Part shown: one piece after another, positions 1-42,468 of the stretch
Layout of the letters: each line of letters starts with the position of its first letter
How positions within the stretch are numbered: the first letter of the stretch is position 1
Source of the DNA: Bacilli bacterium
Lineage (GTDB): Bacteria; Bacillota_I; Bacilli_A; RF39; UBA660
Direction of reading: 5' to 3'
Length of the DNA: 42,468 nucleotides
NCBI GenBank assembly: GCA_017397745.1
Contig: JAFQIC010000049.1
Coordinates: 1-42,468, forward strand
Translations under genes and position numbers: made by a program
The notes under the pieces: model-generated
The model's database searches: none
Told to the model about the DNA's origin: nothing
Seen by the model: the letters and a program-made list of their open reading frames with translations, nothing else

Positions 1-95
1 ACTAATCCATCTGTTGTTATAAATTCACTTAATTTTTTTGAATAATTAACTAATTTTTTTCTTTTATTTAATAAATATTTATCAATTATGTTCAC
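1..95 (-). CDS. 5' end of an unidentified CDS running off the window (partial)
   Basis: The minus-strand frame opens with GTG at 93-95, six nt after AGGTG (102-106). It stays open to the window edge (VNIIDKYLLNKRKKLVNYSKKLSEFITTDGL...). Too short to assign a family. Confidence 0.25.
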   Translation of the reverse strand, partial: MNIIDKYLLNKRKKLVNYSKKLSEFITTDGL

Positions 96-177
96 ATTTG
101 ACACCTACTTTTATTCTATAGTAAATTATATCAAATAAAAAATACATGTGCAATAGAAAAGAATAGTTTTTTTATAT

Positions 178-205
178 AAAAAACCATAAATTTTAAACTT
201 ATGGT
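178..205 (-). terminator. Intrinsic terminator downstream of the SGNH-fold gene
   Basis: Arms ACCATAA (183-189) and TTATGGT (199-205) flank a 9-nt loop. On the minus strand the hairpin is followed by a T-run (plus-strand A-run 178-183), just past the stop codon at 213-215. Confidence 0.5.
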
Positions 206-212
206 ATGTTTT

Positions 213-947
213 TTATTTTTTATTATTTTGTTCAAATTCCTTAATTATAGAGTTTGCTATAAAATTATATCCTTCTAATGATGGATTAGGATTTTTTATA
301 TTTGGTAAATAATAACTTTTATTTTTAAAACCTTCTTTTATATCAATATAATAAATATTTTTATTATCTATTGTTTTAAATTTGTTTTCTAAATAATCTA
401 TCATAGAATCTGTTATTCCATCTTTTTCGTTGTGTGGATTAAAATATCCTATAAAATAAATATCACTGTCATTTATTTTTCTTATTAATGATATTATTTC
501 TTCAATATTTTTAAAAATTTTATCAATATTTTCTTTCATTTTATTATTTATTTTATATTCTTCTTTATTATATTTTGCACTATAAAATAAGTCGTTAAAT
601 CCTATAGATATTGTTATTATATCTGATTTAGCTATTGATTCATTAATACTTATTTTTTTATCATTTATTTCTTTTTCTTTATTTAATTTTATATCATTAA
701 TTAAATCGGTTGTTTTATAATTAATTTCTGAAAAATAGTTATTATATTTATCTAATAAATTTTTATTTTCTAAATAATCACAAAAATAATCAGAGTAACT
801 TTTATTAATTTCATCAAAAGGTGTTAATCCAACTGCGAAGTTATCTCCTAAGGACAAGTAATATATTTTATTATTTTTAAATGTACTATATAGTATAAAT
901 GTAAAAATAAAAGCAAAAAAGAAAACAAATAATTTTTGGTATTTCAT
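213..947 (-). CDS. Membrane-anchored SGNH/GDSL-fold protein, probably catalytically inactive
   Basis: N-terminal hydrophobic anchor and GDSL-family block layout. Block I is LSLGDNFAVG (expected GDS). Block III is ISIGFNDL (GxND). Block V is NIKNPNPSLEGY (expected DxxHP). The Ser, Asp and His positions all read Asn. Confidence 0.7.
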   Translation of the reverse strand: MKYQKLFVFFFAFIFTFILYSTFKNNKIYYLSLGDNFAVGLTPFDEINKSYSDYFCDYLENKNLLDKYNNYFSEINYKTTDLINDIKLNKEKEINDKKISINESIAKSDIITISIGFNDLFYSAKYNKEEYKINNKMKENIDKIFKNIEEIISLIRKINDSDIYFIGYFNPHNEKDGITDSMIDYLENKFKTIDNKNIYYIDIKEGFKNKSYYLPNIKNPNPSLEGYNFIANSIIKEFEQNNKK

Positions 948-972
948 TTATACACCTCTTATTTGTTTAATT

Positions 973-2223
973 TTATGGTATTAATTCAATTTTAGCACCT
1001 ATTTGTTTTAATTTATTAATTACATCTTCATATCCTCTTAAAATAAATTCAATATTATCAATTGTTGTAGTTCCTTTTGCGATTAGAGCCGCTATTAAAA
1101 GAGAAGCGCCCGCTCTAAGATCTGTTGCTACTACTTCGCTTCCATAAAGTTTTGTTTTCCCTTTTATAGTAAGTTTATTTTTATCTATATAAGTATTAGC
1201 ACCCATTTTATTTAAATATTCTGTATTTCTAAATCTACTTTCATATATAGTTTCTTCTATTATAGATGTTCCTTCTGCTTGAGTTAGTAATGTAGTAAAA
1301 GGTTGTTGTAAGTCTGTTGGAAAACCAGGATAAGAAAGAGTTTTAATATTAGTTGGTTTTAATTTTCTTGCTTTATTTATGGTTATTTTATCTTTATTTA
1401 TTTTAAATTCAACACCTGCTTCTTTTAATTTTGATAAGAGCATTGCTAGATGATCTACAATTATATTATTTATATTTAAATCTTTACCTAATAAAGATCC
1501 TATAATTAAATACGTTCCAGCTTCTATTCTATCAGGACATACTTCTACAATACCATTATCAAGTTCTTCTGCACCTTCTATAACTATTTTATCAGTACCA
1601 GCACCTTTTATTTTAGCACCCATATTAATTAAAAATGAAGCTATATTTACTATTTCTGGTTCTTTAGCAGCATTTTCTATAACTGTTTTACCTTTTGCCA
1701 TAGTAGCAGCTATCATAATATTTATCGTTGCTCCTACCGAAGGTATATCTAAATATATTTTTGCACCTTTTAGTTGTTTTGCTTTTATTAAAAATGTTGA
1801 TTTTTTTTGAGTTACTGTTGCACCTAATGCCTCAAAGCCTTTTATATGTTGATCAATAGGCCTATTACCAATGTTACAACCACCAGGAAAACATATTTCA
1901 ACTTTTTTAAATCTAGCAAGTAGGGCTCCCATGAAATAATAAGATGCTCTCATTTCTTTACTTAAAGTATCTGGAATAGGTTTATTTTTTAAATTTTTAG
2001 TATTTATTTTCAAAGTATCTTCAATAACTTCTACTTCGCAATTTAAAAGTTTTAATATTTCAATTAAATAATCAATATCTCTTATATGTGGGATATTATA
2101 AATGGTACTTTCGTTTTTAGAAAGCAAAGCAGCTGGAATTAAAGCAACTGCACTATTTTTAGCTCCACTTATTTTAACATCACCACTAAGTTTATATCCA
2201 CCTTCAACTTTAATTTTAGGCAT
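973..2223 (-). CDS. murA: UDP-N-acetylglucosamine 1-carboxyvinyltransferase
   Basis: 416 aa. N-terminus KVEGGYKLSGDVKISGAKNSAVALIPAALL and active-site loop GGCNIGNRPIDQHIKG containing the catalytic Cys. Confidence 0.95.
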   Translation of the reverse strand: MPKIKVEGGYKLSGDVKISGAKNSAVALIPAALLSKNESTIYNIPHIRDIDYLIEILKLLNCEVEVIEDTLKINTKNLKNKPIPDTLSKEMRASYYFMGALLARFKKVEICFPGGCNIGNRPIDQHIKGFEALGATVTQKKSTFLIKAKQLKGAKIYLDIPSVGATINIMIAATMAKGKTVIENAAKEPEIVNIASFLINMGAKIKGAGTDKIVIEGAEELDNGIVEVCPDRIEAGTYLIIGSLLGKDLNINNIIVDHLAMLLSKLKEAGVEFKINKDKITINKARKLKPTNIKTLSYPGFPTDLQQPFTTLLTQAEGTSIIEETIYESRFRNTEYLNKMGANTYIDKNKLTIKGKTKLYGSEVVATDLRAGASLLIAALIAKGTTTIDNIEFILRGYEDVINKLKQIGAKIELIP

Positions 2224-2342
2224 TTTGGTACCTCCTAGTTATTTATATAAATAATTATTTCTACTTTATTTTATACTAAACTTTTTAATTAGTTCATAAA
2301 TATGATATTATTTTTTTAAAATTAAGTCAAATTTTAGTTAAA

Positions 2343-2873
2343 TTATTTACACAAATAATAAAGAAGCATTGTAAACATTATTATAATTCCAATTATTTTT
2401 GAAGATTTTTCCATTTTTAAAGAAACATATTTTCCTAAAAAGAAGCCGGCTAAGGTAAATAAAAAACTTGAAATAGAGAATATTAAAGCCGCTAAAAAAA
2501 GATTTTTTGTAATAAAGTATAACCCTATACCTAAAGAAAAACTATCAAGTGATACTAACAAAGCAAAAACCAAACTTCCGATAACATTTAATTTCTTTTG
2601 TTCCACTTCTTCATTTATACTTTTTATCATTTCAATTATAACAATTAAAAACATAATAAACATTATTAATTTAGGATTAATATTTAATGTTTTTGTTATA
2701 TATTCTCCTATATATAAACCTAAAAGTGGCATAAAAAAATGAAATATGCCAACTATAAAAGATACAAATAATATTTTTTTAATATTTAAATTCATAAGTC
2801 CATAACTAAAAGCAAGACTAAATGCATCTAAACTTAGGCTAATTGCAATTAAAATGATGCTGAAAATATTCAC
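2343..2873 (-). CDS. mntP: Manganese efflux pump MntP (DUF204)
   Basis: Six-TM, 176-aa protein with the duplicated SLDAFS / SLDSFS motif typical of MntP. Confidence 0.85.
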   Translation of the reverse strand: MNIFSIILIAISLSLDAFSLAFSYGLMNLNIKKILFVSFIVGIFHFFMPLLGLYIGEYITKTLNINPKLIMFIMFLIVIIEMIKSINEEVEQKKLNVIGSLVFALLVSLDSFSLGIGLYFITKNLFLAALIFSISSFLFTLAGFFLGKYVSLKMEKSSKIIGIIIMFTMLLYYLCK

Positions 2874-2911
2874 GTTATCACCTATAAAAATATTATTTTT
2901 TTTAAAGGTTT

Positions 2912-3430
2912 TTATTCAAAAAATTTATTAAATAATTCAAAGATAAAAAATGAATATTCTACTTTTTCTTTTTCTGTTTCTTCAACTTCCATTAAACAAA
3001 GAGGAGGGAAGAGTACGCACCAAAAATTATCTCCTTTTGCATCGCCAAGTTCTATTACTAAAGATTCATAATATCCTTCGTTATATGTCTTTCCTTCATA
3101 TTGTTTTTCAGGAAAATAATTAAATCCAAATTTAACTTCATAGCCTTTATCATAATTATAATTTACAAGTGTTTCTTCAATTTTTGTTTCTATATTTTTT
3201 ATATTAGTATTTATTATATTTCTTGCTTCACTAATATTATCAGTTTCATATCCTGTGATTTCATCTTTAATATTTTCAAGAACTTTTTCTTTTACAAATA
3301 CATCTTCAACATTGTTACTATGTGGAATTATTCTAAATCTTATAGATTCTGAAGGTATATATTCTATTTTATCATTCGTTAAAAATAAATAAACTATAAA
3401 TATTGCTGTTAATATTAATATTTTTTTCAT
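2912..3430 (-). CDS. spoIIR: Stage II sporulation protein R
   Basis: Signal anchor, then IRFRIIPHSN and the C-terminal NFWCVLFPPLC motif of SpoIIR. The track ORF opens at TTG 3442; ATG 3430 (MKKILIL) is the likelier start. Confidence 0.85.
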   Translation of the reverse strand: MKKILILTAIFIVYLFLTNDKIEYIPSESIRFRIIPHSNNVEDVFVKEKVLENIKDEITGYETDNISEARNIINTNIKNIETKIEETLVNYNYDKGYEVKFGFNYFPEKQYEGKTYNEGYYESLVIELGDAKGDNFWCVLFPPLCLMEVEETEKEKVEYSFFIFELFNKFFE

Positions 3431-3477
3431 TAAAAAAACCAACCTTTCTAATATATATTGGTTGATTTAAATTTTTT

Positions 3478-4203
3478 TTATTCACAATTTTTAAAAATAA
3501 ATAAATATCTTGTTTTTCCAGTTAAATCTTTTTCAAAAGAATATTTAATATTATTAAAACTTTTTTCTATTTGTTTTTTAATTTCTTTTTCACTATATGA
3601 ATTTATTTCTACAGCTATAAAAGACTTTTCTTTCATATACTTATTTATATTTTTTATTATTTTTTTAATATGTTTTGTGCCATCTTTCCCACTAAAAAGA
3701 GCTTTGTGTGGTTCTTTTAAAACTTCTTTTGATAATATTTCTCTTGTACTTACATAAGGAGGATTTGATACTATAATATCAAATTTATGATTTTTTATTT
3801 TTTTAAATATATTACTTTTAATAAAAGTAACTTCTAAATTATTTAGTTTAGCATTTTGTTTTGCCACTTTTAAAGCTTTTTTACTAATATCAGATGCATA
3901 TATAGTAGAATTTATATTTCTTTTTAAGGAAAGTGCAATTGCACCACTTCCTGTGCATAAATCTAAAATAGTAGGGGAGTCAAAGTTATATTTTTTAGCA
4001 TAATTTAATACTTTTTCTACTAAAAATTCTGTTTCTGGTCTAGGAATTAATACATTTTTATTTACTTTTATTTTAACATCATAAAAATCAACATACCCTA
4101 TTAAATATTGGATAGGATATCCTTTTTTTATTTTTTTTAAATCGTTTTCGTAATTAGAACTTATTTTTTTTAATTCTTCTAACTCTCTTTTCCCTATATT
4201 CAT
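3478..4203 (-). CDS. prmC: Release-factor glutamine N5-methyltransferase PrmC/HemK
   Basis: SAM-binding motif ILDLCTGSGAIA and catalytic NPPY (SNPPYV). Located downstream of prfA. Confidence 0.93.
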   Translation of the reverse strand: MNIGKRELEELKKISSNYENDLKKIKKGYPIQYLIGYVDFYDVKIKVNKNVLIPRPETEFLVEKVLNYAKKYNFDSPTILDLCTGSGAIALSLKRNINSTIYASDISKKALKVAKQNAKLNNLEVTFIKSNIFKKIKNHKFDIIVSNPPYVSTREILSKEVLKEPHKALFSGKDGTKHIKKIIKNINKYMKEKSFIAVEINSYSEKEIKKQIEKSFNNIKYSFEKDLTGKTRYLFIFKNCE

Positions 4204-4466
4204 TATTTTATTCTTTTACTCTCATTATCCTTAAAAAGCAATTCTGATATCCTTTCTTGTGCTTCATTTAAATTTTCTATACCTAAAAATTCTAATTCTT
4301 TTTTCATTAACTGGGCATCACCAACTGCGATAAATTTTGTTTCTTTTTTACAAACTAAGCACCAATTATCCATTTCAGAATATTTACTTATTTTATTTTT
4401 TGTTCGAATAGGAAATACATAACCACATTTTGTGCATAATAAATCGTTTTCATAAAATGCTTTCAT
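4203..4466 (-). CDS. Small CxxC...CxxC zinc-ribbon protein of unknown function
   Basis: 87 aa with CTKC (residues 11-14) and CLVC (36-39), followed by a helical, charged C-terminal half. The start overlaps the prfA stop (TAATG) and the stop overlaps the prmC start (TAATG). A GGGAGA Shine-Dalgarno lies upstream. Confidence 0.7.
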   Translation of the reverse strand: MKAFYENDLLCTKCGYVFPIRTKNKISKYSEMDNWCLVCKKETKFIAVGDAQLMKKELEFLGIENLNEAQERISELLFKDNESKRIK

Positions 4467-5518
4467 TATTCTCCCATCTTTCTTTTTTGATCTTCAGTTA
4501 TAAGTGCTTCTATTATATTATCAATATTACCTTCCATAATTTTATCTAAATTCATGAGCGTTAATCCAATTCTATGATCAGTTACTCTGTTTTGTGGATA
4601 ATTATATGTTCTTATTTTTTCTGATCTATCACCAGTACCTATTTTATTTCTTCTTTCTGTTCCTAAAGCTTCTTCTTGTTTTTGAAGTTCTAAATCATAT
4701 AATCTGGTTTTTAATATTTCTAGTGCTTTGGCTTTGTTTTTTAGTTGGCTTCTTTCATTTTGACAAGTAACTACTATACCTGTAGGTAAATGTGTCATTC
4801 TTACCGCTGAATCTGTTGTATTAACACTTTGTCCTCCAGCTCCTCCACTATGATATACATCTATTTTTAAATCATTTTCTTTTATTTCAATATCGACTGC
4901 TTCTGCCTCAGGCATTACAATAACTGTAGCTGTTGATGTGTGTACTCTTCCTTGGCTTTCAGTTGCTGGAACTCTTTGAACTCTGTGTGAACCGCTTTCA
5001 TATTTAAATTTTGAATAAACACTGTCACCTTTTAGCATAAATTCAATTTGAGCATATCCTCCACTTTCACCAGGAACTTCATGAAGAATTTCTAAATTCC
5101 AACCACTTTTTTCAGAATATTTTTGATACATTCTAAATAAATCTCCAGCAAAAATATTTGCTTCATCGCCACCTGCGGCTCCTCTTATTTCCATAACAAC
5201 ATTTTTTTCATCATTTGGATCTTTTGGTAATAATAATATTTTTAAACTTGCTTCTAATCTTTCTTTGTTTTTATTTGCTGTTTCTAATTCTTCGTTAGCA
5301 AATTCAATATATTCAGGATCTTTTAAAAGTTCTTTAGCTGCTTCAATATCATCAAGTGTTTTTTCATATTCTTCAAAAGTCTTTACTATTTCTTCTAGTC
5401 CAATTAATTCTTTTGAATAAGATGTCATTTTACTTAAATCATTATATACTTCTTCTTTAGTTAATTCTTCTTTTAAAAAATTATATCTTTCTTTTATTAT
5501 ATTTAATCTTTCATTCAT
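4466..5518 (-). CDS. prfA: Peptide chain release factor 1
   Basis: 350 aa with the GGQ motif (SGGAGGQSVNTTDSAVR) and the RF1 PxT-type recognition motif (RVPATES). Confidence 0.97.
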   Translation of the reverse strand: MNERLNIIKERYNFLKEELTKEEVYNDLSKMTSYSKELIGLEEIVKTFEEYEKTLDDIEAAKELLKDPEYIEFANEELETANKNKERLEASLKILLLPKDPNDEKNVVMEIRGAAGGDEANIFAGDLFRMYQKYSEKSGWNLEILHEVPGESGGYAQIEFMLKGDSVYSKFKYESGSHRVQRVPATESQGRVHTSTATVIVMPEAEAVDIEIKENDLKIDVYHSGGAGGQSVNTTDSAVRMTHLPTGIVVTCQNERSQLKNKAKALEILKTRLYDLELQKQEEALGTERRNKIGTGDRSEKIRTYNYPQNRVTDHRIGLTLMNLDKIMEGNIDNIIEALITEDQKRKMGE

Positions 5519-5571
5519 TTTTATCTCTCCCTTTAATTAGTAATTATTTTTTTACATTAAAAAGAGAGGCT

Positions 5572-6003
5572 CTATATTTCGCCCTCATCAATATTTTCAT
5601 CATCAATAATAACTAAATCTTTTAAATCATCATCTGTTTCATCATCCGTAACATCTTTTATTTCATCAAAGAAATCTTCATTTTCGTCTTCTATTTCTTC
5701 TTCTGGATAAACTTCTTCCATATCATCATCTGATTCTGGAATTTCAATTTTTACTTGATGATTTTCTCTTAAATCCCAATATCCTTTTTCTAGTTGGATA
5801 AATCTTTTCTCAGTTGCTAAAAGTGTGAAAAAATCTCCTATTTTGTCTTCATATTTTTGTGGATCTAATCCCATATTTTCACTTACTGCGTTAAAAAGAT
5901 CTAATGTTTTTATTTTCTTACCTTTTTCTTTTAACACTATATATGCCACATCATCATATGACATATTAACCAATTCTTCTTTTGATACACTTTTTATTTT
6001 CAT
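5572..6003 (-). CDS. rpoE: RNA polymerase delta subunit
   Basis: N-terminal HARE-HTH-like domain (SYDDVAYIVLKE...RFIQLEKGYWDLR) followed by a highly acidic D/E tail. ATG 6003 has a GGAGA Shine-Dalgarno 5 nt upstream. The track start at 6027 is probably an upstream extension. Confidence 0.85.
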   Translation of the reverse strand: MKIKSVSKEELVNMSYDDVAYIVLKEKGKKIKTLDLFNAVSENMGLDPQKYEDKIGDFFTLLATEKRFIQLEKGYWDLRENHQVKIEIPESDDDMEEVYPEEEIEDENEDFFDEIKDVTDDETDDDLKDLVIIDDENIDEGEI

Positions 6004-6166
6004 AAATTTCTCCTTTTGTTTTAACATTTAAAATTATACTTATATTTATTATAAAATCAAGTATTTTTTTTCTTTTTTATTATATTCATAAAAATATTAT
6101 TTATTTCTTACTTTGTTATAAATTTATTTTAATTGTTAATACTAATACTAGTTTTGGAGAAAAAAT

Positions 6167-8110
6167 ATGAAAAAAATAGCATTTTCACTTAAATTATTTT
6201 CGTTTTTAGTAATATGTTTCGTATTAATTATGACAGGATTTTATGTTTACGCATACATTACACCTAATATAGATTTAAAAATAGCAAATCAAATTGAAAT
6301 GTATGATAAAAATGAAGATATTTTTTACAATAGCACTGATAATAATAATTGGGCTACTTTAGAAAATATTTCTGATCACGCAATTAATGCAACTATTTCT
6401 ATTGAAGATAAACATTTTTATAAACATCAAGGTTTTGATTATTTAAGAATTATTAAAGCAATGATAAGTAATATAAGAGATGGACAGCTTAATCAAGGTG
6501 CTTCAACTATTTCTCAGCAATACATAAAGAATTTATATCTAGAATTTGATAAGACATGGAAAAGAAAAATTGAGGAAGCATTTTTAACTTTTGAACTTGA
6601 AGTACATAATACAAAAGATGAGATATTAGAAGGGTATTTAAATACTATAAATTACGGTGGTGTCTATGGAATTGAAAGTGCTAGTAAATATTATTTTAAT
6701 AAAAGTGCAAGAGATCTTACTATAGCTGAAGCAAGTTTACTTGTAGGAATACCTAAAAATCCAAGTTTATATAATCCTCTTTCTAATTATGAAGAAGCAA
6801 AAAATAGACAAAAAACTGTGTTAGAAAGTATGGTAAAAAATAAATATATAACTAAAAAAGAAAAAGAAGAAATTTATAATACAAAGCTTATTTTTTATGG
6901 AAAAACTGAAAAAGAAAAATTAGAAAGTGTTAGTTATTATAGGGATGCAGTTTTAAATGAACTTAGAAATATTGATGAAATTCCCGAATCTATTATAAGT
7001 ACAGGTGGTATAAAAATTTATACAAATTTGGATTTAGATGCTCAGGAAAAACTTGAAAGAATAATTGATGAAGAGATGGATGATAATTCTAATTTACAAG
7101 TTGGTTCATTAATTGCAGATCCTAAAACAGGAAAAATTTTGGCATTAGTAGGGGGAACTAATTATAATAAAAGTCAATATAATAGGGTAGACACAGCTTC
7201 TAGACAAGTTGGTTCTACTATTAAACCTTTTTTATATTATGCAGCTTTAGAAAACGGATTTACTGCTTCAAGTACTTTTACTAGTGAACCTTCTTCTTTT
7301 AATCTTGGTGATGGAAAAACTTATGCTCCTACAAATGCAGGAAATAGGTATGCTAATGGTAAGATATCTTTAGCCTCAGCAATTGCTTTTTCTGATAATA
7401 TTTATGCCGTTAAAACTCATTTATTTTTAGGAAAAAACGTTCTTGTTGATACAGCTAATAGAGTAGGAATAAAAACTGAACTTCCTTTAAATGCGTCTTT
7501 ACCATTAGGTACAACAGAAATCTCTATGATAGATTATTGTAATGGATTTTTAACTCTTGCAGACTCTGGTATAAAAAAAGAAGCCTTTTTAATATCAAAA
7601 GTTGAAGATATGGATGGAAATATTTTATATGAACATAAACAAGAAGAAGAATTGGTTTTAAATAGTAAACTTGTATATATTTTAAATGAAATGTTATCTA
7701 ATACTTATAATTATGATTTTATAGATTATACGTCGCCAACAATGCTTTCAATAGCCGGTTTATTAACAAATAAGTATGCTGTTAAAAGTGGTAGTACTGA
7801 GTATGATTATTGGACAATAGGTTATAATAATGATGCTCTTGTTATGGTTTGGAATGGGTATGATGATAATACTGAACTTACCACTAATGAAAACAAAATT
7901 AATAAACAAATATGGGCTAGGGCAATAGAATCATTTTTAGAAGGAAAAAATACTAGTTGGTATGAAATCCCTGATGGAGTAGTTTCATCCCTTGTTAATC
8001 CAATTACAGGTGATATAACAACAAATAGTAAAAGTATTAATCTTTATTATATTAAAGGAACTGAGCCTTATTTTTATACTAATAATGAATTAAATAGTAT
8101 TGTTGATTAG
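6167..8110 (+). CDS. Class A penicillin-binding protein (glycosyltransferase plus transpeptidase)
   Basis: N-terminal TM anchor. GT51 motifs EDKHFYKHQGFD and GASTISQQ. Transpeptidase motifs STIKP (SxxK), SDN (SxN) and KSG (KTG). Confidence 0.93.
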   Translation: MKKIAFSLKLFSFLVICFVLIMTGFYVYAYITPNIDLKIANQIEMYDKNEDIFYNSTDNNNWATLENISDHAINATISIEDKHFYKHQGFDYLRIIKAMISNIRDGQLNQGASTISQQYIKNLYLEFDKTWKRKIEEAFLTFELEVHNTKDEILEGYLNTINYGGVYGIESASKYYFNKSARDLTIAEASLLVGIPKNPSLYNPLSNYEEAKNRQKTVLESMVKNKYITKKEKEEIYNTKLIFYGKTEKEKLESVSYYRDAVLNELRNIDEIPESIISTGGIKIYTNLDLDAQEKLERIIDEEMDDNSNLQVGSLIADPKTGKILALVGGTNYNKSQYNRVDTASRQVGSTIKPFLYYAALENGFTASSTFTSEPSSFNLGDGKTYAPTNAGNRYANGKISLASAIAFSDNIYAVKTHLFLGKNVLVDTANRVGIKTELPLNASLPLGTTEISMIDYCNGFLTLADSGIKKEAFLISKVEDMDGNILYEHKQEEELVLNSKLVYILNEMLSNTYNYDFIDYTSPTMLSIAGLLTNKYAVKSGSTEYDYWTIGYNNDALVMVWNGYDDNTELTTNENKINKQIWARAIESFLEGKNTSWYEIPDGVVSSLVNPITGDITTNSKSINLYYIKGTEPYFYTNNELNSIVD

Positions 8111-8131
8111 CAATTTATTAAAAAATAAAAA

Positions 8132-8159
8132 TAACTAGATTTCTCTAGTTAATTTTTTT
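8132..8159. terminator. Bidirectional hairpin between the convergent PBP and noc genes
   Basis: Arms TAACTAGA (8132-8139) and TCTAGTTA (8144-8151) with a 4-nt loop, and T-runs on both strands. The right arm overlaps the noc stop codon at 8149-8151. Confidence 0.55.
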
Positions 8160-9330
8160 GTATTTTTATTACAATTTGATACATATCTTCAAAATCAAAT
8201 TCTTCAGAATTTACTTTAAATCCTTTAGAAGCTATTGTATCTTTTAATCCTCTAGCAGCACCTATTGCGTCTGCTAAAGTGCTTATACTATTAGATGTTA
8301 CGGCTTCTTCTTTTACTTGTTGTTGTCTAAATTCTTCTATTATTGAATTTGATGGTACGCTTAATGGGTTAATAGGTTCGCTTGCACCACTTTGATTTAA
8401 ATTTTCTACTTCTGGTGTTTTAAATTCTTCTATTGGATTTACTTTTTGAATATCAGATAACTTACTATCAAAATCTAAAATTTCTGGTATATCACTATCT
8501 AAACTTTTTGCTGGTTCTATAGTAGGCATTATAATTTCTTCTTTAGGTTCATTATAAGATGGTGAAGGAGTAAAAGTACTTTGAGGAATATCTGATTGTT
8601 TTTTCATTAAATCTTCAAAAGATACTGTTTTAGGTTTTTCAAATAAATCTTCTGTCTCATTTTTAATTTTATCAACATCTATATTATATATATCTTCTTT
8701 ACTTGTTACTTCTTTAACGGGTAAGTCTTTACCTAATAATTTATTTATTGCATCATCTGTTTGTTTAACAGTTAATCTTTGTTCTATTATTCTTCTTAAA
8801 AGACCTATTTGTGCTGTTTTATCAGTTAATTGTAATAAACTTCTTGCATGTCTTTCAGATATTTTATTTGTCAGTAATGCTTCTTGTACTTCTTCATCTA
8901 ATGCTAAAAGTCTAATTTTATTTGCAATTGTTGGCTGTGCTATTCCTAATTTTGTTGCAAGCTCTTCTTGTGTCATTCCTTTATCAAGAAGTTTTTTATA
9001 AGATTGTGCTTCTTCAATCGCAGTTAAATCTTTCCTTTGAATATTTTCTACAACTGCAATTTCTGCACTTTTATTATCATCAACATTCATTATAACAGCG
9101 GGAACTTGTCTTAATCCAGCCATAGTTGATGCTTTATATCTTCTTTCACCAGCAATTATTTCATACTTATCACCAATTTGTCTTAAAACAAGTGGTTGTA
9201 TTACTCCATGCTGCTTTATAGAATCTGATAATTCTTTTAATTCATTTTCATTAAAAGCTAGTCTTGGTTGAAACCTATTTGGAATTATATCATCTATATT
9301 TATTAATTTTACACCTTTTTCTAAATCCAT
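8149..9330 (-). CDS. noc: Noc-like ParB-family nucleoid occlusion protein with a long internal insertion
   Basis: ParB N-terminal box IIPNRFQPR and CTP-binding box IIAGERRYKAS. The HTH LGIAQPTIANKIRLL and ISERHARSL resemble B. subtilis Noc (GQSTIANKLRLL, ITERHARAL) rather than Spo0J. The C-terminus KVNSEEFDFEDMYQIVIKIQK resembles the Noc C-terminus KLNTEEEEFEEYIQLTIRIPK. Sits next to rsmG as in Bacillus. ATG 9330 follows AGGTGG. The GTG at 9345 is preceded directly by an in-frame TAG. Confidence 0.85.
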   Translation of the reverse strand: MDLEKGVKLINIDDIIPNRFQPRLAFNENELKELSDSIKQHGVIQPLVLRQIGDKYEIIAGERRYKASTMAGLRQVPAVIMNVDDNKSAEIAVVENIQRKDLTAIEEAQSYKKLLDKGMTQEELATKLGIAQPTIANKIRLLALDEEVQEALLTNKISERHARSLLQLTDKTAQIGLLRRIIEQRLTVKQTDDAINKLLGKDLPVKEVTSKEDIYNIDVDKIKNETEDLFEKPKTVSFEDLMKKQSDIPQSTFTPSPSYNEPKEEIIMPTIEPAKSLDSDIPEILDFDSKLSDIQKVNPIEEFKTPEVENLNQSGASEPINPLSVPSNSIIEEFRQQQVKEEAVTSNSISTLADAIGAARGLKDTIASKGFKVNSEEFDFEDMYQIVIKIQKN

Positions 9331-9432
9331 TTTTATCACATCCACCTATATATTCTTATTTATAATTTTAAAATATTTTTATTTATATTTCAAGTAATTT
9401 TAATTAAAATACTTAATATTATTATTTTTTTG

Positions 9433-10131
9433 TTAACTTCTCTTTATTAAATTAAAATTTCTAGGGTATTTTTTATTAGTTTTATTATTTTTTTTAATTT
9501 TAATAATAGTTCTTTTTGAGTCTTCTATCGGAAGATTATAAATAATTTTATCTTCTATTTTTGCATCTAATTCTTTTAAAATATATTCCGATTCTCTTAT
9601 TTCTTCGTCAGCAAGACCTTTAAGAGGTATAAAATAGCCATTTACTTTAAGCATAGGAATAGATATTTCACAAATTATTTTTAATTTAGAAACAGCTCTA
9701 CAAGTTATGATATCAAAAATTTCTCTATTATATTTAGAATAAATTTCAGCTCGTTCATTTACTATCTTTATATTTTTTAGATTTAATTGTTTTATTACTT
9801 CTTCTAAAAAAACGCATCTTTTTTTTATCGGTTCTATAAGAGTTATATTTAAATTAGAAAATACTATTTTTAAAACTATTCCAGGAAAGCCAGCACCTGT
9901 TCCAACATCACAAAGAGATATTTTTTCATTTAAATTTATTGCTCTTACTAGACATAATGAATCATAAAAATGTTTTAAGTATACTTCTTTTTCTTCTGTA
10001 ATAGAAGTTAAATTTATTTTTTCATTCCAAGAATAAAGAAGATTTCTATAAATATCTAATTTTTTTATCATTTCTTCTGTTATAATAATTCCAATTTTTT
10101 TACATTCATTAATGAAAATTTCTTTATTCAT
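9433..10131 (-). CDS. rsmG: 16S rRNA (guanine527-N7)-methyltransferase
   Basis: GidB family. SAM motif DVGTGAGFPGIVLKI. Conserved position after mnmG. Confidence 0.93.
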   Translation of the reverse strand: MNKEIFINECKKIGIIITEEMIKKLDIYRNLLYSWNEKINLTSITEEKEVYLKHFYDSLCLVRAINLNEKISLCDVGTGAGFPGIVLKIVFSNLNITLIEPIKKRCVFLEEVIKQLNLKNIKIVNERAEIYSKYNREIFDIITCRAVSKLKIICEISIPMLKVNGYFIPLKGLADEEIRESEYILKELDAKIEDKIIYNLPIEDSKRTIIKIKKNNKTNKKYPRNFNLIKRS

Positions 10132-11977
10132 AAGGGTACTCCTTTTTTAAATAAACTAAAAGCATTGTTATATCAGATGGATTTACTCCGCTTATTCTAG
10201 ATGCTTGTCCTATTGTTTCTGGTCTTACTACTTCAAATTTTTGTCTTGCTTCAGTTGCTATATTTGTTACTTTATTGTAATCAATATCTTTTGGTATTTT
10301 TTTGTTTTCTAATTTTAATAATTTTTCTACTTCTTTTTCTGTTTTTTCTATATATCCTTTATATTTTATGGAAATTTCTACAAATGAACTTATTTCTTCA
10401 TCATATTTTTTATTTAAAAGATTTAGAATATCTTTTATTTCTACTTCTGGTCTTTTTAATAAATCAATTGCTTTCGTTTTACTAGTTATATTTATTTTAT
10501 TATTATAATATTCATTTAATTCTTTTTTTGTAAATGAAGATGTTTCTATTAAATTAATTAACTCTTTTATTTTTTTAATTTTTTTCTTGTATATTTTATA
10601 TTTTTCTTCATTTATTAAGCCAACTTTTTTACCAATTTCAGTAAGTCTATAAATTGCATTATCATGTCTTAAAAGTAATCTAAATTCCGCTCTTGATGTA
10701 AGAAGTCTATATGGTTCTGTTATACCCTTATTTATTAAATCGTCTATTAAAACTCCAATATAAGCTTCATTCCTTTTTAAAATTAAAGGTTCTTTGCCTG
10801 ACAAAGATAAAGATGCATTTATTCCAGCTATTAATCCTTGAGCTGCAGCTTCTTCATAACCACTTGTACCATTAATTTGACCTGCAAGATAAAGCCCTTT
10901 TATTTTTTTAGTTTCAAGTGAAAAATTAAGTTCTGTAGGATTTACTGCATCATATTCTATTGCATATCCATAATGAAGTATTTTTACATTTTCAAGACCA
11001 TCCATTGTTTTTAATAATTTTTCTTGAATTTCATGTGGCATAGTTGTTGAAAAACCTCCTACATAATAATCTATTCCATCTTGCCTTTGTGGTTCAATAA
11101 ATATTTGATGTCTTTCTTTATCTTTAAATTTTACTATTTTGTCTTCTATTGAAGGACAATATCTAGGGCCGACTCCTTTTATTAATCCGCTATATAAAGC
11201 ACATTTATCAAGATTATCTAAAATTATTTTATGTGTTTTTTCATTTGTATATGTTAAGTAACAAGGCATTTGTTTTTCTAAATCATACTTTGCATCATAA
11301 AAATTACTAAATGTTAAAAAATAATTATCTCCTGTTTCTTCTTTCATTTTAGTAAAATCTATTGAATTTTTATCAACTCTAGGTGGTGTTCCTGTTTTTA
11401 ATCTTATTAGTTCTAATCCATTTTCTTTTAAACTTTTACTAAGTTTTAATGAGGTTTTCTCCCCGTGCGGTCCTTCTTTTTTTGATGAATGAGCTACTAA
11501 AATACTTGAATTCAAATAAGTTCCAGTTGTTAAAATAACCTTTTTTGATTTTATAATATTATTTTTTTCTGTTTTTACTCCTTTAATAGTAGCTTCTTCA
11601 ACTATTAAATCACTTACTTGATCTTCTAAAATAGTTAAGTTTTTTGTTTCTTGAAGTGTTTTTATCATTTCTAGTGGATACTTTGTTTTATCTGCTTGCG
11701 CTCTTAAAGATCTTACACCAGGTCCTTTTTTTACATTTAGCATCTTTATTTGTAATAAAGATTTATCAGTATTTATACCCATTTCGCCACCTAATGCATC
11801 TATTTCTCTTACTACTATTCCTTTAGCACTACCTCCTATAGATGGGTTACATGGCATGTCTGCTATATTATGAATATTACTTGTTATAAGCAGTGTTTTA
11901 TATCCAATTCTAGCACTAGCTAAAGATGCTTCACATCCTGCATGTCCTCCACCTACGACTACTATATCATATTTCAT
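10124..11977 (-). CDS. mnmG: tRNA uridine 5-carboxymethylaminomethyl modification enzyme MnmG (GidA)
   Basis: 617 aa. N-terminal FAD fold YDIVVVGGGHAGCEA and the GidA-family GTTCNPSIGG-like motif (MPCNPSIGGSAKG). Confidence 0.97.
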   Translation of the reverse strand: MKYDIVVVGGGHAGCEASLASARIGYKTLLITSNIHNIADMPCNPSIGGSAKGIVVREIDALGGEMGINTDKSLLQIKMLNVKKGPGVRSLRAQADKTKYPLEMIKTLQETKNLTILEDQVSDLIVEEATIKGVKTEKNNIIKSKKVILTTGTYLNSSILVAHSSKKEGPHGEKTSLKLSKSLKENGLELIRLKTGTPPRVDKNSIDFTKMKEETGDNYFLTFSNFYDAKYDLEKQMPCYLTYTNEKTHKIILDNLDKCALYSGLIKGVGPRYCPSIEDKIVKFKDKERHQIFIEPQRQDGIDYYVGGFSTTMPHEIQEKLLKTMDGLENVKILHYGYAIEYDAVNPTELNFSLETKKIKGLYLAGQINGTSGYEEAAAQGLIAGINASLSLSGKEPLILKRNEAYIGVLIDDLINKGITEPYRLLTSRAEFRLLLRHDNAIYRLTEIGKKVGLINEEKYKIYKKKIKKIKELINLIETSSFTKKELNEYYNNKINITSKTKAIDLLKRPEVEIKDILNLLNKKYDEEISSFVEISIKYKGYIEKTEKEVEKLLKLENKKIPKDIDYNKVTNIATEARQKFEVVRPETIGQASRISGVNPSDITMLLVYLKKEYPYE

Positions 11978-11985
11978 TTATATCA

Positions 11986-13338
11986 CTACTTTCCTAGGCA
12001 AAACTTACTAAATATTTCATCAAGAAGCTCATCATTATAACTTTCACCAAGTATTTCTCCTAAAATATCCCATAGCCTTCTTATATTTATTTCTATTAAA
12101 TCAATTTCTACATTTAAATTTAATTCTTCTTCTATTTCTTTTATAATTATTAGTGCTTTTTCTATTAGTCCAATTTGTCTTGCATTACATAAATATGTAT
12201 AATCTCTATTTTTAATTTTTTCTATATTAAATAATTCTTTAATTTTATTTTTTAAAGTTTCTAAATTATTTTCATTTTTTAAAGATATTTCTACTATAGT
12301 AAAATCTTTTAATTTATTTTTATCTATGTTTGATTTTAAATCTAATTTATTAATTATTATTATTGTTTTTTCTTTATCTAATGTTTTGATAAGACTTTCT
12401 TCTTCTTTTGTAATTTTTCTATTGTTATCTAAAACAAATAGTATAATGTCAGAATTTTTTAATATTTGGTAACTTTTTTTAACACCAATTTCTTCAACTT
12501 TATCTTTTGTTTTTCTAATTCCTGCGGTATCAATTAGTTTTACTTCTATTCCAGAAATAATAATACTTCCCTCTACAGTATCTCTAGTTGTTCCCTCTAT
12601 ATCTGTTACAATGGCTTTTTCTTCTTCTAAAAGTGCATTTAAAAGACTACTTTTTCCAACATTTGGACTTCCTATAATTCCTGCGCTTATACCATTTATA
12701 ATAATTTTATTATTTTTACTATTTTCTAATATATTTTCAAATTGTTTTTTTATATTTTCTATTTTATCTTTTAATAGATTATTTGTTATAACTAATGCAT
12801 CTTCATATTCAGGATAATCTATATTTACTTCGATATTAGCAATTAATGACAATATTTCTTCTCTCAGTGTTCTAATTTTGTTTGATATTTTTCCTTCAAT
12901 ACCTTTCATTGATATTTTTCTTGCTTCCTCTGTTTTTGAATTTATTAAATCACTCACTGCTTCTGCCTCTATTAAATCTATTCTTCCATTTAAAAAAGCT
13001 CTTTTAATAAACTCTCCTGGTTCTGCTTGTCTACAACCATTTTTTATTAAAAGTTGCATTATTTTATTTACTGTGCTTGTTCCTCCATGAGTATTAATTT
13101 CAACAACATCTTCTGTTGTAAAAGATTTTGGGGATTTAAATATACTTACTAATACTTCATCTATTTTTTCATCATTTTCTATTATAAAAGTATAGTTAAT
13201 TGTATTTGCTTTTAATTTTGTCAAATCTTTTGAACATATTTTATTAACTATTTCTATTGAATTTTGCCCACTTATTCTTATTACATTTAGTGCACTAAAA
13301 CCAACTGTAGTAGCTATCGCAACAATTGTATCTTCCAT
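11986..13338 (-). CDS. mnmE: tRNA modification GTPase MnmE (TrmE)
   Basis: N-terminus DTIVAIAT. G-domain GSPNVGKSSLLNAL and DTAG. C-terminal FCLGK motif. Confidence 0.97.
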   Translation of the reverse strand: MEDTIVAIATTVGFSALNVIRISGQNSIEIVNKICSKDLTKLKANTINYTFIIENDEKIDEVLVSIFKSPKSFTTEDVVEINTHGGTSTVNKIMQLLIKNGCRQAEPGEFIKRAFLNGRIDLIEAEAVSDLINSKTEEARKISMKGIEGKISNKIRTLREEILSLIANIEVNIDYPEYEDALVITNNLLKDKIENIKKQFENILENSKNNKIIINGISAGIIGSPNVGKSSLLNALLEEEKAIVTDIEGTTRDTVEGSIIISGIEVKLIDTAGIRKTKDKVEEIGVKKSYQILKNSDIILFVLDNNRKITKEEESLIKTLDKEKTIIIINKLDLKSNIDKNKLKDFTIVEISLKNENNLETLKNKIKELFNIEKIKNRDYTYLCNARQIGLIEKALIIIKEIEEELNLNVEIDLIEINIRRLWDILGEILGESYNDELLDEIFSKFCLGK

Positions 13339-13423
13339 ATTTTAGTCCCCTTTCTTTTGCCACTTGATTATAGCATATATCATAAATTTAGTAAAGTAAT
13401 TGAAAAGTTAACGTAAAAAAAAT

Positions 13424-13439
13424 TATTTCCCGGGAAATA
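13424..13439. promoter_or_regulatory. Noc-binding site (NBS), perfect 16-bp palindrome TATTTCCCGGGAAATA
   Basis: Exact match to the B. subtilis NBS consensus as I recall it. Embedded in a 26-bp perfect palindrome at 13419-13444 that overlaps the jag stop codon, in the jag-mnmE gap. Confidence 0.7.
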
Positions 13440-13442
13440 ATT

Positions 13443-14063
13443 TTATTTATTTTTTGCATCTTTATATTTAATAACTACATATCTATTTGGCTCTTCGCCT
13501 TCACTTTTTGTTTCAACATATTTAAACCCAGATAATGCATCATGTATTAATTTTCTTTCATAAGAATTCATAGGATCTAATTTTATGTCTGCTTTTGTTA
13601 ATGTTACTTCTCTAGCTAATTTTTTAACTTTTTTCTCTAAAAAATAATTTTGTTTTTGTTTATAATTTTCAACATCTATTGTTATATTAACAAAAATATC
13701 TAATCTTGCATATATAGCTTGTCTTACAAATAATTGAATAGCTTCCAATATATGACCATTTTTACCTATAATAATTGAATTATTTTCAGAATGTATTGAA
13801 TAAGTAATTGTTTTTTCTCTTATTTTAGATTCAATATTTCCTTCTACATTTAATCCTTTCAATAAATTTTTTATAAGTTCTTTTCCAAGTTCTTGAACAT
13901 CACTTACTTTAACAACTTCTAATATATATTTTTTTCCTTTTAATAAACCAGCTTTTTCTTCTTTTAAACTATAATATATTTCATTTTCTGATAAATTTAG
14001 TGTTTCTAAAGCACTTTTTAAAAGTATATCTTCTTTTTTTCCTTCAAATCTTAACTTTTCCAT
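13443..14063 (-). CDS. jag: Jag/KhpB RNA-binding protein (Jag_N, KH, R3H)
   Basis: 206 aa. KH-like IIIGKNGHILEAIQ and R3H motif SYERKLIHDAL. Conserved position after yidC. Confidence 0.9.
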   Translation of the reverse strand: MEKLRFEGKKEDILLKSALETLNLSENEIYYSLKEEKAGLLKGKKYILEVVKVSDVQELGKELIKNLLKGLNVEGNIESKIREKTITYSIHSENNSIIIGKNGHILEAIQLFVRQAIYARLDIFVNITIDVENYKQKQNYFLEKKVKKLAREVTLTKADIKLDPMNSYERKLIHDALSGFKYVETKSEGEEPNRYVVIKYKDAKNK

Positions 14064-14080
14064 AATACCACATTCCTTAC

Positions 14081-15034
14081 TTATTTTTTGCTTTTTGATT
14101 TTTTAACTACTTTTACTGTTTTTACTTTATTTGATGTATCTAATTTATTCATTGTAAAATTTTGAAGTATAGTAAATCCATTTGAAACTATCCAATAAAG
14201 TGCAATCGCAGCTGGTAGACTGAACGAAACAAATCCTATAAATACTACCATAAATGTATTCATTGTCTTCATTTGTTTTGCTTGTGCATCATCCGATGAA
14301 TTCATAGTTGTATTTTTAAATGAAAAATATGTTGCAAGTATTATTAATACAACTAATAATAAATACCAATAGTTTCCAGTTTTTAATGCTTCACTAGGTG
14401 TAGTTCCTAACTTAAATACCCATAATTTTTCTTCAAATATAACTGGTATTCTTTGAATTGCTTCTAAAAATGCGAAGAAAATTGGTATTTGTAAAAATGC
14501 AAATAAACATCCTGAAAATGGACTAATATTATATTTTTTATATATCATCATCATTTCTTGAGCTTTCATATTCATAGAAATCTGATCTGTTTTTCCTGCA
14601 TATTTTTTCTCGAGTCTATCTAGTTCGGGTTTTGCTTTATTCATATTTTGACTCATATTTGTTGATTTTCTAGTTAAAGGTATCATAATAACTCTCATTA
14701 AAACACCAAGTATCATTATTGAAATTCCATAACTTTTAACAAAATCACCAAGTTTTATTATTAAATATGCAAGAGGTTTTACAAATATAGAAGTCCAAAG
14801 TCCCTCATAACCACCTGATGTAACTTTAAATTTTTCGCATTCTGGTAGTTTTTCTAAATCCACTTTTAACTGTTTTTCATTTTCTTCATAAATATCAAGT
14901 AATTTTTCAGATTCAGGCTTACAAAGAATATTTGATGTGTATGCTTTTTTGCTTTCCTTGTCTACAAAGTTTTTTGTACATCCTGTTGTTAACATTAACA
15001 TAAACACCATTAAAATTATTAATTTTTTCTTCAT
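14081..15034 (-). CDS. yidC: Membrane protein insertase YidC/SpoIIIJ (lipoprotein type)
   Basis: Lipobox LTTGC after the signal peptide, multi-TM 60-kDa-IMP core, basic C-terminal tail. Overlaps rnpA by 4 nt. Confidence 0.93.
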   Translation of the reverse strand: MKKKLIILMVFMLMLTTGCTKNFVDKESKKAYTSNILCKPESEKLLDIYEENEKQLKVDLEKLPECEKFKVTSGGYEGLWTSIFVKPLAYLIIKLGDFVKSYGISIMILGVLMRVIMIPLTRKSTNMSQNMNKAKPELDRLEKKYAGKTDQISMNMKAQEMMMIYKKYNISPFSGCLFAFLQIPIFFAFLEAIQRIPVIFEEKLWVFKLGTTPSEALKTGNYWYLLLVVLIILATYFSFKNTTMNSSDDAQAKQMKTMNTFMVVFIGFVSFSLPAAIALYWIVSNGFTILQNFTMNKLDTSNKVKTVKVVKKSKSKK

Positions 15035-15354
15035 TTATTTTCTCCTTTTATTAAGTTTATTAACTCTCTTTCTTTTTCTTGATAATTAATATTTAATATT
15101 TCTTTTCTTAATATTATAACATAATTTTTAGAGTCTTTAATATTATTTTTTCTAATTATTTCTTTAACAGTTCTTTTTTGTTTATTTCTAATTACTGCGT
15201 TTCCTATTTTTTTACTTACACTAATACAATATCTATTATAATCAATATTATTTTCTATAAAATAAATAATAAAATATTTACTTATTAACTTTTTCCCTTT
15301 TTTTATAATAGACTGTATTTCAGTATTTTTAGTTATTATAAATTTTTTATTCAT
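15031..15354 (-). CDS. rnpA: Ribonuclease P protein component
   Basis: 107-aa basic protein (VSKKIGNAVIRNKQKR) immediately downstream of rpmH. Confidence 0.9.
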   Translation of the reverse strand: MNKKFIITKNTEIQSIIKKGKKLISKYFIIYFIENNIDYNRYCISVSKKIGNAVIRNKQKRTVKEIIRKNNIKDSKNYVIILRKEILNINYQEKERELINLIKGENK

Positions 15355-15380
15355 AGAAATTCCTCTTCAGCATTATTATA

Positions 15381-15406
15381 TAAAAAAAACTAGTAAAACA
15401 CTAGTA
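15381..15406 (-). terminator. Weak hairpin/attenuator between rpmH and rnpA
   Basis: Two ACTAGT copies (15389-15394 and 15400-15405) can pair. On the minus strand they are followed by a T8 run. The stem is only 6 bp. Confidence 0.3.
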
Positions 15407-15411
15407 TTTTT

Positions 15412-15534
15412 TTATCTTGCTAATACTTTTCTACCTTTTTTTCTTCTAGAAGAAATTATTTTACTTTTAGCTCTTGCTAAAAATCCCATTTTTTTACTTT
15501 TCTTTCTATTATTAGGTTGAAATGTTCTTTTCAT
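15412..15534 (-). CDS. rpmH: 50S ribosomal protein L34
   Basis: Hand translation gives [40 protein letters not shown], 40 aa. Canonical MKRTFQP start. Below the ORF-track length cut-off. Confidence 0.95.
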
Positions 15535-15613
15535 ATTTTTTTCCTCCAAATTCAAACTTTTTTCTTGACTTGTATGATTATAAACTATACAATAAATTTT
15601 GTCAATTTAAATT

Positions 15614-15807
15614 TTATCCACAATATTGTTAATAAGTATTTTTTAATGTTAAAAGTTATTTTGTGGATAATGTTAATAACTTAAGTTTATGCAGTTAAAT
15701 AAGGGAAAAAGAATGTGGAAAAGTTGTGAATTTAGTGTGAGAAAGTAATGTTAATAAAATTTATACTTTAATTTTCCACATTTTTATTTTACAATGAATG
15801 TGGAAAA
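15614..15807. other. oriC left part: DnaA-box cluster upstream of dnaA
   Basis: TTATCCACA at 15614-15622. TGTGGATAA at 15662-15670, abutting TGTTAATAA at 15671-15679. One-mismatch boxes TGTGGAAAA at 15714-15722 and 15799-15807, and TTTTCCACA at 15772-15780. Further TGTTAATAA copies at 15627-15635 and 15749-15757. Confidence 0.85.
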
Positions 15808-15828
15808 CGTAAATCAGAGGTGAGGGTT

Positions 15829-17202
15829 ATGGATGTTATTAAAATTTGGAATGACTTTTTAGATATTTTATCAACAAGAATATCATCTATTTCTTTTAGT
15901 ACTTGGTTTAAAGAAAGTACTTTGCACTCACTTAAAGATGGTATTGCTAAAATTACAGTACCTTATGAACCTTCAAAAATACATATTACTGAAAATTATT
16001 ACGATTTAGTAGAAGAAATACTATTATATATAACTGGAAAACAGTATGAAATAGAAGTTTATTTACCTTCTGAAGTAACTTCTGAGGATAATTCTGTTGA
16101 AGAAATTACTAATAAAATTTCTGAAAATACAATAGAAGATTACAAATATTATAGTAATTTTAATCAAAAATATCGTTTTGATAACTTTGTAGTTGGAGAC
16201 TCTAATCGTTTTGCATATTCAAGTGCACTCGCGGTAGCTGAAAGACCAGGTAAACTTTATAATCCTTTATTTATCTATGGAAAAAGTGGGCTTGGTAAAA
16301 CGCATTTAATGCATGCGATTGGTAACTTCTTATTAGAAAACTCTGATAAAAAGGTTTTATATATTACAAGTGAACAATTTATAAATGATTTTATAAATAT
16401 AAATAAAAAAGAAGATAAATCTAAAGATAATGTAAGTTATATTGATGTATTTAAAAGAAAATATAGAGATGTTGATGTACTTATGATTGATGATATTCAA
16501 TTTTTAGGACCAGCAACTAAATCTCAACAAGAATTTACTAATACTTTTAATACACTTTATGATAATGAAAAACAAATTATTATATGTAGTGATAGAAGTG
16601 TGGATGACTTAAAATTATTAGAAGATAGACTTAAAACTAGATTCAATTGGGGACTAAAAGTTGATATTAATCCACCTAACTTTGATTTAAAAGTTCAAAT
16701 TATAAAAAATAAAATTGAAGTTGGAGATCTTGCGATTGATTTAAGTGATGACATAATTAATTTTATTGCTAGTAACTGTGGAAATGATGTTAGAAATTTA
16801 GAAGGTGCAATTACTAGACTAGTTGCTTATTCCGCAATTATGAATATAAAAAGTTTAACAATAAATGATGCGATGGATGCATTGTCGGATTATACAAATA
16901 ATTTAATATACTCACAAAATACTATAACTAAAATTCAAAATATAGTTGCTAACTATTTCAAATTACATCCTGATGATTTAAAGAGTAAAAAAAGAAGCAA
17001 ACCTATTGCAAATGCTAGGCAAATTGCTATGTATCTATGTCGAACTATGACAGAAGAAACACAACAAAGAATAGGTTTAGAATTTGGAGGTAGAGATCAT
17101 TCCACAGTTATTCATTCTTATGAAAAAGTTAATAATGATATAATTAATAACAAAGAACTTGACAAAATAATAACAGAACTCAAACAACTAATATGTGAAT
17201 AG
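15829..17202 (+). CDS. dnaA: Chromosomal replication initiator protein DnaA
   Basis: AAA+ Walker A GKSGLGKTHL, box VII and sensor motifs, and C-terminal DnaA-box-binding domain (IANARQIAMYLCR...DHSTVIHS). ATG 15829 follows GAGGTGAGG. The track start GTG 15820 lies inside that Shine-Dalgarno. Confidence 0.97.
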   Translation: MDVIKIWNDFLDILSTRISSISFSTWFKESTLHSLKDGIAKITVPYEPSKIHITENYYDLVEEILLYITGKQYEIEVYLPSEVTSEDNSVEEITNKISENTIEDYKYYSNFNQKYRFDNFVVGDSNRFAYSSALAVAERPGKLYNPLFIYGKSGLGKTHLMHAIGNFLLENSDKKVLYITSEQFINDFININKKEDKSKDNVSYIDVFKRKYRDVDVLMIDDIQFLGPATKSQQEFTNTFNTLYDNEKQIIICSDRSVDDLKLLEDRLKTRFNWGLKVDINPPNFDLKVQIIKNKIEVGDLAIDLSDDIINFIASNCGNDVRNLEGAITRLVAYSAIMNIKSLTINDAMDALSDYTNNLIYSQNTITKIQNIVANYFKLHPDDLKSKKRSKPIANARQIAMYLCRTMTEETQQRIGLEFGGRDHSTVIHSYEKVNNDIINNKELDKIITELKQLICE

Positions 17203-17219
17203 TATTAATAATTAATAGT

Positions 17220-17300
17220 TTATCAACATTCAAAAACACTTGATTTTATCTAAAAAAATTGAGTTATTAACATTATCCACATCTAAAATAATAATAATAT
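17220..17300. other. oriC right part: DnaA boxes plus A/T trinucleotide repeat between dnaA and dnaN
   Basis: TTATCAACA at 17220-17228. Abutting pair TTATTAACA (17264-17272) and TTATCCACA (17273-17281). This is followed by TC TAA AA TAA TAA TAA TAT (17282-17300), an all-A/T stretch. Confidence 0.7.
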
Positions 17301-17330
17301 ATAAAATAAAATAAGAAAGGAAATAAAAAA

Positions 17331-18452
17331 ATGAAATTTAAAATAAATAGAAATTTATTACTTGAGAATTTAAATAATGTAAGTAAAGCATTATCAACAA
17401 GAAATATTATCCCTATACTAAATGGTATAAAATTTAATTTAACAAAAGAAGGACTTTTTTTAACAGCCACTGACAACGAAATAGTTATAGAAAGTTTTAT
17501 AGATAAAAAAGATATAAAACTAATAAAAGAAGAAGGAGCTTTAGTAATACATGGTAGGTATATACTTGATATAGTAAGAAAACTTCCTGATGAAGAAATA
17601 GATATTGAAGAAAGTGATGGTAATAAAGTAATAATTTTTACAGATAATAGTAAATATAACTTAAATTGTTTTAACTTAAATGATTTTCCAAATATTACTT
17701 TTAATGATAGTGAAAATAATATAAATATATCAACTTTAGAATTTAAAAATATTATAAATGAAGTTATTTTTGCTTGTTCAACTCAAGAAAGTAGACCTTT
17801 ATTAACTGGTGTAAATATAAAAATAATTGGAAACTTTTTAGAATGTACAGCAACTGATTCTTATAGGCTTGCTAAAAGAATTTATAATTTAAATGATATT
17901 ATAAAAGAAAATATTAATATTGTAATACCATCAAGAAATATAAGTGAATTTGTTAAATTATTAACAAAAGAAGATATAAATGTTAATATCCATTTATTTA
18001 ATAACAAAATAATTTTTAAATATGATAATATGATTTATCAATCAAGTTTATTAAATGGTACTTATCCTAATACAGATAATTCAATTCCTAATGAGTTTGA
18101 AATTGAATATGAAATTTCTTTAAATGACTTATACAATGCAGTAGACAGAGCATCATTACTTACTTCTTCAAAAGAAAAAAATATTATAGAATTTGTAAGT
18201 AATGAAGATGTAATTACTATAATGTCTATGAGTCAAGAGATAGGTAAAGTAGAAGAAAAATTAAAAGGAAATAAGTTAAAAGGAAATAATATTAAAATAT
18301 CCTTTAGTGCAAAATATATGCTTGAAGCTTTAAAGACTTTTGATAGTGAAAAATTAAAATTACTTTTAAATGGTGAAATTAAACCAATAGTTATAAAAAG
18401 TGAAGAAAACCCTGATCTTATTCAATTAATTTTACCAATAAAAACTTTTTAA
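17331..18452 (+). CDS. dnaN: DNA polymerase III beta sliding clamp
   Basis: 373 aa. MKFKINRNLLLENLNNVSKA start, three-domain clamp length, position after dnaA. Confidence 0.96.
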   Translation: MKFKINRNLLLENLNNVSKALSTRNIIPILNGIKFNLTKEGLFLTATDNEIVIESFIDKKDIKLIKEEGALVIHGRYILDIVRKLPDEEIDIEESDGNKVIIFTDNSKYNLNCFNLNDFPNITFNDSENNINISTLEFKNIINEVIFACSTQESRPLLTGVNIKIIGNFLECTATDSYRLAKRIYNLNDIIKENINIVIPSRNISEFVKLLTKEDINVNIHLFNNKIIFKYDNMIYQSSLLNGTYPNTDNSIPNEFEIEYEISLNDLYNAVDRASLLTSSKEKNIIEFVSNEDVITIMSMSQEIGKVEEKLKGNKLKGNNIKISFSAKYMLEALKTFDSEKLKLLLNGEIKPIVIKSEENPDLIQLILPIKTF

Positions 18453-18534
18453 ACTTACGACATAATTCAACAAATTTCGATAAAAGTATATGTTAATATA
18501 ACTTCCAAATTTTTTGAAAGGAGGAAGTTTTTTA

Positions 18535-19005
18535 ATGAATTATGAAATAAATGACGAAACTTTAGCGGTACTTCCTATTAGTGATAATAAATGTAGGGTA
18601 GTAGAAAACTCAAATGAATATTATATTGATACAAATTCTTTTGATGTTATTGAACACAGTTGTGAATATTTTGGTAGTACTTTTTTAGGAAGGCATGTTG
18701 GCTCTATAAAGATGCTTGGATCAAGATATAAAACTCCTATCATTATTGCTGAAACTGATTCTATTATAGTTTTTCCTACACATTCACCTAGAAATAAAGA
18801 ATGTATTTGGATTTGTTTAAATAATATTAATAAAATTTATAAAACAAACAATGATAAAACTGTTATTGAATTTGTCTCAGGAGATATTTTAGAATTAAAT
18901 ATTTCTTATAATGTAGTAAATAATCAAATATTAAAAGCAACTAGATTAAAACATATTATTGATGAAAGAAAAAACACTTTAAATAATACTAATAAAGTGT
19001 TATAA
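18535..19005 (+). CDS. ComK-family transcription factor homologue
   Basis: By-eye alignment to B. subtilis ComK as I recall it. ETLAVLP matches ATIAVLP. IEHSCEYFGSTFLGRHVGS matches VDRSCRFFGSSYAGRKAGT. YKTPIII matches HKPPIMV. IIVFPTHS matches IFLFPTLS. ELNISYNVVNNQILKATRL matches ELPISYNSFENQVYRTAWL. ATG 18535 follows AAAGGAGGA. The track TTG start at 18514 is an artefact. Confidence 0.75.
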   Translation: MNYEINDETLAVLPISDNKCRVVENSNEYYIDTNSFDVIEHSCEYFGSTFLGRHVGSIKMLGSRYKTPIIIAETDSIIVFPTHSPRNKECIWICLNNINKIYKTNNDKTVIEFVSGDILELNISYNVVNNQILKATRLKHIIDERKNTLNNTNKVL

Positions 19006-19072
19006 TTGTAATAGGTATATGTATATTACTATACCTATTATTTTCTTTATAATTTACAAAAGAGGGTTTAAA

Positions 19073-20146
19073 ATGAATGTCACTAAATTAGAATTAATTA
19101 ATTTTAGGAATTATGAAAAATATAAATTAGAGAATTTAAAACAAAAAAATATTATACTTGGAGATAATGGAACAGGTAAAACAAGTATATTAGAATCTAT
19201 TTACTTTGGTAGTATTACTAAAACTTTTAAAAGTAGTTCAGACTCTGTTGTTATAAAAAAAGAAAAAGATTTTTCAGTAGTAAAAATTGAACTTGATATT
19301 AATAATAAATTAAAAAAATTAGAAGTTAGAATTACTGAAAATGGAAAGAAAACTAAAATTAATGGAAAACTAAAAAAAAGACTTAGTGATTATATTTCAA
19401 CATATAAAGTAATTATATTTTCACCTGATGAAATTAAAGTTATAAAAGGAACTCCTCAAAATAGAAGAAATTATATAAATATTCAAATATCTCAGTTAAA
19501 TAAGTACTATATTACAAAACTTAATAATTATAATACTTTAATAAAAAATAAAAATGAATATTTAAAAAAAATGTATTTAAATAAAAATTTAGATGAAATA
19601 TATTTGGATATAATTGATAAAAAAATATCAGAATTAGGATTTGAGATTTGTAGTTATAGAAATGAGTATTTGAATAAAATAAATAATTATATATCAAATA
19701 AAATGAAAAAATTTAAAGAAAATAGTAGTCTTTTTATAAAATATAATTCAGATTTTGATGGTTTAGATGAAGAAAAAATATTTAGACTTTTAAAAAAGGT
19801 AAGAAAAAAAGAAATAATTATGGGTGTATCTAGTGTAGGTATTCATAGAGATGATTTTGAATTTATTTATAACAATCAAAATGCGAAAGAATTTTGTTCA
19901 CAAGGTATACAAAAATTGATAATATTATCTATGAAACTTTCTGAAAATGAATTATTAATAAAAGATTATGGAATATATCCTATATTGCTTCTTGATGATT
20001 TATTTAGTGAATTAGATAAAACAAATCAAAATAAAGTACTTAAAAATTTAAGTAAACAAAATCAAATTTTTATTACAACTACTGATTTAAATAATATAGA
20101 TAAAAAAATAGTAAATAATTCAAATATTTTAACTTTAAAAGATTAG
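19073..20146 (+). CDS. recF: DNA replication and repair protein RecF
   Basis: Starts MNVTKLELINFRNY. Walker A GDNGTGKTS, signature and Walker B regions (ILLLDDLFSELD). ATG 19073 follows AGAGGG. The track start at 19019 adds a hydrophobic artefact. Confidence 0.93.
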   Translation: MNVTKLELINFRNYEKYKLENLKQKNIILGDNGTGKTSILESIYFGSITKTFKSSSDSVVIKKEKDFSVVKIELDINNKLKKLEVRITENGKKTKINGKLKKRLSDYISTYKVIIFSPDEIKVIKGTPQNRRNYINIQISQLNKYYITKLNNYNTLIKNKNEYLKKMYLNKNLDEIYLDIIDKKISELGFEICSYRNEYLNKINNYISNKMKKFKENSSLFIKYNSDFDGLDEEKIFRLLKKVRKKEIIMGVSSVGIHRDDFEFIYNNQNAKEFCSQGIQKLIILSMKLSENELLIKDYGIYPILLLDDLFSELDKTNQNKVLKNLSKQNQIFITTTDLNNIDKKIVNNSNILTLKD

Positions 20147-22072
<1,926 letters not shown>

Positions 22073-22082
22073 GAGGGTTAAA

Positions 22083-24542
22083 ATGGATCACAGTAGAGAT
22101 AGATTGGAAAATAATAATATAGTAAGTGAAGTAGAATCATCTTTTTTAGAGTATTCAATGAGTGTTATAGTTTCTCGTGCCTTACCTGATTTAAGAGATG
22201 GTTTAAAACCGGTTCATAGAAGGATTCTTTATTCAATGTATGAATCAGGTTATACTCCAGACAAACCTCATAAAAAAAGTGCTAGAATAGTCGGAGATGT
22301 AATGGGAAAATATCATCCACATGGCGACTCTAGTATTTATGAAGCAATGGTTCGTATGGCTCAAGATTTTAGTTATAGATATATGCTTGTAGATGGTCAT
22401 GGAAATTTTGGTAATATAGAAGGTTATGGTGCCGCAGCTATGCGTTATACAGAATCTAGGCTATCAAAAATTTCATTAGAATTACTAAGAGATATTAATA
22501 AAAATACCGTAGATTTTTCACCAAACTTTGATGAATCTGAGAAAGAACCGGCAGTACTACCTTCAAGATTTCCTAATATTTTAGTAAATGGTACAATGGG
22601 TATTGCGGTAGGTATGGCTACCAATATTCCTCCACATAACTTAGGTGAAGTAATAGATGGTTGTGTTGCTTATATAGAGAATCCTGAAATTGATACTATG
22701 GGATTAATGCAATATATTAAAGGGCCAGATTTTCCTACAGGTGGAGTTATTTTAGGTAATAGTGGTATAAGAAAAGCATATGAGACTGGAAGAGGTTCTA
22801 TTACAATTAGAAGTAAGGCTATTATTGAAGAAAAAAACGGAAGACATTATATTATAATCGATGAAGTTCCTTATGGAGTAAGTACATTAGAACTTAAAAA
22901 TAAAGTAGCTGAACTTGTTCATAATAAGGTTATTGATGGTATTTCAGATTATCATACAGATTTAAAAAACGGTGTTAAAATCACTATAACTTTAAAAAAA
23001 GATGCTAATCCACAAGTAGTTTTAAATAATTTATATAAACATACTCAATTTCAAACTAATTATAGTATTATGTTTTTAATGTTAGACGATATGGTACCTA
23101 AAACTTTACCTCTTAAAGACATTATAAGTAAATATATTGATTATCAAAAAGAAATAATTATAAGAAGAACTAAATTTGATTTAGATAAAGCTGAAAAAAG
23201 AGTTCATATTTTAAATGGTTTAAAAATAGCGCTTGATAATATAGATGAAGTAATTAAAATTATAAAATCATCAAAAAGTGATGAAATAGCTAAAGCCGAG
23301 CTTTCTTCAAGATTTGGATTAGATAATATTCAGGCTGATGCTATACTAGAAATGAAACTTCGTAGATTAACAGGTTTAGAAAGAGAAAAAATAGAAAATG
23401 AAATTAATGAATTATTAAAATTAATTGATGAATTGCGTTCAATTCTAGCAAGTGAACAAAAAGTTTTAGAAATAATTAAATCAGAAATGCTTGAAATTAA
23501 ACAAAAATATGCTGATGAAAGAAAAACATCTATTGACATGACTGCAATTGATTATATTGATGATGAGTCTCTTATACCAAATGAAGATGTTATTGTAACA
23601 ATTACACAAAATAATTATATTAAAAGATTAACTACTGATACTTACAAGACACAAAATAGAGGTGGTGTGGGTATTAAAGGTATGACTACAAATGATGAAG
23701 ATTTTGTAAAAGATATAATAAATCTTAAATCACATGATTATATATTATTTTTCTCAAATAAAGGTAAAGTTTATAGATTAAAAGGCTATGAAATTCCTGA
23801 GTTTAGCAGAACATCTAAAGGAATTCCGCTAGTAAATTTATTACAAATAGAAAAACAAGAAGTTATTAACACTATAATTACAGTAAGTAGAGATAATACG
23901 TACAAATATTTGGTGTTTGCTACTAAAAAAGGCATAATAAAAAGAACTCCAATAGAAGATTTTGATAATATAAGGCAAAATGGTAAGATAGCTATTACCC
24001 TTAAGGAAGACGACGAATTAATATCAGTACTAAAAACTACGGGTGAAAATCATGTTCTAATGTGTTCTTCAAAAGGTAAAATGGTAAGATTTAAAGAATC
24101 AGAAATTAGAGTTATGGGAAGAACAGCTGGTGGTGTTAGAGGAATTAGATTATTAACAGATAATTGTGTAGGCGCCGATGTGACAGATGATGAAAAGAAA
24201 GTTTTAATAGTAACCGAAAAAGGATACGGTAAAAAGACTGATGTATCTGAATATAGAGAAACTAAAAGAGGAAGTAAAGGTGTGAAAACTCTTAATATTA
24301 CAGATAAAAATGGCGATATCATTGGATTTAAGTCTACAACAGAAGATGTTGATTTAATGCTAATTACAAACAATGGAATAGTAATAAGGTTAGATATTAA
24401 TTCTGTATCAAATATGGGTAGAGTAACTCAAGGTGTTAGATTAATAAATCTTAAAGAAAACAATAAAGTTTCATCCATTTCATTAATTAACAAAGAAAAA
24501 AATAGTGAAAATAATGAAACTGAAGATAAAAAAGAAATTTAA
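22083..24542 (+). CDS. gyrA: DNA gyrase subunit A
   Basis: Contains [17 protein letters not shown], the QRDR region [20 protein letters not shown], the catalytic AAMRYTE Tyr, and a C-terminal beta-pinwheel. Confidence 0.98.
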
Positions 24543-24566
24543 ATGTTCCGTGTGGAACATTTTTTA
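24541..24566 (+). terminator. gyrA intrinsic terminator hairpin that also resembles parS
   Basis: AAATGTTCC-GTGT-GGAACATTT followed by TTTT, starting at the gyrA stop codon. The core TGTTCCGTGTGGAACA (24544-24559) matches parS TGTTNCACGTGAAACA at 13 of 16 positions. Confidence 0.65.
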
Positions 24567-24598
24567 AATAACAAAAAATTGTTAATATAATATTAAAT

Positions 24599-24614
24599 TA
24601 TTTCCCGGGAAATA
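24599..24614. promoter_or_regulatory. Noc-binding site, perfect TATTTCCCGGGAAATA
   Basis: Exact 16-mer within a 28-bp perfect palindrome at 24593-24620, 39 bp downstream of the parS-like hairpin. Confidence 0.7.
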
Positions 24615-24942
24615 ATTTAAACATTTTTAAGTTTTAAAGACTGTTTATTTTGCAATAATTTTTTATAATTATTATGATTTTGTTAAAAATATAAAAAAAT
24701 TCAAAAATATGATGGTGTAAAAATATAACTTGATACAGGAGTCTTTGGATATTTGGAAAAAGAATGGATATGTTTGTTTTAAACACAAATTAATAAAATA
24801 GCTAATTTGTAATATTTATCTTTAATAAATAGAAAAAGCAATAATAATCGTTTAGCTATTTTTTCATGTTCGGTTATTAAGATAAATTATTCTATAAAAT
24901 AATAAATTTTTTCTATCGCTTTTTTTAAAAAATTAAAAATTA

Positions 24943-24958
24943 TGTTTCCCGTGGAACA
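24943..24958. promoter_or_regulatory. parS-like / hybrid parS-NBS site TGTTTCCCGTGGAACA
   Basis: Matches parS TGTTTCACGTGAAACA at 14 of 16 positions. The left half TGTTTCCC combines the parS G at position 2 with the NBS C at position 7. It is not downstream of any gene, so a terminator role is unlikely. Confidence 0.4.
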
Positions 24959-24961
24959 AAT

Positions 24962-24977
24962 TATTTCCCGGGAAATA
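24962..24977. promoter_or_regulatory. Noc-binding site, perfect TATTTCCCGGGAAATA
   Basis: Exact 16-mer within the perfect palindrome 24958-24981, 3 bp from the parS-like site. Confidence 0.7.
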
Positions 24978-24993
24978 ATTTTCTTATTTACTA

Positions 24994-25022
24994 TTGATTA
25001 TAATTAAAAAAAATAGTAATAT
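24994..25022 (+). promoter_or_regulatory. Candidate sigma-A promoter of the SRP RNA gene
   Basis: TTGATT (24994-24999), a 17-nt spacer, then TAATAT (25017-25022). This places the transcription start about 7 nt downstream, at the base of the SRP RNA helix. Confidence 0.45.
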
Positions 25023-25029
25023 TTATTTA

Positions 25030-25101
25030 GCACAACACATGATTGTAGAACCAGGTCAGAATCGGAAGATAGCAGCCTTAATACAACTTATGTGTGTGTG
25101 C
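25030..25101 (+). ncRNA. ffs: Small (4.5S-type) signal recognition particle RNA
   Basis: ACCAGGTCAGAATCGGAAGATAGCAGCC matches SRP domain IV of E. coli 4.5S RNA (ACCAGGUCAGGUCCGGAAGGAAGCAGCC), with a GGAA tetraloop and compensatory stem changes. The flanks GCACAACACAT and ATGTGTGTGTGC pair, and a T-run follows. Ends are approximate. Confidence 0.8.
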
Positions 25102-25120
25102 TTTTATTTAGGAGAAATAT

Positions 25121-25531
25121 ATGAAAGAAGAAATTATAAATAAATTATTAAAATTAATAAAAAAAGCAGAACAAAAAAATGAGGTTCCTGTTGCAGCGGT
25201 TTTAGTAAAAAATAATAAAATAATTTCATCTGCTTATAATAAAAAAAATAAAACTAACAATATTTTAATGCACGCAGAAATCTTGTGTATATTAAAATGT
25301 ATAAAAAAAATGAAAAATTGGCGTTTAGATGATTGTGATCTTTATGTTACGCTTGAACCTTGTGATATGTGTAAAAACATAATTGAAGAAGCAAGAATTA
25401 AAAATGTGTTTTATTTTTGTGAAAAAACGTCTAAAAAAATATCAAAAACAACTTATATACATATGAATACAAAAATAAATAAATATATTAATACTAGACT
25501 TAAAACTTTTTTTGAAAGTAAGAGAAAGTGA
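25121..25531 (+). CDS. tadA: tRNA-specific adenosine deaminase
   Basis: CDA zinc motifs HAE (MHAEILC) and PCDMC (LEPCDMCKNII). 136 aa. Conserved position before dnaX. Confidence 0.88.
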   Translation: MKEEIINKLLKLIKKAEQKNEVPVAAVLVKNNKIISSAYNKKNKTNNILMHAEILCILKCIKKMKNWRLDDCDLYVTLEPCDMCKNIIEEARIKNVFYFCEKTSKKISKTTYIHMNTKINKYINTRLKTFFESKRK

Positions 25532-25561
25532 TATAATTAAGTAACGAAAGGTGGTGTTATT

Positions 25562-27184
25562 GTGGCATATACTGCTTTATATAGAAAATATAGACCTAAA
25601 ACTTTTAGCGATGTTTTTGGACAGGAAATAATTGTGGAAATATTAAAGAACTCAATTATTAACAACAAAATCGGACACGCATATTTGTTTGCGGGTGTTA
25701 GAGGAACTGGAAAAACAAGTATTGCAAAAATATTTGCAAAAGCAGTTAATTGTATAAATAATACTACTGGAGACGCGTGTAATGAATGTGAAGCGTGTAA
25801 AAATTTAGAGACAAGTGATATAGATATAATAGAAATAGATGCTGCGAGCAATAATGGTGTTGATGAAATAAGAGAAATAAGGAATAATGCTAAACTTGTA
25901 CCTACATTTTCAAAATATAAAGTTTATATTATTGATGAAGTGCATATGCTTTCATCAGGTGCTTTTAATGCATTGCTAAAAACTTTAGAAGAACCACCAT
26001 CACATGTTATTTTTATATTAGCAACAACTGAAGTAAATAAAATACCTTTAACGATATTATCTAGATGTCAAAGATTTGATTTTAAGCGTATTCCTTTAGA
26101 AATTTTAAAACAAAGACTTTTGTACATTATAGAAAAAGAAAACAAAACTGTGGATGAAAATATTTTAAAATTAATATGTGAACTTGGTGATGGAAGTTTT
26201 AGAGATACTATTAATTTACTTGATCAAGTAATTGATATAAAAGATGTAGATGAAAACTTTTTATATAGATTAAGTGGAAGTCTACCAATCAATAAAACAA
26301 TAACTTTTTTTGAAAAAATAGTTGCCGCTGATGTTTCCTCAGTGCTGGATGAAATTGAAATTTTCTCTTTAAATGGAATTAGTTATTCACTCGTAACAGA
26401 AAAATTATTGATTTTGATTAGAGATATTTCAATTAATAATACTATAAGTAGTTATTTTAATGAAGAATATATTAATGTATTAAATAAATTTGATTTTATA
26501 AATACAGATCAAATAAAAAAGATTAATTCTACGTTATTAGAATTAATTTCAGATTTAAAAAAGTCTACAAATCAAAGAATAACTTTCGAAATTTATATGA
26601 TAAATATTATTAATATTTTTAATGAAGAATCTAATGTAGAAAAGATAATTTTAAAAAAAGAAATAAAAGAAGAAATAAAAACAGAAGAAACTAAAACAAA
26701 TGTTCTTGAAGAAAAAAACGATTTACTACTAGAACTAAAAAAAATAAGGATAAATAATACTTTAGCTACTGCGGACAAATCCATACTTAATAGTATTAAT
26801 GAAAAATTTTCAATTATAGAAGATTATATTTCAAATAAAAATTATAATTCTATTGCTAGGATTATACTAGAATCTCAAATAGTATGCGCAGGAAAAAATA
26901 ATTTGATACTTTTATTAAAATCTTTATCATCAATAAATATACTAAATGATTCAATTATAAAAGCTGAAGAATTATTATCAAAAGTGTTTGAAAATGACTA
27001 CAAAATAGCCACCGTTTTACCAGAAGAATGGTCACAAATTAAAAATGAATTTATAGAAAATTTAAAAAATGGTAAAAAATACGAGATTATTGAAGAAAAA
27101 AATGTTATTATAAATAAAGAAAGAAGTGATATTGAAAAAGAAGCAATAGAAATATTTGGCGAAGAAAATATCACCGTTAATTAG
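25562..27184 (+). CDS. dnaX: DNA polymerase III subunit tau (gamma/tau)
   Basis: Starts YRKYRPKTFSDVFGQE. Walker A GVRGTGKTS, a Zn module CNECEAC, the IIDEVHMLS Walker B box, and SRCQRF. GTG start after AAAGGTGG. Confidence 0.96.
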   Translation: MAYTALYRKYRPKTFSDVFGQEIIVEILKNSIINNKIGHAYLFAGVRGTGKTSIAKIFAKAVNCINNTTGDACNECEACKNLETSDIDIIEIDAASNNGVDEIREIRNNAKLVPTFSKYKVYIIDEVHMLSSGAFNALLKTLEEPPSHVIFILATTEVNKIPLTILSRCQRFDFKRIPLEILKQRLLYIIEKENKTVDENILKLICELGDGSFRDTINLLDQVIDIKDVDENFLYRLSGSLPINKTITFFEKIVAADVSSVLDEIEIFSLNGISYSLVTEKLLILIRDISINNTISSYFNEEYINVLNKFDFINTDQIKKINSTLLELISDLKKSTNQRITFEIYMINIINIFNEESNVEKIILKKEIKEEIKTEETKTNVLEEKNDLLLELKKIRINNTLATADKSILNSINEKFSIIEDYISNKNYNSIARIILESQIVCAGKNNLILLLKSLSSINILNDSIIKAEELLSKVFENDYKIATVLPEEWSQIKNEFIENLKNGKKYEIIEEKNVIINKERSDIEKEAIEIFGEENITVN

Positions 27185-27195
27185 GAGGAAAACTT

Positions 27196-27489
27196 ATGAA
27201 TATGCAAAATTTAATGGCGCAAGCAAGAAAAATTCAATCTGAAATGGAGAGACTAACACAAGCAATCGAGAGTAAAGAATTTACTGCATCAACTGAAGCA
27301 ATAACTGTTGTTGCTAATGGGAAAAATGAAATACTTAAAATTGAAATTAAAGATGAGAGTATTTTAAGCGCAAAAGAAATCACAGAAGATATGTTAACAG
27401 TTGCTGTTAATGATGTTTTAAATCAAATAAAAAAAGAAAAAAACGATAAATTAGGAAAATATACTGGTGGTATGGGAGGATTATTCTAA
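27196..27489 (+). CDS. ybaB: Nucleoid-associated protein YbaB/EbfC
   Basis: 97 aa. NMQNLMAQARKIQSEM start and C-terminal GGMGGLF. Conserved dnaX-ybaB-recR order. Confidence 0.92.
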   Translation: MNMQNLMAQARKIQSEMERLTQAIESKEFTASTEAITVVANGKNEILKIEIKDESILSAKEITEDMLTVAVNDVLNQIKKEKNDKLGKYTGGMGGLF

Positions 27490-27490
27490 A

Positions 27491-28090
27491 ATGATTTATC
27501 CTAAAGATTTTGAAGAACTTTTAGAAAGCTTTAAACTATTACCTGGAATAGGAGAAAAATCAGCTGAAAGATTTATTTTTTCGCTAGTCGATATAGATGA
27601 TAAAGAAATAGAAAAATTTTCTCAAAATCTTGTTAATTTTAAAAAAAATATAAAACCTTGTAAAACATGTGGACATTTAACTGATAAAGAAGAATGTAAT
27701 ATATGTTCGGATAATAAAAGAGATAAAAGTGTAATTTGTGTAGTTCAAGATGTAAAAAGTGTATTTACTTTTGAAAAAGCGGGTAATTATAAAGGCATGT
27801 ATCATGTTTTAGGAGGATTAATATCGCCGATAGATGATATTAATCCTGAAGATATAAATATAGCTAATTTAATTAATAAACGATTAAATGATGTTGTAAA
27901 AGAAGTTATTATTGCCCTTAATCCATCGATTGAAGGAGAAACAACTAGTTTATATATTCAAAAACTTCTAGAAACTAAAAATATTAAAGTTTCTAGGTTA
28001 TCTTATGGAATTCCTATGGGATCTGACATAGAATATTTAGACCCACTTATGATTATAAAGGCTTTAGAAGATAGAAAATATATATCATAA
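27491..28090 (+). CDS. recR: Recombination protein RecR
   Basis: HhH motif LPGIGEKSAERF, C4 zinc finger CKTCGHLTDKEECNIC, and a Toprim domain. ATG 27491 follows GGGAGGA. The track start at 27467 overlaps ybaB. Confidence 0.95.
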   Translation: MIYPKDFEELLESFKLLPGIGEKSAERFIFSLVDIDDKEIEKFSQNLVNFKKNIKPCKTCGHLTDKEECNICSDNKRDKSVICVVQDVKSVFTFEKAGNYKGMYHVLGGLISPIDDINPEDINIANLINKRLNDVVKEVIIALNPSIEGETTSLYIQKLLETKNIKVSRLSYGIPMGSDIEYLDPLMIIKALEDRKYIS

Positions 28091-28120
28091 TTGTAAGTTG
28101 TAACACATAGAATTTTATGG

Positions 28121-28315
28121 GTGAACATAGTGAAATTTGTAATGAAATTGATAAAAAAGTTAGTAATTAGCCTTTGTATGCTGTATACTTTCAATTTAAT
28201 TATAAGTAATTCTGGTTATATGGTACCTATAAACGTTCCTTCAATAACCATTTCAGCTTTTCTAGGTATGCCAGCTATTTTATCATTACTAATTTTAAAA
28301 ATAATTATTAAATAA
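28121..28315 (+). CDS. bofA: Pro-sigma-K processing inhibitor BofA
   Basis: Small two-TM protein. GYMVPINVPSITISAFLGMPAILSLLILKIII aligns with the B. subtilis BofA C-terminus GIHVPINLVTTAISGILGIPGIAALVVIKQFI. Follows recR as in Bacillus. The start is uncertain: GTG 28121, GTG 28130 or ATG 28142. Confidence 0.8.
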   Translation: MNIVKFVMKLIKKLVISLCMLYTFNLIISNSGYMVPINVPSITISAFLGMPAILSLLILKIIIK

Positions 28316-28328
28316 CGGAGAGTAAGAA

Positions 28329-29123
28329 ATGAAATTAGAAGAATATTTTAAAATATCAAATGATTTAAATAAATTAAATCACTCATATTTAATTGGAAAT
28401 ACAACACTTGATGATATAAAAAATAATCTTCAGAATATTTTATCATCTTATTTTTTTTATGAAAGTATAAATTTATATGAAGAAGCTGACATAATAATTG
28501 TAAAACCTGAGGGAAGCTCTATTACAAAAGATCAAATAATATCTATGCAAAACAAAGTTTCATCAACATCTTTATCTCATAATTTAAAAGTATATATTAT
28601 AGATTGTGCGGAAAAATTAAACATTTACGCCGCTAATAGTCTTCTTAAAGTTTTAGAAGAGCCTAGCCAAAATATTTATGCATTTTTAATAACAAGTAAT
28701 TTAGATTCAGTTTTAGGAACAATAAAATCTAGATGTAACATTATATTTTTAAGTTCTGAAAAACAAGAAAATGAAATTAGTGAAGAAATAAAAAAAGAAG
28801 CACTTTTTTTAGCTCAAACTTTAGAAAAATATAAAGAAAAAAGTATTGCATTTTATAATTATAATCTTTTAAATAAAGAAAATATAGAGCAGTTACTAAC
28901 ATATTTGCTTTTTATTTATAGAGATTCTATAAATTATTTTTACGGTAAGAAATTAAAATACACAGAAATAAACGAAACCTTAAATTTAATAAAAAATAAT
29001 AATGATGTCAATAAAATTATAAATAAAATATCAATAATTAATGACATAATTAAAAATTTAAATTATAATTTAAATATAAATTTATTAATTGACAAATTAT
29101 TTATAAAGTTTGGTGGTGTTTAA
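28329..29123 (+). CDS. holB: DNA polymerase III delta-prime subunit
   Basis: Contains AANSLLKVLEEP and SRC motifs. 264 aa. Conserved position before ricT. Confidence 0.85.
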   Translation: MKLEEYFKISNDLNKLNHSYLIGNTTLDDIKNNLQNILSSYFFYESINLYEEADIIIVKPEGSSITKDQIISMQNKVSSTSLSHNLKVYIIDCAEKLNIYAANSLLKVLEEPSQNIYAFLITSNLDSVLGTIKSRCNIIFLSSEKQENEISEEIKKEALFLAQTLEKYKEKSIAFYNYNLLNKENIEQLLTYLLFIYRDSINYFYGKKLKYTEINETLNLIKNNNDVNKIINKISIINDIIKNLNYNLNINLLIDKLFIKFGGV

Positions 29124-29124
29124 A

Positions 29125-29940
29125 ATGGTTAAAATTATAAACTGTGAATTTAAAAAAAATGGGAAAAGTTATTATTTTGATTCAAATAATATAGAATTAA
29201 AAAAAGACGATCAAATTATAGTTGAAACAGAAAGAGGTCTTCAGTTTGCCACTGTTATTTCAGATGTTAAAGAAATAGAAGAATCATCTTTAAATTATAA
29301 TTTACAAAAAGTAGTTAGAAAAGTTACAAAGGATGATATTTCAAAACATATAAAGAATATAAATGATGCTAAGTCGGCATTAAAAAAGGCTGAGTCTTTA
29401 GTCCAAAAACTAAAACTCGAAATGAAATTTACTGAAGTAATTTATACTTTTGATAGAAATCAGCTTCTATTTTATTACTTATCAGATAATAGAGTTGACT
29501 TTAGAGAATTAGCAAGAGAACTTGCCTCTATATATAAAACACGTATTGAACTTAGGCAAATAGGAGTAAGAGATAAAGCGAAAGAGATTTCTGGTATAGG
29601 TCCTTGTGGAAGAGAACTTTGTTGTGCTTGTTTTCTTCAAGATTTAGATTCAGTAAGTATTTCAATGGCAAAAAATCAAAATTTAGCTCTTAACCCAACT
29701 AAAATAAATGGATTATGTGGAAGACTACTATGTTGTCTAAATTATGAAGATGTTCTGTATACTGAAAATAAAACAGATATGCCAGAACTTGGTGATATAG
29801 TTAAGACTGAGCATGGAGAAGGGACTGTTTTTTTAGTAGATATTCCTAATAGAAAATACTTAGTAAATGTTCCAGAACACGGTAAGGTTGAAATTAAACT
29901 GGAAAAAAAGTGTGGTAAATGTGAAAACTGTAATAAATGA
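29125..29940 (+). CDS. ricT: PSP1-domain protein RicT/YaaT (stage 0 sporulation, RNase Y regulator complex)
   Basis: PSP1 C-terminal domain with the Cys cluster GPCGRELCCACFL...GLCGRLLCCLNYE. ATG 29125 follows GGTGGTG, immediately after the holB stop. Confidence 0.9.
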   Translation: MVKIINCEFKKNGKSYYFDSNNIELKKDDQIIVETERGLQFATVISDVKEIEESSLNYNLQKVVRKVTKDDISKHIKNINDAKSALKKAESLVQKLKLEMKFTEVIYTFDRNQLLFYYLSDNRVDFRELARELASIYKTRIELRQIGVRDKAKEISGIGPCGRELCCACFLQDLDSVSISMAKNQNLALNPTKINGLCGRLLCCLNYEDVLYTENKTDMPELGDIVKTEHGEGTVFLVDIPNRKYLVNVPEHGKVEIKLEKKCGKCENCNK

Positions 29941-30673
29941 TTTAGTTGGTTTTAAAAATATAAAAATTGTACAATGTAGAGATTATTTTAATTTTAGTTT
30001 GGATTCAGTATTGCTTCCAAATTTTTGTGTTTTAAATAAAAATGTAAAAAAAATACTTGATATTGGATGTGGAAATTGCCCAGTTAGTATTATTTTATCA
30101 TTAAAATGTGATGCTGAAATAACTGCGGTTGAACTTCAAAAAGAAATATATGATCTTGCTGAAGAGACACTTAGAATAAATCGACTAGAAAAAAGAATAA
30201 ATTTAATAAATGAAGATATAAAAGATTATTCAAAAAAAATAGATACAGATAGCTATGATTTAATAGTATCAAATCCACCATATTTTAAAATATATGAAAA
30301 GACATTAAAAAATGAAAATATTGTTAAATCAATTGCGCGTCATGAGATAACTCTTACTTTAGAAGATATAATTATTATAAGCAAAAAACTTTTAAAAAAT
30401 AATGCTTCTTTAGTTTTAGTACATAGAACTGATAGATTAGCTGAAATAATTAATCTTATGAAAAAAAACAATATAGAACCAAAGAGAATAAGATTTGTTT
30501 ATCCAAAAGAAAACACTCATTCAAATATGGTTTTAATTGAAGGCAAAAAGAACGCTAAAGAAGGCCTTAAAGTATTGCCACCATTAATAACGCATAATAA
30601 CGATGGGTCATATACAGAAGAAGTAAAAAAATGTTTTCATGAAAGAGGTACAAATGATACAAAAAAGTTATGA
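29921..30673 (+). CDS. tRNA1(Val) adenine-N6 methyltransferase-like protein (YabB/TrmN6 family)
   Basis: SAM motif ILDIGCGNCPVS and catalytic NPPYF. The start is uncertain. The track ATG 29867 overlaps ricT by 74 nt. GTG 29921 gives an N-terminus of typical length for the family. Confidence 0.8.
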   Translation: MKTVINDLVGFKNIKIVQCRDYFNFSLDSVLLPNFCVLNKNVKKILDIGCGNCPVSIILSLKCDAEITAVELQKEIYDLAEETLRINRLEKRINLINEDIKDYSKKIDTDSYDLIVSNPPYFKIYEKTLKNENIVKSIARHEITLTLEDIIIISKKLLKNNASLVLVHRTDRLAEIINLMKKNNIEPKRIRFVYPKENTHSNMVLIEGKKNAKEGLKVLPPLITHNNDGSYTEEVKKCFHERGTNDTKKL

Positions 30674-31508
30674 AAAAAGTAAATATGGAAATTTATATAT
30701 AGTTCCAACACCTATAGGAAATCTTGATGATATAACTATTCGTGCTTTAAATACACTTAAAGAAGTAGATTATATTTTATCTGAAGACACACGTGTAACA
30801 TTGGTTTTATTAAATAAATACGAAATAAAAAAGAAACTTTGTACTTGCCATAAATTTAATGAAGCAAAAATAAAAGATAAGGTATTAAATGATTTAAAAA
30901 ATGGGCTAAATATTGCTCTTGTTACTGATAGAGGCACTCCTTTAATTAGTGATCCTGGTTCAGTTATTGTTAAAAGTTGTATTGATAATGAAATAAATGT
31001 TATAGCTCTTCCTGGTCCAAGTGCGTTATTGCCGGCTTTAAATGTATCTGGTTTAGATACAGAAAAATTCTTGTTTTATGGATTTTTAAGCAACAAAGAA
31101 ACTGAAAGAAAAAAAGAACTTGAGATGTTAAAAGAAGTAAAATTTACAATAGTTTTATACGAATCACCTCATAGACTTCCTAAAACTTTACAAAATATGC
31201 GTAAAATTTTAGGAAATAGGCAAATAATTATTTCCCGGGAAATAACTAAGAGGTATGAAGAGGTATTTAGAGGTACAATTGAAGAAGCAATAGAAGTATA
31301 TAAAAATATTCTTGGTGAAATAGTAATAGTAGTAGAAAAAAATAATGAAAAAGATATAATAAATGAAGAAAATCTAATTAAGGAAGTTGATAATTTAGTT
31401 AAAAGTGGTTTGAGAAAAAAAGAGGCAATAAAAATAGTAGCTGAAAAATTTAACTTTTCTAAAAATTTATTATATAATATGTACGAAATGCATGAAAGGA
31501 AAAATTAA
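30654..31508 (+). CDS. rsmI: 16S rRNA (cytidine1402-2'-O)-methyltransferase
   Basis: Contains GNLYIVPTPIGNLDDIT, EDTR, SDPG and ISREITK motifs. ATG 30654 is preferred over 30639. Confidence 0.93.
   Translation: MIQKSYEKSKYGNLYIVPTPIGNLDDITIRALNTLKEVDYILSEDTRVTLVLLNKYEIKKKLCTCHKFNEAKIKDKVLNDLKNGLNIALVTDRGTPLISDPGSVIVKSCIDNEINVIALPGPSALLPALNVSGLDTEKFLFYGFLSNKETERKKELEMLKEVKFTIVLYESPHRLPKTLQNMRKILGNRQIIISREITKRYEEVFRGTIEEAIEVYKNILGEIVIVVEKNNEKDIINEENLIKEVDNLVKSGLRKKEAIKIVAEKFNFSKNLLYNMYEMHERKN
31229..31244. promoter_or_regulatory. Noc-binding site, perfect TATTTCCCGGGAAATA, inside the rsmI coding sequence
   Basis: Formed by the codons ATT ATT TCC CGG GAA ATA (I I S R E I). TCC and CGG are unusual choices in a gene set that mostly uses AGA for Arg. 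Confidence 0.65.
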
Positions 31509-32056
31509 TGAAACTTATAGTAGGTCTTGGAAATCCAGGTAAAGATTACGAAAATACGAGACATAATGTTGGATTTTTATTTATTGATAATTTCTTAAAA
31601 AAGAAAGCTTTAAAAACAAAGAAAAAATTTAATTCTTTATATGCTGAATATAACATAGATAATGAAAAAATTATTCTTTTGAAGCCACAAACTTATATGA
31701 ATTTATCGGGCATCGCAGTAAAAAAATACGTAGATTATTTTAATATTAAAATAGAAGATATTTTAATTATATATGATGATATGGATTTTGAAACTGGGAC
31801 ATTTAAAATAAAACCAACCGGTTCTTCTGGTGGTCACAACGGAATTAAAAATATTCTTGATAATTTAGGCACACAAAATATTAAAAGGATTAGGATAGGT
31901 ATATCTAAAACAAAAAATGATAAAATAGACTATGTAATAGGAAAATTTAGAAAAGAAGAAAAAGAAAAAATAACTAATATTATAGAAATTAGTGATAAAA
32001 TCATTGAAGACTTTATTAAATTATCTTTTAGTGATTTTATGAATAAATATAATTAA
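31508..32056 (+). CDS. pth: Peptidyl-tRNA hydrolase
   Basis: Starts MKLIVGLGNPGKDYENTRHNVGF, with GSSGGHNGIKNI. 182 aa. Confidence 0.97.
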   Translation: MKLIVGLGNPGKDYENTRHNVGFLFIDNFLKKKALKTKKKFNSLYAEYNIDNEKIILLKPQTYMNLSGIAVKKYVDYFNIKIEDILIIYDDMDFETGTFKIKPTGSSGGHNGIKNILDNLGTQNIKRIRIGISKTKNDKIDYVIGKFRKEEKEKITNIIEISDKIIEDFIKLSFSDFMNKYN

Positions 32057-32064
32057 GGATAATT

Positions 32065-35000
32065 ATGGAAAAATTATTTAATAATTTATTTAATTTTAAA
32101 ATTGAAAATAATTTGAGAATTTCAATAACAAAAAATGAAATATATAATCAACTTTTATTATATATCTTTTTTTCTGTGCAAAAAGACATAATTATATTAA
32201 CATCTAATTTAAATGAAGCAAATAATATATATATAAATTTAAAAAATTATTTAGATAATGTGTTTATTTTTCCAGAAGATGATTACTTAACTAAAAAAGC
32301 TATAGCCGTTTCACCTGAACTTTTGTTTTTAAGGCTTAAATTATTAAATAATTTGCAAAATAAAAATAAAAAAATAGTAATATGTCATTTAAACAGTTTT
32401 TTAAAAAAATTAGATAATCCTAATGATTATTCTAGTAAAGCAATTAAAATAAAATTAAAAGATAAAATAAATAGAGAAAACATAATAGAAAAACTTTTAA
32501 ATATTGGTTATAAAAAAGAGACTTTAGTTACAAATACAGGAGAATTTTCTATTAGAGGTTTTGTATTAGATATTTTTCCAATAGATGAAGAACACCCATA
32601 TAGAATTGAACTATTTGATGATGAAGTTGAAAATATCAAAAGTTTTAATGAAAATACTCAATTATCTACAGAAAATAAAAATGAATTAATAGTACTTCCA
32701 ATAAAAGATGATTATGAAAATGTTTCAAGTACAATAATTGATTATTTGGATAATCCTTTAGTTATAGTAGATAATTATAATCAAATATTAAATGCAGAAG
32801 AAAATTTAAAAGAACAAATAAGATATTATGATGAAGATTTTTCTAAATATTTTAATTTAAAAGATATAAAAATGGGAAATATTTTATATATAGAGAGTAT
32901 AAATAACGGTCAAGGTGACTACTGCTTCATTTCAGAAGAAAATAAAAACTATAATGAGAATATAAAAGAATTTATAAAAGATATACAAAAAGAAAAAAAT
33001 TCTATATTATTTACTACTAATAAAAAATTAATTGATAAAATAATAGAAAATAATATTAATGTAAAAATAATAAAAGAAGAAATTAATAGGGGATTTAAAT
33101 TTAATAATATAAGGTATTTTTCTACTAATGATTTAAAAAAATCTACAAATAAATCATTATTTCAAACAAATTATAAGTTAGGAAAAAGAATCCAATCTAT
33201 AGATAAAATAAAAGAAGGAGACTATGTAGTACACAAAAATAGTGGTATTGGTGTATACATGGGAATAAAGGTATTAAATAAAAATGGTGTAAAAAAAGAC
33301 TATATTTATATAAAATATAAAGGTAATGATAAATTATATTTACCTGTAGAGGATATAAACAAGTTATATAAATATTCATCAAAAGAAGGTAGCAAACCTA
33401 AAATACATAGTTTAAATAGTAATGAATGGAAGAAAACTAAACTAAAAATAAAAGGAAAAATAAAAGAAATAACCAATGAACTTATAAATATTTACAAAAA
33501 TAGAGCGGTTTCTTTAATAGAACCATTTAATAAAGAAAATCATTTAGAGGAAATTTTTGCAAGTGAATTTGAATACGAACCTACTATTGATCAAATAAAA
33601 TCTTATAATGAAATAAAAAGCGACATGGAAATGACAAAACCTATGGAAAGACTTCTATGTGGAGATGTAGGCTACGGAAAAACTGAAGTAATATTTAGAT
33701 CAATGTTTAAAGCAGTTGTTAATGAAAAACAAGTTATGTATTTATGTCCTACAACACTTTTATCTCATCAACAATATAGTTCCGCATTAAATAGATTTAA
33801 AAATTTTCCAATAAATATAGCTGTTTTAAATAGATTTACAACAAAAAAAGAAGTTAAAGAAATACTTAATAAATTAAAAGAAAAAAAGATAGATATTATT
33901 TTTGGAACACATAGATTATTAAGTGGTGACTTAGAATTTAAAGATCTTGGTCTTGTAGTTATTGATGAAGAACAAAGATTTGGTGTTGAACATAAAGAAA
34001 AAATAAAAAAATATAAATCTAATGTTCATGTTTTATCTGTTTCTGCAACACCAATACCAAGATCACTACAAATGTCTTTGGTAGGTATAAGAGATTTATC
34101 CTTAATTGAAACACCACCAAAAAATAGATATCCAGTACAAACATATGTAATAAATTATGATGAAAGAATATTAAGAGAAGTAGTACTTAAAGAACTTGCG
34201 AGAAATGGTCAAGTATTTATTCTTTATAATAAAATCGAAGATATGCAGACTTTAACTGAAAAATATAAATTATTAATTCCAGAAGCTAAAATAACATATG
34301 CCCATGGTTCCATGAGCAAAGAAAAAATTCAAGATATAATGTTTGATTTTGTAAGTGGAGAATATAATGTATTAATAAGTACAACTATTATAGAAAATGG
34401 AATAGACATTCCAAATGCCAATACTATAATAATAATGGACTGTGATAGGTTTGGACTTGCTCAACTTTATCAAATTAGGGGAAGAGTAGGAAGAAGTGAT
34501 AAAATAGCGTATGCTTATCTTATGTATGAAAAACATAAAATTTTAACTGAAACAGCTGTAAAAAGGTTGAATGCTATTAAAGAATTTACAGACTTAGGTA
34601 GTGGATATAAAATAGCTATGAGAGATTTAAGTATAAGAGGAGCTGGAGATCTTTTAGGTAGGGAACAAGCGGGATTTATAGATTCAGTTGGAGTTGACAT
34701 GTATTTAGATTTAATAAATGAAGAAATAAATAATTCTTCAGAAGAAAAAGAAAACATTATTAATTTAGACGATGTATCAAATCATATAGATGATAAATAT
34801 TCAACAGAAGATGAAATAATAATTGAACTACATCAAAAAATAAACTTAATAAAAAACAAAGAAGAATTAAATAATTTAGTAGAAGAAATAAAAGATAGAT
34901 TTGGATTTTTAGATGAAAATTTAAAATTATATATATATCAAGAATATTTAGAATCTATTTTAAATAATTTAAAAATAGATGTGCTTTCAAATACAGAAAG

Positions 35001-35217
35001 ATTAATTTCATTAAAAATAACTGATAAAATTTATAAATCTTTAAATATTGAAGAGCTTTTTATAAAAGCCTTACAAATATCTACTAAGTTTAACTTTAAA
35101 TATAAAAATAATTTTATAGAAATAAGTATTCAAAAAAATAATTTAGAAGAAAGTTATATTTATTATTTACTTAAATTATTAGAATATATTCAAAAACAAA
35201 TTAAAACTACTGATTAA
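32065..35217 (+). CDS. mfd: Transcription-repair coupling factor
   Basis: 1050 aa. UvrB-homology N-terminus, the CarD/RID segment ([14 protein letters not shown]), superfamily-2 helicase motifs ([29 protein letters not shown]) and a TRG motif. Confidence 0.97.
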
Positions 35218-35231
35218 TTTTCAGTAGTTTT
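35203..35231. terminator. Hairpin formed by the overlapping 3' ends of the convergent mfd and ppa genes
   Basis: Arms AAAACTACTGA (35203-35213) and TCAGTAGTTTT (35221-35231) flank a 7-nt loop. That loop holds both stop codons: mfd TAA at 35215-35217 and ppa TAA on the minus strand at 35214-35216. Confidence 0.5.
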
Positions 35232-35723
35232 AACATTTAAATACCTTTGTTTACAATTTTCTATAAGTTCTATTGCTTCTTCTTTAGAATGAAATTCACC
35301 AATTTCAACATTTATATTTTGTAAGGTTTTATAATTTGAAAAAAAGTCTTTTATTTCAGTTCTTTGATGCTCAGGAATATCATCAAGAGAGTTAATGTGA
35401 TTAAACCTAGGATCTTTATCAATAACAGCAATAACTTTTTCATCTCCTTCGCCATTATCAATAACACTTAAGTATCCTACAACTCTAGCATCTACAACAC
35501 ATCCTGGAAATGTTGGATATGAGCTTATTACTAATATATCTAATGGATCTTTATCTAAAGAAAGAGTGTTTTCTATAAAACCATATTCTCCAGGATATGT
35601 AAGCGCAGAATATAAAACTCTATCTAACTTTATGCGATTAGACTCTTTATTTATTTCAAATTTATTTTTAGTACCTAAAGGTATTTCAATTATTGATTCT
35701 ACAACATATTTCATCTTATTCAC
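35214..35723 (-). CDS. ppa: Inorganic pyrophosphatase, family I
   Basis: 169 aa. Contains YPGEYGFIENTLSLDKDPLDILV and the acidic metal-binding signature of soluble family I PPases. Confidence 0.93.
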   Translation of the reverse strand: MNKMKYVVESIIEIPLGTKNKFEINKESNRIKLDRVLYSALTYPGEYGFIENTLSLDKDPLDILVISSYPTFPGCVVDARVVGYLSVIDNGEGDEKVIAVIDKDPRFNHINSLDDIPEHQRTEIKDFFSNYKTLQNINVEIGEFHSKEEAIELIENCKQRYLNVKTTEN

Positions 35724-35817
35724 CTTAAAATAAGTATATATTTAATAAAATGAAAAGTCAATAAATGGTGTATAAAATAAATATTATTAAGTAAACTAAA
35801 CATTAGGGTGATAACAC

Positions 35818-36327
35818 GTGAAATCAACTGGAATTATTAGAAAAATAGATGAATTAGGTAGAATAGTTATACCAAAAGAAATAAGGAAAACTTTAAATAT
35901 AAAAGAATCTGAAGATTTAGAAATATTTATAGAAGAAGATAAAATAATATTAAAAAAATATTATAGAATGAATAATTTTAAAGATAAAACAATTAAATTT
36001 ATAGAAATATTTAAAAACTATGTAAGTGGAACATTTATTTTAACTGACAGAGAAAATGTTTTATATGGTATAACTGATGATGATAAAAAACTTTCTATAA
36101 AATATTTAAATACACTAAATGAAAGAAAAAAAATTTTAAATAATGAAAACATACAACTAGAAATAACAAATACATTAAAAAAAGTAACAAAATATATAAT
36201 ATTTCCATTAATTTCAGATACAGATTTGCTTGGAAGTTTATTATATATTTCAAATGAAAAAATAACAGATAATGATATTATAATTTTAAATATACTTTTA
36301 ACACTTATAAAATATGAAATGGATTGA
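35818..36327 (+). CDS. spoVT: Stage V sporulation protein T (AbrB-type N-terminal domain plus GAF-like C-terminal domain)
   Basis: KSTGIIRKIDELGRIVIPKEIRKTLNIKESEDLEIF matches the SpoVT/AbrB swapped-hairpin domain. A length of 169 aa with a C-terminal domain favours SpoVT over AbrB. mfd-spoVT neighbourhood as in Bacillus. Confidence 0.85.
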   Translation: MKSTGIIRKIDELGRIVIPKEIRKTLNIKESEDLEIFIEEDKIILKKYYRMNNFKDKTIKFIEIFKNYVSGTFILTDRENVLYGITDDDKKLSIKYLNTLNERKKILNNENIQLEITNTLKKVTKYIIFPLISDTDLLGSLLYISNEKITDNDIIILNILLTLIKYEMD

Positions 36328-36352
36328 TAAAATAAAAAATATGTGTTATACT
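36324..36352 (+). promoter_or_regulatory. Candidate sigma-A promoter of the T-box leader
   Basis: TTGATA (36324-36329), a 17-nt spacer ending in TGT (extended -10), then TATACT (36347-36352). Overlaps the spoVT stop codon. Confidence 0.5.
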
Positions 36353-36359
36353 TTTTTAA

Positions 36360-36556
36360 GTTTAAGCAGTGAAGAAGTGTGTAAATATTGATTCTTTTAA
36401 AGAGAGCTTTGGTTGGTGTAAAAAGTAAAGATAGATATTGAGTATGGCTTTGGAGTTTAACCGTAGAAAAGGCGTTAACTTATAAAGTGTGTGATTATTC
36501 ACGAATTAAGGTGGTACCGCGGGGATTTGCCTCGTCCTTTGATTCGTGTTTTTTTG
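36360..36556 (+). promoter_or_regulatory. T-box riboswitch leader (probable Met specifier)
   Basis: Stem I elements: GA/K-turn region AGTGAAGAAG, AGAGAG bulge (36401-36406), and distal loop GGTTGGTGTAAAA. Specifier-loop candidate GAGT-ATG-G, with ATG at 36444-36446. T-box sequence AATTAAGGTGGTACCGCGG (36504-36522). Terminator arms at 36500-36511 and 36536-36548, followed by T7 (36549-36555). Confidence 0.85.
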
Positions 36557-36571
36557 TGTTATGGAGGACAA

Positions 36572-37066
36572 ATGAGAAAATTTGAAAAAATAAGCTTTGA
36601 AGAATTTAAAAAAAGTGTGTGTGATGACATAAAATTATATGAAAACTTTAATTTACCAAAAAGACAAACCAAATATAGTGCTGGATATGATTTTGAATCT
36701 ATTATAGAATATACACTTAAACCTGGAGAAACTGTGAAAATACCACTTGGTATAAAAGTATGCATGAATGAAGATGAAATGCTTATGCTGTTAGTAAGAA
36801 GCAGTATGGGATTTAAAAATAATGTGCGGATGTGTAATCAAGTTGGTATTATAGAAAGTGATTATTATAATAATGAAAGTAATGAAGGGCATATGTTTAT
36901 AAAACTTCATAATCACGGTAAAGAAGATTTTCAAATAAAAAAAGGTGATAGAATATGCCAAGGAATTTTTACAAAATTTTTAATTGTAGATAATGAAGAA
37001 AGTATAGAAAATAAAAGAACCGGAGGAATGGGTTCAACAAATAAAGGAGAAAAAAATGGAAAATAA
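36572..37066 (+). CDS. dut: dUTP diphosphatase (trimeric Dut family, YncF/YosS-like)
   Basis: Motifs SAGYDF, VRSSMG, GIIESDYY, GDRICQG and the C-terminal RTGGMGSTNKG. ATG 36572 follows GGAGGA. The track start at 36491 reads through the T-box terminator. Confidence 0.88.
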   Translation: MRKFEKISFEEFKKSVCDDIKLYENFNLPKRQTKYSAGYDFESIIEYTLKPGETVKIPLGIKVCMNEDEMLMLLVRSSMGFKNNVRMCNQVGIIESDYYNNESNEGHMFIKLHNHGKEDFQIKKGDRICQGIFTKFLIVDNEESIENKRTGGMGSTNKGEKNGK

Positions 37067-38603
37067 AAAATTTTATATAACAACACCAATATATTATCCA
37101 AGTGCAAATTTCCATATTGGTCATTGTTATACAACTATAATTGCAGATGCAATCGCAAGATATAAAAGATTAGATGGATATGATACTTATTTTTTAACTG
37201 GTTCAGATGAACATGGACAAAAAATCCAAAAAAAAGCAGAAGAAGCTGGTGTTTCACCACAAGAATATGTTGATAAAATAGTAGATAATGCGAAAGATTT
37301 ATGGAAAGAACTTGGTATAAGTTATGACCAATTTATTAGAACAACAGATAAAAACCATAAAAAAATAGTACAAAAAATATTTACTAAATTATATGAACAA
37401 GGAGATATTTATAAAGGAGAATATAAAGGGCTTTATTGTACTCCATGTGAATCTTTTTGGACAGAGTCACAACTAAATGAAGGAAAATGTCCTGATTGTG
37501 GAAGAGATGTTCATGAAGTAACAGAAGAAGCATACTTCTTTAAATTATCAAAATATCAAAAAAGATTAGAAGAACATATAGAAGAGCATCCAGAATTTAT
37601 ACAGCCTGTATCAAGAAAAAATGAAATGATTAATAACTTTATAAAACCGGGTTTAGAAGATTTATGTGTTTCAAGAACAAGTTTTACTTGGGGAGTTCCA
37701 GTAGAATTTGATAAGGGACATGTTGTTTATGTATGGATAGATGCACTTTCTAATTATATTAGTGCACTAGGATACTTAAGTGAAGATGATAGTTTATTTA
37801 AAAAATATTGGCCTGCTGATATACATTTAGTAGGAAAAGAAATTGTAAGATTTCACACAATAATTTGGCCAATTATCCTAATGGCTTTAGATTTACCTTT
37901 GCCTAGTCAAGTTTTTGGCCATGGATGGTTAATAATAGATGGAGGAAAAATATCAAAAAGCTTAGGAAATTATAAAGATCCAAGAGAATATATAAAAGAT
38001 TATGGTGTTGATGCATTAAGATATTTTGTTTTAAGAGAAGTTCCTTTTGGAAGCGATGGAAACTTTAGTGAAAGTGCACTTATTGATAGAATTAATGGAG
38101 ATCTTGCAAATATACTAGGAAACTTAGTAAATAGAACTGTAGGAATGGTTAATAAATACTTTGATAAAATAGTACCTGAGCAAAAAGAATTACAAGAAAT
38201 TGATAAAAACTTAATAGAAAACGCTATAACATTAAAAGATAGAGTTGATAAAAATATAGAATCTTTAGATATAAGTTCTGCTTTAGAAGAAATAATAGAA
38301 TTATGTAGAAAATGCAATAAATATATAGATGAAACAGAACCATGGGTACTTGCAAAATCAGATGAATTAAAAGAAAGATTAGGAACAGTTTTATACAATT
38401 TACTAGATAGTATAAGAATTGTTTCAACAATGTTAATACCTTTTCTTCCAACAACTAGTGATTTAATATTTAAAGAACTTAATATTGATATAAATTCATT
38501 TGATAAAGTTAAAGAGTTTAATGTATTAAAATCAGAAACTACTTTAAATGAACCAGTAATTTTATTTAATAGAGTAGATAAAAAAGAAAAATTAGGCGAA
38601 TAA
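37056..38603 (+). CDS. metG: Methionine-tRNA ligase (short form without the C-terminal tRNA-binding appendix)
   Basis: HIGH-type motif (ANFHIGH), CPxCG zinc knuckles (CTPCES...CPDCGR) and KISKS (KMSKS). 515 aa. The start overlaps the dut 3' end by 11 nt. Confidence 0.96.
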   Translation: MENKKFYITTPIYYPSANFHIGHCYTTIIADAIARYKRLDGYDTYFLTGSDEHGQKIQKKAEEAGVSPQEYVDKIVDNAKDLWKELGISYDQFIRTTDKNHKKIVQKIFTKLYEQGDIYKGEYKGLYCTPCESFWTESQLNEGKCPDCGRDVHEVTEEAYFFKLSKYQKRLEEHIEEHPEFIQPVSRKNEMINNFIKPGLEDLCVSRTSFTWGVPVEFDKGHVVYVWIDALSNYISALGYLSEDDSLFKKYWPADIHLVGKEIVRFHTIIWPIILMALDLPLPSQVFGHGWLIIDGGKISKSLGNYKDPREYIKDYGVDALRYFVLREVPFGSDGNFSESALIDRINGDLANILGNLVNRTVGMVNKYFDKIVPEQKELQEIDKNLIENAITLKDRVDKNIESLDISSALEEIIELCRKCNKYIDETEPWVLAKSDELKERLGTVLYNLLDSIRIVSTMLIPFLPTTSDLIFKELNIDINSFDKVKEFNVLKSETTLNEPVILFNRVDKKEKLGE

Positions 38604-38693
38604 TGTAAAAATATGTAAAATAAAGAAAAATAAAAGAAGTTTACTTGAAATAGAATTTAATAGTTGTTATTATTGTTCATGGAGAGAAAAAAT

Positions 38694-38879
38694 ATGAAAA
38701 AGATTAGTACTTTTAGTTGTAAAGGTAGTAAGAAGTTTCTAGTAAATACGCTCTTAGTAATAGTATTAACAACTATTATTTTAGTTTCATTTGAGCAAGA
38801 AAGGATTAGTGATTATATATTTATAGTATTATTTAGTTACTATTTTTTAAAACTAGGATATTATAAATATATAAATTAA
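38694..38879 (+). CDS. Small hypothetical two-TM membrane protein
   Basis: ATG 38694 follows GGAGAG. 61 aa with two hydrophobic segments. No recognisable family. Confidence 0.4.
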   Translation: MKKISTFSCKGSKKFLVNTLLVIVLTTIILVSFEQERISDYIFIVLFSYYFLKLGYYKYIN

Positions 38880-38886
38880 TTAAGAT

Positions 38887-39645
38887 ATGTTAGTAGATAC
38901 ACATGCACATGTATACAAAGAAAATTATGAAAATCTTGAAGAAGTATTAAAAAATGCAAAAGAAAAAAATGTTTTAAAAATATTTAATTGTGCTGAAAAT
39001 GTAAAAACATCAATGGAAATAATATCATTATCTAAAAAGTATAATGATTTTTTATATGCAATAGTTGGAATTCATCCTGAAAATGTCGATGGTATTAATA
39101 AAAAAGATTTATTAGTTTTAGAAAAATTAATAAAAGAAAATAAAATTTTAGGAATTGGAGAAATTGGGCTAGATTATCATTATGAAGGATTTGATAAAGA
39201 AAAACAAATTAAATTATTTGAAAAAATGTTAGATCTTGCTACTACATATAATTTACCAGTAATAGTGCATTCTAGAGATGCAACTTTAGATACAATAAAT
39301 ATTTTAAAAAAATATAATTTAAAAGGAATAATTCATTGTTTTAATGGAAGCCTAGAAATCGCTCGAGAATATATTAAAATGGGATATCTACTTGGTATAA
39401 ATGGAATTGTAACATTTAAAAATTGCAAATTAATTGAAGTTATTAAAGAAATAGGAATAAATAATATTGTATTTGAAACAGACTGTCCATTTTTAACACC
39501 CGAACCATATAGAAAATATAAAAATGAACCTAAATATATATATGATACAATGAAATTTGTTAGCGATTCATTAAAAATAGATTTTAGAGAATTAGAAATA
39601 ACAGTACTTAGTAATATAAAAAGAGTTTTTAATATAGACTTATGA
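38887..39645 (+). CDS. tatD: TatD-family metal-dependent DNase/hydrolase (YabD)
   Basis: Starts MLVDTHAHV, with GEIGLDYHY, VIVHSRDA and ETDCPFLTP motifs. Follows metG as in Bacillus. Confidence 0.93.
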   Translation: MLVDTHAHVYKENYENLEEVLKNAKEKNVLKIFNCAENVKTSMEIISLSKKYNDFLYAIVGIHPENVDGINKKDLLVLEKLIKENKILGIGEIGLDYHYEGFDKEKQIKLFEKMLDLATTYNLPVIVHSRDATLDTINILKKYNLKGIIHCFNGSLEIAREYIKMGYLLGINGIVTFKNCKLIEVIKEIGINNIVFETDCPFLTPEPYRKYKNEPKYIYDTMKFVSDSLKIDFRELEITVLSNIKRVFNIDL

Positions 39646-39700
39646 TTTTTGACATATAAATAGCCTTATGATATAATTTTTATGCCTAAGAGGTGAAAAA

Positions 39701-40303
39701 ATGGTTTATAAACCGAAAAATTTTGTAAAATATTTGAAATTAATTCCTTTATTTTCTTTTATATTTTTAATACAACAAACAAGTATGGTATTAAGTAGTG
39801 AAGAAATAAAAGTTAAAAATGAAAACTTTAATAAAATAGCAGAAAAAGAAATTATTGAAGAAGAAAAAATAAATGTTTATATTGATAAATATATATCTGA
39901 TCCTTCTAAGGGATTTAATGTAACTGAAGGAAATAACACATATTCTTTAACAAACGAAGAAATAGTTTTATTAAGTGCAGTAATAGCATCTGAAGCTAAC
40001 AGAAATAGTATAGATGATACTCTTGCAGTTGCTTCTGTAATTTTAAATAGAGCAGACTTGAAAGGAATAAGTCCTATAGATGTAATAACTGCTCCTGGTC
40101 AATTTTCTGGATATTTAGGTGATTATTATTTGAGATATATAGATGAAAATGGAAGTTTAAAAAACGTAAGTGATGCATTTATAAATACAGTTTATGATTC
40201 ATTAAATGGTGTGAGAAATAATATGTATTATAGTTTTAGATCTTGGAGCACAACAGGATATAGTGATAACTATATAGTTGAATATGGAAATAGGTATAAT
40301 TAA
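39701..40303 (+). CDS. SleB/CwlJ-family (Hydrolase_2) cell-wall hydrolase with N-terminal anchor
   Basis: N-terminal TM/signal segment. C-terminal domain LLSAVIASEANRNSIDDTLAVASVILNRAD...APGQFSG is typical of spore-cortex-lytic Hydrolase_2 proteins. Confidence 0.75.
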   Translation: MVYKPKNFVKYLKLIPLFSFIFLIQQTSMVLSSEEIKVKNENFNKIAEKEIIEEEKINVYIDKYISDPSKGFNVTEGNNTYSLTNEEIVLLSAVIASEANRNSIDDTLAVASVILNRADLKGISPIDVITAPGQFSGYLGDYYLRYIDENGSLKNVSDAFINTVYDSLNGVRNNMYYSFRSWSTTGYSDNYIVEYGNRYN

Positions 40304-41082
40304 TGAAAGAATTTGCTTATAAAAAATCATTAGGACAAAACTTTTTAAAAGATAAAAGTGTAATAAATAAAATTATAGATTCTGCGGATATAACCGTAGA
40401 TTCTTTAATATTAGAAATTGGTCCTGGAAGTGGGGCATTAACTAAAGAACTTGTTAAAACAAAAGGGAAAGTAGTTGCATTTGAAATTGATGAAAGACTT
40501 AAAGAAGAATTAAGTAAAATAGAAAGCAATAACTTAGAAGTAATATATGGCGATTTTTTAAAAATTGATTTAAAAGAAGTTCTTAATAAATATAATTATA
40601 AAAAACTACATTTAATTGCTAATCTTCCATATTATATAACTACACCTATTATAATGAAAATAATAAATGAAACAAAAATTGATGAAATGATTATAATGGT
40701 ACAGAAAGAAGTTGGATCAAGATTTAAGGCAAAACCAAATACTAAAGAGTATAATTCTTTAAGTGTTTTTTTGCAGTATTATTTTGATATAAAAACAGTA
40801 ACAATTGTAAATAAAAATTCATTTGTTCCTAAACCTAAGGTAGACAGTATTGTAGTAAGATTTTCTAAAAAATATAATAAAATAAAAGCAAATAATGAAA
40901 AAGTATTTTTTAAACTTGTTAAAGATTCTTTTACTTTTAAAAGAAAAAATTTAAAAAATAATTTAAAAGGTTATGACTTAAATAAAATAAATATAATTTT
41001 AAATAAATTTAATAAAGATTTAACATTTAGAGCTGAATCATTAAGTTTAGAAGAATTTATAGAAATTTCTAACAATATCTAA
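40303..41082 (+). CDS. rsmA: 16S rRNA (adenine1518/1519-N6)-dimethyltransferase
   Basis: Contains KKSLGQNFL, ILEIGPGSGALT and ANLPYYITTPI motifs. Confidence 0.96.
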   Translation: MKEFAYKKSLGQNFLKDKSVINKIIDSADITVDSLILEIGPGSGALTKELVKTKGKVVAFEIDERLKEELSKIESNNLEVIYGDFLKIDLKEVLNKYNYKKLHLIANLPYYITTPIIMKIINETKIDEMIIMVQKEVGSRFKAKPNTKEYNSLSVFLQYYFDIKTVTIVNKNSFVPKPKVDSIVVRFSKKYNKIKANNEKVFFKLVKDSFTFKRKNLKNNLKGYDLNKINIILNKFNKDLTFRAESLSLEEFIEISNNI

Positions 41083-41127
41083 TTATAAAATAAAAACTTT
41101 TATCATAAAATTTATGGGGTGAATATT

Positions 41128-41910
41128 GTGATAAAAATTGGAGATTATGTAACAAGAAAGTCATATAATCACGATTTAGTTTTTAAAGTTATTGGTATAA
41201 ACAATAATACTTATACTTTAAAAGGATTAGATGTTAGACTAATTGCAAATGCTGAAAAAGATGATTTAGTTATTGCTGAAAAAGAAAGATGCAAATTTGA
41301 TGATGAATTCATTAAAAAAAACTTAATTTTTGGACTTAATAGAAGCGATTATTTTTATATACCAGGAAAAATTCTACATTTAGATGGCGATAAAGAATAT
41401 TTGCAAAGATGTATGGACTTTTATAAAGAATCAGGAGTAATGGCAATTGGTAAAACTGTTAAAGAAGAGGATATGCATAAAGAAATAGTAAAACTTTTAA
41501 ATGATTATAATCCTGATATTGTTGTCATAACAGGACATGATGCATATTATAAGAAAAGAGTTGGTACTAATGATTTATATAAAAATAGTAGTAATTTTAT
41601 AAAATGTGTTAAAGAAATAAGAAAATATGAAAAAAGTAATGAAAATTTAATTGTTATCGCAGGAGCTTGTCAAAGTAATTATGAGGAACTTATAAAGAGT
41701 GGTTCAAACTTTGCATCAAGTCCTAAGAGAATAAACATTCATGCTTTAGATCCTGCTATAATTGCTGTATCTCTAAGTCTTCAAGAGAGAGAAAAAAATA
41801 TTGATTTAATAAATTTACTTGAGAAAACAAAATATGGAAAAGATGGTATAGGTGGAATAAAATCAAAAGGTATGATGTATACAGGATATCCTAGAGAAGA
41901 GGCATCATGA
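41128..41910 (+). CDS. yabG: Sporulation-specific protease YabG (peptidase U57)
   Basis: IKIGDYVTRKSYNHDLVFKVIGI parallels the B. subtilis YabG N-terminus. Conserved ITGHDA and GACQS motifs. GTG 41128 sits 5 nt after GGGGTGA. The track start at 41119 lacks a Shine-Dalgarno. Confidence 0.88.
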   Translation: MIKIGDYVTRKSYNHDLVFKVIGINNNTYTLKGLDVRLIANAEKDDLVIAEKERCKFDDEFIKKNLIFGLNRSDYFYIPGKILHLDGDKEYLQRCMDFYKESGVMAIGKTVKEEDMHKEIVKLLNDYNPDIVVITGHDAYYKKRVGTNDLYKNSSNFIKCVKEIRKYEKSNENLIVIAGACQSNYEELIKSGSNFASSPKRINIHALDPAIIAVSLSLQEREKNIDLINLLEKTKYGKDGIGGIKSKGMMYTGYPREEAS

Positions 41911-42119
41911 ATACAGATAAGGTTAAAAACAATATAGGTAATTTAATTGGTAAAAAAATAGTTGCTAAAGTTAATATGGGTAGAAATAAATTTGAAATAT
42001 TTGAAGGTATTATTTTAAATACATATCCAGCATTATTTACAATAAAAGTAAAAGAAGAAACAAAATCATTTTCTTATGCAGATGTGTTAACTAAAAATAT
42101 TATAATTAAAATTGCTTGA
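41907..42119 (+). CDS. veg: Veg protein
   Basis: 70 aa. Contains GRNKFEIFEGIILNTYPALFTIKV...FSYADVLT, typical of Veg. Follows yabG as in Bacillus. Confidence 0.9.
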   Translation: MNTDKVKNNIGNLIGKKIVAKVNMGRNKFEIFEGIILNTYPALFTIKVKEETKSFSYADVLTKNIIIKIA

Positions 42120-42178
42120 CTATAATTAAAAAGAATTGTAAAATTAATATAAGATTACTTAGAGGAGGAAATTAAACG

Positions 42179-42463
42179 ATGAAAATAACATCAGTAAACA
42201 TACGTAAAATTAATAAAGAAGGATCACGTATGAGAGGTATTGCTTCAGTTCTATTAGATGATGAATTTGCAGTACACGATATTAGAATAATTGAAGGAGA
42301 TAAAGGCTTATTCATAGCTATGCCAAGTAGAAAAACAGCTACTGGAAGTTATAGAGATATAGCTCATCCAATTTCACAAGAAGTTAGAAGTGTTTTTGAA
42401 AGAGAAATCTTAGATGCATATGAAAATGCAGATGATGAAACTACTTCAAGTGATGAAGAATAA
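42179..42463 (+). CDS. spoVG: Septation/sporulation regulator SpoVG
   Basis: MKITSVNIRKI...GIASVLLDDEFAVHDIRIIEGDKGLFIAMPSRKT...YRDIAHPI is a near-canonical SpoVG sequence, followed by an acidic tail. Confidence 0.95.
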   Translation: MKITSVNIRKINKEGSRMRGIASVLLDDEFAVHDIRIIEGDKGLFIAMPSRKTATGSYRDIAHPISQEVRSVFEREILDAYENADDETTSSDEE

Positions 42464-42468
42464 AAAAA

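Follow-up and report, generated by a model that had tools for sequence, protein, structure and literature searches.

Noc is the textbook nucleoid-occlusion factor of Gram-positive bacteria. Its accepted mechanism combines a CTP-gated N-terminal membrane helix with binding sites that lie across the chromosome arms. The window analysed here (the whole stretch of 42,468 nt, a contig from a Bacilli metagenome-assembled genome) encodes a Noc-like protein, which an earlier reading of the sequence alone described as missing the membrane-targeting helix and as carrying an insertion of about 130 aa between its DNA-binding and C-terminal domains. The locus thus raises the question of what such a protein can do: either its insertion contains another contact with the membrane or a partner, or it is not an occlusion factor. 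The coordinates of the features are collected in Table 1.

Homology searches, phylogeny and motif comparisons establish that this ParB paralogue of an RF39-type gut Bacilli MAG belongs to the Noc lineage. In the PDB, the top hits are the Noc proteins of Geobacillus (7NG0/7NFU, E 1e-57) and B. subtilis (7OL9), and the best NCBIfam match is TIGR04285 (nucleoid_noc), where profile positions 2-213 of 255 score 277.6 bits. This score does not reach the curated cut-off of 315 bits; the insertion splits off the C-terminal domain. The protein falls inside the Noc clade (SH-aLRT 100 against a Spo0J outgroup), and the long forms constitute one clade (SH-aLRT 96). Within the ParB_N domain, GERRYK (61-66) and ENIQRKDL (95-102) are invariant across 91 relatives, and the CTP-site motifs are intact (G61, E62, R63 and R64; E95, N96, Q98 and R99, all invariant in 91 sequences). 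Noc specificity for its DNA site (NBS) can be recognized by Q, K, K, and R at ParB positions 173, 179, 184, and 201. Three of these four residues are kept: Q132, K138, and R160 correspond to Q158, K164, and R186 of B. subtilis Noc and are invariant in the 91 relatives, while the third position contains A143 instead of lysine. Since lysine at either permissive position suffices for NBS specificity (PMC7383237), three of the four residues are enough to assign the protein to the NBS type. The earlier description of the HTH and C-terminal domain as Noc-like is thus upheld by the clade placement, by the specificity residues that it had proposed to score, and by a C-terminal domain that can be aligned to canonical Noc C-termini.

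The same genome contains a separate soj-spo0J-DUF951 group on another contig (C6). The Spo0J encoded there has the sequence GKSRSYVTNM...SLGHAK and an N-terminal peptide, MDKRKALGRGLEQLF, and its ParB_N domain starts at residue 37, versus residue 7 in the Noc-type protein. The traits of Spo0J/ParB (R at 173, G at 201, and an N-terminal ParA-stimulating peptide) are absent from the window protein, which belongs to a separate clade, has Q132 and R160 at these positions within a Q/K/R set of specificity residues, and lacks the peptide. Its likeness to Noc (YyaA) of B. subtilis and Geobacillus thermoleovorans (TIGR04285; 7OL9, 7NFU, 7NG0, 6Y93) extends to ~50-57% identity over residues 7-200, a ParB_N CTPase domain with GERRxR and ENLQR motifs, an HTH with NBS-type residues, a helix and two-strand C-terminal domain, an identical 16-bp NBS consensus in the genome, and a gene placed directly after rsmG. 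However, the protein differs from YyaA in lacking the alpha1 membrane helix and alpha2, in its long acidic linker, in the alanine at the third specificity position, and in the distribution of its sites.

Table 1. Features of the noc locus and NBS sites in the window (residue numbers refer to the 393-aa protein)
Feature	Position	Strand	Remarks
Noc-lineage ParB/Noc-family gene, 393 aa	8149..9330	-	stop codon 8149-8151; coding part 9330..8152
rsmG-noc spacer	9331..9432	-	RBS AGGTGGA ~9341-9347; in-frame TAG 9346-9348
ParB_N (CTP-binding) domain, residues 7-98	9037..9312	-	Pfam, E 7.6e-33
HTH_ParB DNA-binding domain, residues 100-198	8737..9033	-	Pfam; Q132, K138, A143, R160 at four specificity positions
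Acidic disordered linker insertion, residues 201-350	8281..8730	-	net charge -16
Linker block A, residues 211-231 (KEDIYNIDVDKIKNETEDLFE)	8638..8700	-	short helix 219-225
Linker block B, residues 235-245 (TVSFEDLMKKQ)	8596..8628	-	conserved within window protein's subclade
Linker block C, residues 279-289 (SDIPEILDFDS)	8464..8496	-	F287 invariant, 17-sequence alignment A1
Linker block E, pre-CTD helix, residues 326-338 (PSNSIIEEFRQQQ)	8317..8355	-	counterpart of DPMDSV.KL in other subclades
Noc-type C-terminal (dimerisation) domain, residues 351-393	8152..8280	-	one helix + two strands
Perfect NBS (TATTTCCCGGGAAATA)	13424..13439	.	between jag and mnmE
Perfect NBS	24599..24614	.	downstream of gyrA; parS-like 16-mer (2 mismatches) at 24544-24559
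Perfect NBS	24962..24977	.	parS-like 16-mer (2 mismatches) 24943-24958 ends 3 bp before
Perfect NBS	31229..31244	.	inside TP_methylase (RsmI-type) ORF 30639-31508

Ahead of ParB_N, the protein has no counterpart of the canonical Noc helices alpha1 and alpha2, and the PDB alignments start by pairing query residues 7-10 with chain residues 28-33. Two start codons can be considered. A GTG start gives an ORF at 8149..9345 (-) of 398 aa and is immediately preceded by a TAG (9348-9346), which closes the frame just upstream of the first possible start, as had been noted from the sequence. The ATG at 9330, with AGGTGGA ~9 nt upstream, is the likelier start; it yields the 393 aa given earlier and leaves 15 residues (MDLEKGVKLINIDDI) before the IPNRFQPR box, at the upper end of the 10-15 first counted. 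As at canonical noc loci, rsmG lies upstream, and no hidden N-terminal coding sequence is present in the 100-nt rsmG-noc spacer, where all three frames hold stops. The 110 nt upstream together with the start are identical across six independent ENA metagenome assemblies, which excludes an assembly error. In 80 species-level loci, 16-52 codons separate the in-frame stop from PNRFQPR, and the gene typically starts 16 codons ahead of this box. A hidden upstream exon, or a sequencing or assembly error that masks an N-terminal extension, can thus be dismissed, and the absence of the membrane-targeting helix stands.

The roles of alpha1, the membrane-targeting helix, and of alpha2 have been described for canonical Noc, and an engineered Noc N-delta-10 still makes a CTP-dependent clamp (PMC8429893). 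The N-terminus of the window protein begins at about the same position as that of the engineered N-delta-26 variant (PMC8429893), so that, by alignment, the protein is in effect its natural counterpart. Unlike the engineered N-delta-10 and N-delta-26 forms, however, this truncation is natural, lineage-wide, and joined with a new linker.

AlphaFold2 models the protein confidently for residues 1-200 and 352-393. The intervening residues 201-350 have pLDDT values of 41-67 and only three short helices. The sequence-only reading had proposed a disorder prediction of the insertion; its estimate of a net insertion of ~130 aa, from LGKDLPVKEV to EEAVTSNSIS, is correct in size and boundaries to within ~10 residues. 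This 150-aa linker contains 32 D+E, 14 P, and 23 S+T residues, whereas in canonical sister-family Nocs the linker has a median length of 27 aa and a charge of +4. Among 80 species of the family the linker is acidic in every one (charge -5 to -72). Block A (I..IK....DI) is the linker block conserved most widely.

Based on the sequences sampled, the combination of a short N-terminus and a long acidic linker is lineage-wide in the RF39-type gut Bacilli family. A short N-terminus is present at all 80 species loci examined, and a Noc-type gene, with an open frame of 323-793 aa, is found in 232 of 249 sampled genomes. A search of the literature returned no paper that combines "nucleoid occlusion" with RF39, and none was found that describes an anchor-less, long-linker Noc variant. 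The linker evolves fast (17-39% identity, versus 70-86% for the N-terminal and DNA-binding domains), its length ranges from 77 to 307 aa, and the gene has been lost in one genus (g74), whose genomes contain a single ParB gene and no NBS (5 of 5 checked). These features could fit a decaying, functionless Noc relic in which the insertion is a neutral, low-complexity expansion. However, 56 columns, including the CTP-site and DNA-reading residues, are invariant across 91 sequences, the NBS sites are perfect and conserved, the gene and the sites were lost together in g74, the frame is intact in the 232 genomes, and the linker retains conserved short motifs. We consider a relic very improbable. The sequence-only reading had also allowed that the insertion might prove to be a common and dispensable linker; it is common, being lineage-wide, but it is not featureless.

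A protein without the N-terminal helix could still be a nucleoid-occlusion factor if its linker motifs bound lipid or a partner associated with the membrane, such as a divisome protein or one of the DivIVA/GpsB type. The conservation of the linker motifs speaks for such an arrangement, as does the genome's complement of division genes: DivIVA-domain genes are present and no MinD above cut-off is found in the genome, so that another division-site cue would be useful. Further support comes from an internal N[KR]FFNFLE[DN]E motif (KFFNFLEDE type) that is present in 45 of 80 orthologues. Its core occurs in 32 of 80 insertions, where shuffled sequences give a mean of 0.67, and resembles the M-x-[ILMF]F start of canonical sister-family Nocs, a start that is missing in 7 of 25 canonical-length Nocs of those families too. 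However, the KFFNFLEDE motif is absent from the window protein and its 20-member subclade. In the AlphaFold2 model of one KFF-bearing orthologue the motif region has a pLDDT of 46-52 with no helix or other secondary structure; this gives no support to a docking of the motif onto the N-terminal domain like that of canonical alpha1, although the model is not decisive. In a sister subclade, the motif keeps its LEDE..AN..M half but has KKIS in place of the aromatic half; thus, a protein-binding motif fits better than a lipid-binding one.

The HeliQuest-type scan of the insertion, an analysis suggested at the outset, gave no segment with a lipid-binding discriminant > 0.68, and the amphipathic stretches in the window protein's linker all have zero or negative net charge, as does the linker as a whole. 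A Kyte-Doolittle scan detected no TM-like stretch in any of 80 orthologues, and the C-terminus is a beta strand in the AlphaFold2 model; a membrane segment elsewhere in the protein was rejected on these grounds. The small number of NBS sites and their confinement to oriC (see below) also argue against indirect tethering, and we judge it rather unlikely that the window protein works in this way. Elsewhere in the family, the motif distribution suggests that membrane contact, either direct via the KFF-type motif or through a partner, might persist. As a candidate partner for Noc, an orphan ParA/MinD-like ATPase on contig C86 was considered and set aside: its operon is of the Tad-pilus type and also encodes a CpaF-like ATPase, membrane proteins of the TadB/C kind, and pilin-like products (the orphan ATPase was identified by Pfam, its neighbours by sequence inspection).

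The DNA sites provide the second line of evidence. The genome assembly (0.95 Mb in 89 contigs, 88% complete, so that further sites could sit in unassembled sequence, and with placement relative to ter limited to sites on contig C40) contains exactly four perfect copies of the 16-bp NBS, and a stretch of 18 kb around dnaA includes all of them. At a tolerance of 1-2 mismatches, neither the 14-bp nor the 16-bp NBS has any further match in this 88%-complete assembly. No other GC-containing 16-bp palindrome is repeated in the genome, and the chance expectation of a perfect NBS, estimated from base composition, is ~2e-4. In the known Noc system, NBS sites are present chromosome-wide except near ter (PMC7383237), a spread that is not seen in the assembled 88% of the genome, where every site lies near dnaA. 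Clustered NBS sites, 1-5 in number, were found in 21 of 24 same-family genomes, and in 17 of these genomes noc has one or more NBS at a distance of 0.3-25 kb on its own contig. A parS-like site is located within 80 bp of 17 of the 36 NBS sites examined. In these respects (few sites clustered near oriC, NBS interleaved with parS in relatives, and a CTP clamp architecture) the system resembles Spo0J/ParB-parS. The origin-only layout is an extreme form of that of B. subtilis, where sites are everywhere except at ter, and might thus still bias division away from origins. A reading of the protein as a KorB-like transcription factor was set aside; the NBS sites are found between jag and mnmE, after gyrA, before ffs, and inside the rsmI-type ORF, positions that are not operator-like.

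With sites at -2.4 kb and +7.4 to +14 kb, the NBS bracket dnaA, and their origin-proximal clustering is conserved among relatives. The protein might thus be mainly a regulator of replication initiation or origin firing that acts via clamps flanking oriC; a link between Staphylococcus aureus Noc and initiation control was reportedly found by Pang et al. 2017. However, the intergenic regions that flank dnaA themselves contain no NBS, and the frequent interleaving with parS in relatives suggests a connection with the partition complex and not with DnaA boxes. This explanation, which overlaps with an origin-proximal clamp and does not exclude it, seems improbable as the main role.

Because no lipid-binding segment and no TM segment are predicted, and because the four NBS sites are all at oriC, the sequence evidence leans toward the second of the two possibilities posed at the start, namely that the protein is not an occlusion factor. 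The account that we consider somewhat the more probable is that it acts as an origin-proximal CTP clamp via its linker motifs, rather than as a chromosome-wide, membrane-tethering occlusion factor. The protein would load as a CTP-dependent sliding clamp at the four NBS sites, and the clamps would build an origin-proximal nucleoprotein array beside the Spo0J-parS complex, probably intermingled with it. CTP-gated, direct membrane binding of the B. subtilis Noc type would be unable to operate, because there is no membrane helix. Output would instead be delivered through the linker: either its short motifs would bring in at least one partner protein, or the clamp would be altered by the linker's length and charge, since the longer linker would create a much larger lumen between the DBD and the CTD and the basic, DNA-contacting linker is gone. 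In this way the protein would mark or organise the origin region. A functional analogue for such a role is RicO of Staphylococcus aureus, a site-specific DNA binder with origin-proximal sites that organises origins (bioRxiv 10.64898/2026.03.06.710092). RicO is unrelated to the window protein and, unlike it, has a C-terminal amphipathic membrane helix.

The origin-proximal clamp can be extended, tentatively and with more doubt than belief, to the family as a whole. The long-linker, anchor-less RF39-type Nocs may form a functionally distinct class of CTP clamp that is loaded together with ParB where NBS and parS sites interleave beside oriC. The acidic linker of these proteins, with its motifs, would dock a partner, which could serve to anchor the origin, to insulate ParB spreading, or to control the partition complex. 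In most of the family, KFFNFLEDE would then be the old N-terminal membrane anchor, relocated to the linker; the window protein's subclade would since have lost it. If this reading of a relocated anchor is true, the window protein is the most stripped-down form of the class.

An entire family of gut Bacilli, abundant and uncultured and with genomes of ~1 Mb, thus departs from the accepted picture of Noc. The family keeps the clamp and the exact DNA site; it drops the helix, inverts the charge of the linker and lengthens it up to ten-fold, and confines its NBS sites to the origin, often interleaved with parS. The Noc scaffold has probably been put to another use. Consequently, these bacteria offer natural variants for three questions: the role of the ParB/Noc linker, whether a single loading zone can serve two CTP clamps, and how the division site is placed in reduced-genome Firmicutes.

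The product of the window gene is a Noc paralogue and not a partition ParB. It contains ParB_N (residues 7-98) and HTH_ParB (residues 100-198) domains (Pfam), and the closest solved structures are those of Geobacillus Noc (7NG0/7NFU, E 1e-57) and B. subtilis Noc (7OL9). The top NCBIfam model is TIGR04285 nucleoid_noc, although the score (277.6 bits) lies under the curated cut-off of 315; the match is limited to profile positions 2-213, as the C-terminal domain is split off by the insertion. With Spo0J as the root of the tree, the Noc-type proteins all fall into a single clade (SH-aLRT 100), and the long forms (anchor-less proteins with a long acidic linker) are one clade inside it (SH-aLRT 96). 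The last 54 residues can be aligned over their full length with canonical Noc C-termini (26-40% identity) and share their order of elements: helix, G-hydrophobic turn, acidic stretch, and final strand. Thus, the sequence-only reading of the HTH and C-terminal domain as Noc-like holds. In B. subtilis Noc, NBS specificity is determined by Q158, K164, K169, and R186, and either one of the two lysines suffices (Jalal et al., PMC7383237). The window protein has Q132, K138, A143, and R160 at these positions, and the Q, K, and R are invariant across 91 relatives; that the protein is a relic seems very improbable.

Like noc, the window gene comes after jag-mnmE-mnmG-rsmG; its other side is occupied by dnaA-dnaN-recF-gyrB-gyrA. 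A second ParB gene of the genome (0.95 Mb, a fragmented assembly of 89 contigs, 88% complete) is located on contig C6, with soj before it and a DUF951-like ORF after it; its product carries MDKRKALGRGLEQLF as an N-terminal peptide, and its HTH is of the parS type (GKSRSYVTNM...SLGHAK). The window protein is a Noc by DNA specificity, cognate site, phylogeny, and locus, but has neither the N-terminal helix nor the chromosome-wide spread of sites, both defining features of Noc. A literature search found no paper describing Noc homologues with such an architecture. A 247-aa Noc-like protein from another family of the order (L091, genome G025) has a C-terminal domain of the long-form type, GFKVTKNELDLDDKYTVTINIKK, without an insertion; its HTH (no Q/K/R) and ENLQR box are degenerate, its branch is very long, and no NBS was found in G025. 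The Noc-type genes of a further family, f24, are full-length TIGR04285 matches in open frames of 372-681 aa, whose extra length lies outside the Noc core, as extensions, and not in an insertion of the linker.

Coordinates of the window gene, binding sites, linker blocks, and other features (window positions unless a contig is named)
Feature	Position	Remarks
Window ORF as listed	8149..9345 (-)	GTG start, 398 aa
ATG of window gene	9330	393 aa; AGGTGGA ~9 nt upstream
dnaA	15820-17202	
Consensus NBS TATTTCCCGGGAAATA	13424, 24599, 24962, 31229	exactly four copies in the genome
Perfect NBS	31229-31244	within coding sequence of TP_methylase (RsmI-type) ORF 30639-31508, not in a spacer
parS-like 16-mer TGTTCCGTGTGGAACA	24544-24559	two mismatches to consensus; 40 bp before perfect NBS, gyrA-ffs spacer; also resembles gyrA terminator stem
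parS-like 16-mer TGTTTCCCGTGGAACA	24943-24958	two mismatches to consensus; 3 bp before perfect NBS, gyrA-ffs spacer
Putative small (4.5S-type) SRP RNA, by resemblance, ...GGTCAGAATCGGAAGATAGCAGCC...	25030-25101	just downstream of second NBS
Linker block A	residues 211-231	I..IK....DI; conserved clade-wide
Linker block B		SFEDLMKK
Linker block C		PEILDFD; F287 invariant in a 17-sequence alignment
Linker block D		NPIEEF
Linker block E		pre-CTD helix NSIIEEFRQQ; counterpart elsewhere DPMDSV.KL
DivIVA-domain genes	C78:503-871, C32:12301-12507	own genome
Tad/Flp-pilus-like operon	C86 888-8829	own genome
f24 Noc-type genes	G332:C11:115091-115861, G355:C12:2775-3536, G308:C41:18936-19697	

The GTG of the ORF is immediately preceded by TAG, all three frames of the 100-nt spacer towards rsmG contain stops, and only 15 residues lie ahead of IPNRFQPR, confirming the proposed truncated N-terminus in a frame closed upstream. 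An assembly error hiding an N-terminal extension is excluded, since the identical protein and 110-nt upstream region are present in 6 independent ENA metagenome assemblies. In 80 species-level genomes from public assemblies (uncultured Bacilli, Tenericutes or Mycoplasma MAGs, Clostridium sp. CAG:628, and Candidatus Coprovivens, the last placed in GTDB order RF39 [PMC8035907]), an in-frame stop is found 16-52 codons 5' of PNRFQPR and the start codon is typically 16 codons 5' of it. Sampling of the order gave 249 genomes from the window's family; a Noc-type match turned up in 232, in open frames of 323-793 aa. The anchor is missing throughout the lineage.

Noc binds the membrane via helix alpha1 (residues 1-10), which alpha2, conserved among Noc homologues, helps to keep autoinhibited; both are deleted in the engineered N-delta-26 (PMC8429893), whose start point is that of the window protein. 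No replacement anchor was detected in the linker of the window protein, where the HeliQuest-type discriminant stays at or below 0.68 throughout and amphipathic stretches all carry a net charge of zero or less, and none of the 80 orthologues has a TM-like stretch. A recognisable membrane element is absent from the window protein. Of 25 canonical-length Nocs from sister families, 7 likewise lack the M-x-[ILMF]F start, as do G034 and G037; the N-terminal helix is thus less universal than the literature implies and, even among short Nocs, not universal. Such canonical-length Nocs from other families of the class are L139 (G362), L146 (G305), L147 (G379), L148 (G317), L149 (G291), L150 (G329), L088 (G034), and L092 (G037); they lack a hydrophobic M-x-[ILMF]F start, begin only 57-60 residues ahead of GERR, and mostly exceed the TIGR04285 cut-off.

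The long insertion read between the DNA-binding and C-terminal domains was borne out. AlphaFold2 (91-sequence alignment) is confident for residues 1-200 and 352-393, whereas residues 201-350 (pLDDT 41-67) contain only three short helices (219-225, 238-241, 329-337); the insertion is abundant in D/E, P, and S/T, with a net charge of -16. Canonical linkers of sister families have a median of 27 aa and a charge of +4 (typically ..KPKGK..SK..); long-form linkers have 77-307 aa and are always acidic (-5 to -72). Compared with its relatives, the window protein is 70-86% identical over the N-terminal and DNA-binding domains, 49-70% over the C-terminal domain, and 17-39% over the linker. Despite this low identity, short blocks are kept in the linker, which is not featureless; DPMDSV.KL in the L053 orthologue is modelled at pLDDT 72-74 (AlphaFold2).

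A KFF motif, N[KR]FFNFLE[DN]E..NM, is present in 45 of 80 orthologues, some with a second copy, NKFFTP. Its core, [LFIM]F[DN][FIL][LFS], is found in 32 of 80 linkers (mean 0.67 in shuffles) and resembles the N-termini of sister-family canonical Nocs (MGLFDFLGTK, MFNIFLRDD, MASLFNILS, MNIFS..), suggesting that the anchor may have been relocated into the linker. Caution is urged, since neither the window protein nor the rest of its 20-member subclade (SH-aLRT 97) has the motif, a neighbouring subclade has KKIS in place of the aromatic half while retaining LEDE..AN..M, and the region has a pLDDT of 46-52 and no helix (AlphaFold2). We consider it rather unlikely that occlusion is retained by way of a hidden or indirect contact with the membrane. 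No MinD was found above cut-off in the 88%-complete assembly, and two DivIVA-domain genes are present. The Tad/Flp-pilus-like operon of this ~1 Mb genome encodes a TadZ-like ParA/MinD-family ATPase, a CpaF-like ATPase, two TadB/C-like membrane proteins, pilin-like proteins, and an 803-aa repeat-rich surface protein.

The 16-bp consensus NBS (quoted in PMC7383237) is the sole repeated GC-containing 16-bp palindrome of this 25%-GC genome, and no NBS differing from the 14- or 16-bp site by 1-2 mismatches occurs in the whole 88%-complete assembly. NBS of B. subtilis and S. aureus are genome-wide except near ter, a layout considered crucial (PMC7383237); those of the window genome, in contrast, are confined to the dnaA region, from -2.4 kb to +14 kb. 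A mainly replication-related role seems improbable. No parS better than the two parS-like 16-mers was found in the assembly, so the true Spo0J site of the genome is uncertain. Among 24 genomes of the family, 21 carry perfect NBS (1-5, clustered), and 17 of these 21 have at least one on the contig of noc, at a distance of 0.3-25 kb from the gene. A parS-like site is located within 80 bp of 17 of 36 NBS, some forming regular alternating arrays with perfect parS.

Identity, architecture, conserved CTP and DNA-reading residues, and the sites and their positions are direct observations; for function, we lean towards an origin-proximal CTP clamp with output through the linker. The protein would load as a CTP clamp at the four NBS, forming an origin-proximal array beside Spo0J-parS, and the CTP-gated membrane switch of the B. 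subtilis type would be unable to operate. In established models of ParB-type clamps, the DNA-binding and C-terminal domains enclose the DNA between them; a linker 5-10 times longer therefore implies a far larger lumen, and the basic, DNA-contacting linker is lost as well. Output could arise in two ways: short motifs may recruit partners, or linker length and charge may alter the clamp.

In genus g74 of the family, each of the 5 genomes examined (95-96% complete) carries a single ParB gene and lacks NBS, and the same is true of G024; gene and site are therefore linked. G083, G103, G151, G195, and G208 (g74) and G024 have lost the long-form Noc and all NBS and kept Spo0J. The g74 genomes and G024 are thus natural knock-outs, which can be mined for co-lost partner genes.

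Follow-up and report, generated by a model that had tools for sequence, protein, structure and literature searches.

Perfect Noc-binding palindromes around oriC in a Bacilli species and the Noc-type ParB-family protein that probably acts there

Why do four perfect copies of a Noc-binding site (NBS) crowd around a replication origin in the manner of parS, the site of ParB (Spo0J)? In the window, by which we mean the whole stretch of 42,468 nucleotides analysed, the 16-mer TATTTCCCGGGAAATA occurs exactly four times, at 13424, 24599, 24962 and 31229, the positions already given in the preliminary description; the mean expected by chance from shuffled sequences is 0.01, and 0 of 100 shuffles reached four. 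The surrounding palindromes measure 26, 28, 24 and 18 bp (Table 1), in keeping with the range of 18-28 bp claimed there, and the view of the sites as the GC-rich motif of an AT-rich window stands as well, since all four CCCGGG hexamers of this 24%-GC sequence fall in the four NBS. The assignment of the 16-mer to the Noc-binding site consensus agrees with the literature: the published NBS is the same 16-mer (Jalal 2020, PMC7383237), and the NBS core of Staphylococcus aureus is identical to its core (Pang 2017, PMC5540599). No fifth copy with up to two mismatches exists in the window, and a search of the 42 kb for the 14-bp core with up to three mismatches returned the same four sites only, where 1.56 would be expected by chance, so that an NBS is here either perfect or absent; degenerate copies are likewise lacking in about 52 kb of the species. 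Independent metagenome assemblies of the species, at least seven in number, contain NBS 1-3 again; their loci end before NBS 4. The arginine codon in NBS 4 is the sole CGG among 189 Arg codons sampled, a rarity that suggests selection on the DNA.

Table 1. Features of the window discussed in the text.
Feature	Position	Strand	Description
Noc-type ParB-family CTPase gene (predicted)	8149..9330	-	393 aa; presumed reader of the four NBS
NBS 1	13419..13444		26-bp perfect palindrome around TATTTCCCGGGAAATA; jag/mnmE intergenic region, 2.4 kb left of dnaA
oriC	15614..17281		DnaA-box clusters either side of dnaA (15614-15807, 17220-17281); reference point
parS relic 1	24544..24559		TGTTCCGTGTGGAACA; directly past gyrA stop codon; centre ACGT changed to GTGT, arms kept
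NBS 2	24593..24620		28-bp perfect palindrome; gyrA/SRP-RNA/tadA spacer, 51 bp past gyrA stop codon
parS relic 2	24943..24958		TGTTTCCCGTGGAACA; abuts NBS 3, 3 bp apart
NBS 3	24958..24981		24-bp perfect palindrome AAATTATTTCCCGGGAAATAATTT; ~45 bp upstream of SRP RNA gene
NBS 4	31228..31245		18-bp palindrome within rsmI-like ORF (30639-31508); codes I-S-R-E-I

The outermost sites lie 2.4 kb to the left and 15.4 kb to the right of dnaA; the cumulative GC skew has its minimum at about 15-16 kb, and oriC falls between the NBS, with none inside the DnaA-box regions themselves. The flanks of the cluster, 23 kb on the left and 11 kb on the right (34 kb), are devoid of NBS with up to two mismatches. 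The preliminary description had called this distribution parS-like rather than Noc-like, and the origin-confined pattern is real: about 52 kb of the species holds just these four NBS, and the confinement is repeated among the listed matches of a scan for exact copies of the extended NBS 22-mer in 185,579 species genomes. The scan, which passes over sites that are degenerate or flanked differently, gave at least 120 blocks from about 118 genomes; nearly all listed low-GC blocks, from more than 100 uncultured gut Bacilli species, represent the origin region, and an origin-region gene is missing in just 2 of 115, namely L145, a 338-bp fragment, and L075, a non-origin block with two NBS flanking polA. 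Among the listed matches, each of 24 low-GC contigs of at least 100 kb (5.3 Mb, including one complete 1.52-Mb chromosome) has one 8-kb block. NBS of Bacillus and Staphylococcus likewise show enrichment on the origin side of the chromosome (PMC5540599), so the window differs from them in degree and in the perfection of its sites, with a few perfect copies in some 30 kb around oriC as against dozens of mostly imperfect ones spread through the half to two-thirds of the chromosome nearest the origin. In S. aureus the distance from the origin, on either side, is at most about 700 kb for all ChIP-seq peaks but one; 0 of 41 contain the perfect NBS 14-mer and 39 of 41 contain an imperfect motif.

In the relatives the NBS occupy recurring slots, which are gyrA/tadA, jag/mnmE, the 3' end of dnaX and yabB/rsmI/pth, in a tally that also takes in the loci L158-L160. 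The commonest among the listed matches is gyrA/tadA (at least 29 loci with 71 sites, plus incomplete loci); the jag/mnmE slot carries a perfect NBS in L034-L037, whose Noc-like protein is 51-64% identical, and in at least 12 further species, while an NBS near the position of NBS 4 (yabB or the rsmI/pth junction) was seen in at least 24 loci. For the clade the consensus is a longer, 24-bp palindrome, that of NBS 3, and 189 of 240 perfect 16-mers have the 22-mer form. A total of 243 perfect NBS and 240 perfect parS were counted in 904 kb of loci (<0.01 expected). Most relatives have their NBS interleaved with perfect canonical parS; the arrays reach 11 units and are built of tandem 62-126-bp repeats in which the spacers vary by unit and both cores are perfect, save for one mismatch in 2 of the 11 NBS of L149. 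A perfect parS lies within 80 bp of 83 of the 172 NBS in loci with parS, and the two sites often form tight pairs whose starts are 19-38 bp apart. Across the clade the NBS stand beside parS in composite arrays, not as a replacement of it. Because the four NBS of the window lie only around the origin, and those of more than 100 related species beside parS, the Noc relative probably acts on the origin and not on the chromosome arms.

The Noc-like gene named in the preliminary description is indeed one: it lies directly downstream of rsmG (gidB), as the positional orthologue of noc, and the best matches of its product are TIGR04285 (277.6 bits, below the NCBIfam cut-off of 315) and the Noc crystal structure 7NG0 (1e-57, versus 5e-50 for Spo0J 1VZ0). 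The product comprises a ParB_N domain, an HTH domain, a disordered linker of about 130 aa and a C-terminal dimerisation domain, and in the AlphaFold model all but the linker are folded. Its N-terminal and DNA-binding domains are 53% and 48% identical to Noc versus 42% to the clade's own Spo0J. Residues Q132, K138 and R160, of NBS type and invariant across 12 family members, are the equivalents of Q173, K179 and R201 in the ParB/Noc specificity code (PMC7383237). With Q, K, A and R at 173, 179, 184 and 201, the protein resembles the engineered ParB-to-Noc intermediates, in which one permissive lysine and both specificity-switching residues are sufficient for NBS preference (Jalal et al. 2020, PMC7383237); the intermediates were made in the laboratory from Caulobacter ParB, whereas here we deal with a natural family whose sites are still in the centromere region. 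The CTP motifs GERR and ENxQR, invariant in the family and intact in the window protein, match the two residues, R89 and N121, that B. subtilis Noc requires for CTP binding. Ahead of the NRFQPR block the protein has 23 residues fewer than B. subtilis Noc, and an upstream extension of the ORF is impossible. Bacillus Noc draws DNA to the membrane by a 10-residue amphipathic helix that none of the family members examined possesses, and the window protein also lacks the ParA-activating peptide of ParB (N-terminal LG(K/R)GL); with both missing, a classical role in nucleoid occlusion or as a ParA partner is unlikely. The protein may bind the membrane through another part.

It is proposed, with a probability of roughly 0.6 and from sequence comparison, that the four palindromes are cognate NBS loading sites of this Noc-type protein acting at the origin. 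The protein would dimerise via its C-terminal domain, each half-site being read through Q132, K138 and R160; CTP bound through GERR and ENxQR would then lead to clamp closure and sliding onto flanking DNA. As the NBS are limited to the stretch between -2.4 and +15.4 kb relative to dnaA, a nucleoprotein zone would form over the origin region and not over the arms, and the conserved short motifs of the disordered linker could recruit partners. In most related species the protein would act beside ParB in a composite centromere-like region, with NBS and parS one-to-one from gyrA to tadA; in the window species it may be the chief ParB-like organiser of the origin, or the only one.

Whether it has gone so far as to displace ParB turns on parS. 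No perfect parS exists in about 52 kb around the origin of the species, and both expected positions hold mutated relics, identical in seven assemblies, while about 95% of related gyrA-tadA spacers keep a perfect copy. In L158 and L159 the position of relic 1, past the gyrA stop codon, is taken by the perfect parS TGTTCCACGTGGAACA. The relic doubles as a hairpin (24541-24562), probably the gyrA terminator, and the loss of its central ACGT with the arms kept is expected if selection acted on terminator function only. Relic 2 is one base (A7 to C) off the relatives' form TGTTTCACGTGGAACA and two bases off classical parS TGTTTCACGTGAAACA. The two mutated sites fit a loss of ParB, short of proof. 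The earlier remark that no soj or spo0J follows noc is true here, where a PBP gene on the opposite strand is the neighbour, but it fails as a sign of loss: the gyrA-tadA spacers of L158-L160, which share the noc/PBP order, still contain 2-5 perfect canonical parS, so that these relatives must encode ParB elsewhere. The noc-soj-spo0J order is still present in one clade member, L103. Loss of ParB/Spo0J and Soj, with the Noc-type protein left as the only centromere binder and SMC loader, would mean that the centromere of this chromosome has switched from parS to NBS. The relics make such a takeover plausible, but we consider it doubtful: ParB can be encoded elsewhere, as in the same-order relatives, one mismatch does not necessarily abolish parS binding in B. 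subtilis, recruitment of SMC would have to be assumed for a Noc-type N-terminal domain, and with the ParA-activating peptide missing, ParABS segregation as such would not be replaceable.

The proposed origin role has also to be set against ordinary Noc function, in which the four NBS would be the strongest origin-proximal members of a chromosome-wide, mostly degenerate set. The gene is in the place of noc, origin enrichment of NBS is known (PMC5540599), L075 has its two NBS away from the origin, and sites of the S. aureus type, all degenerate, would be missed by an exact-match scan. We nevertheless regard this as unlikely, because the 42 kb holds no site with 1-3 mismatches against the 1.56 expected, the 34 kb of flanks is empty, the listed matches give one origin block per long contig over 5.3 Mb, the NBS are physically paired with parS, and the membrane-targeting helix required for nucleoid occlusion (PMC8429893) is absent family-wide. 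Similarly improbable is an origin-bound complex that modulates DnaA/oriC firing, or that anchors or marks the origin in sporulation, instead of organising or segregating DNA during growth. S. aureus Noc does regulate initiation, with small peaks next to dnaA (PMC5540599), the NBS bracket oriC within 2.4-15 kb, and the organism carries spoIIR, yabG, spo0A, yabP and spoIID; but the DnaA-box regions are free of NBS, the commonest clade slot is 9 kb off and next to parS arrays, an indication of the centromere and not of oriC proper, and this reading names no partner. That the palindromes are terminators, repeat elements or restriction-type motifs merely resembling NBS is very improbable: they are palindromic, contain CCCGGG and in relatives lie within tandem repeats, but NBS 4 is intragenic and uses a rare codon, most copies have no T-run behind them, the cores stay perfect in arrays whose spacers vary, and the match to an experimentally defined NBS is exact, with a specificity-matched protein encoded 4 kb away.

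Among known systems, Noc-NBS of B. subtilis and S. aureus is thus joined to the window by the 16-bp site, the three specificity residues, the domain fold with its CTP-binding motifs and the gene position; it differs in having the membrane-targeting helix, in lacking the 130-170-aa disordered linker with conserved motifs inserted here before the C-terminal domain, and in lacking the interleaving of NBS with parS seen in the relatives. ParB(Spo0J)-parS offers the other likeness, with few perfect 16-bp palindromes clustered next to oriC, a ParB-family CTP clamp that loads and spreads, as is presumed here too, and a gyrA-tadA spacer that NBS arrays share with the clade's true parS; against it stand the NBS-type residues and site, the missing LG(K/R)GL peptide, the lack of an adjacent parA and the low identity to the clade's own Spo0J. 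RacA-ram of B. subtilis sporulation likewise combines GC-rich palindromes concentrated around a spore-former's origin with a DNA-binding protein, but RacA belongs to an unrelated family, reads another motif and forms no CTP clamp; it serves origin anchoring in sporulation, and an origin-handling role is a possibility here.

The Noc-binding site (NBS) 16-mer TATTTCCCGGGAAATA occurs exactly four times in the window, at 13424, 24599, 24962 and 31229, just where the preliminary description had placed it, and its mean count in shuffled sequence is 0.01. No further copy with up to two mismatches was found in the whole window, and a search for the 14-bp core with up to three mismatches returned the same four sites only, against a chance expectation of 1.56; the NBS of the window are thus either perfect or absent. 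The window has four CCCGGG hexamers, all of them within the four palindromes. Of 189 Arg codons sampled, only the one at NBS 4 is CGG, which is direct evidence that the DNA motif is under selection. At least seven independent assemblies of the window species have NBS 1-3 in identical form, at loci that stop short of NBS 4. Among the matches listed, 240 sites of related loci (L038-L157) give a clade consensus that is a 24-bp palindrome, AAATTATTTCCCGGGAAATAATTT, longer than the 16-bp NBS, with A at -2 in 234/240 and T at -1 in 213/240, which suggests extra flanking contacts. A reading of the NBS as terminators was rejected; a terminator-like appearance is confined to the parS relic hairpin at 24541-24562.

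Features of the window and of the composite arrays in related loci (array positions are those of the locus named)
Feature	Position	Strand	Remarks
rsmG	9433-10131	-	same strand as the 8149-9330 gene, which comes next downstream
NBS 1	13419-13444		26-bp perfect palindrome between jag and mnmE
DnaA-box clusters	15614-15807 and 17220-17281
parS relic 1	24544-24559		TGTTCCGTGTGGAACA; directly after the gyrA stop codon; arms kept, central ACGT lost, hairpin still forms
NBS 2	24593-24620		28-bp perfect palindrome between gyrA and SRP RNA/tadA
parS relic 2	24943-24958		TGTTTCCCGTGGAACA; one base off the parS form of relatives; 3 bp from NBS 3
NBS 3	24958-24981		24-bp perfect palindrome between gyrA and SRP RNA/tadA
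Small SRP RNA gene	25024-25110	+	starts ~45 bp past NBS 3
NBS 4	31228-31245		18-bp perfect palindrome inside rsmI, coding I-S-R-E-I
T-box leader	36360-36542	+	overlaps the start of a dut-like ORF (36491-37066), upstream of metS
Array in L149	2400-3760		11 units of 126 bp
Array in L040	2230-2960		6 units; complete chromosome
Array in L039	20-460		7 units of 62 bp

The window (GC ~24%) covers the oriC region of a 'Bacilli bacterium' that has not been cultured and is known from metagenomes of the ruminant gut. The cumulative GC skew of the window turns at ~15-16 kb, and its gene order is that of the Bacillus-type ORI cluster (described in PMC8136486), with rnpA-yidC-jag-mnmE-mnmG-rsmG-noc on the minus strand and dnaA-dnaN-comK-recF-gyrB-gyrA-[SRP RNA]-tadA-dnaX-ebfC-recR-holB-yaaT-yabB-rsmI-pth-mfd and further genes on the plus strand; the gene at 8149-9330 occupies the position downstream of rsmG (gidB) that marks noc in this cluster. 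The comK homologue between dnaN and recF (18514-19005, plus strand) is an unusual yet conserved insertion in the dnaA-dnaN-recF block, being shared by the window and all the relatives examined (also L034 and L158-L160). Some of the strains of the window species have recF split into two ORFs (L162:13246-14320; L164:13246-14324), which a frameshift or an assembly error could explain.

That the 8149-9330 gene is Noc-like, as had been suggested from the sequence, is borne out by its family match, its structural relatives and its specificity residues. The product combines ParB_N (PF02195, 6.9e-33) and HTH_ParB (PF17762, 1.9e-31) with a C-terminal dimerisation domain that is predicted to be Noc-like (pLDDT ~87), the domain set expected of Noc. 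Among NCBIfam models the product fits nucleoid_noc (TIGR04285) best, with 277.6 bits where 315 is the cut-off; the match, spanning model positions 2-213 of 255, stays under the cut-off because it is broken by a linker insertion. Of the solved structures, Noc of Geobacillus (1e-57) and Noc of B. subtilis come first, followed by Spo0J (5e-50). Q173 and R201, together with Lys at 179 and/or 184 (Caulobacter numbering), turn ParB from parS to NBS (Jalal et al. 2020, PMC7383237). The corresponding residues of the window protein are Q132, K138, A143 and R160, and all 12 full-length homologues share the Q, K and R; the R173 and G201 of a ParB binding TGTTNCACGTGAAACA are thus replaced by Q and R. Invariant in the family are also the CTP motifs G61-E62-R63-R64 and E95-N96-x-Q98-R99, in which R89 and N121 of B. 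subtilis Noc have their counterparts.

Unlike Noc, the family has a short N-terminus and a long linker. The conserved IIPNRFQPR block begins at residue 15 of the window protein compared with residue 38 of B. subtilis Noc, the start of the ORF lies at most 19 residues before this block, an upstream stop codon blocks extension, and 12/12 homologues are equally short. Membrane binding and nucleoid occlusion by Noc require a 10-residue N-terminal amphipathic membrane-targeting sequence (PMC8429893), which, given the short N-terminus and the upstream stop codon, is missing from the window protein. Unlike Spo0J/ParB, the protein lacks parS-type residues, its N-terminus (MDLEKGVKLINIDD) contains no ParA-stimulating peptide of the LGKGL type (LG+GL), and its gene has no adjacent parA/soj, the neighbour being an opposite-strand PBP gene. 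A linker of 130-170 residues, predicted with low confidence, separates the DNA-binding and C-terminal domains in the family; in the window protein this disordered segment comprises residues 204-347 and carries short motifs conserved in the family (D-x-D-K-I-K, PEI(L/M)DFD and NSIIEEFR), which may be partner-binding peptides. Functionally, the thousands of database entries from these gut MAGs that bear the name 'ParB/RepB/Spo0J' or 'nucleoid occlusion protein' are probably neither.

The four NBS span -2.4 to +15.4 kb relative to dnaA, no two of them more than 18 kb apart; such clustering of binding sites near oriC, typical of ParB, is found likewise in more than 100 species. The window species is seen as contigs of at most 56 kb, all ending ~0.5 kb beyond the right edge of the window, and in ~52 kb of this species (the window plus 10 kb leftward, from the same-species contig L171) neither NBS nor parS with up to two mismatches was found beyond the four sites. 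The exact 22-mer common to three of the four window NBS was sought in 185,579 species, each represented by one genome, and at least 120 blocks of 8 kb from ~118 genomes were returned; the 22-mer is a fair proxy, since ~58% of the co-resident NBS that were not needed for ascertainment carry it (scan blocks, among the matches listed). Blocks were assigned to the ori region by tblastn with the proteins of the window, and among the matches listed 2 of the 115 low-GC blocks have no ori-region gene, namely L075 and the 338-bp fragment L145. L075, a 25%-GC MAG contig with two perfect NBS (at 2918 and 6021) flanking polA beside mutM, is the only clear non-origin NBS location in the clade among the matches listed. 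The 24 low-GC contigs of at least 100 kb (5.3 Mb in total, including a complete 1.52-Mb chromosome) have one block each, again among the matches listed. The slots recur within the clade, L158-L160 (relatives with the noc|PBP order of the window) included: gyrA|tadA is by far the commonest, and the others are the dnaX 3' end|ebfC, within yabB, rsmI|pth, jag|mnmE and rsmG|noc. These exact-match data argue for origin confinement of the NBS across the clade.

A contrast is provided by S. aureus, in which ChIP-seq of Noc gave 41 peaks, none with a perfect 14-mer, 39 with an imperfect motif and 2 without a motif; with one exception the peaks are no more than ~700 kb from ori on either side, the nearest ~13, 30 and 67 kb away (PMC5540599). 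Set against these peaks, the pattern of perfect sites seen here, apparently confined to the origin, is parS-like. The preliminary description had called the distribution parS-like, and this stands on the ~52 kb of the species, the clade scan and the S. aureus contrast. Two conventional Bacilli, Listeria fleischmannii (L119:7917) and Ligilactobacillus acidipiscis (L112:7237, a 2.66-Mb contig), have a single 22-mer block each at the gyrB/gyrA junction (among the matches listed); these NBS may be old origin-proximal sites that predate the clade.

In the gyrA-tadA spacer of relatives, the slot equal to window 24543-25023, perfect NBS and perfect canonical parS (TGTT[T/C]CACGTG[A/G]AACA) follow each other in turn, in tandem repeats. 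Each array unit holds one perfect NBS and one perfect parS, and the palindromes are nearly perfect throughout while the intervening spacers vary. The low-GC blocks, 904 kb in all, contain 243 perfect NBS and 240 perfect parS where fewer than 0.01 would be expected, and in loci having perfect parS, 83/172 NBS lie within 80 bp of one (both among the matches listed). In the searchable literature no relevant description of composite parS/NBS arrays, of helix-less Noc proteins or of Noc in Erysipelotrichia-like Bacilli was found. The composite array is an easy marker of the origin region in these MAGs.

The clade member L103 retains noc-soj-spo0J, with a Spo0J that has the N-terminus RRALGKGLEELF, R..G specificity residues and an adjacent Soj. 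It had been pointed out that no soj or spo0J follows noc in the window, which is true of the gene order and yet is no evidence that ParB was lost: L158-L160 have the same order, with PBP after noc and no soj-spo0J there, and carry 2-5 perfect parS in the gyrA-tadA spacer, so ParB must be encoded elsewhere in them. We therefore rejected the equation of this gene order with loss of ParB. The window species itself has two mutated parS in the spacer, both fixed in seven of its assemblies, and the position of relic 1 is that of a perfect parS in L158 and L159. Spacers without perfect parS number ~3 among roughly 60 related ones. The comparison of spacers fits a ParB-parS system that was relaxed or lost in the window lineage while Noc-NBS was kept.

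From perfect, conserved, origin-confined NBS and a protein of the cognate type, with intact clamp motifs and neither membrane helix nor ParA peptide, we infer that the window protein would nucleate at the NBS, close as a CTP clamp and spread across the origin region, as a companion of ParB in most of the clade and perhaps as its replacement in the window species. Such a protein would organise the origin or recruit partners rather than exert nucleoid occlusion along the arms. By sequence the protein belongs with Noc, from which it departs in the missing helix and the curated score, and a scatter of many sites over the chromosome outside the terminus region, usual for Noc, is doubtful as well; in its presumed manner of working and in the clustering of its sites near oriC the system resembles a ParB-type centromere. 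The earlier suggestion that a Noc-type protein had taken over, or retained, an origin-organising or SMC-loading role is partly supported, in its claim on distribution only. Full takeover of the ParB role, which the two parS relics could reflect, is a tentative alternative that we consider doubtful, as perfect parS persist in relatives with the same gene order.

An ordinary Noc whose degenerate sites went unseen would accord with the gene's position downstream of rsmG and with the imperfect S. aureus peaks; the tolerant search of the window and the lack of a membrane-targeting sequence speak against an ordinary Noc and make it unlikely. Just as improbable, in our estimate, is a function in initiation control or specific to sporulation: the nearness of the sites to dnaA would suit it, and the one-to-one arrays with parS look rather centromeric. 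That the palindromes are non-protein elements, to which their symmetry might lend itself, deserves hardly any credence beside a protein with NBS-type residues encoded in the same region.

Noc is the textbook case of a duplicated ParB that took on another DNA specificity and another task, the tethering of chromosome arms to the membrane, by which division is blocked. The present clade has Noc-type specificity, sites that are still centromeric and in many cases each paired with a parS, and no membrane helix, and is thus a natural handle on the rise of Noc from ParB and a natural system for the role of an NBS-specific clamp at the origin. In it one can ask if two ParB-type clamps cooperate or compete when they load within some tens of bp of each other, and if the sequence of a centromere can be switched. 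A bolder reading, to which we give roughly one chance in four, is that this large clade of uncultured low-GC gut Bacilli represents a ParB-Noc 'missing link', preserved or re-created, in which a helix-less NBS-specific paralogue still works at the centromere and loads from parS-interleaved NBS, and that decay of the parS/ParB half in the window species has in effect reprogrammed the centromere from parS to NBS.

Among viral contigs the TATTTCCCGGGAAATA 16-mer was found in 27 stretches, mostly of high GC, with no link to the window system. One of these contigs, IMGVR_UViG_3300048835_000741 (L022-L024), is 28 kb long, viral/plasmid-like and of 44-49% GC, and has three NBS 16-mers; it may be a mobile element using NBS-like sites. 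Beside prfA a strain-level rearrangement separates L001:13813-21182 from the same-species loci L002 and L171 (see also L172), version A carrying spo0A, iPGM, yabP, divIC and tilS and version B, as in the window, prmC, spoIIR, mntP and murA. MAG records named 'uncultured Muribaculaceae bacterium' or 'Bacteroides helcogenes' (CAZVIQ01, CAZBKY01, CAYJKL01 and CAVBMP01; L051, L052, L049, L069 and others) carry a Bacilli-type origin region of 24-28% GC, and these bins look mislabelled or contaminated.

Follow-up and report, generated by a model that had tools for sequence, protein, structure and literature searches.

A complete ComK-family gene between dnaN and recF in uncultured, tiny-genome gut Bacilli, with a promoter that looks wired to Spo0A

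In Bacillus subtilis, the gap between dnaN and recF, within the replication gene cluster at the chromosomal origin, holds the S4-domain gene yaaA/rlbA, and the gap between recF and gyrB holds remB/yaaB. The equivalent cluster of an uncultured member of the Bacilli (GTDB lineage RF39, UBA660; GenBank assembly GCA_017397745.1) carries a gene resembling comK instead, which raises the questions of whether this gene is a genuine and functional comK, what might control it, and whether its place beside the origin means anything. The window that we analyzed is the stretch of 42,468 nucleotides of contig JAFQIC010000049.1, and all features described below lie on its + strand. The gene is a 156-codon open reading frame at 18535-19005, with the ATG at 18535, the stop codon at 19003-19005 and a strong Shine-Dalgarno sequence, GGAGG, at 18520-18524, from which the ATG is 10 nt further on. 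It lies 82 nt downstream of dnaN (17331-18452), a 373-aa open reading frame for the beta clamp of DNA polymerase III that is 46-73% identical to the comK-adjoining dnaN homologues of relatives, where the equivalent gene in public contigs carries the Pfam DNA_pol3_beta annotation. Downstream, 67 nt separate it from recF (19073-20146), which is collinear with its relatives by tblastn; gyrB (20159-22072) and gyrA (22083-24542) follow. The gap between recF and gyrB is 12 nt, so that there is room for no gene there, and the dnaN-recF gap is taken up by comK; the observation of the initial annotation that equivalents of both yaaA/rlbA and remB are missing from the cluster is thus borne out, as is the presence of a ComK-like protein of 156 residues in the dnaN-recF gap. 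A small gene of the S4_2 (yaaA/rlbA) type was detected neither in this assembly (953 kb in 89 contigs, 88% complete, 25.1% GC) nor in the 24 genera that represent the family; nearly every other family of the class has one, the sister family included. For remB, the profile PF05258 gave no matches, a result that carries no information because the B. subtilis control was likewise unmatched by it. The gene at 18535-19005 is the single ComK profile match in the assembly.

The encoded protein is a genuine member of the ComK family. The search against the Pfam ComK profile (PF06338) that the initial annotation had proposed as a check upheld the homology along the whole profile, with an E-value of 7.8e-40 and a score of 136.5 bits (cut-off 22.3), residues 2-146 of the protein spanning profile positions 3-151 of 152; no NCBIfam model matched. 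The same full-length domain is shared with B. subtilis ComK, residues 11-157 of which (of 192) align by BLASTP with residues 2-145 of the query at about 31% identity, a value that serves only as a lead. The query falls 36 residues short of B. subtilis ComK, whose last ~35 residues have no counterpart. This C-terminus (FMLYPKEERT...GERY) is listed as a MecA-dependent ClpCP degron in a review of the subject (PMC8138137). Neither of the corresponding hallmarks of a B. subtilis-type ComK was found: the alignment stops at residue 157, and MecA (PF05389) was detected in none of 41 related genomes, although the profile did pick up its B. subtilis and Lactococcus controls. The protein had initially been described as lacking about 35 C-terminal residues, which holds for its length but not as a truncation, because the whole Pfam domain is present and the absent part is the Bacillus-specific MecA/ClpCP degron. 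This comK is thus complete although it has no tail, and it is unexceptional in this respect: all ComK homologues found in public data are 146-170 aa long, and 25 columns are invariant among 37 of them. An AlphaFold2 model built on these 37 homologues is confident throughout (mean pLDDT 93.3, pTM 0.87). By sequence, no solved ComK structure was found, and a fold search with the model retrieved LytTR domains alone, at sub-threshold similarity.

The arrangement of signals around comK suggests a transcription unit of its own, with a putative promoter, rather than simple read-through from dnaN. The candidate promoter element is an extended -10 sequence, TGtTAATAT (18491-18499), which follows by 11 nt the last of three short direct repeats discussed below. 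It is followed by an inverted repeat, AACTTCC/GGAAGTT (18500-18506 and 18523-18529), which overlaps the end of the Shine-Dalgarno sequence and may occlude it in RNA that reads through from dnaN. Predicted folding shows a weak trend in this direction, the probability that the Shine-Dalgarno sequence is unpaired being 0.63 in the leader made from the gene's own promoter against 0.44 in read-through RNA in the window, with a similarly weak trend in the means over 21 loci (0.60 against 0.45). The spacers range from 67 to 233 nt upstream of comK and from 52 to 137 nt downstream, and in many relatives terminator-like hairpins follow both dnaN and comK. In a generic scan of the window, no terminators appeared and promoter-like sites numbered 39 where 31.6 were expected, an uninformative outcome in DNA of 25% GC. 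On the other side of the gene, a promoter for recF-gyrBA is predicted at 18978-19006, with TTTAAA, a spacer of 17 nt and a TG-extended TATAAT (scan match 10/12 plus TG), the -10 hexamer (19001-19006) sharing bases with the comK stop codon; almost every relative has an equivalent TGTGnTATAAT 3' of comK. The recF leader then contains a hairpin, AATAGGTATA-loop-TATACCTATT followed by ATTTT, at 19010-19045 (arms within 19010-19039), that is conserved among relatives, in which the leader carries GTATAGGAGTAC, often in the hairpin loop. No Rfam family matches this hairpin, which from its sequence could be a 5' stabilizer-like element.

The layout is not specific to this genome and is common to almost the whole of an order of uncultured gut Bacilli with tiny genomes. 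Every one of the 24 genera that represent the family gave a ComK match, as did the single genome of the sister family, and matches are patchy in the remainder of the class. When gene order was surveyed by tblastn with the DnaA, DnaN, RecF and GyrB proteins of the window, the order dnaA-dnaN-comK-recF-gyrB-gyrA was recovered in 20 genera and in the sister family; in one more genus dnaN and comK adjoin and the end of the contig cuts the locus, for a total of 21 of 24 genera in which, as in the sister family, comK lies ~1.3 kb downstream of dnaA. Two distant homologues in public assemblies, human-gut samples among them, show the same order, with the gene already tagged PF06338, and the named relatives are metagenome-assembled genomes labelled "uncultured Tenericutes", "uncultured Mycoplasma sp." and "Clostridium sp. 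CAG:628". The initial annotation had allowed that it would be undone either by failure of the ComK profile or by the arrangement proving widespread and already annotated in the clade; the profile supports ComK, whereas the layout is indeed widespread and Pfam-tagged. Its further statement, that comK is unfamiliar in this position in characterized Firmicutes, agrees with the literature, where no such organism or paper came to light and searches for ComK together with RF39, or for comK together with dnaN and recF, returned nothing relevant. The dnaN-comK-recF arrangement thus appears to be an unpublished variant.

The evidence on whether this position matters for regulation points in both directions. 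The initial annotation proposed that a regulator at the locus of highest copy number would have its dosage linked to the initiation of replication. An alternative, to which we assign only slightly less than an even chance, is that the location has no regulatory meaning: loss of yaaA would have left a permissive gap in which comK came to lie, and synteny inertia, with no role for dosage, would have held it in place. The three remaining genera of the family fit this account. In two of them (G016 and G008) comK lies 3' of pcrA-ligA, and in the third (G018) it lies 5' of gatCAB; in each, comK is intact and mnmG is now the next gene after dnaN, which indicates that the origin region was rearranged and that comK moved out as this happened. 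In a genome from another family (G030), the dnaN-recF gap of 232 bp is empty and comK is elsewhere. The putative promoter of comK and the terminators that insulate it in many relatives also fit a gene that is merely lodged at the locus, and the departure of comK from the origin in three genera weakens the dosage idea. Pulling the other way is the retention of the slot in 21 of 24 genera and in the sister family despite divergence to 38-48% identity, so that the origin-proximal position is strongly conserved although not obligatory. Furthermore, in a genome of the same genus spo0A too is within ~30 kb of oriC, and there is a precedent in Streptococcus pneumoniae, where the origin-proximal comCDE genes respond to replication stress, through which competence is induced (PMC8394987). 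In both cases a competence-type regulator gene sits beside oriC in a position conserved in the lineage, but comCDE encodes a two-component system and a peptide unrelated to ComK, and comK was moved away from dnaN in three genera. Dosage effect and autoinduction are features of the pneumococcal system; what comK is seen to share with it is the position.

The gene inventory bears on what this ComK might control. The late competence genes, a survey of which had been proposed with the initial annotation, turned out to be present in part. The genome at hand encodes a type IV pilus ATPase (T2SSE; 402 bits to PF00437, yet under the ComGA equivalog cut-off), PilC, the prepilin peptidase PilD and a pilin, the prepilin gene being divergently transcribed, along with RecA and a single SSB. 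The type IV pilus is retained in every genus, and comEA-comEC is present in all 24 relatives; these two genes were not found in the present assembly, which is 88% complete. DprA, ComFC and CoiA were found in none of the 25 genomes of the order, and DprA is present in other families of the class. The full late-competence set (comG/pilus, comEA, comEC, comFA/FC, dprA, coiA and ssbB) was accordingly not recovered.

ComK boxes add little to this picture. A search for two AAAA-N5-TTTT units 8, 18 or 31 bp apart gave 2 exact matches in the genome (0-4 in Markov simulations) and 45 with one mismatch (19-31 in the simulations), numbers that hardly exceed background in a comparison of little power at 25% GC. 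Both exact matches are in coding DNA, in tgt and in a nucleosidase-like gene, and none of the 7 intergenic matches in this genome precedes a com gene, which is again a weak test at this GC content. No ComK boxes were seen by eye in the pilus and comEA promoters of 20 relatives. In these, the pilus ATPase promoter looks to be of a good, plain sigma-A type, set in a palindrome, TATTATATAATA, and the comEA promoters contain AGGAAAT-type (sigma-H-like) elements or, in some instances, TACGAATA. Given that DprA, ComFC and CoiA were not found and that no ComK boxes stand out, a role in transformation, or as a master competence regulator, is unproven; control of DNA uptake would be the default guess from homology, one that the cis-elements do not support.

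Much the same observations could be read as a sign that ComK has been repurposed, within a Spo0A-linked stationary-phase or pre-sporulation programme (arrest of growth and replication, DNA repair, or uptake of DNA as a nutrient), rather than for transformation. The RF39, RFN20 and ML615J-28 lineages have been predicted to include spore-formers in a 2024 study that makes no mention of ComK or competence (PMC10868615), and this prediction fits with the presence of the sporulation hallmarks SpoIVA and SpoIIGA in 4 of the 5 relatives tested; the order probably consists of uncultured, tiny-genome gut bacteria that form spores. The absence of DprA, ComFC and CoiA from an order whose class otherwise includes DprA-containing families, the lack of K-boxes at the pilus and comEA promoters, and the constant proximity of comK to genes of DNA metabolism, dnaN and recF or, in two of the relocated cases, pcrA-ligA, are all compatible with such a change of function. 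However, every genus keeps ComEA, ComEC and the type IV pilus, which make up the core uptake machinery under ComK in Bacillus, and the recognition sequence of ComK in this clade may differ from AAAA-N5-TTTT, which is in any case unreliable to score at 25% GC. On balance, a repurposed ComK seems to us an unlikely, albeit reasonable, explanation.

The regulator that would couple comK to such states is conserved throughout the group. Spo0A (PF08769) is detected in all 24 genera, with scores of ~140 bits. It was not found in the present assembly, which is 88% complete; in the same-genus genome, a contig collinear with the window places spo0A ~5.2 kb past the point that matches the end of the window, so that its absence here is probably due to an assembly gap. 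The same-genus Spo0A is intact, with 253 aa comprising the receiver and Spo0A_C domains, and its helix-turn-helix, judged by eye, is closely similar to that of B. subtilis Spo0A.

Comparison of the 24 dnaN-comK-recF loci revealed direct repeats of the form TTCGACA(A/T)AA upstream of comK, with a period of 10 bp and in up to three copies. Read on the opposite strand, TTCGACA becomes TGTCGAA, the Spo0A-box core, and in several genera the agreement is 7/7 with A/T flanks; the Spo0A proteins of B. subtilis and Clostridioides difficile recognize this core via G2, C4 and G5 (PMC3485338). In the window, the three boxes occupy 18456-18482 (TACGACA at 18456-62, TTCAACA at 18466-72 and TTCGATA at 18476-82) and have one mismatch each (6/7), two of which fall on bases contacted by Spo0A, G4 in the second box and C6 in the third. 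Even so degenerate, the triple, with a score of 18/21, is the single best phased triple among the 1.9 million positions of the genome. Relatives have perfect (L038, L048 and L050) or near-perfect (L011, L012, L015 and L020) triples in the dnaN-comK spacer, and when both strands of the 24 loci (3.4-12.5 kb each) were scored, the triple in this spacer was unsurpassed by any other phased triple in 15. The promoter region of comK thus contains 0A boxes, and their placement is recurrent: the last box, 11-13 nt and then TGnTAnnAT are found in this order in most relatives. The runner-up site in the genome at hand (17/21) is upstream of a gene for a 401-aa membrane histidine kinase (HisKA and HATPase_c). 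A search of five relatives for the double box TCGACA-N4-TCGACA, allowing a single mismatch, gave 26 hits, compared with 5 for the motif reversed as a control; the sites include comK (3 genomes), the region directly upstream of spo0A (3), the kinase orthologue (2) and oriC spacers (1). Taken together, these patterns suggest that the comK promoter looks wired to Spo0A, with Spo0A predicted to bind the boxes.

As an exemplar of the recurring layout, the genome examined here is a weaker one, because its boxes are degenerate and several partner genes probably fall in assembly gaps. The idea that the boxes travel with comK when it is relocated is weakly supported, since the copies in the three genera concerned have boxes that score 11-14 of 21.

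The repeats could also be something other than Spo0A sites, that is, -35-like, UP-element-like or DnaA-box-like elements, or they could be bound by a different regulator, perhaps by ComK. TTCGACA is similar to the -35 hexamer TTGACA, shares 5 of 7 positions with the tail of the DnaA box, ATCCACA, and has counterparts in similar double boxes within the oriC spacers around dnaA in one relative (G010). We regard this as decidedly improbable, in view of the 7/7 matches to the 0A core with A/T flanks in several genera and of the phased boxes in front of spo0A and an orphan histidine kinase, genes of the kind that Spo0A typically controls. In addition, the DnaA boxes of the window have a different sequence, TGTGGATAA, and the repeats differ from the established ComK box, AAAA-N5-TTTT.

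Finally, conservation leaves little doubt about the gene itself. ComK is intact in all 24 genera, at 38-59% identity, comparable to that of RecF (36-68%), which indicates purifying selection. A decaying remnant or a mis-called gene, as the length relative to B. subtilis ComK and the lack of an NCBIfam match might suggest, is effectively refuted by the complete Pfam domain, the intact orthologues of 147-158 aa in every genus, the 25 invariant residues, the strong Shine-Dalgarno sequence and the high-confidence fold model.

Against this background, the similarities to and differences from known systems can be delineated. As in B. subtilis, comK belongs to a group of genomes that also encode ComEA, ComEC, the type IV pilus and RecA. 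Unlike the B. subtilis protein, the one described here has no MecA/ClpCP degron and comes from a clade in which MecA was not found; its gene is located between dnaN and recF instead of at the Bacillus locus, no K-boxes were recognized, and searches of the family yielded no DprA, ComFC or CoiA. Short proteins that consist of the ComK domain without the long C-terminal tail of B. subtilis ComK are known elsewhere, for example B. cereus ComK2 and staphylococcal ComK, the latter of which works alongside a SigH-type sigma factor. The genes for these proteins are not known to be embedded at the origin or to be associated with phased 0A boxes. The closest parallel for the promoter is in B. subtilis, where Spo0A~P binds PcomK directly in what has been termed a 'temporal gate' (Mirouze et al. 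2012, PMC3297582). Several sequences of the 0A-box type are present directly in the comK promoter region in both cases, located 5' of the core promoter and overlapping it; however, the sites in B. subtilis PcomK, five in number, are scattered, deviate by 1-2 mismatches apiece and form activating and repressing sets (PMC3297582), whereas the present promoter has three strictly 10-bp-phased boxes, perfect in several genera and 11-13 nt before an extended -10. Moreover, no layers involving Rok or ComK boxes were seen, and the link to Spo0A is predicted. Judged by its sequence, the promoter could be a cleaner, phased variant of the Spo0A-to-comK link of B. subtilis.

The model that we consider probable, with moderate confidence in it as a whole, is that the open reading frame encodes a functional, full-domain, tail-less ComK-family transcription factor, expressed from a small unit of its own between dnaN and recF. 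The gene would have occupied this slot since the common ancestor of the order (genomes of ~1 Mb and ~25% GC of the RF39/RFN20/ML615J-28 type) and would have been kept there in most genera. Spo0A~P would gate comK through the three 10-bp-phased 0A boxes just upstream of the extended -10, in what would amount to a hard-wired version of the direct connection in B. subtilis. Because the protein has no MecA degron and the clade no MecA, transcription, possibly aided by a degree of control in the leader RNA, probably determines how much ComK is present, in place of regulated proteolysis. The most likely targets would be the retained DNA-uptake genes, those for the type IV pilus, ComEA and ComEC. The family membership of the protein, the gene order and its conservation, the rarity and recurrence of the motif and the inventory of genes are established by the present analysis; from these, we infer the binding of Spo0A, the direction of regulation and the targets.

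Textbook accounts of cell fate in B. subtilis centre on the regulators ComK and Spo0A. Both have persisted in uncultured gut Bacilli whose genomes measure ~1 Mb, and three phased 0A boxes, an unusually clean cis-element, appear to link them there. The predicted Spo0A regulon is very small, consisting of spo0A itself, one membrane kinase and comK. A speculative and rather unlikely extension is that the kinase, Spo0A and ComK form a compact circuit, with ComK as its output, that integrates Spo0A~P with the copy number of the origin, and that the resulting DNA uptake would serve to scavenge nucleotides or to support a K-state-like arrest ahead of sporulation, and not for recombination, given that DprA, ComFC and CoiA are missing. 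The retention of uptake genes in the absence of the cytoplasmic mediators of recombination raises the question of what purpose the "competence" machinery has in reduced genomes, and the phased boxes upstream of comK provide a concrete regulatory hypothesis for organisms that have not yet been grown.

The type IV pilus, ComEA and ComEC are retained across the order to which the ComK-encoding genome belongs (G000, the assembly that contains the window, and the related genomes G001-G025), and searches for DprA, ComFC, CoiA and MecA found none of these proteins in any of 25 genomes of the order. In the families of the class that were sampled, ComK and DprA hardly ever occur together. The genes for the pilus ATPase and a prepilin are divergently oriented, and the promoter of the ATPase gene (G000:C73:5126-5222; loci L078-L097 in the comparison) is enclosed by a conserved perfect palindrome, TATTATATAATA, which is extended in some genera and is followed by a conserved leader motif, ATAAAT(A/G)CTAG. 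This palindrome might serve the pilus ATPase promoter as an operator that covers its -10 element. In relatives, the regions upstream of comEA (loci L058-L077) contain sigma-H-like -35 elements of the AGGAAAT type in the comEA-comEC promoters and, in a few genera only, TACGAATA, which is identical to the core of the streptococcal ComX 'cin-box'. These promoter elements hint that comEA-comEC is driven by an alternative sigma factor rather than by ComK.

The structural model of ComK (window 18535-19002) is confident, and a Foldseek search with it retrieved no structure at E <= 0.001; the top, sub-threshold matches are LytTR DNA-binding domains, namely those of a Bacillus cereus protein (3d6w), pneumococcal ComE (4cbv) and AgrA (4g4k), with E values of 0.03-0.6 and TM scores, normalised to the target, of 0.52-0.59.

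A search for a small S4_2 gene of the yaaA/rlbA type (72-90 aa) found none in the 24 sampled genera of the window's own family. Nearly all other families of the class have such a gene, among them the sister family, whose dnaN-recF gap likewise holds comK. In the three genera with comK away from the origin (G018, G008 and G016; loci L098, L100 and L102, respectively), dnaN is directly followed by mnmG (gidA), not by recF-gyrBA, which indicates a rearrangement that broke the region immediately after dnaN.

Within the window (18978-19045), recF has a promoter of its own with a TG-extended -10 element that overlaps the comK stop codon, followed by a conserved leader hairpin which matches no Rfam family and, in relatives, carries in its loop GTATAGGAGTAC, an AGGAG resembling a Shine-Dalgarno sequence and located close to the predicted 5' end. 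This hairpin may act as an mRNA stabiliser for recF-gyrBA. Two other RNA elements score above the Rfam gathering threshold, a small bacterial SRP RNA (25024-25110; 58 bits) and a T-box leader (36360-36542; 99 bits).

The second-ranked phased triple of Spo0A-type boxes in the genome (17/21) lies outside the window, upstream of a gene for a 401-aa polytopic membrane histidine kinase with HisKA and HATPase_c domains (G000:C57:2249-3515), and the orthologues of this kinase gene in G017 and G005 have perfect triple or double boxes of this type. The protein is a candidate orphan Spo0A kinase that would be under Spo0A feedback. The last gene of the window is spoVG-like (42179-42463); in a collinear genome of the same genus (L057), spo0A follows about 5.2 kb further on. 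Given that spo0A is roughly 30 kb from comK in that genome, spo0A, too, is origin-proximal in this genus.
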